Part shown: positions 1 to 64,000 of the stretch, one piece after another
Layout of the letters: the number at the start of each line of letters is the position of its first letter
Numbering within the stretch: the first letter of the stretch is position 1
Assembly: GCA_977017575.1 (NCBI GenBank)
Contig: CDRNVI010000099.1
Location: 1 to 64,000 of the forward strand
From: Paramoeba atlantica
Lineage: Eukaryota; Protista; Discosea
DNA: 64,000 nucleotides
Reading direction: 5' to 3'
Position numbers and translations under genes: made by a program
The notes under the pieces: generated by a model
The model's input: only the letters and a program-made list of their open reading frames with translations
Databases searched by the model: none
What the model was told of the DNA's origin: nothing

Positions 1-57
1 CCCCCAAAGCCCGTATCTGAAAATGCGAAGGACATGACTTAGACTCTACCCTAACAG

Positions 58-260
58 TTGGCGCTGCAAACATCCACAAACCCAATCCAAATCGAATCCA
101 AATCATTCCTGGTTGCTCCGGATGGTCGCTGGCAAGCCAGGCCCTTCACAGACAGATTTGGAAGTTCCGAGGCCAACGTCCTCTACCAGTTTCCCCTTTC
201 CCAAGGCGGCACCAACGTGCTGTTACCAACACACTGCATCGATGAATTGTACTTCCTCAC
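58..260 (+). pseudogene. Protein-coding remnant, copy 1 of an inverted pair (possibly a retroelement RT thumb region)
   Basis: Frame SKSFLVAPDGRWQARPFTDRFGSSEANVLYQFPLSQGG is conserved in the inverted copy at ~660-860 with synonymous changes (AGG/AGA, CCC/CCT, GAT/GAC). LYQFPLSQGG loosely resembles the LYLPxxxGG motif after non-LTR RT domains. Confidence 0.4.
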
Positions 261-659
261 GGGTTTCCGAACAACAACAACAACACCGATATTTCAGTTA
301 AGGGCTTTCTCTCACTCTCTGTTAGAGATGCCAAAGAGGAGATGCCAAACGAAGAGGTGTAAGCCGGGCAAAGGGGCTTGTTCACTGAGGGTGGGGTGCG
401 GGACGGTCCTCCTAGAACTGCGTGTGGCGGAATTTTACTTAGAGTACTGAGGTAGGAGGTGGCGGCCAGGGGCGGTGTTGGAGGAGTGCCAAGAATTCAA
501 AGTTTGAATCACATGGTGCTCAGAAGGCGAGTTAAAATCCTCTCATCGCAATATTCCCGGCGGCCGCACTCCAAGAGGCTGGGCTCATAACCGACTAGGC
601 CCAGCACTCGGAGGACCATCCCGGACCCTCCGCTTACACCTCCCCGACTTACACCTCTT

Positions 660-862
660 GGGTGAGCCGTGTTGACGTACAGTTCGTCGACGCAGCGTGG
701 CAACAGCGCGTTGGTGCCGCCTTGGGCAAGAGGAAACTGGTAGAGGACGTCGGCCTCGGAACTTCCAATTTTTTTTTTTTTTTTCGGAACTTCCAAATCT
801 GTCTGTGAAGGGTCTGGCTTGCCAGCGACCATCCAGAGCAATCCGGAATGATTTGGATTTTT
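660..862 (-). pseudogene. Inverted second copy of the 58-260 coding remnant, interrupted by a poly(A) insertion
   Basis: Direct sequence match to ~95-260 in reverse orientation; the frame is broken at 756-796. Confidence 0.5.
756..796 (-). mobile_element. Tail-only retroposition scar: A15 flanked by a 13-bp target-site duplication
   Basis: tcggaacttccaa (756-768) + T15 + tcggaacttccaa (784-796). The paralogous copy at ~159-171 has a single uninterrupted site. Confidence 0.7.
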
Positions 863-1309
863 TTTGGAACACTAAGGAACGCCCGTCTACAACTCAGGCA
901 TAGACACAATTAATTACTCGTATGCTATATACAATGCTTCCTTTTACACTGAACTTGTTAGTAGTACTCCACTTGTTAGTTACATTTCACTGATGTATGA
1001 TATATACATACATATGATATGATACATACATATACATACATGTATATGTACACATGCTCATAGCTCGACCATGCACTTACCTATTTAAAGACTCTTTTCC
1101 CTTTCTACCTTTTTGCCGAAAAAAGTTGCCATGTTAGCCCAGAATGTTTCATCCAAGGGGCATTGAGGATTTCTGACCTCTGTGAAAATCATTCCGCCAA
1201 GTTGGAGCTCCGTAGAAGTTTACTGGGAGCGCCTGGGCAGGAGTCACCGCTCTAAGGAACGCCCGTCTACAACACAGGCTTCTAAAACTCTTCTAAAAAG
1301 TGGCTTCTT

Positions 1310-2520
1310 ACAAAGCGGTCAGCTGGTCACCCTCCGAAAAAGTGACCAGCTGATCACTCCCTAAAAAATTGTCTATCTGACCAGCCACTGAAAAAGTGGC
1401 CCGTTGGCCGCCCCCTGAAAAAGTGGCCAGCTGACCACCCCCCGAAAAAGTCGCATTCATCTTACGTACCGTTACCCCCCCTTACTTAGCCCCCACTTTT
1501 TGGTCCAAAACCCATACTAGTGAAGCAATGGGAGTGGTGAAGAAAGGGGAGTGGATAAGTGATTCAAAGTTCGATCAATTTATATTGTAGTTAACTATGT
1601 GGTTCTCTCGGAAATCCTCAAATTATTGAAGTACACTACGCTATCGACATTGAGCGTAGCTTTTCTTGAGTGTTGTAATACCTCATGTTGCACATTCTAT
1701 ATTTTATGTTTCTTTTAGCTTGTCTACTTTCAAAATGTGATCGCCTTACAATTCGGAGGACGGCGTAAAATACGACCTTCTTGTCTTTTATGCGGAGCTC
1801 GATCCTTCGCCTTGTCGTGGAGCTCTGGATTAATACTCTTTGGGTTAAAGAAGAAAGGATCAATGAATGTTGTGCACCACTAGCTATGGGTTCAGAGTAC
1901 ACCCTAGTTATTTTAATCGCGCGCAACGCCCTCAAGCGAAGTTTTGAAAACCCCTCCCGCTCAGGTGGGTGGAAAATCACCCCGAACACTACTGGTTCGG
2001 TAAAGGGTTTCAATGGCCTCTGTCCCCCTACCGCGCCGGAAGCATTCGTCATGTTTTTATACACCACGGTCCGATTTATCATTCCTGTAGCCCGATTCCG
2101 GGAGGGAATGTTACGATTTCCCATGCGTTTTTAACATTCCACCCATGAAAATTTCTTACATCGTAAAATTTAAATGATGTCGCAGGACATGATCCATTGA
2201 ACACCAATTTAAATTTTGGAACTACAAGACGCTGTGGCGCAACTTTATGACCAAAGCGACGATGATACTGAAGACCACTGGACGTGGCTCCGCCCCGCTT
2301 TACCCCGATGCAACAGTCGGTTGCAGTGCACCCCTCCGGCTGTGTAAATAGGTGGTGCGTTGTCTGGAGAAAAATCTGACACCCCCTTACTTCACCACAC
2401 GTCCAGTGACTAAATGTGGTGAAGTAAGGGGGGGGTAACGGTATACGAAATGCAAACCGCATTTTTTGGTGGTCCGCTGGCCATTTTTCCAGGAAGGGGC
2501 CAGCTGGCCACTTTTTCAAG
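1310..2520. mobile_element. ~1.2-kb terminal-inverted-repeat element with subterminal TGGCCAGCTG(G/A)CCA repeats
   Basis: accgttacccccccttactt (1468-1487) is inverted at 2422-2442. Outer aaaaagtggccagctgaccacc repeats are mirrored at 2465-2517. Confidence 0.6.
1636..2124 (-). CDS. Hypothetical ORF inside the TIR element, function unknown
   Basis: 162-aa ORF with ordinary composition; no motif recognised with confidence. Confidence 0.25.
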   Translation of the reverse strand: MGNRNIPSRNRATGMINRTVVYKNMTNASGAVGGQRPLKPFTEPVVFGVIFHPPEREGFSKLRLRALRAIKITRVYSEPIASGAQHSLILSSLTQRVLIQSSTTRRRIELRIKDKKVVFYAVLRIVRRSHFESRQAKRNIKYRMCNMRYYNTQEKLRSMSIA

Positions 2521-3156
2521 GCCGAGAAAATCATACCCTTTTTTCGTTCATTTGTTATCCCTTAGGCGAGTGAAATGCGTTTCAAAAATATATAATTCTG
2601 CAAGTTAGTTTAGGAGCTCAAAAATATTCCCCGTACTTTCAAACAGCTGCAGTCTGTCAATTTTGGGAATATAATCAAGCATCTTCACATTTTCTTCGGA
2701 ATTGAAATGTCCATCTCTGAGCCGCAGAAAAAAGCCGTGGGACGAGGGAGGGGCATGTAAAGAGCCGCGGGCCAGAATAACATACCCCCCGGTATGTTAC
2801 CCAAGGTATAGGAATGTTAAACGGGTATGTCGTTTAGAATAGTTTTAATGCTCGCTTTAGGCACTTTTTGGGCTCGCGGAATTGACCTTAGTAAGCGAGT
2901 TAGATACTCACCGTATCTCCCTCAATTGCGGTGGTTGAAAAAAAAGTGAACAAAAACAGTGAAAATATTAAGAGGAACACACTACATGTAATATAATGAA
3001 CCCCCGGTCCGATTAGTATTACGTTTCAATTAGTATTACATTTCAATTAGTATTATATTTCAATTAGTACTTCAAAAATTCAATTACTATACCCCCCCTG
3101 CTTATGAGTTCCCCCAATTCTTGTGCGTTTATGAGTTCCTTTTTCTAAGACGAATA

Positions 3157-3321
3157 CCATCCCCCCTACCCTAGCGTTGCCTCAGTACCCCCCCTCATTA
3201 GCGTTGCTTTTTAGACTGTCTCTTCAAGACTCTCTTGCCGCGAAGCGGCGATTTTTTTTTGACCCCCCCTCCTAGCGTTGCTTTTTCCCAAAACCAGGCA
3301 ACGCTAGGATAGGGGGGATAG
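3157..3321. mobile_element. Small MITE (c(c/t)atcccccc...ggggggatag)
   Basis: Imperfect TIR catcccccctaccctagcgttg / caacgctaggataggggggatag with internal tagcgttgc repeats. Confidence 0.5.
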
Positions 3322-4169
3322 AATCTTTGTACGCACTTTTCGCGAAGCGATTTTTTTTTGGCACTTAACAAAGGGCGGTAGGGACAAATATTTGAGGAAT
3401 TTTGTTTTTCTCGAAATTGTTCACAATCAATTTACAAACGTTTTTAAGTCATTTTCATATTCATACAGCCATTTCCAGCGTCTCTGAGCGCATGATTTTA
3501 TTAACTTGTTGCACCATACATGAAATGTACAAAGAAATGTATTTCTTTAGTAACATGGTATACTAATTCACTCTATCGAAACATTTCCCACGGGTAGATC
3601 ACCCAGAAGGCCAACATTCCGGTCGACAGTGCAATAAGGCGGCGTGGCGAGACGTTCTTGTGGGCGCTTGAACGCCCCTGACGAATACTTGGGACTGGTG
3701 GCTTACTTTCGTTCTTCCCGGCGATCTGACGGAACATCGTTCATATAATCTCCCTCTTACGGGGTCTCCAGAGCAATTTCGACGCTTTGATCCACATGAA
3801 ATCAACATTTTCTTACCTGACAAACGGAGGTGACGATCGCAGGAGGCCAAATGCGTCCCTGAGTGAATGAAGGGTACCGGGGCGCCCGGGCTGGCGGCTG
3901 GCTCCTTCAGGAGGTTGTACCTCCTTGAATGTGCCGTACACGTAGTAAACAATTTCTATCGAGCTTTGTTTCAGGTAGAATCACACTCTGGATTCAATTT
4001 GTAGTAATTTACTACATGGGTAATTGGTGTAGTAAATTACTACATTTGAATTGAACATTACTACATCTTTTGCCATAGTCTGCTGTGACGTATAAATCCC
4101 TCGACACGATAAGGCACCCCTCTAAAATCAGTAGAATAAGTCCGTTTGAGCTAAGTCTTGTGGCATTTT

Positions 4170-5120
4170 GCTGATCTCAGTAAATAGACTTTGCGCGCCT
4201 TGTAAACTTATCTACGAAAGGGCAAAAGTGTCTCGAGTCTACGAAACACCTAAGCTCGGAGGTGTGACGCGTTGGATGCAGGACAAATTTACATGCATAA
4301 AATACTTGGGGCAAAAACTTGGGGCAAATACTTGGAGCGCGGTGCGGGCGTAGTTGGTAGACGGTGGGCCTTAAAACTTGCAGGTTGTGGGTTCGATTCC
4401 CGCTATCGACAAAACTCGCAACCTGGCGGCCTCACTACAAAGGGAAAGCGATCAGGAGTGCCTTCAAGGCCCACACCCAACCCCGCTCCCCTGGAGGACC
4501 GACCCGGAACCGTCGAGCTGAACCAGGCTCCAGCGCAGCCGCTAAATTGCGAGCTGCCTACGCAAAGGAGGCTTGAGACACAGCCTACACGATGCAACGG
4601 GGTTGGACGCCCGTCCTGGTAGCTACGGTTGGGTAGCCGTGCTCGGGCCGCAAGGCGTCGAGTGCCGTCTGGGAAGGGGGTAGCAAGACAATGAAGGTCA
4701 GTGACCTGAGGCTCTACCCTAAAGGCTGGCCCTGCAGAGCCCTCCGTGTCTTCTTCTGGGGCAAAAAGTTGTAACGATTGCAAAGTTCGTAGCGGAAATT
4801 TGTCTATAAACGAGAGCACCACCTCCATCAATCGAACTTTGCTATAAAATTTTAAAAGATGAGGGAGCAATTAAATTAATTGTCGACCAGGAAGCCTCAT
4901 TCATTTCAGAAACTGCACCTATCCAGAATGCGCTTGCCGCGTTCTCTGACGCTTCTCTTAATCCAACTGTGTCGAATGTATTTCGTATGCTCAAGCGCCT
5001 TCATGACGAAGTTGAAAGCCTTGAGAACATTACTGAAGCCATTTTCAAGCATTCCGAACGGCTACGATGTTATCACGCATGGGAATTCTTTTCTCATGTA
5101 CTATGGTTAGATCCATTGTT
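4170..5120 (+). pseudogene. hAT-like transposase remnant interrupted by a SINE-like insertion
   Basis: ETPKLGGVTRWMQDKFTCIKYLGQK matches ETPKLGGVTR in ORF 26271-27956. Removing 4318-4767 restores the frame ...KYLGQKVVTIAKF...VDQEASFISETAPIQNALAAFSD...FFSHVLWLDP, which aligns with 61840-62040. Confidence 0.65.
4318..4756 (+). mobile_element. tRNA-headed SINE-like insertion (~440 bp) with an 11-bp TSD
   Basis: TSD tggggcaaaaa at 4307-4317 and 4757-4767. A-box-like tagttggtaga and B-box ggttcgattccc at ~4349-4400. Ends in a tcttcttc tail. Confidence 0.7.
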
Positions 5121-5498
5121 TTTGGAATGAACCAATCTCTACAAAGAAGCACGATGTTATCTATGGATACCCCCCTTGGTTACTCAATGTGATTTTGTTC
5201 TTTCTGTTATGGGACACAAATTTAACTGCCGACAACGGTTGATGATAGTGGTTGCACAGAGGAAGGGGTGGTTTACGATGCAAGAATGTAATTTACAACT
5301 AGCATCGTCATCCAACACACGAAAACAACCTTTTGATGAGTGTTGTTAGGGCCAGGCTTCGAACTTGCTTCCCCATTACGGGGTTGTGTCCAACATTCGA
5401 AGAAGGTACCTTTTTACAGAAACGGTATCTTTATCGTTTGAGTAGATTTCCTACTCCTGTGCCTCCATCTAAATGACTGCTATTTGTGTAACATGTAC

Positions 5499-6207
5499 CT
5501 ACAAGTAAATAAAGCACAAGAGAAAAACAATGTCAACTGAATAAAACATGTGCGTATACACGTCCGGTAACCGAGGACGGTGGCGGGTGCTCTTTCGTTT
5601 CGCCTTTGTTGGGCTACTCAAGTGCATCGCGCAGAGAACTACACCTATGTGGCGAATAGAGGGAAATGATAGGGTCGTTCGTGGCCTCGCCGCGTACCAA
5701 ACGCAAAGTGCATCGGATAAGGATTCTTTCTCCGTTAACAGATTCCCCTTATTGACCCGACCTAAGCTAATTAGGTACGCCGGCCCCTCACGTTTGCAGT
5801 ATTTTTCTATCCTTCGTTTCAAGACGTTTGATTTTGCTTGAAAAACGTCGAATTTTTTTCACATCTGCATATTTTCTTTGCGTGTTATGTTGCGGAGCCT
5901 TGTGAACGTCAAGCGACCCTCTTGCCACTGAAGAAGGGATTGGATCGATACTGTCCTCCCCCACGCGGGTTCCGACTGAAGTGGTGATAATCGGTTTATC
6001 ATAGTCGGACAGCTCACCGACAACAATCAGACCGGTGATTTCCTTTTCCACGCGGGTTGCAACTGATGTTGTAATTCTCGGGGTGTCGTACAGCCCGAAG
6101 TCAGAAACCTCATTCTGTGTAACCTGTGGGGCGTCATACCCGTCTGCATCAAGACACATGAGTTTTCCATTCAGAAGGCGGATTAGACCATCTTCTGGAT
6201 GATACAT
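5499..6207 (-). pseudogene. Two overlapping ORFs, probably one frameshifted gene of unknown function
   Basis: ORFs 5788-6207 and 5499-5822 overlap on one strand. Internal protein repeat DTPRITTSVATRV / DKPIITTSVGTRV. Confidence 0.25.
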
Positions 6208-6492
6208 TGGTCAATTGGCGTACGAAATATTAAGTTTTATAGCAAAAAAAATGCGAAAATCTTGAAAAAGACGAAATGTGAACGTAGAAAAATCACGTAA
6301 ATATATTCTAGCTGCGTTAATATGGAGATAATGAACGAAAACGCATTTTTCTAAGGTGCACAACGGACGTACATGTCGTGTCGCAAAGGAATTAGTTAAA
6401 AAGCTCCCACGAGCCGCTCAATCAATTGCGGGCAGTAAATGTGAACGGGGGTGTAGTATGCAGTGCGCTCGATATACATTTCCATTGTTCTA

Positions 6493-6833
6493 AAGGGGGG
6501 GTTCGTCTATTATTAACAATATTTTTTGTTAACAATAGACGGTTTGTTAATAATAGATGAAATAATAGCCCCGTTTTCTATAATAGATGAACTTTTCATC
6601 TATTATTAACAATCGACCTTTTAGGCTTGTTTCCTACCCTTTTCCGCACGAATAACCCCATTTTTACGAAAACAAAAGCTCCATGAAAGTTGGTTTTAGC
6701 GCATTTTCCACTAGGGAAGCTGCAAAAAGTGAAGGAAATTAGTTCTTGTTAATACTAGATGAATATTAAGAATAGATGAAATAATACCATTGTTAATAAT
6801 AGATGGTTGTCAGTAATAGACGAACCCCCTCTT
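6493..6833. mobile_element. MITE with TA TSD and internal aatagatgaa repeats
   Basis: TA|aagggggggttcgtctatta ... taatagacgaaccccctctt|TA. Confidence 0.6.
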
Positions 6834-8520
6834 TATTATGATTTATCTTCACTCTTTTCTTTGTTTGCCAAGACTCGAGGTCTGGCCAAAAAAAAGTAAA
6901 TAAAAAATTAAAAAAAAATTGTGATCTTCTTGCGCGAATGATTTGGAGGTCGTGGAAAAGTGGAAAAGGAGACAGTGGGTAGGGGAAAAGAAGCTAAGCG
7001 GAAAACGGGTAAAGGGAAAGTGGGTAAATGGAAAGTGGGAAAGGGAAATTCAATATGTGGAAAGTCGTTAACGGAAAAGCGGATAGGTGGAAACGCGTTA
7101 AGGGAAAAAAGCGGGTAAGATACGGGAATGTTAAGAAATGAAGTAGGAAAGTCAAAAAAGAAATTAACAAAAAGGCGGCATTTCAGGTGGCAAAATAATA
7201 AACAAAATGGAATAATACTGTGGACCGCCCCTTTATGCTTCATTGGTCAGACCCCCCCTTTATACTTCATTTTTCGTGTGCCCCCCCCCGAAGGGGGGAC
7301 GATTATTTCTTAAAAATTTCGTAATTTTTCGAAAAACTTTGAAAAAAAACAAGAACGTTCTAAGTCTTCCCTTCTAGAAATGGAAGGTAATATAAAAGGA
7401 AAGACAGGAAAACTGGATGAGCCGCGCCGGTTTCATCCCTCCCCTTGGTGGACGGTACTTGGATTTTACCATAATTTTACAAAACCTGCTCTCAAAAATG
7501 AATTTCTCAAACTAGTGTTTTCAAATTCTTAAAACAGGCTAAAAACCCCAGGAACGCAAAGGTCTCAAAATTGTGAACGAAAAAGTGGTGCTGCAATCCC
7601 CATGAGTCTCCGCACGCGAAAAACAAGGGGGGGTGCCTTACTCTTGTTGAGGGGTTTAAAGGGGGGGGTCACAGAAAGTGTATTTCGGAATTCATAATGG
7701 GTTATTGTGCCCCCCTGCACAATAACTGGCTCTAGGCACAATAACTAAATATTGGAAAAACCAAAAAAGGGTAAAAACAAATTTGGCGCCACTTCGCGGC
7801 GCCTTTTTTATGGACAAACATGTACATCTATTTCAGGAATGCGTTTCTATTTCACAACATTCTATTTCAGGAATGCGTTGTTGAACAAACAAAGTCAATT
7901 TCGAGAAAATGTAATAAAACCCCCCAAAACAATATGGCGCCGCTTCTTGTTTGGGGGAGGTACAATAATAGCGGTCGTTTCCACTTATTGCCCCCCCCCC
8001 CCCCCTGCACAATAAGTAACTATAGGCACATTAACCCGGAACAAAACCAAGCGTTCCAACTTATTGTACTCCCCGGTACAATAGCGATCTACAGGTACAT
8101 TAAACCGGACCGGGGGTTGTTTCTGTAATCATAATCTTACGTTTTGAATGTTGGTGACTCCTTTAGAGCTACGCTTACACAAGAAGAATAATAGCAGATA
8201 GTAGAAGAGAGTAAAACTTTTTTCCCAGAGTTTCTTCAAAATTTGCACCCCCCCTATTTAATTGTCCTTTTTCCCGAAAAGCGGTGACAATTAAGTAGGG
8301 GGGCACAGTACTAAAAAATTGTAATAATAAGTGTCCGCGGGCTTTAAATGTTGTTTCCAATTTTCTCTGTTTTGTGCGTTGTGCTTCCACGTAAGCACCG
8401 GTGTGCCTATTCTTTCTGCTGCTTTATCGATTGCTGTTTTAAAGATATCCACACTGCGTCTTTTGGATTCATGTTTGCTGTTGTAACATGTAAATGCAAC
8501 TGTTAATGAAGTAATTAATT

Positions 8521-9411
8521 TCTTTTTTAGGCTCTTCGTTATACGCGGTGGTTGCTTTCAACTTAGAAGTCACTCATGCTGCGCGCTTCGCGTTGAAAAC
8601 TACCGCCGCGTTTAACGAAGAGCCTAAAAAAGAAAATTTAGCCTGGAAAACGGAAAGATTATAGCCAAAAATAGCCGAATTTCGGGTACAAATGGGGTCA
8701 TTTTCGCATATTTTTGCTCTCAGAGCACTAAATCCGACATTTGCGCGTGGGAAATCACTCGCAGGCATGAATGAAAGCCTATCGAACGTATTGGGTAGAG
8801 AATGCGACTCCAACCATACCATTCTTTCGACACAAAAATGCCCCTTTAGGTCCGAAAAATACTTTTTCACCTTTTTTAGTCAAAAATGGGTCATTTTGGG
8901 GGGCGCACCACGGTTAGAAGAAGTGATACCTTGCGAAAACAACTGCGTAGAAAGCTAGTGTAGGTCCCAAACTATCAAAATACAATAGGGGAAACGATTT
9001 TGGAAAAATATTTTTTTTGTCATTTTTTTCGCCAAGTTGAAAATTTTTTCAAAAATTTTTTTCCGAAAAAATCCGAACTTGGCGGACCCGTCCTGCGGAT
9101 ACGCGGGGGGGTCACCCCCGGGTAGGGGGGTGGAAAATGCGCGCCAAGACCCCGGCTACCCTTTCTGCGGTTTTTTTTTCGAAAACTAATTTTTTCGAAA
9201 AAATTTGCTCGACCATGCCCCACCCCCCTGGACCCCCCCTATGGACCCCCCATTTTTTTCAAATTTTTTTTTCAGTTTTGGACCACCGGAGCCCCCTTTT
9301 ATATTTTTTTCTTCTATTATATTACTGTGTTCCCCTTTATATTTTCACTGTTTTTGTTCACTTTTTTTTCAATAATCGAGTGTAGAGCGGTAGTTTTACA
9401 ACCACCGCAAT
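8521..9411. repeat. ~900-bp dispersed non-coding repeat with a ~110-bp terminal hairpin, copy 1
   Basis: Hairpin arms tttttaggctcttcgtta(t/a)acgcgg / ccgcgtttaacgaagagcctaaaaa (8521-8633). The body recurs at 9900-10556, 37570-38275 and 62901-63796, and in part at 2924-2990, 10565-10619 and 29128-29510. Confidence 0.8.
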
Positions 9412-9819
9412 ACTGCATACTGTCGAGAGTTTATCGCAAAAGTGTCTACAAATGCGAATTAAAAAATATTTTTTTAAGTCAGAAGCAAAAAAAGAACTTT
9501 TCTTAAAAAGAAAAATGTCAATGCATTGAGAAAAAAATGTAGTAATATGTATCAATTTGTAGTAAATTACTACAAATTGAATACAGGGTGTGTAGAATTC
9601 AGTGATGTATTGACGCGAAAGAGTATTACAAAACAAACGTATTTGAGAGTTTGGGACCCCAGCTACCATTCTACGACGCTTTATTCGACAGATTAGCCTC
9701 CTACCCCTTCTGGTAAGGCATCAAAAACGGCCCAAATTCGGGGTAAAATTTCGCATTTTTCGCCTAAAAATCGAGCATTTGCATCCCAAAAAGTAGATTA
9801 TTCATGCTGTTTCGCAATT

Positions 9820-10556
9820 CTTCTTTTTTAGGCTCTTCGTTAAACGCGGAGGTAGTTTTCAACGAGAAGCGCGCAGCATGAGTGACTTCTAAGTTGAAAA
9901 TAAAAGGGGGCTGCTGTGGTCCAAAATTGGAAAAAAAATAAAAAAAGCGGGGGCTCCATGGGGGGTTCCATGGGGGGGCATACGTCGCGAACGTTTTTTT
10001 CGATTTTTTTTGCTTTTCAAAAACGCAGGGGTGCTAAAGAGCGCAGGGAAGTGTTAAAGTATGCCGCGACGATGATTTCCCCCCCCCCCCCCTCCCCCCT
10101 GGTACGCGCAGGAGGGGTCCGACAAGGTCAAAATTTCCGAAATTTTGGGTCGACCAAAAAAAAAATTTGACCCAAAAAAAAGTAAAAATATTATTTTTCC
10201 AAAATCGACTCCTAAATAAATCTCTGCCCAAAACGTTCTCTGTCTGTACGTTTGGTAGGCTTGAATTCATACCTACGAGTGATTTCCCACGCACAAATAT
10301 CAGTTTTTTTTTTCCCTTTCGCCCTCCATATCAGATTCAGTTCTCTGAGAGCAAAATTACCCAAAAAAGACCCCATTTTTATCCGAAAAACGGCTCTTTT
10401 GGGCTATAATTTTTCCGTTTTCTTCAGCTTTCCAGGCCAAATTTTCCTTTTTAGGCTCTTCGTTAAACGCGGTTGTAGTTTTCAACGCGAAGCGCGCAGC
10501 ATGAGTGACTTCTAAGTTGAAAATAACCACCGCGTTTAACGAAGAGCCTAAAAAGT
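9820..10556. repeat. Diverged reverse-orientation copy of the ~900-bp repeat, with an extra partial hairpin at 9820-9900
   Basis: Same hairpin at ~10447-10556 and the shared gagtgatttcccacgc core. Confidence 0.7.
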
Positions 10557-10616
10557 CTCCCTCAGTTATTTGAAAAAAAAGGAACCAAAACAGTGAAAAT
10601 ATAAAGGGGAACACAG

Positions 10617-10823
10617 TAACCCAGATTGAAAGGGGCGAGGGAGATACGAAGCAACAGGCGTGGCAGATTCCCACTGAAAAGAAATGGTATCTCCCGCACG
10701 AAGTTTGTCTCCGAGCTAGAAAGCGCAAAGGCTTTTCTCGTGCGGGGAGATACCATTTCTTTTCAGTGGGAATCTGCCACGCCTGTTGCTTCGTATCTCC
10801 CTCGCCCCTTTCAATCTGGGTTA
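10617..10823. repeat. 207-bp foldback: ~85-bp near-perfect inverted arms with a 36-nt loop, at the Helitron 3' end
   Basis: taacccagattgaaagggg...atggtatctcccgcacga (10617-10701) is inverted at 10738-10823 with a single extra G. Confidence 0.95.
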
Positions 10824-10826
10824 TAC

Positions 10827-12842
10827 GGCGGGCCGTTCGAGGCGCAGACCCGCTGGCGCGGGTGGTGCTTTACCTCGTGACAAGTAATCTTGAAGGAAAC
10901 AAGCTTCTGAAATCTTTTTTTTGAAGGACCCGCCCGGCGGGCCCTTCGAGGCGGTGCAGACCCGCTGGCGCGGGGAGTGCTTTACCTCGTGACAGGTAAT
11001 CTTGAAGGAAACAAGCTTCTGAAATCCTTTTTTTGAAGGGCCCGCCGGGCGGGCCCTTCGAGGCGGTGCAGACCTGCTGGCGCGGGGAGTGCTCTACCTC
11101 GTGACAGGTAATCTTGAAGGAAACAAGCTTCTGAAATCTTTTTTTTGAAGGACCCGCCCGGCGGGCCCTTCGAGGCGGTGCAGACCCGCTGGCGCGGGGA
11201 GTGCTTTACCTCGTGACAGGTAATCTTGAAGGAAACAAGCTTCTGAAATCCTTTTTTTGAAGGGCCCGCCGGGCGGGCCCTTCGAGGCGGTGCAGACCCG
11301 CTGGCGCGGGGAGTGCTCTACCTCGTGACAAGTAATCTTGAAGGAAACAAGCTTATGAAATCTTTTTTTTGAAGGACCCGCCCGGCGGGCCCTTCGAGGC
11401 GGTGCAGACCCGCTGGCGCGGGGAGTGCTTTACCTCGTGACAGGTAATCTTGAAGGAAACAAGCTTCTGAAATCTTTTTTTTGAAGCACCCGCCCGGCGG
11501 GCCCTTCGAGGCGGTGCAGACCCGCTGGCGCGGGGAGTGCTTTACCTCGTGGCAGGTAATCTTGAAGAAAACAAGCTTCTGAAATCTTTTTTTTGAAGGA
11601 CCCGCCCGGCGGGCCCTTCGAGGCGGTGCAGACCCGCTGGCGCGGGGAGTGCTCTACCTCGTGACAGGTAATCTTGAAGGAAACAAGCTTCTGAAATCTT
11701 TTTTTTGAAGGACCCGCCCGGCGGGCCCTTCGAGGCGGTGCAGACCCGCTGGCGCGGGGAGTGCTTTACCTCGTGACAGGTAATCTTGAAGGAAACAAGC
11801 TTCTGAAATCCTTTTTTTGAAGGGCCCGCCGGGCGGGCCCTTCGAGGCGGTGCAGACCCGCTGGCGCGGGGAGTGCTTTACCTCGTGGCAGGTAATCTTG
11901 AAGAAAACAAGCTTCTGAAATCTTTTTTTTGAAGGACCCGCCCGGCGGGCCCTTCGAGGCGGTGCAGACCCGCTGGCGCGGGGAGTGCTCTACCTCGTGA
12001 CAGGTAATCTTGAAGGAAACAAGCTTCTGAAATCTTTTTTTTGAAGGACCCGCCCGGCGGGCCCTTCGAGGCGGTGCAGACCCGCTGGCGCGGGGAGTGC
12101 TTTACCTCGTGACAGGTAATCTTGAAGGAAACAAGCTTCTGAAATCTTTTTTTTGAAGCACCCGCCCGGCGGGCCCTTCGAGGCGGTGCAGACCCGCTGG
12201 CGCGGGGAGTGCTTTACCTCGTGGCAGGTAATCTTGAAGAAAACAAGCTTCTGAAATCTTTTTTTTGAAGGACCCGCCCGGCGGGCCCTTCGAGGCGGTG
12301 CAGACCCGCTGGCGCGGGGAGTGCTTTACCTCGTGACAGGTAATCTTGAAGGAAACAAGCTTCTGAAATCCTTTTTTTGAAGGGCCCGCCGGGCGGGCCC
12401 TTCGAGGCGGTGCAGACCCGCTGGCGCGGGGAGTGCTTTACCTCGTGGCAGGTAATCTTGAAGAAAACAAGCTTCTGAAATCTTTTTTTTGAAGGACCCG
12501 CCCGGCGGGCCCTTCGAGGCGGTGCAGACCCGCTGGCGCGGGGAGTGCTTTACCTCGTGACAGGTAATCTTGAAGGAAACAAGCTTCTGAAATCCTTTTT
12601 TTGAAGGGCCCGCCGGGCGGGCCCTTCGAGGCGGTGCAGACCCGCTGGCGCGGGGAGTGCTCTACCTCGTGACAAGTAATCTTGAAGGAAACAAGCTTAT
12701 GAAATCTTTTTTTTGAAGGACCCGCCCGGCGGGCCCTTCGAGGCGGTGCAGACCCGCTGGCGCGGGGAGTGCTTTACCTCGTGACAGGTAATCTTGAAGG
12801 AAACAAGCTTCTGAAATCTTTTTTTTGAGGGGCCCGACCGGC
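10827..12842. repeat. 112-bp tandem array: 17 full units plus partial units at both ends
   Basis: Units start exactly every 112 bp from 10923 to 12715. Each has a GC palindrome (gaagg(a/g)cccgcc-n-ggcgggcccttc), a ttacct/aggtaa hairpin and a T7-8 tract. Confidence 0.97.
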
Positions 12843-13187
12843 TAACATTTTGCCTCTGGGAGGTCTATGTTCGATTCTACTTACGTCTTGTTTATGTTAA
12901 GCATTGAGCCCTTTATGTTGTACTTTAATAATGCAAAAGTGCACCTATGGGCACGTTCACTGGCTCAGTGAGACGGAACCGAGGTTCCCCCAACACTTAC
13001 ACCAGGTCGTGCATACGGAACATTTCGTTCGTTGACAGTTCTTTATGTATCTCTGCTTGGTTAGCCAACAGGCATTAAGCTCAGACGCCACGTCAAGGCG
13101 AGAGATAATTGTCTGAGGACCCTCTTCTCACGAAGAAGGTATTTAAAATGAATGTGATTTTCGTATCAATTTACTCTAATTTCTTTT

Positions 13188-16100
13188 CTATTTTCCACTG
13201 TACATTTCTTGTTCCACTGTATTTCTTGTTCTTCGCTCTTTTGCCCATACCGCTTCTACCGATTCCCGGCTGACGATCTGAGCAAGTTCCGTACGAGACA
13301 GTTCAGGAGGTGTTTCGAGACCTGGAGTTGCGCACTGAATCATCCAACGGCAAACGAATAAAGCACAGTCATTGGTGCCATCATCTTGCACCAAGGTTGA
13401 GCCCTGTATAATCTCCCAGCCACGTGGTCCGTGAAAGATATTTTGCGCAACAGTTTGCACATCTAAGAGCACTTCAGTTCTTCTCCTCGGATTGTGGTTA
13501 GGCAGGGAATCGAACCAAAGTAACTTTCCGCCTTCTTTATTTTCATGCGGTACGATAACACATAGAGCGAAGTGTTGATTGAAAAAGAATGGAACGGCAG
13601 TGCGGTCAGCCAAGAAAATTCTTGTTCTTATTTCTGCCGGTAAATCCCCTACTGATGTGGCATATCTCTTAAAAATCGTAGTTGCCACAGAACTATCCAA
13701 TACTTGATATCTTTCAGACGGGCTTGAAAGTACTGAACCTAAAGTGTTTATAACTGTGTCCGGTATAAATTGTCCAGGTTGTGTCCACTGATTGTCTTGC
13801 GTCCGATCTTTTAACTGGGGTCGCGTGTAAGTTTCACTTTCGCGCGACATAGGGTATTCCCCCTTTCTTTGCAGTTTCTTTTTCGTAGATGGCGGAGGGC
13901 AACGGTACAGAGTTTTTTCAGGTACGTATTTTTCATTGCCTTCCTTCTGCGTCATACGTTTCACAAATTTCGAAACGTCGGCGTTGGGTCGCAAGTTTTC
14001 CAAGTAGCTAAAGCCTCCATCACTTCTTTCAGGGAGTAACCAAAGTTGACTCACACTTTTTACTCTTGAGAGGGCCACGTACACCGAGGCATGACATAAC
14101 ATCTTGCTGTGATAGCATGTTGGTCTGCGGTTCAAGTCTATGCAGACATTTTCTGTAAGAGTAGCTCCCTGTACTTTGTGAATGGTGTAAGAGAAGCCGC
14201 ACCCAATTTCAAGCTCATCATCAATATCACTTTTTCGAAATTCAGCCGAAAGATTTCCGTCTACTGTTGAGGCCGAGATGCCAGCTATTGAGAAGGCTGT
14301 GCAATCCAAAATTTTACCAGGCCTTCCATTTTCTTTAATGTATGAGCTTAATTCTTCTTTGGTCTTCTCGTTCTTTACAATGATTTCATCTTCAATCATT
14401 AGCGTACCATTCACTAGTCGCCTCTGCGGGCATAGGTTGACTAGGCACATCACGGGTTTCCCAGGAACAGAAAAATACCTAGCGCCTCCTATTGAGAGCT
14501 CCAATACGGACATGCCTCTTTCCTGAGCAAATTCCTGACTCCGAAGTCTTGAAAGTACTTCTTTTTCTCTGTTGGTGCTCACCAGCATGCAAGAATTCTT
14601 TGGTATCCCATCAGTAGCATACTGGGCGTTTTTTAAGAAACCCTTAAATGATGAAGCGCATAAGCTTGGATCCCGCAAGTTCATCAGCATTCTTTGATGT
14701 TCAAAGTCCTTTTCACTTGTTCCATCTGCTCTATGTTGGGTGGTAAGATTCGTAAAAACAAAATCATTGATTCCTAATGTACATGAATGGGGGCTGCAGC
14801 TAGCACCGTAGACAAGTGATGAGCCTGAAGTTCGTACTGGGGGTAATTGGAAAAAATCCCCGACCATGACTATGGAAAACCCGCCAAATATTGCTTGGCT
14901 CTCAGAAACTGCACAAAGTCTTTGATGAATTTGCCACAAAGTCTTAGTTGACACACACGATGCTTCGTCGATCAAAACGGTATCCACGCCATTGAATTTT
15001 TCTTTTAACTTTTTCAGCCTCTGAGGGTTTAGATAATCTAGGAAAGCGCTCTTACTCTTTTTACTCCACGCTGCTGGGAAACAGAATCCAGAATGTATGG
15101 TCTCCCCATTAATGTTGACAGCGCAAGCCCCCGAGTATCCGAAGGCAAGTACGGATCTTGGGCGGAAAGCGTTCTTGGCTTCCATAAAGCATCGGCTGGT
15201 TTCACTTTTACCACACCCTGGACCTCCATGTAGAAAGGCTTTGTATCCTTCTGACAATCCTATATGATTTTCTGTTTGCTTTAGTGTGTTGAGAACGAAT
15301 TGCTCTTGATCCTTATCTAACTTTTTGTCGAGAGACCTATTCCTTATATGTTTTTCACCTACACGAAAAATGAGCTCAACACTTTTGTTTATACTAAGAA
15401 CTCGGGCTTTCGAGAACGGATTCTGATTCAAACTTTCCAATACATCTTCTTGCGTTACATTATTTTGCTTGAGCTCATCAATATCATGATCAGGCGTTTG
15501 ATTTGAAATTATCCTCCTGGATTTCCCAGCTGACACCTTTATCTGAAACTTGTATGTTTTGTTGTCGAAGTTATCGCGACAGGATGTACTCATTGCGCCG
15601 ATGCTCTGAGGCGCAGCATAGCAATGATTCGTTCTCTGATCCGATGTCCATGTATCTTTCAAAAGCCTTTCTACTTGATCTTCAAGTTCAACCAAGAAAA
15701 GTTCAGTTTCAACGTTTCTTTTCTTTCCTTTCTTCGAATTTGCTTGATGTTGTGCAAGGAGATCGTTCGCTTCCTGAATTCCATCCGCAGCTTCTTTTTC
15801 TAAACACCCAGTAGCTTCTGCAACATCTTGCGCTGTTTCTGTTAAGCCTTTTGATTTCCATTCTTCATAAGTAGTAGCTTCCTGGTGCCTAAACATGTTG
15901 ATCATGCATCTTGGTTCTTCAAAGGAAGAATCCTGAATTCCGATTCTCAAGTTATTGATGATCTTAATTAAGCAAGAGCAAATTTCCGGAGGGTATTCCG
16001 TTCCTTCCACCTTTTTTCCCTCACTACACTCCTTGAGTATCTTCAAGTACTCTTTCCAGTCGCTTGGCCTATATGATATTTTCTTATCTTTTGAGAAGGG

Positions 16101-19100
16101 GCGCATAAGGGCAGAAAAATATTTCGCGTGTTTTTTTGCTAAAACAGTTGTAGAATGATCGCAATCGACATCCCGGAGATGTGACCAGTGTGGTATATAC
16201 CCTGGAGATGGGATAACATATTTGCTCCGTATTCGCTGAGTAAAAGTTTCAATCAGCGGATGTCCTTTCTTGAATGCGAATGTAGTGTTTCTTGATCTCC
16301 CTTTCTTGGTTCTACCAATTGTTTTCACTGATGATATGCGAACTCTCGCAATAGTGGCGTCGTAAAGGTAAAAATTTAAGAACTCAAGTTCTGTGCCTCG
16401 AAAGTAATAGTCCAGAGCCTTACTGCACATTTCAGTAGACCCATCATCCCTTACAATCACATCAGAGAGGCCTTCATTATCTGATATTTCGCTATCAGTC
16501 TCTGTTTCGTCTTCCTGTACTCCTGAAACGCCTTTGACCATTAATTTAGATGCCTGCCGTACATCCAAGTAGGAAACTATATGGCTGCATTCTTCCGACT
16601 CATAACCAAGGCAACAATACATGGCCAGCTGGGCCGACACTTCTTGCATTCCTAGTTGACTATTTCCAAGCCTATTGCAGAGCAACGTGTCTGCTGAATT
16701 CTCGTGCGATCTTCGGCTTCCGTATTTTTCTTTGTGTTTTGCTGCTTGAACTGCCCCAATACAAGTATTGATATCAAGCAAGTTTTTGGACAAATATTTA
16801 AAAAGATAGAAAGTAGTTATCGCTGCAACGCAAGCTGATCCGAGAAAAACAACATTTGTATTGAATCCCAGGAGGCAGGACATGATCGAATTGTATTCTG
16901 CAGTATTTTTATCCCTTGATGATCTCTTAGGCAAGTACAATAGAGGGCGAAAGTCGGGTGACATATAACCAAAGAAAGAGGGCTCTGTACTTTCAGCACG
17001 GGCCGCCATATTTTCTGAAACTGTTTTTGCCACTACTTTTCCTGGTGTAGAACTTGATTGTTCTAACAAATAAAAAGCATTCAATGGCGTAACCTGGCGT
17101 GGGTATGCATATCGGCATTTTGTTGGCGCTACACCTATATTTTTGAAACATTTCTCCGTATGCACATGCTGTTGCACAGTTGATGCAACTCGATGCTCTC
17201 TGATATCCATGGCTTTCTGATTATCGAATGGCGGGCATGCCTCTAACCCCACTCTTCCCCCGACGCTTCTCGTATCTCCTTTATCCCACGGCACGGAAAC
17301 CGTCATCCAATCAGAAACTAATTGGCTTATACTGTTTCTTTCTGATTCCATATGAATCTTTTCGGAAGCATACTCAGCGAGAGGGATGCCCCATAGAACA
17401 ATATGCATATGCAAATTTCCTCTACCTTGTGTCTCAACCACCCCAAACATTCCCTTCATAATCTTGAAAATTCCGACGGGCATTTCTTCTGAAATAGCAC
17501 TGACCGATTGGCCTGATTTTTTAAATCGTTTGTGCGGGACTACACCAAATATCGTGGTAAGTAACGCATCAATAATTAAATGAAATGTTTGCGCTGCATA
17601 TGCAGGGTGATCTCGCACTTTTTGTACTCTTTGGTACGCATCGTCAATTAGAAAATCCTCTTGCACGCTTTTTGAAGAGGCGCATAGGTATTCCAGGGTA
17701 ATTTTCATATCTGGATCGCATGGGGATACGGTGACGTAGAGTGTCGGATGACCCATGAACCCATGAATTGCCACCATTTGTTTAAAGCACGCATTCCGAG
17801 CTGCGTCGGAAAATGGAACATCACGAGTTACAATATGCAGGACATTGCATGCTTCCAACAGAAGCTTACGATTTTCCTTTCGTTGAGGGTCCTTCTGTGC
17901 CTCCTTCAACTGCACAATTATATTTTCTTTTTCCAAAAGTTTCTTTGCTTTTTTCCACATATTGGGCTTGACCCTCACACTCCGAGCTAAGGAATGGCGC
18001 CTGATTTGATCCCAATGTAAGAAACCAAAATTTCCGTTTCTGCACCAACGAGGGTCTTTTTGCAACAACAAATGCTTCAGGCCGCTGTCAGGAGTAAGGG
18101 GGCGCTTTAGGAGATTGGCAGACGCTTCAGAAAGAACTGGAAAAAGATCTGGAAACCCCATTCCCAAAATTTTGTCATTCTCGTTAAACTCGTTAGCTGC
18201 ACTTGTAACGTGAATTCTGGCATGGTGCCTTCTTTGGTCATTACCTTTTATGAGGTTTGTTAGGCTTTCGACTATCTCATCCTCAGCATTTCGTTGGGGA
18301 GGTTCACATAGTAAAACGTTTTCTACCTCCGACTTTTCTTCTTCTATCGCGTTTCGTTTATGAGCTAATAGTGAAGCTGCCACTGAAATGGCATTGTTGA
18401 CAACAGTTGCTTCTTCAAGTATTCTTTTGCTTTCGTTCACCAAATCCTCTATTCTCTGTTCCGATATGTGAATATCTGAGTAGAATACATTGTGTTCTTT
18501 AAGAAAATAAAGCCAAGCTCTTGTAGCGTCAGCCCGAACAGAGAAATATGCCTGTAGGGAAGCATCTGTTTCAGCTTTCCTTTTTGTTTGTTCACCGACA
18601 AATGTCACAAACACCCTCTGTTCAGTAGCTGGAAGAATCTGAGCTATGTCCTGAGGTCCTGTTGAAAACAATGAAATAACATGATTTCGAAATTTTTTCT
18701 CAAAATTCCGCTCATGACGAATTTCACAGAGCGTCTGGAAATTCAGAATACGGCATATGGCCGATCGTTCGACAACTCCCAATGTTGGCAAACGGAGATC
18801 TCTTAAATTCAGACCAAAGTCCCAGTCGTTCTTAAACGAAAAGTATGGGATGCCTCCTAGTCTAACGCTTTTCCTGCAACGAGAACACGAGCGCACCTCA
18901 GTACCAAACACCGCCTCCGAATCTATGCAATACAGATTTCCACCTATCGAAGACGTGTGTTTTCCTTTTAAGTTTGCATCCATGCTAGCACGAAGCATGT
19001 CACAGTCTTTTACAGGGATTCCTTCCAAAATCTCATGGGAAGGTTCAATAACCCCACACACACCACACGACGTAGCTTTAAGCTCTGTATTCCTTTGGAA

Positions 19101-19562
19101 ATTATGAAAACATTCAGCTTTTTCTTCAGACGTGCAAGGCTTCAATTCCTGCTTCCAATCCTTTGGAAACATTGGTGATCCCTGTAAAAATTTTAGTGAT
19201 GCAGATCGAGGGCATTCTTCTGCCTTTTCAATTGATGCTAGTTTCCACTTCTGTTGTATGGCATTACTTTCTTCCGTCAATGCAAATTCCTGGGAAGGAC
19301 GCGTGTTCTGGTAAATTGACTCACTCTGGCGTTCATGAGACAAAGAGGCAATTTTTACGTTATGCTCAGGGGTGGAAACATGCAGTTTCACGTTTTCCAG
19401 TGAAGCAGCACCTCTATATTTGCAGGAGGAGCATCTGAACACTCGCCTGCTAGGTAAGAAAAGCACCTTTCTATGGGATTTGTTATACGTTGCTAAGAAG
19501 GCTCTAATTTGATGAGATTCCCCTTTCTCATGCCGTAATTTGATGAGATTCCCCTTTCTCAT
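13188..19562 (-). CDS. Helitron RepHel protein: HUH Rep + PIF1-family SF1B helicase + C-terminal Ulp1/C48-like cysteine protease
   Basis: Rep motifs: LYVTVSP, ETQGRGNLHMHIVLW, YLFKYLSK. Helicase motifs: HGGPGCGKS, LIDEAS, VGDFFQLPPV, YTIHKVQGATL, YVALSRV. Protease motifs: QHFALC, WFDSL, QDDGTNDCALF. 2124 aa with no stop codon. Confidence 0.92.
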   Translation of the reverse strand: MRKGNLIKLRHEKGESHQIRAFLATYNKSHRKVLFLPSRRVFRCSSCKYRGAASLENVKLHVSTPEHNVKIASLSHERQSESIYQNTRPSQEFALTEESNAIQQKWKLASIEKAEECPRSASLKFLQGSPMFPKDWKQELKPCTSEEKAECFHNFQRNTELKATSCGVCGVIEPSHEILEGIPVKDCDMLRASMDANLKGKHTSSIGGNLYCIDSEAVFGTEVRSCSRCRKSVRLGGIPYFSFKNDWDFGLNLRDLRLPTLGVVERSAICRILNFQTLCEIRHERNFEKKFRNHVISLFSTGPQDIAQILPATEQRVFVTFVGEQTKRKAETDASLQAYFSVRADATRAWLYFLKEHNVFYSDIHISEQRIEDLVNESKRILEEATVVNNAISVAASLLAHKRNAIEEEKSEVENVLLCEPPQRNAEDEIVESLTNLIKGNDQRRHHARIHVTSAANEFNENDKILGMGFPDLFPVLSEASANLLKRPLTPDSGLKHLLLQKDPRWCRNGNFGFLHWDQIRRHSLARSVRVKPNMWKKAKKLLEKENIIVQLKEAQKDPQRKENRKLLLEACNVLHIVTRDVPFSDAARNACFKQMVAIHGFMGHPTLYVTVSPCDPDMKITLEYLCASSKSVQEDFLIDDAYQRVQKVRDHPAYAAQTFHLIIDALLTTIFGVVPHKRFKKSGQSVSAISEEMPVGIFKIMKGMFGVVETQGRGNLHMHIVLWGIPLAEYASEKIHMESERNSISQLVSDWMTVSVPWDKGDTRSVGGRVGLEACPPFDNQKAMDIREHRVASTVQQHVHTEKCFKNIGVAPTKCRYAYPRQVTPLNAFYLLEQSSSTPGKVVAKTVSENMAARAESTEPSFFGYMSPDFRPLLYLPKRSSRDKNTAEYNSIMSCLLGFNTNVVFLGSACVAAITTFYLFKYLSKNLLDINTCIGAVQAAKHKEKYGSRRSHENSADTLLCNRLGNSQLGMQEVSAQLAMYCCLGYESEECSHIVSYLDVRQASKLMVKGVSGVQEDETETDSEISDNEGLSDVIVRDDGSTEMCSKALDYYFRGTELEFLNFYLYDATIARVRISSVKTIGRTKKGRSRNTTFAFKKGHPLIETFTQRIRSKYVIPSPGYIPHWSHLRDVDCDHSTTVLAKKHAKYFSALMRPFSKDKKISYRPSDWKEYLKILKECSEGKKVEGTEYPPEICSCLIKIINNLRIGIQDSSFEEPRCMINMFRHQEATTYEEWKSKGLTETAQDVAEATGCLEKEAADGIQEANDLLAQHQANSKKGKKRNVETELFLVELEDQVERLLKDTWTSDQRTNHCYAAPQSIGAMSTSCRDNFDNKTYKFQIKVSAGKSRRIISNQTPDHDIDELKQNNVTQEDVLESLNQNPFSKARVLSINKSVELIFRVGEKHIRNRSLDKKLDKDQEQFVLNTLKQTENHIGLSEGYKAFLHGGPGCGKSETSRCFMEAKNAFRPRSVLAFGYSGACAVNINGETIHSGFCFPAAWSKKSKSAFLDYLNPQRLKKLKEKFNGVDTVLIDEASCVSTKTLWQIHQRLCAVSESQAIFGGFSIVMVGDFFQLPPVRTSGSSLVYGASCSPHSCTLGINDFVFTNLTTQHRADGTSEKDFEHQRMLMNLRDPSLCASSFKGFLKNAQYATDGIPKNSCMLVSTNREKEVLSRLRSQEFAQERGMSVLELSIGGARYFSVPGKPVMCLVNLCPQRRLVNGTLMIEDEIIVKNEKTKEELSSYIKENGRPGKILDCTAFSIAGISASTVDGNLSAEFRKSDIDDELEIGCGFSYTIHKVQGATLTENVCIDLNRRPTCYHSKMLCHASVYVALSRVKSVSQLWLLPERSDGGFSYLENLRPNADVSKFVKRMTQKEGNEKYVPEKTLYRCPPPSTKKKLQRKGEYPMSRESETYTRPQLKDRTQDNQWTQPGQFIPDTVINTLGSVLSSPSERYQVLDSSVATTIFKRYATSVGDLPAEIRTRIFLADRTAVPFFFNQHFALCVIVPHENKEGGKLLWFDSLPNHNPRRRTEVLLDVQTVAQNIFHGPRGWEIIQGSTLVQDDGTNDCALFVCRWMIQCATPGLETPPELSRTELAQIVSRESVEAVWAKERRTRNTVEQEMYSGK

Positions 19563-19794
19563 GCCGTTGAACGTTCTTTCTCACTACTTCAATATTGCAA
19601 ACATCGCACATGTAAAGTGCAACGTTAACGCTTCCTTCTACTTTCTGAACATCATACGTTTCCTCACCATCTTTGCAATGCTTCTCCCGCATGTGCCGCT
19701 TCATGTTTCTTTGCAAACTAAAGCATCCGCAAATATTGCAACGTATTTTTTGACTCTCGTGAGACGACAGGTGGGTATGTCTCTTTTTCGGCAT
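19528..19794 (-). CDS. N-terminal C2H2 zinc-finger segment of RepHel, separated by a 31-bp tandem duplication
   Basis: CNICG...HMREKH and CDVC...HEKGESH. Removing one copy of the duplication (19506-19536 / 19537-19567) gives one frame from 19794 to 13188, 2191 aa. Confidence 0.75.
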   Translation of the reverse strand: MPKKRHTHLSSHESQKIRCNICGCFSLQRNMKRHMREKHCKDGEETYDVQKVEGSVNVALYMCDVCNIEVVRKNVQRHEKGESHQITA

Positions 19795-20346
19795 ACTAGA
19801 GGAATAAAAAAAGGGTTTGAAATTACTCTAGCACGAAATGCCACTCTATTACTGTACCTGAACACACTTCAACCTCGTAAACGCCAACTTCACTTTTCAT
19901 ACATTGTCAAACCATACAAAATTTCAAATTCCTTTCTTGGCAGTCTTCCACTAAAAGTGGCTTTTTCATTACTAATACAGTAATGATTCAACTTCCTACT
20001 TCTACCACTATAGTGAAGTGTCTTAGCTCGGGCGGCGGGGTGCGCTAAGCCCCAACACTACTAGCCTAAATCATCAACCAAAGCTTTCAAAGTGTGGTAG
20101 CAGTGCCCCTGGCCGGAGTGATTCTCTTTCTCTTTCCTTTATTTCTACCGCCCACCTTTCCACGCCCTTCTTTTTCTACACATCCTCGCTCTGTGTCTCT
20201 CCTGTCCCACCCTCTCTCTGAGAATAGCTCTCTCTGAGAATAGTATGACCCTGCTCGTTTTTTTTTCTCTACATATATACAAAATGCAAACCGTGTTTTT
20301 GGTGGCCAGCTGGCCACTTTTCGACGAAGCACAAACCGGGTTTTTG

Positions 20347-21345
20347 GTGGCCAGCTGGCCACCCTTCCACAACATGGCCAGCTGGCCACCCTTCCACAAC
20401 ATGGCCAACTGGCCACCCTTCCACAACATGGCCAGCTGGCCACCCTTCCACAACATGGCCAGCTGGCCACCCTTCCACAACATGGCCAGCTGGCCACCCT
20501 TCCACAACATGGCCAGCTGGCCACCCTTCCACAACATGGCCAGCTGGCCACCCTTCCACAACATGGCCAGCTGGCCACCCTTCCACAACATGGCCAGCCG
20601 GCCACTCTTCCACAACATGGCCAGCTGGCCACCCTTCCACAACATGGCCAGCTGGCCACCCTTCCACAACATGGCCAGCTGGCCACCCTTCCACAACATG
20701 GCCAGCCGGCCACCCTTCCACAACATGGCCAGCTGGCCACCCTTCCACAACATGGCCAGCTGGCCACCCTTCCACAACATGGCCAGCTGGCCACCCTTCC
20801 ACAACATGGCCAGCTGGCCACCCTTCCACAACATGGCCAGCTGGCCACCCTTCCACAACATGGCCAGCTGGCCACCCTTCCACAACATGGCCAGCTGGCC
20901 ACCCTTCCACAACATGGCCAGCTGGCCACCCTTCCACAACATGGCCAGCTGGCCACCCTTCCACAACATGGCCAGCTGGCCACCCTTCCACAACATGGCC
21001 AGCTGGCCACCCTTCCACAACATGGCCAGCTGGCCACCCTTCCACAACATGGCCAGCTGGCCACCCTTCCACAACATGGCCAGCTGGCCACCCTTCCACA
21101 ACATGGCCAGCTGGCCACCCTTCCACAACATGGCCAGCTGGCCACCCTTCCACAACATGGCCAGCTGGCCACCCTTCCACAACATGGCCAGCTGGCCACC
21201 CTTCCACAACATGGCCAGCTGGCCACCCTTCCACAACATGGCCAGCTGGCCACCCTTCCACAACATGGCCAGCTGGCCACCCTTCCACAACATGGCCAGC
21301 TGGCCACCCTTCCACAACATGGCCAGCTGGCCACCCTTCCACAAA
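20347..21345. repeat. 27-bp tandem array, ~37 units, containing the 14-bp palindrome TGGCCAGCTGGCCA
   Basis: Unit atggccagctggccacccttccacaac with only a few point variants; degenerate copies continue to ~21535. Confidence 0.97.
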
Positions 21346-21574
21346 TTGGCCACTTCTAAAACATGGTCACTTCCACAACATGGCCAGCTGGCCATGATGA
21401 TTTCGAATACGAGGAGGTACGTGTTCGGGTGCACTGTTCGTCGTTCGTGTAATAAGGCGTTGTACTTGAGGCGTTTATATTCATTCCAGCTGGCCACCCT
21501 TCCACAACATGGCCAGCTGGCCACTCTTCCACAACACTCTCCCACCCCTGTGGGACTCACTCAGTCGACTCACT

Positions 21575-22625
21575 CAACGTGAGTCACTGCCCCACGTGGC
21601 AGTGCTCTGACTCTCTCACGTGCCACTGTAGGTACAGTGCCGATGCAGTCGCTACCTTACGTGGCAGTACTCTCACTCTCTCACGTGCTACTGCAGCTGC
21701 ACTGCATCACTGCAGTCACTGCCTCACGTGGCATTGCCTCTCACTCTGCCACTGTATCTACACTGCAATCACTGCCTCACGTGGCAGTACACTTACTCTC
21801 TCACGTGCCACTGTATCTACACTGCAGTCGCTGCCTCGCGTGACACTACTCTTACTCTCGCACGTGCCATTGCAGCTACACTGCATCACTGCCTCACGTG
21901 GCACTGCTCTCACTCTCGCACGTGCCACTGTAGGTACAGTGCCGATGCAGTAACTGCCTCACGTGGCAGTACTCTCACTCTCTCACGTGCTACTGCAGCT
22001 ACAATGCAGTCACTGCCTCACGTGGCACTAGTCTTACTTTCGCACGTGCCACTGCAGCTAAACTGCATCACTGCCTCACGGGGAACTGCTCTCACTCTCT
22101 CACGTGCCACTGTAGGTACAGTGCCGATGCAGTCACTACCTCACGTGGCAGTACTCTCACTCTCTCACGTGCCACTGCAGCTACACTGCAGTCACTGCCC
22201 CACGTGGCAGTACTCTCACTCTCTCACGTGCTACTGCAGCTGCACTGCATCACTGCAGTCACTGCCTCACGTGGCACTGCCTGTCACTCTGCCACTGTAT
22301 GTACGCTGCAATCACTGCCTCACGTGGTAGTACACTTACTCTCTCACGTGCTACTGCAGCTGGACTGCATCACTGCAGTCACTGCCTCACGTGGCACTAC
22401 TCTTACTCTCTCACGTGCCAGTGCAGCTACACTGCATCACTGCAGTCACTGCCTCACATAGCAGTGCACTTACTCTCTCACGTGCCACTGCAGCTACACT
22501 GCATCACTGCAGTCACTGCCTCACATTGCAGTGCACTTACTTTGGCACGTGCCACTGCAGCTGCACTGCATCACTGTGCAATCACTGCCTCACGTGGCAC
22601 TGCTCTCACTCTCTCAAGGGCCACT
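21575..22625. repeat. Degenerate minisatellite of alternating cactgcctcacgtggcag and ctcacgtgc(c/t)actgcagct modules
   Basis: Dozens of CACGTG and CTGCAG palindromic hexamers with a period of about 55-65 bp. Confidence 0.9.
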
Positions 22626-22810
22626 TTAGCTACACACTGTGCCACTCGGACCTGCACATTATTTTTCTCTCTATATATATACAAAATGCAAACCGTGTTT
22701 TTGGTGGCCAGCTGGCCACTTTTTTCAAGAAAAAAAAATCTGAAAAAAAAAATCGTTCCGAATTTGTTTTTTTCGCGATTTTGAGCATATAATTTTTTTT
22801 GTTCAAAAAT

Positions 22811-22880
22811 GTCGATGCCGGGAATCGAACCGCGGACATCCAGCGTCAAAATGGAACCCCTTTACCAACTGGACTACTCA
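22811..22880 (-). pseudogene. tRNA-like pseudogene or SINE head
   Basis: Minus strand reads tagtccagttggtaaag ... ggttcgattcccggcatcgac followed by a T5 run. The acceptor and T stems do not pair properly. The 3' end (ggttcgattccc..atcgaca) resembles that at ~4390-4410. Confidence 0.5.
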
Positions 22881-23918
22881 AAGGACTCTCCTTAGTCAAC
22901 CAGTTTGTCGTATCGCAGACCTTTGCAGACGCACTTTTTTTTACCAAAAGTGTTCTACAATTTGGGAAATGAGGTCGTTGTAGATAATTTTTCGAGTATT
23001 AAAGAGTTCATCTAATGAGTTACTGCTACGTTTTAAAATTTTGAAAAAACTCGATCTCTCACTTCTTTGAGGGGCATTTTCAAGTTTTGGAATTAACCTT
23101 AGTAAGCGAGTTAGATACTCCGTATCTCCCTCAATAAATTATTACTTACTAAACTATTATTTATAATATGTAAGGAAAAAAAAAGGTGTTGCTGAAAAGT
23201 GAAAGGGGGCTGAAAAGTGACCCCCCACATTTTGTTTCGTACAAATGTCCCTTTGAGCTGATTTTTGTGGTATTTTGCAGGTCTTATCATAGGAACTTTG
23301 CGCGCTTTTTAGCGGGCCGCAACAGAGAACACAGATTAATTATAACGTTGTCGATCACATTTTGAGAGATATCGGCGAGCTTGTGCCGAATATACAGACC
23401 CCCTGATCCCCCGCTTTAATACGGAATTTTTCGATGTTTTTGGATAGAAATTGGTGGAAGTACACCATCAATTTCCGAATCAATTGGTGGAAGTATACGG
23501 GGAATTTAAGGATTGGAAAAAAACACCCTTTTTTTCTTTTTTTTCGAATTCCATTGTTCAAGAGCACGACCCAAATTGTCACCCTCAAGTCGAGTTATGG
23601 AGTTGATGCTGATGCTTCGAGCATCATTATACATGCATGAACCTCAACCTACCTAGGAAGGAGGAGCCTACGCCTGACGCAGGTAAATGGGCTGTACCAA
23701 CAACTCCTTATGGAGTGCTGATATCGAGGGCCAGGAAATGCCAAACTCTGTATATATACAGAAGATACATAGATATAAACCCCGCGTCTTTGAAAAGTGA
23801 CCCCCCACTTTTTTTTCGTACAAGCGTCCGTTTGAGCTGACTTTTGTTGCATTTTGAAGATCTCAACGCAAAGAGTTTGCGCGTGAAGAAACGAAACAAA
23901 AAGAAGCGAATACGTATA

Positions 23919-24228
23919 CTATCCCCCCCTATTTAATAGGGCTACGTGTGACCCCCCTTTAATAGGGCCATTTTGTCTGGAAAGCCAAAAAAGCTTTAAG
24001 GAAAGGTGCCAAAAAAATGCCGAATCCGACGCGAAGCGGCGGATTTTTTTTTTGTATGTACCCCAACAACCAAAAGTGTATAAAGAGGGAGTAGGACCTT
24101 GTTTCACAACGATAAAAAAGGCGCCGCGAAGCGACGCCGATTTTTTCTTTCACATTATTATCCATGTTCCCCCCCTTTAATAGGGCCTTTTGCCCAAAAT
24201 CAGAGTCCTATTAAATAGGGGGGGATAG
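23919..24228. mobile_element. Tc1/mariner-type MITE
   Basis: TA|ctatccccccctatttaatagg ... cctattaaatagggggggatag|TA. Confidence 0.8.
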
Positions 24229-24434
24229 TATTTTAGAGAAGAATTACCATTTTTTCACTTTTTCGTCTTTCAATCTTATACACTCCTTAAGGCGTGAGTC
24301 AAAACTTAAGACCGTTTTGTCGATCACATTTTGAGATAAACAAGACCACGTTTTGAGTACACATCGGATGAGTGAAGGCTTATCCGATGGGGTATGTTCG
24401 TCCACTACCCCTTAAACCATAGACCAGATGTTTT

Positions 24435-24635
24435 CTATTGAGAAAGATCTGGTGAGTCGGCGGACCAATTTTTTAGAAGTTCACTCATTGTGCTTTTAAT
24501 GTACTCTTTGGAGGCACGGGTAGTGTTTGACGTTGCCCCCTCTTGTTGAAATATATGATGAGGGGGGTCCACCTCGCTTAATGCTTTTACGTACGTCATA
24601 CTCGTAATACATGTTTCATCTTGTAGAAAAATCAA
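24435..24635 (-). pseudogene. Tc1/mariner (IS630-Tc1) transposase fragment
   Basis: IFQQEGATSNT...NWSADSPDLS matches the FQQDNAxxH...WPxxSPDLNPIE consensus. Confidence 0.7.
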
Positions 24636-25321
24636 ATACCTCCGCCCTACCCCAATAGCCCCCCAAGCTTAGTACCTTGGACCCCAAGGTACTTTTTGAC
24701 GCGTGGCTGCTTTTTGACCGCGCCTTACCCACATATTTCTTGTGCTATCTCGGTGTCTCATGCTATCTTCTTTCGGTGTCTCATGCTATCTATGTCTTGT
24801 GCTATCTCGGTGTATCTCGGTGTATCATCTGCAAAGGAACATTCCCACTATCAGTAACCCCCCCTCTTGGTGATGATTTAGCCAACGTGATGATTTAGGC
24901 ATCTTTGAAAAAAAAGGTTGAAAAATCAATTTTATTTTCTTGATATTTTTTTGTGTTTTTAATTGAGCAAAAAACAGCGGGAACGTACAGAGCTCAAAAT
25001 TTTGAACGAAAAAATAGTATGACAACCCTGCCATGCTCTTTCGTGCGAAAAATAAGGGGGGGTCACTTATTGGTGACGCGGGGTTTAAACCTAGGGACAC
25101 GAATAAGTCACCCCCCCCCCCCCTTACTTTTTGCATGAAGGGGCCTAAGGGGTTTATGACACCACGAATATGTTGTTTTGGTGTACACCCCCTAGGCCCA
25201 CCGGAAACCTACCCTCCCCCCCGCCCTATCTTATTTTGAAATATCGTATCATGAAATTTTCATTTTCAAAACATACAATGAAATACACGCATTATACGAC
25301 GCATTGTAGAATCACTTAAAG

Positions 25322-27956
25322 TTACGAATCAATAATATTATCGGTTTCAACTTCAGAATGCAAACACTCAGATGTGCACGTGTTATCTTCAGTATAGTAG
25401 CTTCTGGTTTCTCCCTTTTGCGTATTGCACTGCTCAATAGGTTTTATCGACTTATCCAAATAAGGTAAATATGACATGTTTCCTCGTAAAAACATTTGAT
25501 TGGCGACTGTACATGTTCCAATACTGGCTTGTCGACTACTGTACTTGTTACTTAACACTGAAAGCCACGAATCGCATTGCGTTACTACAGAAGGAAGCGA
25601 AATCCAATGTTTCGCTGCCCGATACACTTCCGGTAACATTGTCCGCCCGATGTCCTCCCACCGCACGTGCTCGTTCGTGTGCTTGACGGGACTTATGTGA
25701 TAATTAGCGGCGGTAACAAAAGCATTCCAAGCAATCTCAGTAATACCGAACAAATCTTCACTCTCATCTCGGAAAAATAGGTTGTTGGCGCGATGCACTG
25801 ATATCAGTCGAGCCTATCCTATCCTATCCTATCCTAAAACACTGGTTATTAAAACCAGTTAAGAAAACAACCTTTTCTTACGTTGTAACTACTTTGGATC
25901 CTTAGAAGTTTCATCCTTATCCCCCCCAGATTCTTCCATTACCTGTTGAAGTTCTTTTTTGGTCCCTTTATACTGCTTCTTTTTGACTTTATGAGTATTA
26001 CTGGAACCTAAGTACTCATTCTCTTCCGAAGGGAGTTCCACGGAACTTACACCTACCTTGAGAGGCGGTGTACCATCCTCAACCGCAAACCGCTTAGCTA
26101 CAGACAACGTTTTAGCCTCACCAGACAATTTAACCTCACCAGACATTCAGACGAGCACATTCCGCAACCGATTTAGATACGCGTTCGTTTTCTAGTTCTC
26201 GGTGCAGGTATTCCATAACAGTGCGCATTTCTTTAACAAGAAAAGAGATAGAAACAAATTTGCCCAGCACTCACCGAGTGACGCCACCTAGTTTGGGGGT
26301 TTCTACGGCCCTATTGGCTCGTGAAATGTTCAAAGCTTCGGAAATCTGAGCTCCATGTTTAATAAGAATTTCGTGCTTTTCCTTCGTATCCTCTGCATTA
26401 TCAAGTTCACTTAATAGTAAATCCGCGCTCTCTCCCACAACGGGCTTCAGGACGTAAAGTGCTTCCCGAATTCGGGATTCGAGATTAAGTATCCAAGAAT
26501 TGGGCGCCTCTTCCATTCCGAGGGCCCCATAAGATTGCATGAAAAAAAATTCAGCGTCGACTACTCGCTTCTCAAACTTCGCAAGCTGGACGCCTAAGGC
26601 GACGCCCCTGTACTTGCCTTGCTTTGCACTAGTTTGTGCTCCGGAGTAGAATGCGTTGCAGAAGGAACGCTTAAGTCGAAAAATAGGCTTGTTTTCGTAA
26701 TCCTTTAATGTCTGTTTCGCATTGTTGTTAAGCACGTGTCCTACGCAGCTCAACAAAGTTATCTTAGGCAGCCTCTCTCGTACCCCGAGTTGAATGTTGA
26801 TGCGATCGGTGGAACCGATGTCTTGAATTCTCCCATAAAACTCAGCTAAATTCCCCATGTATTCTTCGCATTCAATGCGAGCAACGTGATTCACAGTTGA
26901 GCCATCGACTTGTAAAAATCGTAGCTTGAAGATGCAATCTTCGTGAAGCACTCCGGCCAAAGAATTTATGAGAGTATGTGCTGCTTCTTTCCCGTCAAAG
27001 GCACCGTGTTTTCTACTATACATTGGAGGTAGTAGAAACCGTGCACTCCCAACGTACAACACTCCGATCAGAACATACTCATGCAGTACGCGGTCAATTT
27101 CCGCATCGAGAGCAATTCCGAAGAAGCATTCAGAATCAACCTTCGATCTTATATGGGCCCACAGCTCATCAGTCAACTCTGCTTCCCATTCATGCAATTT
27201 TGTTGAGTGGTTCGGAAGCCGTGGCGCAATAACATGCGGTGGAAGTTTCGGACGGAAATCTTCATATGCTCGCAGTAACCACATGGCCCTTGAGGCAGAC
27301 AAATTGGTGGAGGACAGCAAACACGGTAAAACCTTTCTAGTAAAGACGCTCACAGAATCAATATTTTCTTGATTTATCGATTCTTCAGGCCCTTTGCATT
27401 CGACGCGATGTTTGTAGTATACATTGTTGGAGGGGGAATGCGAGAACGAACAATGTTTACATTGAAGGTGTGCTCTGTTCCCGAAACTATTCCTGAGGAC
27501 CTCATCAGTATTGCGCTGAGCATAGGCCTTGTATTTTTCATTGCGGGAGCTGTCAGGAGATCCACAACATTGCTCTAGCTTGAAATGTTCAGGCAAATTT
27601 TTTTCCGACATTCGATGTCGTGACCTTCGTTCTGGTGTAGGAATGGTGCAATTTGAAATTCTCTGCTTTACGGGGGTTGGCTGCGGAGCTCCTATTGCAA
27701 TGCGAAGAGACGTGCGTTCTTCGCTCCGCTCCGAGACACTCAGACCCGCGGCTGATGAATTTCCTGCTGTAGACTCATTCTCCTCCGTTGGCTGTGAATT
27801 CGTCTGAGTGTGTCCGCGTCTGCTTACGCGAGATCGCTTTCTCATAAAGCAAAAAGAGAAATGAAAGTCAGGAAAGAATGTAATCAGATGAAACACTATA
27901 ATAAATTTGACTAGTTTCGTTTGGTAAGTACATATAATTATTTTTTTGCTGTGCAC
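25322..27956 (-). pseudogene. Divergent hAT-like transposase, broken by a stop and frameshifts
   Basis: BED-like CKHC..H..C; FGIALDAE and LQVDGSTVN (DDE aspartates); SCVGHVLN (CxxH); GGVTR followed by TGA where W is expected. A dimerisation-domain-like segment LPSVVTQCDSWLS...RQ...QMFLRGN lies in 25322-25798. Confidence 0.7.
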
Positions 27957-28284
27957 CTGTTACGAAACGGGTTACCAAAAAAGTGTGTAAGTGGCTAACT
28001 TACACGTGTACGTACACACTTACACGCGGAAGGTATGTATTAAATTAATACGAATGATACACATCAAAAGAGTGAGTTGCTACATCAATATTGCCACATC
28101 AAAAGAGTGAGTTGCCCCAGGAGAAAAGGCCGTCCCCACGCAAAAAATGCGTTGGGCGCGCAAATGTCACGTGTAGGGTGCCATTGGAGTTGGATGGTGT
28201 TGCGTTGCGGTGCTAATATCCAACGTTTCAATCACAAGTGAAACTTGTGTAGAAATGTTAAGTAATGTTCCTTTTTCCCGCAAA

Positions 28285-28590
28285 TTTATTTTTCAGCAAG
28301 ATGGGATGGGTTCACGCACAACGAAAAGTACGAAACCCTATTTCTTTACTTCAAACAATTAATACCAAATTGGCCGGCAGGTTCTCCTGACCTTAATCCT
28401 ATTGAGAACGTGTGGGAAATGATTCAGCAACGCGTAAATGAAATGAATCCGTCTTGTACTACACGTCTTGTACCTCTCTAACTAAGTGTGTAAAAAACCT
28501 TTAATAATATTCTTGAATTTGAGCTTGACCGTACTGTTTTAAGTTTCGACAGATGCCTGAAACTATGCAAAAAAAATGGTGGCTAAAAAG
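28285..28590 (+). pseudogene. Tc1/mariner transposase C-terminal fragment
   Basis: FIFQQDG..., NWPAGSPDLNPIENVWEMIQQRV, and a terminal CKKNGG*, with frameshifts between them. Confidence 0.75.
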
Positions 28591-29643
28591 TACAAAAGTA
28601 GTAATACTAAATTCACATTTTATTGGTTCCCAGTTTTATTCTCTATATGATATGCGCAAACAAGTGTCACCGAGATCTGCAAAATGCAATAAAAATTAGC
28701 CCAAACGAAGAATTTACCCAAATTTTAGAGGGGGGTGACTTATCGTGTCCCTAGGGTTATAACCCAGGGAAAAGTGGACGAGGAAGATACCAATAGTTTA
28801 GGTGCGGCAATTTCCAAAGGAAAAACGGCATCTCTACCTTTTTAGGCGCTTGCCTTCATGCCATAAGGGAGAGAGTGTGCCTTGCGTGACACACACTTCA
28901 AGTTGAAAAAAGCATATGTGGCAAATTGTTTGCAAATCGCTTCCGAAGAAGGGGGTCTCGAGTGGTCCAAAAGGTTCGTTTTTTCCCTAAAACTATCTAT
29001 TTATGGTGCTGCCTTTGGTTCTTTGCGTAAAAAACTTTTTTCGGATTTTTTTTTTCGGGACAAATTTCGGGCGAAATTTCGTGCCAGATTTATTGATATA
29101 GGGTAGCGAGGGAGTAGTATCTCCCTCAATAGAAGAAAAAAATATAGGGGGCTCCGGTGGTCCAAAACTGAAAAAGAAAATTAAAAAACATGGGGGGTCC
29201 AGGGGAGGCATACGTCGCGATTTTGTTTTCAAAATCGAGCGCAGGAGCATGCCGCGGCGATAATTTTCCACCCCCCCCACCTGGGGGTGACCCCCCCGGT
29301 ATGCGCAGGAGGGGTCCGACAAGTTCAAAAATTCCGAAACTTTTTGGGGTGACCAAAAAAAGTAAGAATATGATTTTTCAAAAATCGACTCCTAAGACGT
29401 ATTTTAAGAGTAAGGACGTCAGCTACCATTCCACGACGTTTTTTTCGACAGATGCGCCTCCCACCCCTACCGGAAAGGCATCGAATATCGCCCACAACGA
29501 GGCGAGCTAGAATCTTGCTACGGTTGAAATGGGATTATGGTTTGGATGGGTGTGGGACTCAAACACGGTTTCCATCTCCACATTTTCCTTCCCGCGATTC
29601 AGAAGTCCAGAAATTCACTTGAAACTAACAACATCCAAGCAAT

Positions 29644-30570
29644 CTAAAAATCAACATCCAGGTTTCGAATACACGTATTGTAGTACTTGAATCCATCACG
29701 CAAGCGAAGTGGTAATTCGTCTTCGTGGAATTTGCCGTGAAGCTCCTTGTTCTCAAATAACCACAAATACTCCATGTTCGTTGGGAGACAATCAAAGGCA
29801 ACTGAACCACAAAATTGATTCTTCTGTAAGTATAATTGTTCTAGTGCAGATGACAAATTTCTTAGATCCGGAGTTCCTGTAAACTGATTGCGACCCAAGG
29901 AAATATGTTTCTGATGCGGAGCTAATTGTGTCAGATCCAGCTCGCCATATAACGCGTTTTCGTGAATCGAAAACTCATCCAGGGGTTCCGGCAGACAGGT
30001 GAGATCAAGCCTTCCTGTAAAATCGTTCCTGTGCAACACAAGCTGAACTAATTGTCGAGGAAGATCTTGTAGATGCAACTCCTCTGTGAGCACATTATTG
30101 TGAAGGTCCAAGCACGTCAAATTCCGAGGCACGACGTCGAGCGGCAGTTTTCCCCCGAGTCGGTTGCTGTTCGCAAAAAAGCCTATAAGTGTCTGTGGCA
30201 AATATTCCCATTGCGGCGTACCACATAGTTTTCGGTTATCCCACATGATAGCGATGATTTTATCGGTACCAGCGCACCCCACACCTTTCCACTCACACGC
30301 AGGCAATGATGGATTTCCAAATACGGAAGGTCCAGATTCCATGCCAGAGGTAATGTTTGTAAGAAATCGAGCTAACTCATACTCCTGTGGCAGGGTAGCG
30401 CCTCGTACTTTGGATGCACGCGAGGGGTACATGGCAGTGTCTGAAGCAGATTGCTTTTGCCGCTTGCATGGCGGTTCATTAGCATCGGACATAACTATCG
30501 TAAATTTCATAAAGGGAAAATATAAAAGGAGGCGCAGCATGACATGCAATGTACAGTAATATACCGTCAC
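29644..30570 (-). CDS. Small LRR protein (family member 1); true start probably a downstream Met
   Basis: PPCKRQK, KVRGATLPQEYEL, LRR N-cap PACEWKGVGC, seven LxxLxLxxNxLxG repeats. Confidence 0.85.
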   Translation of the reverse strand: MTVYYCTLHVMLRLLLYFPFMKFTIVMSDANEPPCKRQKQSASDTAMYPSRASKVRGATLPQEYELARFLTNITSGMESGPSVFGNPSLPACEWKGVGCAGTDKIIAIMWDNRKLCGTPQWEYLPQTLIGFFANSNRLGGKLPLDVVPRNLTCLDLHNNVLTEELHLQDLPRQLVQLVLHRNDFTGRLDLTCLPEPLDEFSIHENALYGELDLTQLAPHQKHISLGRNQFTGTPDLRNLSSALEQLYLQKNQFCGSVAFDCLPTNMEYLWLFENKELHGKFHEDELPLRLRDGFKYYNTCIRNLDVDF

Positions 30571-31267
30571 CGCCCCCTTATTTGGCGCCCACTTTGTGGT
30601 GAAGTAAGGGGGCGGTGAAGTTAACGGGGTGGATATGTTGCGTGAGGGGTGAGTGATTCAAAGTTCGATAAATTTATAGTTTTCTCGAGAATTCTCAAAG
30701 TATTGAAGAATACTATGCTATCGACATTGATCATAATTTTCTTTTCTCGCGTGTGCTCTGTGAGAGGATCATAGTTGCCCACCAGGTGCATAACAGAATC
30801 TATTCCTTTTCTACGCCTTTGTATTATTAGAACAGGATCTTTTCTGGGTCACTAAATTCATAAAAAAGCAGTTTTTTCGAACGAGTGAAAGAGTAAATGT
30901 TGTACTTCGAAATATCAAGGTTTTTTAGAAGTTTTTAAAGAAATTAAAAATGCGGGAAACGCATTATCACATGACGCGTAACTTTGCGAAAGCTTTCGAA
31001 TGCGGTGCTACTTTCTAAAATTGGGCAAGTTTTTTAAAACTGCAGTTTTCTAAAATTTAGACCCCCCTATATTTTCGTGCACCCCCTATATGTTCGGCAC
31101 GGTATATAATATACCGTTATAGAAGGCATAGAAGATACCTCTTTACGGGGTGTTTGGCGTTACAGCCAGGTAGATCTGAGTGAGATTACGTAACCTTATG
31201 GGTTATTAGTTTATCAAGAATTATTGATATTTATTGTTAACTTGCATTTAGTAGACTACACGTACTG

Positions 31268-32127
31268 ATGGTACGACAAAGAACACAGCACATACAAGAC
31301 TCAGAAATTCGAGAAGGATACGAATGGTACCTTTCTCTCGACGTGCACCGCCACCTTGCTCAGCTTTCAGTTACGAGACAAACTGCTGCGAGACGAGAAT
31401 GTTACTTCGCAAGGCTGCAGGTCCACGGCGTGTTTAATATACTTGAGGAACAATCTTTAGCCTTGTGCGCAAGTCTAGCGCGTTTCTATCGTGCCTCAAC
31501 ATTAGAATCATTTCGTGCCGCCCTCTTGTGGTGCTAGGTAGAAGATATGCCCATAGAAGCATGCTGGACGCAATCTATTCGGTTCCGTAGACGATTTAGA
31601 GGTGCATGAAGCTTTGTTTGGATCCCGTGCCCCGGGGATCTGTAACGTTCAGTCAGTTGCGAACATTAACAAGTCGCTGCTCTGAGCGAGGAGAAATAGA
31701 CTATGCCAGAGGTTTTATCGTCGCCTTTTACGGTTTGCTGCGACATAGCGAAATCACTTCCTTAAGACGAAGCGATATAGAGGTTAGTCACACGGAGGCT
31801 TTGTTGCGCATCCGCGGGGGTAAAGAGAGGAGAAACAATGTCGTAGATATAGTTGAAGTCCCAGAAGCTCACGATCTATTGGTCTACCTAAAGACATCGA
31901 GCAGCCACGAGTTACTCTTTCCTGGGTGGCAGAAGAAAAAGGCCAACATATTAATAAGCGATGAAGCGAGAAACCTACAATGGAATGTTCACCAGACTTG
32001 GTCTTTCCACTCACTGCGCCATGGAGGTGCCGGACACCTTACTAGACAAGGAGTAGCTCTTTCAACTCGTCTCCGACGAGGACGCTGGATGTCTGAGCAA
32101 TCAGTATCTAATTATTCTATGGTATAG
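31268..32127 (+). pseudogene. Tyrosine recombinase of a DIRS-order (VIPER/TATE-like) retroelement
   Basis: Catalytic residues are all in 31606-32127: GLLRHSE (R), GGKE (K), HSLRHG (H-x-x-R), GRW, SNY (Y). The N-terminal part has a TAG at 31535 and a frameshift at ~31606. Confidence 0.8.
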
Positions 32128-32335
32128 CACAAGTATAGCACTCTAGTGCAGTGTACATACAGTATAGTTCTAAAAATTCACTTATCTCCACAATAGACTA
32201 AAGCGTAATATTTACACTGCGGGCAAACCGACACTACGCGTCGGATTCTTCACTCGCTGTCAGTATTTCAAGAACAAAACCTTATCATTTCGAGCTTGTA
32301 CTTTTGTATTACCTCTTATTTCGCTCGCTCTACTC

Positions 32336-33077
32336 ATGCAAATGGATTCTCTTCTAGTCTCTGACAAGTCAGACCGTCCTGTCGAACCGGAATACTTTCT
32401 CCCTCCCTGCGATATCAGGCGGGGCCGTGGAGCGTACGCCACGGATAATGATGTTTTACGTCCGCTTGTGAACGTGGCCGGAATGAAACTTTGTTCTTCA
32501 CTTTTTGAACATGCTCCTTTCGCGAAACGAGCGTTGGAACTTCTAAGCAAGGACCCATTTATGTCTAATTATGAAGAAAGAAAATTAGAAGAGACACCAA
32601 ACTCAGAGCGCTTCAGGTCGCATATACAAACGTTAGAGAATGCAAAATTTCTAGTGCCCGCCTCGTGGGAAGTGCCCCACGCTATAGGAAATTATATGGC
32701 CGTACTCAAGGACCAAACTTACGCTGGAGCCATATTCGACTTGCGATGGACGAACGAGGGGATCACCGTTGACGATTTAGCATTTCATACCTTTGGCACC
32801 AGCGAACTGGTGAGAGCTCTCATTCAATTAAGTAATACTGCCCAATCAAAAATTAGATTTCTCCACGGGGACATAAAGAATATGTATTATCAAATACCCA
32901 TCTCAGCGGCACTTAGTTATGCATGCTGTATTAGGCAAGGAAAAAGATTATTACGCCGTACAGTACTTCCTATGGGCTACAAACATGCCTGTAGCATTAC
33001 ACAGAGCCTCATGTGGGTTGTTTTGTCTTACTACGAATCGAGCGATGTAGTCTTGACCGGGGTGCAAGAAATAAATA
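32336..33077 (+). pseudogene. Reverse transcriptase of the same YR retroelement, truncated before the YxDD motif
   Basis: GAIFDLRWTN, HGDIKNMYYQIP, VLPMGYKH. The ORF runs into a MITE at 33078. Confidence 0.8.
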
Positions 33078-33405
33078 CTGTACCCCCCGTTTATAATAGC
33101 CTCGCTTTGGCCCAAATGAACCTATAAAGGGGGGGGGTGCGATTAAAAGATGGCACAGAAATCGCCCTACATTTTGTAGCGAGGATCAAGGAATTATTCA
33201 ATCGCTAAGTGGGCCCCAGCGATCTGCCAAAGTAAAATGACCAGCACGACCCCGCGCCATACCTCGAGGAACCATCTGAAAACAAATATCTAAATATTTG
33301 TGACGGCGCAAGAAATTAAAAGAAAATCTTCATCGGTTTGCCCAAAAAAAAAGAACCTATAAAGAGGGGGAGGGGTCGAGGTTATTATAAACGGGGGGGT
33401 TACAG
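33078..33405. mobile_element. Tc1/mariner-type MITE that truncates the RT
   Basis: TA|ctgtaccccccgtttataata ... tattataaacgggggggttacag|TA. Confidence 0.8.
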
Positions 33406-33529
33406 TAATATTGAAAAAAAACGATATTTTACTATACTGTAGTCTCCGCGAACATTGTAAAGAATTTACTTTCGTGAAGGGGAGGGGAAGGTATGACCAA
33501 CAGTATGAACGTTTGATAACTTGATAAAC

Positions 33530-34537
33530 TCATTGAGAGTTAGGCCGCTGAGGTTGCAAAATGAATGATGCGGAGGCTGTGCTAACCAAGCTTGGGCCAA
33601 GCTTGTCCGCAAGGTGAATTCGATTATAGTATAGAGTCAGTGACCATCTAGGTACCTGGGATGGAAAAATGACATCTGTCAATTGGTTGTGATCAAGAAA
33701 AATCTCTAAGAGATCGACAGGGAGAGAGGAAAGATCAACGCAACCTTCAAACATATTATGGTCCAATTGCAAGTGAACCAGCGTCCGGGGCAGTTGAGTA
33801 AGATTGAGCGACCCGGTGAAACAATTGTTGCCAAAATTCGCGGAACGTAGCACGGTGGGAAGGCGGGAAAGATCAAGTTCGCCACTCATTAAATTTTGTA
33901 CCATAATAATTCGAACCAGGGTATTCGGGAGCGACTCCAAGGAAGCGTGTCCCGTGTACCTGTTGCAACCGACATTGAAATACTCCAGTTTTGGTGGAAG
34001 CTGCTCTAGTGCAAGCGTGCCATCCATCAGATTAGTACCCAAGTTGAGCAAATGAAGTTCTGTGGGAAGAGCGCCCAGGTCAACTGAGCCCAACAACAGA
34101 TTCTGAGAGACATCCACAATTCGAGAGCTCGACGGGACGCAGCCAAAGCTTAAGTTACCCTCCAGTTTCATCTCGCTAAAGTTAATGCTGCGGACCTGTT
34201 TTTGAGAGTTACATTCGATGCCTTCCCAAGAACACACCGAAACTTCTTGTTTCCAGAATCCCAACCACAACATTGTGGTTCTCCAGGAAGAGTGAGGGTT
34301 TCTCACATGGGCGACAAATCTCTGAATTTGCAGTTCTTGAGGAAGAAGTGCGGAGGCCACACGGCCGCGATGGATGCCCCTAGGGGAGTCGGAACCGTGT
34401 AATTTAACACAAAGAGGAAACAACGGCCACGAGACGTGCATTAGCAAATAGAAAGAGATAAACGAATTACAAAGCTTAACGATTAAACGTTTTTTAGGCA
34501 CATTCTTTATAATACACGTAACAGAGAATCTCTTCAC
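33530..34537 (-). CDS. Small LRR protein (member 2); true start probably near MHVSW
   Basis: RGRVASALLPQE, VCSWEGIEC cap, eight LRRs. Confidence 0.85.
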   Translation of the reverse strand: MKRFSVTCIIKNVPKKRLIVKLCNSFISFYLLMHVSWPLFPLCVKLHGSDSPRGIHRGRVASALLPQELQIQRFVAHVRNPHSSWRTTMLWLGFWKQEVSVCSWEGIECNSQKQVRSINFSEMKLEGNLSFGCVPSSSRIVDVSQNLLLGSVDLGALPTELHLLNLGTNLMDGTLALEQLPPKLEYFNVGCNRYTGHASLESLPNTLVRIIMVQNLMSGELDLSRLPTVLRSANFGNNCFTGSLNLTQLPRTLVHLQLDHNMFEGCVDLSSLPVDLLEIFLDHNQLTDVIFPSQVPRWSLTLYYNRIHLADKLGPSLVSTASASFILQPQRPNSQ

Positions 34538-34764
34538 ACGAAGCGCCAGATGTGTAAATTGTCTATTATTCTGTTTTCAAATCTTGTTCTATTTCAAAAG
34601 TATTTTCCATGTTTCTAATACATTTTTCCTCCAACTTGTTTCTAAATTATATCTTTCTTTCTAAAGGTACATCGCGCTTTATAAGACATTTATTGAAATA
34701 AATTAGTTTTTAGTTGTAGTGGTGAATAACGCGTAGTACACTTTACATAATGTGCGCACGAAAT

Positions 34765-35670
34765 TTATCGCGTGCAATGGTTCTCTAATTTAATCTGTGT
34801 GTTGTGTACACTTAACCCGGACCGTTGCAGAATGAAAGGCAGTTGTGATCTTGCTATATTGCTACATAACTCCTCATTATCTGATAAATTCAAATTCGTC
34901 AATGAAGATGGAAGGTTCGTCAAGTCGAGAGGACCAGAAAACAAATTGCGCGACAAATCAAGTTCAGAAATCCATAAAGGAAGTTGTCGGAGATCGAGCT
35001 CGCCGGACAATTGATTTCCTGATAGGTGTATACCCCAAATTCTAGGAAGCGAAGTTAAATCAATTGACCCGGTAAGAAGATTTTCGCTAAGGTTTACACT
35101 ATGCATATCAACCGGCAGACTCGTCAAACATACAGTTCCATTGAATCTGTTGTTATTCAAAGTTAAATCTTCGAAACAGTGCGGAAGAGAAGTTAAATCT
35201 AACCCCCCTTCGAACCGATTTTCGTACAGAATCAGATCTTCTAATTCCGAAGGCAAGCGCGTGAGCGGCATGGTCCCTTCCAGCGCGTTCTGATGGGCAT
35301 CAAAAACTTGGAGAGTATGTGAAAGATAATTCAAGTTCATTTTTCCTGCCAAGTGCATTCCACCCCATTTCACGCGGCTGACTTCTTCCCGCTCGTTACA
35401 AGTGACACCTGTCCACCGACACGCTGGGATGTGATCACTCCACCATTTGGGTAATTCTGCAATATTAGATTTGTAGACTTCGGCGACAAGCCGTGCGAGT
35501 TGGTACTCCTGAGGTAAATTCGTGTAGCTTACTTTGGCGAGACGCGATCGCCTATTTGCGGTTTGGCCTTCCGAATAGGCGTTCGAAAATAATGAAGGTT
35601 CGACTTTAAGGCGTTTAAAAGACGGTACCTGAATATCCGAACATGAAAACCGTGCGAGCATGTGTAGCAT
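34765..35670 (-). CDS. Small LRR protein (member 3)
   Basis: CSDIQVPSFKRLKVE, RLAKVSYTNLPQEY, PACRWTGVTC, seven LRRs, HNTQIKLENH C-cap. Confidence 0.9.
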   Translation of the reverse strand: MLHMLARFSCSDIQVPSFKRLKVEPSLFSNAYSEGQTANRRSRLAKVSYTNLPQEYQLARLVAEVYKSNIAELPKWWSDHIPACRWTGVTCNEREEVSRVKWGGMHLAGKMNLNYLSHTLQVFDAHQNALEGTMPLTRLPSELEDLILYENRFEGGLDLTSLPHCFEDLTLNNNRFNGTVCLTSLPVDMHSVNLSENLLTGSIDLTSLPRIWGIHLSGNQLSGELDLRQLPLWISELDLSRNLFSGPLDLTNLPSSLTNLNLSDNEELCSNIARSQLPFILQRSGLSVHNTQIKLENHCTR

Positions 35671-35838
35671 TACAAAGTAGAAAATGCTTTTTTAATAGAA
35701 ATTCTATCTTTAAATTGCAGTTTTCGGACATTGCTTTTGGTCTGTTATACATATTATATAGTGATGTTAAGCGAAAAAAATTAATCAAGGGCGTACAACA
35801 CGTTATACACTTTTTTCTGCACCTTTATTTTACTTGAT

Positions 35839-36708
35839 TCAATGATTCTCCAGCTTTATCTGTGTATTATATACGGACAAACCAAACTGTTGCACACGGA
35901 CAGGTAATTGTGATCTTGTTACATTGCTACACAAGTTAGCATTATTCGATAAATTCAAAGTCAGCAATGAGGATGGAAGCTTCGCTAAGTCCACATCACC
36001 AGAAAACTTATTTTGCGACAAATCAAGTTGCAAAACCCTGGAAGGAAGTTGCCGAAGATCGAGCTCGCCGGACAACTGATTTCCAGAGAGGCGTACTTGC
36101 CAAATTTTAGGTGGAAGCAAAGTCAAATCAATAGACCCGGTAAGACGATTTTCGCTAAAGTTCACACTTTGCATACTAGCCGGCAGACTCGTCAAACATA
36201 CAGTTCCATTGAATCTGTTGCTATTCAAAGTCAAATCTTCGAAGCAGTAAGGAAGAGAAGTCAGGTCCAACTCGCCTTCAAATAGATTTTCGTACAGAGT
36301 TAGTGATCGCAGTTCCGAAGGCAAGCGCGTGAGAGGCACTGTCCCTTCCAGCGCGTTCTGACGCGCATCAAAATTGTTCAGACTATGTGGGAGATGAATA
36401 AAGTTCATAGTACCTGACAAATCTAGTTGACCCCATTTCACGCGACTGACTTCTTCCCGCTCGTTACAACTCACACCTTCCCACTCACATGCTGGCGTGT
36501 CAAGACTCCACGATTCGTCCAAGTTGTTGACTTCCGCGAGGAGACGAACGAGTATATACTCCTGAGGTAAATTCGCAGCGCTCACTTTGGCAATACGCGA
36601 TCTCATATTCGCGTTATGTTCATAGGAATCGGTGTTCGAAGATACTGGAGTTTCTACTTTACGACGTTTAGTCGATGGTTCCTGAATATCCGAACATATT
36701 AGCCGCAT
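35839..36708 (-). CDS. Small LRR protein (member 4)
   Basis: CSDIQEPSTKRRKVE, RIAKVSAANLPQEY, PACEWEGVSC, seven LRRs. Confidence 0.9.
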   Translation of the reverse strand: MRLICSDIQEPSTKRRKVETPVSSNTDSYEHNANMRSRIAKVSAANLPQEYILVRLLAEVNNLDESWSLDTPACEWEGVSCNEREEVSRVKWGQLDLSGTMNFIHLPHSLNNFDARQNALEGTVPLTRLPSELRSLTLYENLFEGELDLTSLPYCFEDLTLNSNRFNGTVCLTSLPASMQSVNFSENRLTGSIDLTLLPPKIWQVRLSGNQLSGELDLRQLPSRVLQLDLSQNKFSGDVDLAKLPSSLLTLNLSNNANLCSNVTRSQLPVRVQQFGLSVYNTQIKLENH

Positions 36709-36935
36709 GATCGCGTGTAGCGTTAAGTGTAGCTTGTAAAGTTAGAATATAAATTATTATATAAAAAAATATATTAAAAGTTTACGTACAGAATTTTAGG
36801 AAGGATGCAGTGATTAACGAGTTATATTTTTCGAGTTATGTGTCACTACGTTTCGTGGAAATGTGACAGATAACTACGGGGGTCTGTTACAAAAAAAATC
36901 AGAGCATGTACTTAGTAATTACAGAAACGGCCCTA

Positions 36936-37348
36936 TTTTTTTGTCATCCCCCGAGCCCATTAGCGCACGCCCCTGCGGTACCAGTTTTGTACCGCGGCGT
37001 GCGCTATCTGGGCGTTCCCCTTTTGGATGGTTACCATGATAAAGTGGCTGAGGCAGCCATTCTTCTCGCCGGTGGCCTTCCGAGCGACCAGATTTAGAAA
37101 CTGGAGGGTCTCGGGGCCGGGGACACCGTACGTGGTGAGGGCCAATGGGAAGAAATCCATCTCCCTGGCTCCCGCCATTTCCTCGTGAGTGCGCCTTTTG
37201 AGGCGCTCTGCCTGCCTCGCGGTGAAGGAGGGCTCAGCTGCCTCCTTGTCCACATAAGACGGTGCCAGTGGGTTTACCACCGTCACGTCCACTAGGACTA
37301 GATTCCGCCCCAAAAGGAAACAAATGTCCGGTCCTCGACCGTTATCGA
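36936..37348 (-). mobile_element. 5'-truncated CRE/RLE-type non-LTR retrotransposon 3' end with an A7 tail
   Basis: GRGPDICF...LVDVTVVNPLAPSY...AERLKRRTH...FFPLALTTYG...IQKGNAQI is a restriction-like endonuclease domain. The empty site is seen at 58481-58495. Confidence 0.8.
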
Positions 37349-37569
37349 CTATTTACGTAATAGGGCTACGCGTGCCCGAGAGTAAAAAAGTGTATAAAAA
37401 AGGTGCAGGACCTTGTTTAGGAACAATAGAAAACTTCTCCTGAAAACTATTGTCCTATGAATTCTTGGGAGGATCTGGTGCCACGTCGACCGTTAAGCAA
37501 CTGGACTGTTTTGCGAACTCCAGTGGCTCGTGTATCACGTGTAATTGGACCTTTTCCTTCCGGACAAGA

Positions 37570-38275
37570 ATCTGATGTCTCTCTTTGCGTATTTTGGCTC
37601 TCAGAGCACTAAATCTGATATTTGCGTGTGGGAAATGACTCATAGTGATGGAGCAAAGCCTACCAAACGTATTGGGTAGAGAATGCGACTCCAACCATAC
37701 CATTCTTTCGACACAAAAATGCCCCTTTAGGCCCGAAAAATACTTTTTCACCTTTTTTAGTCAAAAATGGGTCAGTTGTAGGGGGGCACCACGGCTCGAA
37801 CAATGGATATCTTGCGAAAACAACGGTGTAGAAAGCTAGTATAGGGCCCAAACTATAAAAATACAATAGGGCAAAGGATTTTGAAAGAATATTTTTTTTG
37901 CCATTTTTTTCACCAAGTTGAAATTTTTTTCAGTTTTTTTTTCCGAAAAAATCCGAACTTGGCGGACCCGTCCTGCGGATACGCGGGGGGGTCACCCCCG
38001 GGTAGGGGGGTGGAAAATGCGCACCAAGACCCCGGCTACCCTTTCTGCGTTTTTTTTTCGATAAATAATGTTTTCAAAAAAATTTGCTCGACCATGATCC
38101 CCCCTAGACCCCCCATTTTTTTTCAATTTTGTTTTTCAATTTTGGCCCACCGGAGCCCCCTTTTATATTTTTTTCTTCTATTATATTACTGTGTTTCTCT
38201 TTATATTTTCACTGTTTTTGTTCACTTTTTTTCAATAATCGAAGGTAGAGCGGTAGTTATACAACCACCGCAATC
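37570..38275. repeat. Truncated copy of the ~900-bp dispersed repeat
   Basis: Matches ~8710-9411. Confidence 0.85.
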
Positions 38276-38386
38276 ATGCATTTATTTTACCGTGTTGGCC
38301 ACGTGGTGTACAACTTCTATGTAATGATATAATTTGCGAGACGCAGCGTCCGTGTTGGCAAAGGACCTCATTAATACCTGAGTGGA

Positions 38387-39001
38387 TTGCATGTCTTGCG
38401 CTTTGCAACGGGTAATACTCTTCCCAAAAAGAATGAGACGCGCTGGTGGTCAGGGTATGAGCACATTCGAGCTGCGCTCAAAACAAGCAACTCTTCGAAA
38501 ATAACAACTACCTTCACAGTGGATGACCAGGAGAACATGATGAAAATATTTTATTTACCTATTGAACTTCGTATACTCGGCAATTTGTGTGAAACATCCG
38601 ACACGACCGGTCTTCAACGAGTGAATGGTTTCTTTACCCTTTTCAGTGGTATACTGCCACAGCAAGTCCACTGCCACAATCAAATCTTGTACAGTATCTT
38701 CGGATGTGTTATCACAAGCAGCTACGGTCACCTGTTTTTATACTCTGTGCGCTTTCTTCTTAAAATAAGTCTCTTAGTCAAATACACGGACTTTTCTACG
38801 GACAAAGCTGTCCATCAGATGAAGTGTATTATCGTTGAAGCGATGTTAGTGTACTTCGGAAAAAAGAGTAGGGTGCAACGACTTTTTGAAAAGAATGGAA
38901 CACGAAAGATTCTTAAAGCCGAAATTGATCTCATGTTGGACGATCATGCAACGTCAAGTTGTGGAAGATTATTGGAAATGCACTGCTTCTCAAAAATATA
39001 A
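38387..39001 (+). pseudogene. Probable hAT transposase fragment from a second family
   Basis: LPKKNETRWWSGYEHI resembles the hAT L..xNxTRWNSxYxML motif. Confidence 0.5.
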
Positions 39002-39550
39002 ACACATTCGAGTTTTCCAACAAGCAACCAATTGTACCTGCTCCGAAACGAGAATTTAGGCACATGCTCCACATTGAGAACAAAATGTCCCATTCTATCC
39101 GATGAGCCCTTCCAAGGAATGGTTCGAAACTTCTTTAATGATCCTTAAAAGAATCCTTATGGACCTCCACGTCGTCTTCCCAGGCACTGCTATCCCACTG
39201 ATGGTACAGACGCCGAACTACCGAAACATACAGTAACATAAAAAAGTGTTTAAATGTTTCTGGAACAAATTTCGTCCCAAACTTGACACACCCTCAGCAT
39301 GGGGAAGTATGGTAAGGACTTTCACGCGGTCTTCCCGGGACACTGATAGTACATGTCCTACCGACACTCTTAATAAGAGTGTCTTACCGGTATTATTAAT
39401 AATTCTTAGTAATTGTTACAGCAGCTTGCTATGGATTTTGGTGATATTCTTCATCTATGACAGTTTTGTAAAAAGCCGTTTGTACGTTTTCAACAAAACC
39501 ATGTCCCACGTGACCTAGTGTTTCCCGATTACGGGTCATAAACCAACGGG

Positions 39551-40258
39551 TCAAACAATTCGGCACTCATCCATGTCAACGAAGACACACTCTGGAATGA
39601 GAGGACTCGTGCATGAGAGCACGCTTGGTCCACCATGCGCTTGATCAGCCAGAAGAGTGCTGTCTGTGAAAAAGGTCTGACCCAACACAAGACCATTCGG
39701 AAGCGTTGTGAGGTCATACGTCCCGCGTAAATAGAAATTGTACTTTAAGGAGAGCGTCTTAAGACCCTGGGGGAGAGCCTCAAAGTGTAGGGCCTGTTTG
39801 AAACGGTTTAGAGCAAGTCCCATGTGTTGCATCGTGTGTGGTACGCAACTCAAGTCCAATGTCCCGGAAAATTGGTTAGAAGTCAGGTGAAGACCGACCA
39901 TTTGTCGAGGAAGAAGTTCTAACGGGAGGGAGCCGCTTAGTTCATCGTTTTTGTACAAACTCAGGGATAAGAGGGTGGGGGGCAATCGTTCCCATCGTAA
40001 AGTCTCATCCTTCACTTTGTTTTTCATCCCGATATGAGACCAATCAATGTTGGTGACGCGCTGATCCGCGTCGCATTGCACTCCATACCATTGACATGCT
40101 GCTGTCGAGGTGGTGTTGAATTCCCATCCCATAGGGATGAGATATAAGGGTTCCAGAAATTGTGCAAGAAGATATTCGGGGGGAAGGCGGGGGTTGACGC
40201 GTCCAAGACGGCACGCGAATTCTTCCGAGCTCTTTGCTTCGTGTAGGGAATCTGACAT
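39551..40258 (-). CDS. Small LRR protein (member 5)
   Basis: RLGRVNPRLPPEYLL, AACQWYGVQC, about five LRRs. Confidence 0.85.
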   Translation of the reverse strand: MSDSLHEAKSSEEFACRLGRVNPRLPPEYLLAQFLEPLYLIPMGWEFNTTSTAACQWYGVQCDADQRVTNIDWSHIGMKNKVKDETLRWERLPPTLLSLSLYKNDELSGSLPLELLPRQMVGLHLTSNQFSGTLDLSCVPHTMQHMGLALNRFKQALHFEALPQGLKTLSLKYNFYLRGTYDLTTLPNGLVLGQTFFTDSTLLADQAHGGPSVLSCTSPLIPECVFVDMDECRIV

Positions 40259-40676
40259 ACGGACCGAATTGAGAAATAGAAGGGTATTGAGATAAGTGTA
40301 GATTAGTTTGTGGTTAGTGTAAATTAGTCCAGTAGTGGTGTGCAGGCAAAAGTAGTTGTGAATGAATGCTGAAAATACAGTACTGAAAATAGTTCGAATA
40401 ACTCCGAGTTACATTTAGAGACATATAACATAATATTGAGGATAAATCATCATGCACTTATGATACGCTTATCTTATATTCGTCCGTCCATGTAAAGTAG
40501 AAGCCCAGCTCATCGGCATGGTAACTGATCTTCTGACTCGCCGGTACAGTCCTCAAGTCAGCGTCACTTTGTTCAAGGAGTATGGAATAAAGGTATCCCG
40601 GAAGGCGATTTTATAAAGCGAGACGAGAATATGTAATATCATATTGTGTGCCGATCATATGTACTAGCAAAGAATC

Positions 40677-41336
40677 CTATTTGTACTGATACAGTATTTG
40701 CGCACCCTGTCCCTTTTGTATCAGTCGCTGCACCATTCCATTCCAACCTACTATCTGTGTTCGTGCAAAATTGTACTCTGCTTTCCTTGGCATCACATTT
40801 TCTTCTAATATGCCAGTAAGATCCGGATTTTTCTGCAGCATGAGCATCCGCAAATTTGGTGGCAGGGCGTGAAACTCCACTTCCCCGCTCAACAAATTGC
40901 AGTCCAATGCGATACAATCTAAACTTCGAGGCATACCCGCGAGGTCCACCTTTCCGGTAAAACCATTTTCGCTCAAATAAAAATGTTGCAAATGTAGGGA
41001 AAGCTGTGAAAATTCAACTTCTCCGTGTATTTCATTGGATTGCACGCCGAAATACACCAAACCGGGGGGCAACGCCCACGAGAGCGTGCCTCTTAACTGT
41101 CGCCAATCCCACCGGATCCAGGTCACTTTTTGCGCCCCATCACACTTGATCCCCTCCCAGGAACAGAGCGCAACGGAGGGGCGCCATGTGGGATGGCCCG
41201 GGGAGAGGTTGCGTACCACGCGCTCCATAAGGTATTCCTCGGGCAGACCCGTCCCGGAGAGTTTGCCTCCGAACTCGGCACGCTGGGGAGAGGGGGAAGA
41301 CTCCGATGCGGCCCACCAGTTCGGCAAGAGGTTCAT
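40677..41336 (-). CDS. Small LRR protein (member 6)
   Basis: KLSGTGLPEEYLM, LCSWEGIKC, about four LRRs. Confidence 0.85.
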   Translation of the reverse strand: MNLLPNWWAASESSPSPQRAEFGGKLSGTGLPEEYLMERVVRNLSPGHPTWRPSVALCSWEGIKCDGAQKVTWIRWDWRQLRGTLSWALPPGLVYFGVQSNEIHGEVEFSQLSLHLQHFYLSENGFTGKVDLAGMPRSLDCIALDCNLLSGEVEFHALPPNLRMLMLQKNPDLTGILEENVMPRKAEYNFARTQIVGWNGMVQRLIQKGQGAQILYQYK

Positions 41337-42639
41337 GTGCAGGTTTTAGTGTACAAATGAAAAACAAGGGGAAACAAGCTCCTTTTTTGTGGCCAATAGC
41401 AGGAAAATGAAACCCTGCAGCGGGATAATTTTGTGTTACACACTCATCTGAGACGTATATTTTTTGTATAGTTTCTATACCTTGCTGCTTTATTTTTCTT
41501 ACCTTTTACTGTATCTTAATGGCCTCACAAGCAACAAGACCGTATGCGTCGCAGGACCCTAATACGGGACCACGTGACGTGACCGAACCTACGTTGTCCG
41601 TTCCCTTGCAACAACACCCTACATGCATAAATGATACACATCATTTATGAATACGGGAATGTGGTAAGCAGCTTAGCTGAGGTATTTTTCTCCGTGTTGG
41701 TTGGGTAGTTGTTGGTCCACCGCGCCTCGGTAGAAAAACAGATCTACTGCATTGTAAACGAGAGTTAACATCTTGCGAACATCTTTCGACGTGCGTCAAG
41801 AAGGCTGGGATACGGAACCAGGGTGTGCAAATACGTGCTGTACCCGCACGTTTAATAAGCTCTTTTTTTCTTTCCTTTTTTTTACAGATTTCAAAAATTT
41901 GTTAGCACTGATCACAAAGATCACGAAGGCCACAAACGGTGGGTCACAAAGATCCCAAACACCCGACGAGATAACAAATAATGGGTCATTAAGATTTCAA
42001 GTGAACCGATCACAAAGATAACAAACAAACAAACCAATCAGGTAATATACACATCCGATTACAAAGATCCCGCGCAATGAGTCATAAGGACTTCATAGAT
42101 ATCAAACAAACGATCACAAATATCCTAAGTAAGGGGTCGAAAAGATCACAAAAAACCAGAATGGTCGTGACATTTACGATACATGTCACATCGGAAAAGA
42201 CATCGCTCAGAAAAGACTCGCGTAACCTGTTGATGTGCTATTCCGTGCATCAATAAAAGGTGAATGAAAACTAATAAAAGGTATATGAATCTTTTTTTTG
42301 TAATATGAATCAATAAATTTACAATCAATTTATAGATAACCTTTGTCGAGGTTACCAATCTCATGCCTGCTATTCCTCAGCATACAGGATATGCTTACGT
42401 ATGACGCTTACGTATACGTTGTATACAGGGCACAAACCGCACCACCAAATACAAAAAAAGTGAACTTGAATATTGAAATTTAGACCTTCAACCGGCTATA
42501 AAAGACAAACAAACCGCTGTTTCGCGGTGTTTCACAATTCTAACCCGCAGCCCCTCGAATAAGGTGCGGTACAGATTGTTTATCACGTGAATTGCGCAGC
42601 TGTTTTCACCAGAACGTTGCTGCGGAAAACTTATTCATG

Positions 42640-43270
42640 GGATGGCCATGATGATAATGAAGGGGAAGGTGAAGGGGATGGCGAAGATGATAGTGAAGGG
42701 GACGAAGCGCACAAAGAACGGAATGATTAAATCAGCGAGCTCCGACTCCTGTTCTCCAATTTCGTGACAACAACACCTTTCGTGACCACACGCACGATCA
42801 TTCACTTAAAACACAAAAAGAAAAAATGCAAGTTTCATTTTCAGATTTTTTTTGAAAAAAATAGAGGAACAGGGTGAAGGATAACTAAGGGGGGGACACA
42901 GTATATGGAAGGCCTTTGTGAAGGGCAATTCGTATTCCTTATTGTTCCCGAAGTAGGATCAACGTTTGGCTAATAAATTTATAAATGATGCAGCTCATCA
43001 CTTTAATCGGAATTACACTCGAACATGGACTATGCATTCATTGCGGCATGGGAAGGTCACTGAGCTTCGAGTCCGTGGCGTTCCTATTTCAGAGAGGCAA
43101 TTAATGGGACGATGGCGCTCTCACTCGTCAGAACAATCCAATGTCACAGCGTACCAGCGCCAACCAAGGGAGTCCAACTCTCCGTAACTAACCAGCATGT
43201 GACATCCAATGTCACAGCCTACCAGCGGGAACCAAGGGGGTCCAACTGTTCAATTAACCAGTGGCAACAT
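42640..43270 (+). pseudogene. Acidic GAn-rich stretch + tyrosine recombinase C-terminal remnant + short aatgtcacagc(c/g)taccagcg repeats
   Basis: SLLFPK*DQRLANKFINDAA...WTMHSLRHGKVTELRVRGVPISERQLMGRW aligns with LLFPGW...WSFHSLRHG...GRW in the 31606 ORF. Confidence 0.75.
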
Positions 43271-43852
43271 GAGAGTGTTGCGGTACTTCACCATGTCTAA
43301 CTGCCCTGCAGCATGCTAAGTCCAGCTCTATACGGTTCGAATGTCATCGGGAAGACCGAGACATCCAATTCAAGGTGTACAACTCGATCGAATGATCGCT
43401 TCCCCCTCCTACCCGGTCTTTGAGAGGCCTGCCCCAGGCTTGGGACTGGAAACTGCGGAGTTAAGAAGCCATAGGAGTTAAGAAATCAAAAGTAAACAAC
43501 ACTTTTTTTAAGACAAATTATACAAATTAATTTATTTTAATTTAATTTATACAAATTATACTAAATCACAGTTCTCAGACATTCCGTTTAGTCTGTCATA
43601 CACATTTTAGATGTGTTCTCTGTTATGCACATTACAAAGGGGTTGAGCGACAGCAATTAATCAAGGGGGTATGTCACGTCGTACACTTTTTTGAGATAAG
43701 AAAGTTTATAAAAGTTTCAAAAACAATAGAATTTATTGAATAATTGAAGATCCCCCTAATCCCCCCGCCCACATATTTTCTCTCCATCTTTCTCTTTATT
43801 CTCTTTAAATTCTCTTTATTCTCTTTAAATTCTCTTTATCATTTTATTTGAT

Positions 43853-44749
43853 TCAATGATTCTCGAGCCTTATCTGTGTGTTATATACGCACAAACCGTA
43901 CTCTTGCACATTTTCAGGTAATGGCGATCTTGTTATATTGCTACGCAAGTTCACATTATCTGATAAATCCAAACCCATCAATGAAAATGGAAGGTTCGTC
44001 AAGTCCACATCACCAGAAAACATATTGCGCGACAAATCAAGGTGCCGAATCCCCGAAGGAAGTTGTCGGAGATCGAGTTCGCCGGACAACTGATTTCCAG
44101 AGAGATATACTTGACATATGTTAGGCGGAAACAAAGTCAAATCAAGTGAGCCGGTGAGACGATTTCCGCTAAGGTTCACATTTTGCATATTGACCGGCAG
44201 ACTCGTCAAACATACAGTTCCATTGAATCTATTGTCATTCAAAGTCAAATCTTCGAAACAGAGCGGAAGGGAAGTCAAGTCCAACTCGCCTTCAAACCGA
44301 TTTTCGTACAGAGTTAGTGATCGCAGTTCCGAAGGCAAGCGCGTGAGCGGTACTGTCCCTTCTAGAGCGTTCTGACACACATCAAAATCGTACAAACTAT
44401 GTGGGAGATAAATCAAGTTCATAGTACCTGACAAATCTCGTTGGGTCCATCTCACGTGGCTGACTTCTTCCCGCTCGTTACAACCCACACCTTCCCACTC
44501 GCATGCTGGCGTGTCAAGACTCCACGATTCGTCCAAGTTGTTGACTTCCGCGAGGAGACGAACGAGTAGATACTCCTGAGGTAAATTCGCAGCGCTCACT
44601 TTGGCAATACGCGATCTCGTCTTTGTAGTTTCTTCAGCAGAATGAGTGTTGGAAGGTATTGGGCTTTCGACTTTACGTCGTTTAGTCGACGGTTCCTGAA
44701 TATCCGAACATGTGAGCTGCACGATCGTTTGTAGCGTTAAGTGTAGCAT
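43853..44749 (-). CDS. Small LRR protein (member 7)
   Basis: CSDIQEPSTKRRKVE, PACEWEGVGC, seven LRRs; close paralogue of members 4 and 8. Confidence 0.9.
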   Translation of the reverse strand: MLHLTLQTIVQLTCSDIQEPSTKRRKVESPIPSNTHSAEETTKTRSRIAKVSAANLPQEYLLVRLLAEVNNLDESWSLDTPACEWEGVGCNEREEVSHVRWTQRDLSGTMNLIYLPHSLYDFDVCQNALEGTVPLTRLPSELRSLTLYENRFEGELDLTSLPLCFEDLTLNDNRFNGTVCLTSLPVNMQNVNLSGNRLTGSLDLTLFPPNICQVYLSGNQLSGELDLRQLPSGIRHLDLSRNMFSGDVDLTNLPFSLMGLDLSDNVNLRSNITRSPLPENVQEYGLCVYNTQIRLENH

Positions 44750-46314
44750 GTAAAGTTAGAATGTATATTATTGTTTTTTAAAAATTAAAAAAAAATTCTA
44801 TGAATGTACTGTACCCCGTAGTTATCAGTCACTACGTTTCGTGGAGAAGAGACATAAACTTTAATAGGGCTACGCGTGCCCGCCCCCCCTTTGATAGGGC
44901 TATTTTGTCTAAAAGGCCAAAGATTTGTTTAGGGGGGGGGCATTTTTTTATGAAATCCGCCGATGAAAGAAGCAGCGGCGTTTTTCCGGTGCATAGCTAT
45001 CCGAGTGTAAAATAGTGTATAAAAAAGCTGCAAGACCTTGTTTAGGAACTATAGAAAACTTCTCCTGAAAATTATTGTCCTATGAATTTTCGGGAGGATC
45101 TGGTGCCGCGTGGACCGTTAAGCAACTGGATCATTTCGCGAACTCCAGTGGCTCGTGTATCACATGTGGTCGGACCTTTTGTTTCCGGACAAGAACCTGG
45201 TATCTCTCTTCCCGAAAATTCTCTTTCAGCACGTCCCTCTCTCCCTCCCTTTGTTCCTCCATCAATATACCGCAGAAAACACTTGTCGGTGCAAGACAAG
45301 TTGTGCGTGTGTCGTTCTTCGTCTTCCGTATCAAAACTTGCGAAGTCATAATATTGCCGAGGAGACCATACGGAAAATAAAGCGAGTCGGAGAAAAAGAT
45401 TATCAATCAAGAATGAATCGTGGAGGTCGCGACCGGAAGCGTGAGCGAGCCTTCAATAGCTCGCGACAAGATTTTATGGTAAAGTTTCATAAAACCCTTC
45501 TCGGTCTGTGGAATGGTCATATCCCTATCACTCGAAATAGGGTACTCCAGTTGATGAGTCGTTACGTGTTTTGATGGACTTGACGAACGTTTGGAAAAAC
45601 TCAAGCTATCACGCCGGCAGATATTGATCAACGAATAAGACGATGGTCGCATCATCTGTACTCGCAGCACGATGTTCGTCAGTACAGCTATGTTATTTTC
45701 GGAGATAAAACTAGCGTTAGCGTCGACGGCCAACTGAAGGGGAAAAATTTAGCGCCAGTGGGCGTGATTTCAGTCAAAGTCGTTCGGACGAATAAAAAGC
45801 AAACACTGACTATTTTTCTTGCCGCCTTATTTTCCGTCAAGGATAAGGGGGTGTATCCTCGTCTAATCCTGCAGAAATACAATTCCTGAAAATTGATTCC
45901 TGAAAATTCGAGTTACTGAATTTAATGCACTTTAAATAGTCTTTTTTAGGTATTTGTTTTGTGATTTTATACTTTCGCTTTATTCGTGCGCGTTATAAAT
46001 TCGTGTGCGTTATCTATTTTGAGAACGACGACGACGACCTACAAATTGTTCTTGTGTGTATTATGATGACCTACAAGTTGTTCTATTCATCACTCTCAGA
46101 ACGTCATCCATCCGCTTTGATCACAAGATCTTTGCAAACTGATTGCGGGAGACACTCAGTTTGACCACGGTTTTCGGCACGGTCCCGAAATCTAGCATCA
46201 CGAAAAAGTATTCGGGTCCAGTTTTTCCAGCTGACCAGGCAATAGTTCTAACGGAACGTTGCCTGAGAAACTACTACGTTCTAGATTCAAGGAAAGAAGT
46301 GTGGAAAGTAAATC

Positions 46315-48487
46315 TTTTTTTTTCCAACTTACTACGCTTAAAGCTTCACACATATTTCCATTATTTTCACGTCCTCACGTGCGCAACGAAGGACGCAAGT
46401 TCTCTGCGGGCATCCGACTTACCAGCATGCGCGCTTGGGCTCGCATTAGAGTCGCATTCATTTCCGTGAGGAGGCGTTGGAAGGCCTTTCCTCTCGAAAG
46501 AGTGCCCTGTGAAGCGGCTGAGCGACGCTCGGCGACCTCACGGAGAATGGCCTGCGCGCTGTCGGACCACGATCCGAAGGATTCCACTGCCATAGCGGTG
46601 AATCTGCACCCTTGGGATTCAGCCTCGAGGAGCTCCGAACGTTTTGTGCTCCGTAGCGTACCGCTCGGCAAAGGATCCCGCTTTCCACACGTTAGCACCT
46701 CGGACTCAGTCCGTATAATATACCTATGTGTTCTATGAACACTTCTTTTTTTAATTGAACACATAGAACGCATTGAACACTTTCTGGGGAGGTACACATC
46801 CCACGAACATGTTGATTATTTTTCATAAACCTTCTTTGTTTTGCGCATATCCAAGTGATTACACATGCCCGAGCATACATATACCCGAGCATACATATAC
46901 CCGAGCATACATATACCCGAGCATACATATACTATATGTATGTGGGTTACTGAACGTGGGTAACGCAGAAGCCCAATACCAAGCCGGTAGCTAGGCCAAA
47001 GTTCGGGAGGAATACGTCTCCTGGTCGGGTGGGGCCACCGCCAGGGCCGTAGGCTAACCTCTCGTCGTGGGGGAAGTGCGCCTTGGTACACACGTCGTAG
47101 AAGTGGTCGACCAGGGCGTTGTGCCGAGAAAGTAGACCGTAGCCACTTTTGCAAGCTAGGGCGTGCCTGCCATCTGGTTCGGCCTAGCGGTTGGCTACAC
47201 TTGTCCACAGGGCAAGGGCGGGGGGCATTGTGGACGTCTGCCCCGAGCCACCAACGGGCCAGGGCGCGGAACGCCGTAGGGATAAGGGCGTACCCCAGCT
47301 CTTTGGATGGGAGAGCAAAGGCCCAGTTTGCGACCCCATCCCCACTTTGAGAAGAAGCCATCTTTTTTAGTTGGTGTTTTCTTTAGTTGGTCTTTAGGTG
47401 GTGTTGGATTTGCCGGGGGGACTCAGGATCCTCTGGTAAGACGTACCCTGTATGGACGTTGATGAGGGGTCTTCCGGATAGTTCGTTTACGTGGGTCATT
47501 GCCTCCCGGAATCCTTCTGCATCCAGTGCATCCCATCCGTCTTGGCTGGCTGCGAAGGAGACTGAGGAAGCGTACCCCGCTGAGTAGAAAAGAGAAGAGG
47601 AAGTCCAAAACCGCCATATTTTTTTCTGCGCTGAGCGCTGAGCGCACCCGGAAGGATCGAGTGAGCAAAGTGCGTCCTCTAAAGCTTGTAGCACCGCGGT
47701 GTCGAGACGCAAACATAGATCTAATAGGGGTTTAGGGGCTGTGGTGCGGAGGGAGAAGACGAGCTGACAAAAGCCAGAGCACTGGCGGATGAGGGTTAAC
47801 GCCACTTGGGGATCGACGATTTTCTTTATAGCGCTAAGTGTGGAGAATGCTGGGGCCAAGGCGTGTTCGCGAAGGTAATCACTACAGTATTGCGCGGATC
47901 CCACCGGGCTGCCTAGGATGCTGAAATTGCCATCGAAGAGAATTCTTTGTTATGGGATCTCAGGGAATAAAGTCACGAGGTGTGCGGACGGGGGGTGTAG
48001 GGTCACTTCACACTTCTGAGTGTTAAGAAGGAGTCCGAGCTGTCGACCTTCCCGCTCAATGACTTTGAGGGCTTGCTTGACGAGCGCCGCCTTGCCGGCA
48101 AGTACCCCGTCGTCAAGGTACCAGACATGGAGGAAAAGTTCTTCAGGAAACTCAGCGTTAATAATTTGCGCGAGATGATGGATTACCAGGGAGAAAAGGG
48201 GCGGTCCCAAGGGATCGCCTTGTTGAACGCCTTCTGCGGAGTGCAGAATGTGTTGCCCAAAGGTGACGTAGCTGTCCGTTTCGTAACACCATTCTACCCA
48301 TTTAGAGAGGAGGTTAGGAAAGTGCTTCTGAGTCAAGGAGGGAAAGGCGGATCTTGAGACGTCATTAAACGCGTTTGAGAGATCAATTTTGCACAGGACG
48401 AAATCTGGGTCGTCAGCATGCTTGGTCACCGTCTGACGACAGAGATGAATCATGCGTTCGGCGCCAGCGGCGGTGGCGACACCATAC
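46315..48487 (-). mobile_element. 5'-truncated, degenerate CRE-clade non-LTR retrotransposon (RT + CCHC finger + RLE), A9 tail
   Basis: GVATAAGAERMIH, KIDLSNAFN, GVQQGDPLGP, WYLDDG, YGGFGL, DGRHALACKSG...RHN, RPGDVFLP...DFCVTH, AMAVESFG. It has an in-frame TAA at 47950, a frameshift near 47620 and a 16-bp-repeat insertion at ~46700-46950. Confidence 0.88.
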
Positions 48488-49021
48488 TCTCCCTCTCATT
48501 AATTTTTATAAATTATAAATTATAACAAAAAATGAGATATACCGTGGAAACATTGATTAAGAATTACACTAATTAAGGGAAAATGGTTTTCAAAAAAATT
48601 TATTCCCTTAATTAGTGTTCCCTTATTTTATGTAGAAGGAGGTCAAGGAGGCCTTCAGAAACCTCCTAATCCACTACGGGTTTAATCCAAAGGTTCTCAT
48701 CCAAACTATGGATCTACCAACACGCCGTCCTATCCAAATTGCGCTTTCATTCGTTGTTCATGCCAGCCTTACTCATTCATTGAGAGGCTACAAAAGAGAA
48801 CCACCCACCATATCAAGAAGTGGATGAACTTTGCCTCTGCCACCAGTATTGAAACCTTATACAGGGGGGATCGCCAATATCAGGACACCTCCTGTTTTTG
48901 TCCTTGGGTCCGTTTCACCTGAGTTTTGTTGCAAAGGAGAGTTCTCGACGCGAATATGGTCCATACTTTTCGACATTAGGATGTACTTTAATAATTATTA
49001 ATAATTCTTTAATAATAATTA

Positions 49022-49115
49022 CTGTCCCCCCCGTTTAAGCGCACCTCGTTTTCCGTGAAAAGTGCGCTTAAACGGGGGGGGTCTGACCGTGTGCGCTTAA
49101 GGGGAGGGAGGACAG
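49022..49115. mobile_element. Tiny MITE (duplicated at ~55537-55630)
   Basis: TA|ctgtccccccgtttaagcgcac ... gtgcgcttaaggggagggaggacag|TA. Confidence 0.65.
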
Positions 49116-50699
49116 TATTATTAGAAGGAAAAATTATTAATAATTTTACAGGTATGGGTGTGACAGATAATTACGGGGGTCAAAATGCGACAGATATCTA
49201 GCGGGGTCCATCGCCAAAAAAAGCAAGGGAACGAAAAGTTACAGAAACTTTTTCTTTATTGCCTAGGAAGGTTCCTTTGCACCCCAATGGGGTACTACCG
49301 TACAACCCCCCAGTAAGAGTGGGTTTTGACCAAATCTCTCTTACTGGGGGGTTATGCTTTTTAGGCCAGTTTTCTTTTTTATCCAAACTTTTTTGACAAC
49401 CTTTTTTTAGAGTTTTTCTCTTTTTCGAATAGTTCTGTCTAAAAGAAATTGTCATTCTGTCATTGATTTCATTTCATCTACTTTTTTTAAGTTATGACAA
49501 CGGACATTCGCATACAACTTGCGTTAGAAAGCGTTGTCCAAGACTCCAGCCCAACTATATTTGATTTTCATATGCTTCATATAAAATATTGATTCTTTGT
49601 TTTTGATTGTGCGTTTTCTTCTCTGTGCTTCAACCTCATTTGATTGCCCAGAATAAGGGCTAAATCTCTCTTACTGGGGGCCAGCCCAAAAAGAGCCAAA
49701 TCTCTCTTCCTGGGGGGGTATACGGTATAAGCTGAAGACATGCGTCTACGGGGTAAAAAGAATCCCAGAGAGTGAAGCGGATGATGAAGGAGATGATGGG
49801 GATAATGAGGGGAATGATAAAGGGGATGGAGGGTATGACGAAGGGAACGATGATGGGGATGATGAAGGGACGCTGGTGGAGACGTTGAAGCTAACGAGCT
49901 CCGAATCCTGCTTTCCAATTTCTTCCGTAGAACTCTACGATCCCAACATTACATACTCCCATCATATCCCATCATTGTTCATAATCCCATCATTGTTTAC
50001 CAATAAAAAACACAAGCTTTCTTTGATTGAAATTCATAGTCAAGGTCCCGCTTCATCACAAAACGTTTTTCAAAATGTATGAAGTACCGTACTATCCGTA
50101 CTAGGGAGATGTATGGGTATACTAAATTTTGTCTAAAAAGCAAAAAATAATTTATAATTATATTTAATTTATCAGTAGTTGCTAGAAAAATGTTGCCTTG
50201 ACCTTAAAATGCGATTTCTTGCCGTGTGATGGCTAGAAAGTGGATCTGTCGCTTCTAAAAAAGGGATATCTCCCGCTCCTGTTGCTGGGAGGGGGGGGTA
50301 GGTATACTAAGTGGGCACGGGTATACTATCCTGGAACATAGTTTAGTATTAAACAAGTTTAGATAGTAGATTTTTTTACAAATTCTTTTGATTACGATTT
50401 CTCTTTCCATCACCTTTCCACCGTACCGTCGAACTGGTACGTGGCTCCGGGCTTTGGGCCGGTATAGCAGGCTTAAAGGAGACCGAGGTTACCGAAAGGA
50501 AGTGGATGTTGTCACGGGGGGTATTACAGTCCATGCTGTGCATTCATCGTCAGTTAGCCCCTAGGACACACTTCATTTGCCTCGGCCTGCTATTCTCGTG
50601 AATATGAAAGTCCCGATCCAGCCACTAGTTGTTTTTCCAACGGCGGCCACTGCGCCTCCCCCCCACTAAGAAACGCGGAAAACCGGAATCATGGGATGA

Positions 50700-51195
50700 T
50701 CATGGCGATAATGAAGGGTAAAATGAAGGGGATGGCGAAGGCGATAGTGATAGTACGGTATACAGTGGTTAATGGAAGGCCCTCGCGAAGGGCAATCCAG
50801 GTTCCTTATTGTTCTCGAAGTGGGATCGACGTTTGACTAATAAACTATAAATGATGCAACCCACCACTTTAATTGGAATAACACTCGAACATGGACTATG
50901 CGTTCATTGCGGCATGGGAAGGCCACTGAGCTTCGAGTCCGTGGTATTCCTATTTCAGAGAGGCAATTATTGGGACGATGGCGGTCTCACTCGTCAGAAC
51001 AATCGAATGTCACAGCCTACCAGCGCCAACCACGGGAGTCCAACTCCCCGTAAATAGCCAGCATGTGACATCCAATCATTGGCAATGTCACATTGTCACA
51101 TAGGCAATGTCACCGCCGACTTGCCACAACCCAAGGGAGGCCAATTCCCCATAACTAACCTGCATGTGACATACAATGTTACTGCCTACCAGCGG
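50700..51195 (+). pseudogene. Second acidic stretch + YR C-terminal remnant + short repeats
   Basis: WTMRSLRHGKATELRVRGIPISERQLLGRW; homologous to 42640-43270. Confidence 0.75.
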
Positions 51196-54100
51196 CTTTA
51201 CGACGTTTAGTCGACGGTTCCTGAATATCCGAACATGTGAGCCGCACGATCGTTTGTAGCGTTAAGTGTAGCATGTAAAGTTAGAATGTATATTATTGTT
51301 TTTTAAAAAATAAAAAATAATTCTATGAATGTACTGTACCCCGTAGTTTTCAGTCACTACGTTTCGTGGAAAAGAGACATAAACTTTAATAGGGCTACGC
51401 GTGCCCGCCCCCCCTTTGATAGGGCTATTTTGTCTAAAAGGCCAAAGATTTGTTTAGGGGGGGGGCATTTTTTTTATGAAATCCGCCGATGAAAGAAGCA
51501 GCGGCGTTTTTCCGGTGCATAGCTATCCGAGTGTAAAATAGTGTATAAAAAAGCTGCAAGACCTTGTTTAGGAACTATAGAAAACTTCTCCTGAAAATTA
51601 TTGTCCTATGAATTTTCGGGAGGATCTGGTGCCGCGTGGACCGTTAAGCAACTGGATCATTTCGCGAACTCCAGTGGCTCGTGTATCACATGTGGTCGGA
51701 CCTTTTGTTTCCGGACAAGAACCTGGTATCTCTCTTCCCCAAAATTCTCTTTTAAGCACGTCCCTCTCTCCCTCCCTTTGTTCCTCCATCATTATACCGC
51801 AGAAAACACTTGTCGGTGCAAGACAAGTTGTACGTGTGTCGTTCTTCGTCTTCCGTATCAAAACTTGCGAAGTCATAATATTGCCGAGGAGACCATACGG
51901 AAAATAAAGCGAGTCGGAGAAAAAGATTATCAATCAAGAATGAATCGTGGAGGTCGCGACCGGAAGCGTGAGTGAGCCTTCAATAGCTCGCGACAAGATT
52001 TTATGGTAAAGTTTCATGAAACCCTTCTCGGTCTGTGGAATGGTCATATCCCTATCACTCGAAATAGGGTGCTCCAGTTGATGAGTCGTTACGTGTTTTG
52101 ATGGACTTGACGAACGTTTGGAAAAACTCAAGCTATCACGCCGGCAGATATTGATCAACGAATAAGACGATGGTCGCATCATCTGTACTCGCAGCACGAT
52201 GTTCGTCAGTACAGCTATGTTATTTTCGGAGATAAGACTAGCGTTAGCGTCGACGGCGAACTGAAGGGGAAAAATTTAGCGCCAGTGGGCGTGATTTCAG
52301 TCAAAGTCGTTCGGACGAATGAAAAGCAAACACTGACTATTTTTCTTGCCGCCTTATTTTCCGTCAAGGATAAGGGGGTGTATCCTCGTCTAATCCTGCA
52401 GAAATACAATTCCTGAAAATTGATTCCTGAAAATTCGAGTTACTGAATTTAATGCACTTTAAATAGTCTTTTTTAGGTATTTGTTTTGTGATTTTATACT
52501 TTCGCTTTATTCGTGCGCGTTATAAATTCGTGTGCGTTATCTATTTTGAGAACGACGACGACGACCTACAAATTGTTCTTGTGTGTATTATGATGACCTA
52601 CAAGTTGTTCTATTCATCACTCTCAGAACGTCATCCATCCGCTTTGATCACAAGATCTTTGCAAACTGATTGCGGGAGACACTCAGTTTGACCACGGTTT
52701 TCGGCACGGTCCCGAAATCTAGCATCACGAAAAAGTATTCGGGTCCAGTTTTTCCAGATGACCAGGCAATAGTTCTAACGGAACGTTGCCTGAGAAACTA
52801 CTACGTTCTAGATTCAAGGAAAGAAGCGTGGAAAGTAAATCTTTTTTTTTCCAACTTACTACGCTTAAAGCTTCACACATATTTCCATTATTTTCACGTC
52901 CTCACGTGCGCAACGAAGGACGCAAGTTCTCTGCGGGCATCCGACTTACCAGCATGCGCGCTTGGGCTCGCATTAGAGTCACATTCATTTCCGTGAGGAG
53001 GCGTTGGAAGGCCTTTCCTCTCGAAAGAGTGCCCTGCGAAGCGGCTGAGCGACGCTCGGCGACCTCACGGAGAATGGCCTGCGCGCTGTCGGACCACGAT
53101 CCGAAGGATTCCACTGCCATAGCGGTGAATCTGCACCCTTGGGATTCAGCCTCGAGGAGCTCCGAACGTTTTGTGCTCCGTAGCGTACCGCTCGGCAAAG
53201 GATCCCGCTTTCCACACGTTAGCACCTCGGACTCAGTCCGTATAATATACCTATGTGTTCTATGAACACTTCTTTTTTTAATTGAACACATAGAACGCAT
53301 TGAACACTTTCTGGGGAGGTACACATCCCACGAACATGTTGATTATTTTTCATAAACCTTCTTTGTTTTGCGCATATCCAAGTGATTACACATGCCCGAG
53401 CATACATATACCCAAGCATACATATACTATATGTATGTGGGTTACTGAACGTGGGTAACGCAGAAGTCCAATACCAAGCCGGTAGCTAGGCCAAAGTTCG
53501 GGAGGAATACGTCTCCTGGTCGGGTGGGGCCACCGCCAGGGCCGTAGGCTAACCTCTCGTTGTGGGGCGAAGTGCGCCTTGGTACACACGTCGTAGAAGT
53601 GGTCGACCAGGGCGTTGTGCCGAGAAAGTAGACCGTAGCCACTTTTGCAAGCCAGGGCGTGCCTGCCATCTGGTTCGGCCTAGCGGTTGGCTACACTTGT
53701 CCATAGGGCAAGGGCGGGGGGCATTGTGGACGTCTGCCCCGAGCCACCAACGGGCCAGGGCGCGGAACTCCGTAGGGATAAGGGCGTACCCCAGCTCTTT
53801 GGATGGGAGAGCAAAGGCCCAGTTTGCGGCCCCATCCCCACTTTGAGAAAGCCATCTTTCTTTAGTTGGTGTTTTCTTTAGTTGGTCTTTAGGTGGTGTT
53901 GGATTTGCCGGGGGGCTCAGGATCCTCTGGTAAGAGGTACCCTGTATGGACGTTGATGAGGGGTCTTCCGGATAGTTCGTTTACGTGGGTCATTGCCTCC
54001 CGGAATCCTTCTGCATCCAGTGCATCCCATCCGTCTTGGCTGGCTGCGAAGGAGACTGAGGAAGCGTACCCCGCTGAGTAGAAAAGAGAAGAGGAAGTCC

Positions 54101-57100
54101 AAAACCGCCATATTTTTTTCTGCGCTGAGCGCTGAGCGCATCCGGAAGGATCGAGTGAGCAAAGTGCGTCCTCTAAAGCTTGTAGCACCGCGGTGTCGAG
54201 ACGCAAACATAGATCTAATAGGGGTTTAGGGGCTGTGGTGCGGAGGGAGAAGACGAGCTGACAAAAGCCAGAGCACTGGCGGATGAGGGTTAACGCCACT
54301 TGGGGATCGACGATTTTCTTTATAGCGCTAAGTGTGGACAATGCTGGGGCCAAGGCGTGTTCGCGGAGGTAATCACTACAGTATTGCGCGGATCCCACCT
54401 GGCTGCCTAGGATGCTGAAATTGCCATCGAAGAGAATTCTTTGTTATGGGATCTCAGGGAATAAAGTCACGAGGTGTGCGGACGGGGGGTGTAGGGTCAC
54501 TTCACACTTCTGAGTGTTAAGAAGGAGTCCGAGCTGTCGACTTTCCCGCTCAATGACTTCGAGGGCTTGCTTGACGAGCGCCGCCTTGCCGGCAAGTACC
54601 CCGTCGTCAAGGTACCAGACATGGAGGAAAAGTTCTTCAGGAAACTCAGCGTTAATAAATAAAAAAAATAAATAAAAATTTGCGCGAGATGATGGATTAC
54701 CAGGGAGAAAAGGAGCGGTCCCAAGGGATCGCCTTGTTGAACGCCTTCTGCGGAGTGCAGAATGTGTTGCCCAAAGGTGACGTAGCTGTCCGTTTCGTAA
54801 CACCATTCTACCCATTTAGAGAGGGGGTTAGGAAAGTGCTTCTGAGTCAAGGAGGGAAAGGCGGATCTTGAGACGTCATTAAACGCGTTTGAGAGATCAA
54901 TTTTGCACAGGACGAAATCTGGGTCGTCAGCATGCTTGGTCACCGTCTGACGACAGAGATGAATCATGCGTTCGGCGCCAGCGGCGGTGGCGACACCATA
55001 CTCTCCCTCTCATTAATTTTTATAAATTATAAATTATAACAAAAAATGAGATATACCGTGGAAACATTAATTAAGAATTACACTAATTAAGGGAAAATGG
55101 TTTTCAAAAAAACTTATTCCCTTAATTAGTGTTCCCTTATTTTATGTAGAAGGAGGTCAAGGAGGCCTTCAGAAACCTCCTAATCCACTACGGGTTTAAT
55201 CCAAAGGTTCTCATCCAAACTATGGATCTACCAACACGCCGTCCTATCCAAATTGCGCTTTCATTCGTTGTTCATGCCAGCCTTACTCATTCATTGAGAG
55301 GCTACAAAAGAGAACCACCCACCATATCAAGAAGTGGATGAACTTTGCCTCTGCCACCAGTATTGAAACCTTATACAGGGGGGATCGCCAATATCAGGAC
55401 ACCTCCTGTTTTTGTCCTTGGGTCCGTTTCACCTGAGTTTTGTTGCAAAGGAGAGTTCTCGACGCGAATATGGTCCATACTTTTCGGCATTAGGATGTAC
55501 TTTAATAATTATTAATAATTCTTTAATAATAATTACTGTCCCCCCCGTTTAAGCGCACCTCGTTTTCCGTGAAAAGTGCGCTTAAACGGGGGGGGGTCTG
55601 ACCGTGTGCGCTTAAGGGGAGGGAGGACAGTATTATTAGAAGGAAAAATTATTAATAATTTTACAGGTATGGGTGTGACAGATAGTTACGGGGGTCAAAA
55701 TGCGACAGATATCTAGCGGGGTCCATCGCCAAAAAAAGCAAGGGAACGAAAAGTTACAGAAACTTTTTCTTTATTGCCTAGGAAGGTTCCTTTGCACCCC
55801 AATGGGGTACTACCGTACAACCCCCCAGTAAGAGTGGGTTTTGACCAAATCTCTCTTACTGGGGGGTTATGCTTTTTAGGCCAGTTTTCTTTTTTCTCCA
55901 AACTTTTTTGACAACCTTTTTTTTAGAGTTTTTCTCTTTTTCGAATAGTTCTGTCTAAAAGAAATTGTCATTCTGTCATTGATTTCATTTCATCTACTTT
56001 TTTTAAGTTATGACAACGGACATTCGCATACAACTTGCGTTAGAAAGCGTTGTCCAAGACTCCAGCCCAACTATATTTGATTTTCGTATGCTTCATATAA
56101 AATATTGACTCTTTGTTTTTGATTGTGCGTTTTCTTCTCTGTGCTTCAACCTCATTTGATTGCCCAGAATAAGGGCTAAATCTCTCTTACTGGGGGCCAG
56201 CCCAAAAAGAGCCAAATCTCTCTTCCTGGGGGGTATACGGTATAAGCTGAAGACATGCGTCTACGGGGTAAAAAGAATACCAGAGAGTGAAGCGGATGAT
56301 GAAGGAGATGATGGGGATAATGAGGGGAATGATAAAGGGGATGGAGGGTATGACGAAGGGAACGATGATGGGGATGATGAAGGGGACGCTGGTGGAGACG
56401 TTGAAGCTAACGAGCTCCGAATCCTGCTTTCCAATTTCTTCCGTAGAACTCTACGATCCCAACATTACATACTCCCATCATATCCCATCATTGTTCATAA
56501 TCCCATCATTGTTTACCAATAAAAAACACGAGCTTTCTTTGATTGAAATTCATAGTCAAGGTCCCGCTTCATCACAAAACGTTTTTCAAAATGTATGAAG
56601 TACCGTACTATCCGTACTAGGGAGATGTATGGGTATACTAAATTTTGTCTAAAAAGCAAAAAATAATTTATAATTATATTTAATTTATCAGTAGTTGCTA
56701 GAAAAATGTTGCCTTGACCTTAAAATGCGATTTCTTGCCGTGTGATGGCTAGAAAATGGATCTGTCGCTTCTAAAAAAGGGATGTCTCCCGCTCCTGTTG
56801 CTGGGAGGGGGGGGGGTAGGTATACTAAGTGGGCACGGGTATACTATCCTGGAACATAGTTTAGTATTAAACAAGTTTAGATAGTAGATTTTTTTACAAA
56901 TTCTTTTGATTACGATTTCTCTTTCCATCACCTTTCCACCGTACGGTCGAACTGATACGTGGCTCCGGGCTTTGGGCCGGTATAGCAGGCTTAAAGGAGA
57001 CCGAGGTTACCGAAAGGAAGTGGATGTTGTCACGGGGGGTATTACAGTCCATGCTGTGCATTCATCGTCAGTTAGCCCCTAGGACACACTTCATTTGCCT

Positions 57101-57378
57101 CGGCCTGCTATTCTCGTGAATATAAAAGTCCCGATCCAGCCACTAGTTGTTTTTCCAACGGCGGCCACTGCGCCTCCCCCCCACTAAGAAACGCGGAAAA
57201 CCGGAATCATGGGATGATCATGGCGATAATGAAGGGTAAAATGAAGGGGATGGCGAAGGCGATAGTGATAGTACGGTATACAGTGGTTAATGGAAGGCCC
57301 TCGCGAAGGGCAATCCAGGTTCCTTATTGTTCTCGAAGTGGGATCGACGTTTGACTAATAAACTATAAATGATGCAAC
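51196..57378. repeat. Segmental duplication, copy B; begins with an ~80-bp 5' stub of an LRR gene (51196-51274)
   Basis: Near-identical to copy A. The stub encodes MLHLTLQTIVRLTCSDIQEPSTKRRK. Confidence 0.95.
52842..55001 (-). mobile_element. Duplicate of the CRE-like relic, with the same lesions plus a 20-nt insertion at 54659-54678
   Basis: Same motifs and the same stop and frameshift as 46315-48487. Confidence 0.88.
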
Positions 57379-57388
57379 TATAAATGAT

Positions 57389-58285
57389 TCAATGATTCTC
57401 GAGCTTTATCTGTGTGTTATATACGCACAAACCGTACTCTTGCACATGCTCAGGAAATGGCGATTTTGTTACGTTGCTACGCAAGTTCACATTATCTGAT
57501 AAATCCAAACCCCTCAATGAACATGGAAGCCCCGCCAAGTTGACATCACCAGAAAACATATTGCGCGACAAATCAAGGTGCCGAATCCCCGAAGGAAGTT
57601 GTCGGAGATCGAGTTCGCCGGACAACTGATTTCCAGAGAGATATACTTGACGTATGTTAGGCGGAAACAAAGTCAAATCAAGTGACCCGGTAAGACGATT
57701 TCCGCTAAGGTTCACATTTTGCATATTGACCGGCAGACTCGTCAAACATACAGTTCCATTGAACCTGTTGTCATTCAAAGTCAAATCTTCGAAACAGTGC
57801 GGAAGGGAAGTCAAGTCCAACTCGCATTCAAATCGATTTTCGTACAGAGTTAGTGATCGCAGTTCCGAAGGCAAGCGCGTGAGCGGCACCGCACCTTCCA
57901 GCGCGTTCTGACTCGCATTAAAATCGTACAGACTATGTGGGAGATGAATCAGGTTCATAGTGCCTGCCAAATGTAGTTGACCCCATTCTATGCGGGTGAC
58001 TTCTTCCCGCTCCAAACAAATCACACCTTCCCACTCACATGCTGGCGTGTGAAGACTCCACGATTCGTCCAAGTTGTGGACTTCCGCGAGGAGACGAACA
58101 AGGTGATACTCTTGGGGTAAATTAGCAGCACTCACTTTGGCAATACGCGATCTCATATTTGTAATTTGTTCATCGGAATGGGTGTTCGAAGATACTGGAG
58201 TTTCGACTTTACGACGTTTAGTCGATGGCTCCTGAATATCCGAACATGTGAGCCGCACGATCGTCTGTAGCGTTAAGTGTGGCAT
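57389..58285 (-). CDS. Small LRR protein (member 8)
   Basis: CSDIQEPSTKRRKVE, PACEWEGVIC, seven LRRs; central repeats nearly identical to member 7. Confidence 0.9.
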   Translation of the reverse strand: MPHLTLQTIVRLTCSDIQEPSTKRRKVETPVSSNTHSDEQITNMRSRIAKVSAANLPQEYHLVRLLAEVHNLDESWSLHTPACEWEGVICLEREEVTRIEWGQLHLAGTMNLIHLPHSLYDFNASQNALEGAVPLTRLPSELRSLTLYENRFECELDLTSLPHCFEDLTLNDNRFNGTVCLTSLPVNMQNVNLSGNRLTGSLDLTLFPPNIRQVYLSGNQLSGELDLRQLPSGIRHLDLSRNMFSGDVNLAGLPCSLRGLDLSDNVNLRSNVTKSPFPEHVQEYGLCVYNTQIKLENH

Positions 58286-59700
58286 GTAAAGTTAGAATGT
58301 AAATTATTGTTTTTTAAAAAATTAAAAATAATTTTACTACTTTTCGTGGAAAAGTGACGTATAACTAGGGGGGGTAGGGGTGTGACATATACCCCAACTA
58401 GGGGTATGTGTATACACCCCCTGTATAACTAGGGGGGGTCTGTCACATAAAAAAGTCAGAGCATGTAATTACAGAAACGGCCCTATTTAATAGGGCTACG
58501 CGTGCCCCCCCTTTGATAGGGCTATTTTGTCTTAAAGGCCAAAGATTTGTTTAGGGGGGGCATGTTTTTTTTATGAAATCCCCCGATGAAAGAAGCAGCG
58601 GCTTTTTTCCGGGGCATAGCTATCCGAGTGTAAAAAAGTGTATAAAAAAGCTGCAAGACCTTGTTTAGGAACTATAGAAAACTTCTCCTGAAAATTATTG
58701 TCCTATGAATTCTCGGGAGGGTCTGGTGCCGCGTGGACCGTTAACTGGATCATTTCGCGAACTCCAGTGGCTCGTATATCACGTGTAGTCGGATCTTTTG
58801 CTTCCGGACAAGAACCTGGTATCTCGCTCTCCCAAAATTCTCTTTCAGCATGTCCCACTCCCCCTCCCTTTGTTCCCCCATCAACATACCGCAGAAAGAA
58901 CTTGTCGGTGCAAGACAAGTTGTCCGTGTGTCGTTCTTCGTCTTCCGTATCAAAACTTGCGAAGTCGTATAAATATAGTTTATCATACATATAATATATT
59001 ATATTCCTTCTTCCTTTATATTATATTGTAAATATATAATATATATAATATATATAATTTATATCGTTTAAAATAAAGCGAGTCGGAGAAAAAGAATATC
59101 AATCAAGAATAAATCATGGAGGTCGCGGCCGGAAGTGTGAGCGAGCTTTCAATAGCTCGCGACAAGATTCAATAACAAAGGTTCATGAATCCCTTCTCCG
59201 TCTGTTGAATGGTCATATCCTTATCACTCGAGATAGGGTGCTCCAGTTGATGAGTCATCATGGAACATTTCATGAAGGACTGGGTGAAAAAGCAAAAGAA
59301 AGAGCGTATAAGCACTATCGTTACGTGTTTTGATGGACTCAAGCATCAGATATTGGTCAACGTATAAGACGACAGTCGCATCATTTGTACTCGCAGCACG
59401 ATGTTCGTCAGTACAGCTCTGTTATTTTCGGAGATAAAAGTTTTGTCATGAGACTAGCGTTAGCGTCGACGGCGAACTGAAGGGGAAAACTTTAGCGCCA
59501 GTGGGCGTGATTTGAGTCAAAGTCGTTCGTACGAACGAAAAGCAAACAGTGACTATTTTTCTTGCCGCCTTATTTTCCGTCAAGGAAAAGGGGGTGTATC
59601 CTCGTTGAATCCAGCAGAACTTTAATTCCTGAAGATTGATTCCTGAAAATTTGAGTTACTGAATTTAATGCACTTTAAAGATTCTTTTTTAGGTATTTTT
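58286..59700. repeat. Third, more diverged copy of the LRR upstream region
   Basis: Homologous to 44750-45960 and 51275-52480, and in part to 36710-37560. Confidence 0.85.
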
Positions 59701-60078
59701 CAGGGGTCTGAAAATCTACAAAATCTATAATTATAGTACTATATAGTATTATAATTTTTCAATTACTATGTATAAAAATATAATTTTTTTTGATTATTTT
59801 CGTCGGGTTTGGACACGTTTCTCCTTCAAAAGAGAGTCCTTGTAACTTCTTTTTTCTCCCGTGGCGGAAGAAGCACAAGCAAAAAACTGAAAACTAAGTT
59901 TTCTGCCGCGAAACATAAAAAACTTGATTAAGCCTGTCATAAATTGACTTTGTACATGGTGTCTTTGGTGCTAAAAGAGAGCATCAAAACGTTTTTGATC
60001 ACTTTTTTCTGTTATAGATTTTTATAGATTTATAGTACTATGATGCTGCGGTTTACCCGTAGTGAACCGTAGCCCGTA

Positions 60079-61197
60079 CGGGGGGCGGCACGAAAACTGA
60101 CAAGGTCCGCATTTTGGCGTCCTGAGGCCGTTTGAGCTGATTTTTATTGCAAACGAGAGAGCTCGTTCTGAGTATCGTGTCTACGCTATTTGGAGCCCGT
60201 TTCTGGTAATAAAAGTTAGAGTTTGAAAAGGATGGGATACGTCATTAAGACGATGTCACACAAGCCTTTTTTTAACAGGTGAGCACAAGGCTGCTAGACT
60301 ACAACTTGCTGATTACTTTGAGGGATTCAGCCCATATCAGATGTCTCGTATTGTGTGGTGCGACGAAAAAATCTTTCGATGCGGATCACCCGGTAAAAAA
60401 ATTACGTACCTTGCAAAAATGACTGACCCCCCCAAGGAAACACCAGTACGAATAGATAGGTGGTATGGGGGGAAAGGAGTTCATGTATTCATGGCCACCA
60501 GTCTCCGTTGGGAAGTGCCTGATGCGTGTTTCCATGAGTTCGCACAAAATGAAACTGTTACAAATGAGGTCTTTTTGAATGCAATGAAAAAACGAAATGG
60601 GTTTTTCAACTGGATGCATCGCCGCCCCGGGGCTACAGTTGTCCTTGACAACGCGCCAGGGCATGGGGAAGCCAGGAGAATAGGTAAGTTGGAAAACATC
60701 AAAATTATTGATTGGCCTTCGAAATCTCCTGATCTCAATTTGATTGAGAATTTGTGGAGCATGATGGATAAATACATCCACAGCCATCTTCGTCCACATA
60801 ATCGAAAAGAATTACAAGCTGCTATTCCAAAGGCCAAGGAATATTTGTTGAACGAATGTCACGAGGCGTATGTGAACACGCTAAAGAGTCTTCCCACGCG
60901 CCTCGCTATACTACGTGAGCGTGAAGGTGGGAATACTGGCTATTAAGACCTACTTTCTGGGTACTTTTTGGGCCGTGGTACTAAAAATTACGAATTTTAG
61001 ACCCGTTTTTCAATTTGCAAAATCTTTAAAATTTCACTTTTGTAACTCATTGGAAATGTTTTCCGGTGAACGTTTTTGTATTTTAAATAGCGTAGACACG
61101 ATATTCAGAACGAGATCTCTCGTTTGCAACAAAAATCAGCTCAAACTGCCTCAGGATGCTAAAATGCGGACCTTGTCAGTTTTCATGGCCCCCCATG
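60079..61197 (+). mobile_element. Internally deleted Tc1/mariner element with ~110-bp TIRs and a DDE domain ORF (60341-60946)
   Basis: TIRs at ~60079-60192 and ~61085-61197, flanked by TA. IVWCDEK, VLDNAPGH, WPSKSPDLNLIENLW, EGGNTGY. D-E spacing is 32 by my count. KPF..GEHKAARL lies upstream out of frame; there is no N-terminal HTH. Confidence 0.88.
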
Positions 61198-61220
61198 TAT
61201 AGTACTACATAGTACTATAA

Positions 61221-61344
61221 TTTTTTTTAAATACTATAAATACATGTACTGTCACCCCCCCCTTTATACTTCCGCCGGTTTCAGTACTTTTGGAAGTATA
61301 AAGGGGGGGGTGACAGTACATGTATTTATAGTATTTAAAAAAAA
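61221..61344. repeat. Perfect hairpin with 53-bp arms and an 18-nt loop, containing a MITE-type TIR
   Basis: T8-aaatactataaatacatgtactgtcacccccccctttatacttcc and its exact reverse complement at 61292-61344. Confidence 0.9.
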
Positions 61345-61638
61345 CCTGACTTTTGGTTGTATAAAGGGGGGGGCTGATTTTGTTTTTGAAAAAAGGACAA
61401 AAAAAATTGTACCGTGCGAGCTTTTGACCTAATTTCTTCGGCATTCAACATATCTCGAATTTTTAAGACTACTGGCACCATTGTTGCCTCCCCTGAAGCT
61501 GATGTGACGTCATAAGCTTATTTTACTGAACCTTTTCCCCGAAAATTCTGCAAAAGATCAGACATTTATCATTTTTTATCATTTTAGCGCATCAAACTAT
61601 GAATAAAATACCATTTAACTCTTTCTAACCCATCATTT

Positions 61639-62528
61639 ATGCCGAAAACACTTCGCCGCCAGAGACGCACCCTCTCGACGCAACAAATCACTTATGAAAC
61701 ACGTATAATTTGCGTGCATGAGGTACAAAACCAGGGACGTTCGATTACAGACACTGCTGCTTTTATGAAATGCAGTGAAGCTACTGTCTCTCGATGGGTT
61801 AAACGCCACCGGGAGACAGGAGGGTTAGAACGTGTCGCCCTAAAAAAGTTTTCTGATATGATAGGGCAGCCTATGGCAGCGCACGTTGCTCAGACATTAG
61901 AGCTACTCTTCGAGTACGCTTCATCTCGAGATGCACCTCCGGGTTTCCTAGAAGCACTAAACCATCACAAGCATCGACTGGAAAAGAACCATAATATGAA
62001 ATTTTGGAAGGAGGTTATGTGGTTCAGACCAAGTTGGATAGTGCAATGCGCTCGACCATCAAACACTCCCCCAATTTCTTGGGAACGCGCCAACAATCTC
62101 TTTCCCGGATCTCTGTACCGTCCAGAAAATAGTAACGAGCCTCCAATTTTTTGCATTACCGAGGAGGAGTGGAAGGAATACATGTATGTAGCATATGAGG
62201 ACTACAGATGGGATCCGCTCGCACGCCAACGAATATGAGTGGTGGTGTGAGTCGTCACTATTTCCCGAATGTTTTTACTGCTGCAAGACATTACTTATGG
62301 ACGCCGCCGCTGGTCACCAAATGTGATCCATGGTTATCGATATTGTCGTACATGTTCAATTCACGACAACCTTCAATTACACCTCATGTGATCGCTAATC
62401 AAATATTTATCCGTGGCAACAGCGAGAAACTTGGCTACTTAACCGAGCATGTGAATGAAGTGGCGGGTGAGGATGAGACAGACGATGACGATGAAATATC
62501 GAATGGCGACCTCAGTGGGGAAGAGTAG
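61639..62528 (+). pseudogene. Chimeric ORF: Tc1-type HTH fused in frame to the C-terminal half of an hAT-like transposase; frameshift near 62210-62238
   Basis: RIICVHEVQNQGRSITDTAAFMKCSEATVSRWVKRHRETG is a Tc1-like HTH. ALKKFSD...FWKEVMWFRP, WERANNLF and TPPLVTKCDPWLS...QIFIRGN match 4880-5120 and 25322-25798. Confidence 0.7.
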
Positions 62529-62900
62529 TTCTACAGAAGTAGAACTTCTAAGTAGAACTTCTATAGAAGTAGTCCTGTATTGCATTCAGGAATCATTTTT
62601 GGGAATGTTTTGAAAAGATTATTTTATGGCCGAATAATGTAAGTGAAATATACAAAATTTTGTTTTCTCATTTTACGTGGTTTTTTTCCGTCTTTCCTTA
62701 TCATTCGCTTTGTTTTTTCCCATTGCAAAAAATATTTGCATTTTGTATTCTGACATTCGATTTATATTATGTGCGAAACAAATACGATGTATCTACGATA
62801 TTTTTTATATTACGTACGTATATTTGATAGGTACGTACATTTGATACGTACGTATGTTTGATAGAAGCACAAGAGCTCATTGTGCACCTATAATATAAAG

Positions 62901-63796
62901 ATTGCGGTGGTTGTATAACTACCGCTCTACCCTCGATTATTGAAAAAAAAGTGAACAAAAACAGTGAAAATACAAAGAGGAACACAGTAATATAATAAAG
63001 GAAAAAAATATAAAATGAGGCTCCGGTGGTCCAAAACTGAACAAAAAAATTAAAAAAATGGGGGGTCTAGGGGGGGGTCTAGGGGGGGGGGTCTAGGGGG
63101 GGGCATACCGCACGGAATTTTTTTTGAAAAAATTATTTTTCGAAAAAAACCGCAGAAGGGGTAGCCGGGGTCTTGGCGCGCATTTTCCACCCCCCTACCC
63201 GGGGGTGACCCCCCTCGTATGCGCAGGACGGGTCTGCCAAGTTCGTATTTTTTCGGAAAAAAAATTTTGAAAAAAAATTCAACTTGGCGAAAAAAATGGT
63301 AAAAAAATTATTTTTTCAAAATTGTTTCCCCTATTGTATTTTAATAGTTTGGGACCTATACTATCTTTCAACGACGTTGTTTTCGCAAGGTACGCCTTTT
63401 TGGAGCCGTGGTACGCCTCACAAAATGACCCATTTTTGGCCAGAAAACGCGAAAAAGTAATTTTCGGACTCAGAGAGGTCTTTCTGTGACGGAAGAATGG
63501 TGTGATTGGAGTCGGATTCTCTACCCATTACGTTCTGCAGCCTTGAATTCTTGCCTACGAGTGATTTCCCACACGTAAATGTCGGATTTAGCGCTCTCCG
63601 AGCAAAACTACGCAAAAATGCCCCCATTTTTACCTAAAAATCGCCAATTTTTGACTCAAATCCTTCCGGTCTCTTCGGCTTTCGTAACCAATTTTTCTTT
63701 TTTAGGCTCTTCGTTAAACGCGGAGGTAGTTTTCAACGCGAAGCGCGCAGCATGAGTGACTTCTAAGTTGAAAACAACCACCGCGTTTAACGAAGA
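62901..63796. repeat. Full-length reverse-orientation copy of the ~900-bp hairpin-ended repeat
   Basis: Reverse complement of 8521-9411. Confidence 0.9.
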
Positions 63797-64000
63797 TTTT
63801 TATAAGTAATCGCTGCGTATATACACTGGCGAGAAAAGTAGGAAAACTACTCAAACGATAAACATAATTGGCAGTATATGTAGAATTCTACACGTTCTAA
63901 ATTGGGATTTAGCCTGAAAATTATGTTTCTAAATTAAAGTACACTACAGTTACCTCACTTTCACGACTCTACTTTTCCCTATGCAGTCAAAGACACAACC

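Follow-up and report, generated by a model that had tools for sequence, protein, structure and literature searches.

A probably mobile 12.5-kb Helitron2-type transposon within an 18.5-kb block of Paramoeba atlantica DNA

Introduction

Helitron2 elements are defined by a terminal 5′ asymmetric TIR (ATIR) with a hairpin and by a subterminal 3′-ATIR (Bao and Jurka 2013, PMC3627910). The DUF6570 domain is specific to HLE2, an endonuclease is restricted to the Helentron subgroup, and UCH is enriched in HLE2 subgroups c and d (HELIANO, PMC11417382). In Fusarium, chimeric FoHeli elements of the Helitron2 type combine multiple 5′ termini with a single 3′ terminus; the proposed explanation is a nick at the leftmost 5′ terminus, followed by unwinding as far as the next 3′ end that can be used (Chellapan et al. 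2016, PMC5148889). The passage of that article on 3′ end bypass cites it as experimentally shown for Helraiser.

Here, we describe a locus within a window of 64,000 nucleotides from Paramoeba atlantica (assembly GCA_977017575.1, contig CDRNVI010000099.1, positions 1 to 64,000). A preliminary description had placed a single Helitron2 element of 18.5 kb at 10617-29127. The Helitron2/HLE2 type and the interruption of one copy of a dispersed repeat (R) by this block were both supported; however, the family element extends only from 23132 to 10617. The region carries an intact rolling-circle transposon of the Helitron2 (HLE2) type, 12.5 kb rather than 18.5 kb in length, which is probably still mobile. 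We consider it reasonably likely that this element, M, is the mobile unit and belongs to the Helitron2 branch of HLE2, and that the 18.5-kb block is a composite of a short element (S), a spacer, and M that moved once.

M resembles Helitron2 (PMC3627910) and HLE2 elements without endonuclease (PMC11417382) in its HUH/Y2 RepHel, Pif1-type helicase, and DUF6570 marker, in its 11-nt ATIRs (the 5′-ATIR lying 0 to 3 nt from the end and pairing downstream, the 3′-ATIR 20 nt from the end), and in its T-rich flanks, lack of target duplication, and nonautonomous partners that share termini. It differs in that its 20-nt tail is hairpin-less and a second, inverted copy of its last 79 nt lies 49 nt upstream, so that the ATIR is enclosed in a palindrome of 207 bp, and in that its transposase ends in a C-terminal Ulp1/C48-like domain. 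With Helentrons and HINE/DINE-1 (Thomas et al. 2014, PMC4067079) and with oyster Helentron satellites (PMC7492417), M shares inverted repeats in subterminal position, a palindrome at the 3′ end, apparent TT-type insertion, and internal tandem arrays that vary in copy number between copies; however, no apurinic/apyrimidinic endonuclease domain was found in M, and its palindrome arms measure 79 bp compared to the 5 to 10 bp reported there. A rolling-circle RepHel transposase is also found in canonical Helitrons (HLE1; Helraiser), whereas M lacks their 5′-TC/CTRR-3′ ends, their 16-20-nt hairpin about 11 nt from the 3′ end, and their A^T target, and does have ATIRs and DUF6570. M is a known kind of element with a variant 3′ end.

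Results

M (10617..23132, minus strand) is an autonomous Helitron2/HLE2 element with copies on other contigs. Its boundaries were derived from copies on separate contigs of a public assembly, where five independent 5′ ends and four independent 3′ flanks place the RepHel element at 23132->10617. These copies begin ATT|GAGGGAGATACGG and finish CTGGGTT(A/T); upstream of them, the aligned DNA is unrelated between copies, and the downstream DNA is unrelated as well. With its 5′ end thus fixed at 23132 and its 3′ end at 10617, the family unit measures 12.5 kb. M reads (ATT)GAGGG...CTGGGTT(A), and the invariant ATT (23133-23135) may be part of the element too. The left flank had been said to end at 10619; 10616 fits better, or 10617 if the element ends in CTGGGTT, and CTGGGTT(A) is kept at the 3′ end of other copies. 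The 5′ flanks read ATT| in 8 of 9 ends and the 3′ flanks |TT(A/T), with no target duplication. We found no allelic empty site, and the sole paralogous one (in R) is 3 nt off. Nucleotide-exact cleavage positions are what we infer from these ends.

The intact RepHel open reading frame (13188..19562, minus strand) encodes 2124 aa with DUF6570 (237-371), Rep/HUH (496-723), a Pif1-type helicase (from 1428), and the Ulp1/C48-like domain (about 1930-2080). Pfam searches identified Helitron_like_N (1.7e-18), PIF1 (1.3e-15), and DUF6570 (7e-16), while a search of the PDB matched Pif1 helicases alone and gave no match for the Rep part. The HUH histidines (H718 and H720), both tyrosines (Y919 and Y923), and Walker A (GGPGCGKS in the helicase) and Walker B were invariant in an alignment of the query and 21 relatives. 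A scan of 22 proteins (query plus 21 nearest relatives) detected DUF6570 in 20, UCH in 2, and OTU in 1; UCH is carried by the nearest relative, and placement in the HLE2 clade is here by the marker DUF6570. No endonuclease domain (Exo_endo_phos) was detected in the whole open reading frame or its C-terminal 525 aa at E values up to 1, nor in the 21 nearest relatives. An exact-protein look-up led back to this locus alone, on an independent contig (L001, window 9502-26060, 99.9%), which supports the assembly across 9502-26060; it revealed no second intact RepHel copy, leaving the copy described here as the sole intact one.

The 11-nt ATIR motif GAGGGAGATAC was confirmed at every position previously claimed: exactly at 10637-10647 (plus strand) and as an exact reverse complement at 2913-2923, 23122-23132, and 29117-29127, each of which is directly followed by AAT on the plus strand (after 2923, 23132, and 29127). 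A further exact copy lies at 10793-10803 (minus strand), and one-mismatch copies lie at 10687-10697 (minus strand) and 28780-28790 (plus strand). Eight matches compare to 0.63 expected, and eight were reached in none of 100 shuffles. The 5′ copy is found 0 to 3 nt from the boundary in five M-type and three S-type ends, and the 3′ copy 20 nt from it in four copies; the corresponding distances in Helitron2 are 0-2 nt and about 20-30 nt. The left terminal sequence of M (23083..23135, minus strand) consists of ATT and the 5′-ATIR GAGGGAGATAC (23132->23122), which forms a hairpin with GTATCT/CTC downstream. The same ATIR has two different pairing partners: M-type hairpins pair AGATAC/GTATCT plus GAG/CTC, and S-type hairpins pair GAGGGAG/CTCCCTC. 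The S-type hairpin at 29105-29127 folds as had been described. These 5′ hairpins are weak (-4 to -8 kcal/mol; z -0.65 to -3.0). Another M-type left terminal sequence (2874..2926, minus strand) has a hairpin loop 2 nt longer and a body that runs leftward, with no 3′ end for an element starting at 2926 within the window. As noted earlier, the ATIR at 2923 abuts a repeat end; the neighbor is another copy of R, whose 5′ end faces it head to head (CTCCCTCAATTGCGGTGGTTG).

At its other end (10617..10647, minus strand), M carries the 3′-ATIR GTATCTCCCTC (10647->10637) and the 20-nt tail GCCCCTTTCAATCTGGGTTA. A short stem-loop between the 3′-ATIR and the end is absent, the tail itself containing no stem; instead, a terminal palindrome (10617..10823, minus strand) encloses both ATIR and tail. 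A terminal foldback had been proposed and is indeed present, but it is larger than was implied, being a perfect palindrome of 207 bp in all, with 79-nt arms (10617-10695 and 10745-10823; 100% complementary) around a 49-nt loop. DNA folding gave a dG of -114.9 kcal/mol (z -24.9). In each arm, the ATIR is accompanied by an ATIR-like copy in inverted orientation, some 45 nt from it, and the palindrome forms the 3′ boundary in copies L004, L005, and L007. This arrangement of a long 3′ palindrome is shared by the S-type and R families. Concerted evolution of the arms was considered and ruled out because substitutions in L002, L003, and L007 sit in a single arm.

The end at 29127 had been assigned to the RepHel element, but it belongs to S (28760..29127, minus strand), a degenerate nonautonomous element of 368 bp from a separate but related short family, with its own 3′ end, which the preliminary description had overlooked. 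S begins with the hairpin-forming GAGGGAGATACTACTCCCTC and ends with GTATCTTCCTCGTCCACTTTTCCCTGGGTTA (28790->28760), which differs from the S-type 3′ consensus at 3 of 30 positions. S has lost the inner palindrome arm, and its 3′ region shows no significant fold (z -0.5) compared to -80 kcal/mol for the canonical S-type palindrome. S is a genuine element, albeit a defective one. Canonical relatives (L002, 23583->22831; L004, 9534->) are about 750 bp long and have their own 3′ ends, and read contigs of all four runs depart from the locus at 29131. A suspected relation of the S interior to R was dismissed, as the similarity in BLAST was nonsignificant. On other contigs, elements of the M and S types occur in clusters. 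One deletion derivative of M (breakpoints 20304|14473) recurs in identical form at two different loci (L004 and L005); it and the S-type family share the ATIR of M and a similar 3′ tail, and both are presumably mobilized in trans.

Between the S 3′ end and the M 5′ end lies a spacer, U′, of 643 bp of unexplained DNA (23133..23775), which includes an N-type transposon end fragment (23211-23331). It is followed by N (23778..25085), a MITE-like TIR element of 1.3 kb (AACCCCGCG...CGCGGGGTT) with TA at 23776-77 and 25086-87, and by H (25088..28757), a TIR transposon of 3.7 kb (A[A/C]CCTAGGGACACGA..TAAGTCACCCCCC) with TA at 25086-87 and 28758-59. Further N copies were found in L005, and at 25087 read contigs part from the locus and continue into other flanks. 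The 561-aa open reading frame of H (26271-27956, minus strand) had no Pfam match; its nearest atlas clusters are hAT/ZBED/FAM200 RNase-H-like proteins (scores 0.87-0.90), which we take as a lead only. Captured hAT/Tc1 relics had been reported inside the element. These sequences sit between S and M, outside M, and as TIR transposons with a TA duplication on either side, they represent insertions and not captures.

R is a dispersed repeat of about 900 bp that is older than the block and itself Helitron2-like, with a ATTGCGGTGGTTG hairpin at its 5′ terminus and a long 3′ palindrome with CAACCACCGC 22 nt from the end. An intact copy lies at 62901..63796 (plus strand), and others lie at 8523-9411 (minus strand) and 37584-38281. 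The left half of the interrupted copy (10546..10619, plus strand) is 5′-truncated by about 24 nt and directly preceded by the 3′ end of a second copy (10328..10545, plus strand; boundary about 10545-10554); the right half occupies 29128..29460 (plus strand). TAA at 10617-10619 and AAT at 29128-29130 are ambiguous and may be flank or element. When 10300-10619 and 29128-29700 were joined, a single BLAST alignment spanned the junction onto an intact R copy at 62930-63076 (85%, E 7e-42) and likewise onto one at 9372-9075 (74%). The earlier claim of a split target thus holds, the flanks being consecutive parts of one R copy minus 3 nt. This discrepancy is real because seven intact R copies from the window and other contigs all read GAACACAGTAA-TAT-AATAGAAG. 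A suggested preference for R as a target was unsupported; the AT-rich site TAATATAAT is hit by TA-targeting transposons in two other R copies. An empty-site allele, a proposed check, was not found: among short Logan contigs from four runs aligned to 24100-30099, none joins the R halves ending at 10619 and starting at 29128. Among them are further S-type 5′ ends, which depart from the locus at 29131 and 29098/9, as well as N-type ends at 25087, and one joint, 25087->29146 (26-nt side), most likely stems from another locus. Look-ups of the flanking open reading frames (29647-30570 and 32336-33124) for an empty-site contig gave no record, and bridging searches among available sequences found no pre-insertion site for the L004 and L005 copies.

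Discussion

How, then, did the 18.5-kb block arise? We propose that the M transposase would nick at the 5′ end, immediately before the short hairpin of the terminal ATIR GAGGGAGATAC, that its Pif1-type helicase would unwind 5′->3′, and that termination would take place 20 nt beyond the 3′-ATIR, at the foot of the 207-bp palindrome hairpin; integration would occur at T-rich sites (ATT|...|TTA) without duplication. The composite would have the order S (its terminator lacking the inner palindrome arm), 643-bp spacer, and M, with N and H entering the spacer either before or after the composite movement. A single transposition could have started at the S 5′ end, run through the defective S 3′ end and across the spacer, and terminated at the intact M palindrome, so that the block would have inserted into one R copy at its AT-rich site. 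Such a one-time movement of S-spacer-M, by a leftmost 5′ nick and 3′ end bypass, is most likely. We infer a single event by parsimony, since neither a second copy of the composite among the other copies nor an empty allele was found; the 3 nt (TAT) by which the paralogous empty site is off are not predicted by clean HUH strand transfer and count against this explanation. Against the wider reading of M as an autonomous Helitron2 element stand its weak 5′ hairpins, the missing short hairpin after the 3′-ATIR, and the presence of just one intact RepHel copy. The composite resembles FoHeli in having two same-orientation 5′ termini upstream of one functional 3′ terminus, but its duplicated 5′ part spans 6 kb instead of less than 200 bp, and it contains a degenerate internal 3′ end and two unrelated TIR transposons.

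The consecutive outer flanks in one R copy, together with the perfect 5′-ATIR and best hairpin at 29127, would also suit one giant Helitron2 family element of 18.5 kb with ends at 29127 and 10617, with 23132 and the remaining motifs reduced to relics within it. Yet every other copy found ends at a 23132-type terminus with unrelated DNA upstream, none extends into 23133-29127, the 29127-type terminus occurs elsewhere on short elements, about 750 bp in length, that have 3′ ends of their own, and a complete S-type 3′ end lies at 28790->28760. As a family, the giant element is largely refuted, and we regard this explanation as improbable. Somewhat less improbable, though still unlikely in our estimation, is a stepwise assembly at a hotspot, with S entering R, M (or spacer and M) arriving later exactly at the S 3′ junction, and N and H following at TA sites; a transposase cleaving resident 3′ ends would be one example of a route. 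The R site is an insertion hotspot for several families, M-type and S-type elements are clustered on other contigs, the other M-type 5′ end abuts the R 5′ end to the nucleotide, and S looks older than M (mutated ATIR and internal deletion). However, two independent events within 0 to 3 nt are less parsimonious, and the 643-bp spacer is neither R nor a recognizable insertion; therefore, a composite movement including the spacer would still be required. A single movement of S-spacer-M remains our preferred reading. For the palindrome, we judge it hardly credible that it is an unrelated foldback or MITE beside RepHel, with chance ATIR matches in a mere pile of repeats. Its ends, TAACCC...GGGTTA, superficially resemble the TIRs of H and N (TAACCCTAGGG), and the motif occurs four times inside it, but it keeps a constant distance to RepHel and marks the 3′ boundary of all copies reaching it, the outer arm holds the exact complement of the M 5′ terminus, the S-type and R families repeat the layout with different sequences, and the GAGGGAGATAC count far exceeds chance.

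A speculative extension, which we put forward with considerable doubt, is that the hairpin of about 80 bp with its four ATIR copies may be the terminator of an HLE2 sublineage and be cleaved at its foot. Loss of one arm, as in S, would then lead to read-through carrying kilobases, including whole TIR transposons, and M, S-type elements, and R, three co-resident families alike in layout but unrelated in sequence, would mark a distinct mechanistic variant of rolling-circle transposition. If so, the intact 2124-aa transposase and the natural deletion derivative would provide a ready-made test system. In any case, an intact transposase, nucleotide-defined ends, a deletion derivative, and a partner family make M good material for transposition assays. 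To our knowledge, the HLE1 transposase Helraiser is the only one reconstituted so far. The locus also illustrates, in a natural setting, how a Helitron-like element may acquire 6 kb of foreign DNA together with a second 5′ end when its terminator is defective, and in three families of one genome, long 3′ palindromes replace the short hairpin. Knowledge of the class is unchanged; ATIRs, internal satellites, protease fusions, and chimeras with multiple 5′ termini have already been published.

Besides the RepHel open reading frame, the three satellite arrays are present inside M as previously described (TRF). Directly upstream of the 3′ palindrome, 18 copies of a 112-bp unit (10826..12842), each including the 25-nt palindrome GAAGGACCCGCCCGGCGGGCCCTTC, form an array that recurs with varying copy number in L002-L007. 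A 27-bp satellite (37 copies; 20348..21352) was itself excluded from comparison, and its flanks align in other M copies (to 20509, 20428, 20563, and 20617). The 59/182-bp satellite (about 16 copies; 21582..22635) is kept in L002-L005. On two contigs from relatives, both too short to reveal a shared long palindrome, a 20-nt palindromic motif recurs near both ends (L008), and 185-bp tandem repeats lie upstream of the open reading frame (L009).

Copies and ends of the RepHel-bearing element

Positions 10617 to 29127 had been described preliminarily as one giant Helitron2-type element of up to 18.5 kb. A sequence search of the window confirmed the placing of its 11-mer, GAGGGAGATAC, at all positions named. 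With up to one mismatch, the motif occurred 8 times versus 0.63 expected by chance, a count reached in no shuffle, and AAT directly followed each of the three minus-strand copies (2923, 23132, and 29127). Copies of the RepHel-bearing element (M) were collected as fragments from a 90%-identity protein cluster on six further contigs of a single public assembly and were compared, together with their flanks, with the window by BLAST. Degraded copies were found on L002, L003, L006, and L007, while L004 and L005 carried one deletion derivative (breakpoints 20304|14473) at different loci. Five independent 5′ ends were alignable from ATT|GAGGGAGATACGG on, with unrelated DNA upstream (alignment A1), and four independent 3′ ends read ...GTATCTCCCTCGCCCCTTTCAATCTGGGTT(A/T), with unrelated DNA downstream. 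Therefore, the family unit is M, which runs from 23132 to 10617 on the minus strand; the independent copies place the right-hand boundary at 23132 and the size at 12.5 kb rather than 18.5 kb. M starts with ATTGAGGG at its 5′ terminus (terminal sequence of 53 nt) and has CTGGGTT at its 3′ terminus. Written as patterns, the terminal types of M and of the short element S (see below) are ATTGAGGGAGATACGG... and ATTGAGGGAGATACTACTCCCTC..., with a 3′ end of ...GTATCTCCCTCG-N19-TT.

The foldback reported at the left end was present but proved more elaborate, with perfectly complementary arms of 79 nt each (10617-10695 and 10745-10823). As single-stranded DNA, these arms have a predicted fold of -114.9 kcal/mol (z = -24.9). 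The motif lies in each arm together with an inverted near-copy approximately 45 nt away, so that four copies lie within 207 bp. M contains three satellite arrays. Those of 112 bp and 59/182 bp were found again in other copies; for the 27-bp array, the comparison covered the array flanks. Such tandem arrays are already known from elements of this type (PMC4067079; PMC7492417). Each unit of the 112-bp array contains one 25-nt GC-rich palindrome, GAAGGACCCGCCCGGCGGGCCCTTC (10923-10947 and then every 112 bp up to 12842), which gives about 18 potential hairpins immediately upstream of the terminal palindrome. A diverged M-type relative, with its 3′ end outside the window, ends at 2923 (2874-2923); it shares the first 45 nt of M, with a hairpin loop 2 nt longer. 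It has a 27-bp array at 1312-1451 with a unit related to the 27-bp satellite of M (common TGGCCAGCTG).

RepHel transposase and class of M

The RepHel open reading frame (19562 to 13188, minus strand) is uninterrupted over 2,124 codons and matches the Pfam families DUF6570 (7e-16), Helitron_like_N (1.7e-18), and PIF1 (1.3e-15); no endonuclease domain was detected in it by domain search, even at E values up to 1. Across an alignment of RepHel with 21 relatives, there is no variation at the two HUH histidines, the two tyrosines, or Walker A/B. The HELIANO study reported that DUF6570 is specific to the HLE2 clade, that the endonuclease is restricted to the Helentron subgroup, and that UCH is enriched in two HLE2 subgroups (PMC11417382). 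A domain scan of RepHel and its 21 nearest relatives detected DUF6570 in 20 of the 22 proteins, UCH in 2, OTU and C48 in 1 each, and the endonuclease in none. On these protein markers, M is classed as an HLE2 element of the Helitron2 kind. [quoted passage not shown] As in Helitron2 (Bao and Jurka, PMC3627910), the 5′ ATIR lies at the very end and base-pairs with sequence downstream, and the 3′ ATIR lies 20 nt from the end; in contrast to Helitron2, the 20-nt tail lacks its own hairpin and instead forms one arm of a long palindrome. Two features are unusual: this long terminal palindrome, in a layout common to three families, and an intact transposase for which partner elements are defined.

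The RepHel C terminus carries a putative Ulp1/C48-like cysteine protease domain (13191-13700, minus strand, residues about 1930 to 2080) with weak matches. Its 170 C-terminal residues aligned weakly with yeast Ulp1 (PDB 1euv; E = 0.12; Pfam C48, E = 0.054), and all four catalytic positions were matched: H (NQHFAL), D (WFDSL), Q (VQDDG), and C (NDCALF). HELIANO lists Peptidase_C48 among the domains of Helitron-like elements (PMC11417382). The deletion derivative on L004 and L005 retains precisely this part as a 408-amino-acid open reading frame (P0006).

An exhaustive profile search returned 69 related proteins below 1e-30, with a best identity of 37%. The nearest foreign relatives lie on two metagenome contigs, L008 and L009, that are too short for element ends to be defined (BLASTP identity 37% and 32%; phmmer identity 37% in both cases). 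On L008, a 20-nt palindromic motif, GGGTTGAAAATTTTCACCCC, recurs on both sides of the open reading frame (187-206, 9534-9554, 11637-11656, and 11760-11779), and on L009, 185-bp tandem repeats lie upstream of it (500-1257).

A second element and a spacer make up the rest of the block

The sequence that follows the ATIR at 29127, GAGGGAGATACTACTCCCTCGCTACC, is unlike that of M and was found again heading short elements on other contigs. One of these (L002, 23583 to 22831, 753 bp) ends in a 190-bp 3′ palindrome (-80 kcal/mol; z = -16; outer arm GTATCTCCCTCGTCCACTTTAGCCTGGGTT). Window positions 28790 to 28761 differ from the 3′ consensus of this type at 3 of 30 positions, which identifies S (29127 to 28760, 368 bp) as a complete but degenerate family member. 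It has one ATIR mismatch and lacks the inner palindrome arm, and its 3′ region folds no better than shuffled sequences (z = -0.5). Contigs of four sequencing runs part from the window at positions 29131 and 29098/9, a pattern that would arise if many elements had only the S terminus in common.

Between S and M lie two transposons with terminal inverted repeats (TIRs). H (25088-28757) has 30-nt TIRs with TA on each side and a 561-amino-acid open reading frame, for which the nearest atlas clusters provide a hAT/ZBED-like lead only. N (23778-25085) is a TA-flanked, MITE-like relative with copies elsewhere. These transposons had been taken for captures; the TA on both sides marks them instead as later or bystander insertions within the spacer. 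Once N and H are taken out, 643 bp remain (23133-23775) that match neither R, the ~900-bp dispersed repeat interrupted by the block, nor a recognisable insertion.

The interrupted repeat and the origin of the block

R has the layout of M with another ATIR: ATTGCGGTGGTTG forms its 5′ end (hairpin z = -3.9), and at its 3′ end a long palindrome (-33 to -44 kcal/mol) carries CAACCACCGC at 22 nt from the terminus. Its ATIR pair is TGCGGTGGTTG / CAACCACCGC, and its copies lie at 8523-9411, 37584-38281, and 62901-63796 and on L002, L005, and L006. Given the shared architecture, R is an older non-autonomous, Helitron2-like element; no matching transposase was seen within the window. The split target held up, since joining 10619 to 29128 gave one alignment that spanned the junction onto intact R copies. 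Seven intact copies read GTAA-TAT-AATAG at this point, and three nucleotides are therefore missing from the interrupted copy. If one T per end is counted as element, five would be missing, which, speculatively, fits cleavage at both TT of ATTATATTA.

Because the block is bounded on the outside by the S 5′ end and the M 3′ end and encloses a spacer foreign to R, some movement including the spacer is required. We lean towards the simplest account, a single transposition event. A nick at the S 5′ end would have been followed by failure of the defective S 3′ end to stop transposition, and termination would have occurred at the M palindrome. End bypass has been shown for Helraiser, as cited in a study that proposed the same logic for Fusarium Helitron2 elements that combine several 5′ termini with a single 3′ terminus (PMC5148889). 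Stepwise assembly at a hotspot seems unlikely to us, even though insertions do concentrate at this AT-rich hotspot: N-type, TA-duplicating transposons occupy two other R copies within a few nucleotides of it (window 2985-3000, GTAATA|AACCCC...; L005 about 16940-16975, minus strand, GTAATATAATG|AACCCC...). Such a hotspot does not show that Helitrons favor R, and the suggested target preference is unproven. A second copy of the composite was found neither on the six other contigs nor among the contigs of the four runs, and the latter contained neither the proposed empty allele nor an S-only allele.

Other repeats and genes

A second abundant repeat, about 800 bp long and showing internal inverted symmetry, immediately adjoins M copies on other contigs (window 82-870; L002 15588-15970; L004 166-954 and 3598-3933; several on L006). 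On L002, it abuts the terminal palindrome, the last 8 nt of which are absent there from both arms. The SRP19 gene on L005 (2433-2885) had itself as the sole match in a word-indexed search of 5.8 billion proteins, and the host lineage appears to be poorly sampled. The window also contains a 6.2-kb tandem segmental duplication of 98% identity (44668-50860 and 51193-57378), with related pieces at 34775-36758, 43849-44800, and 57385-59698.
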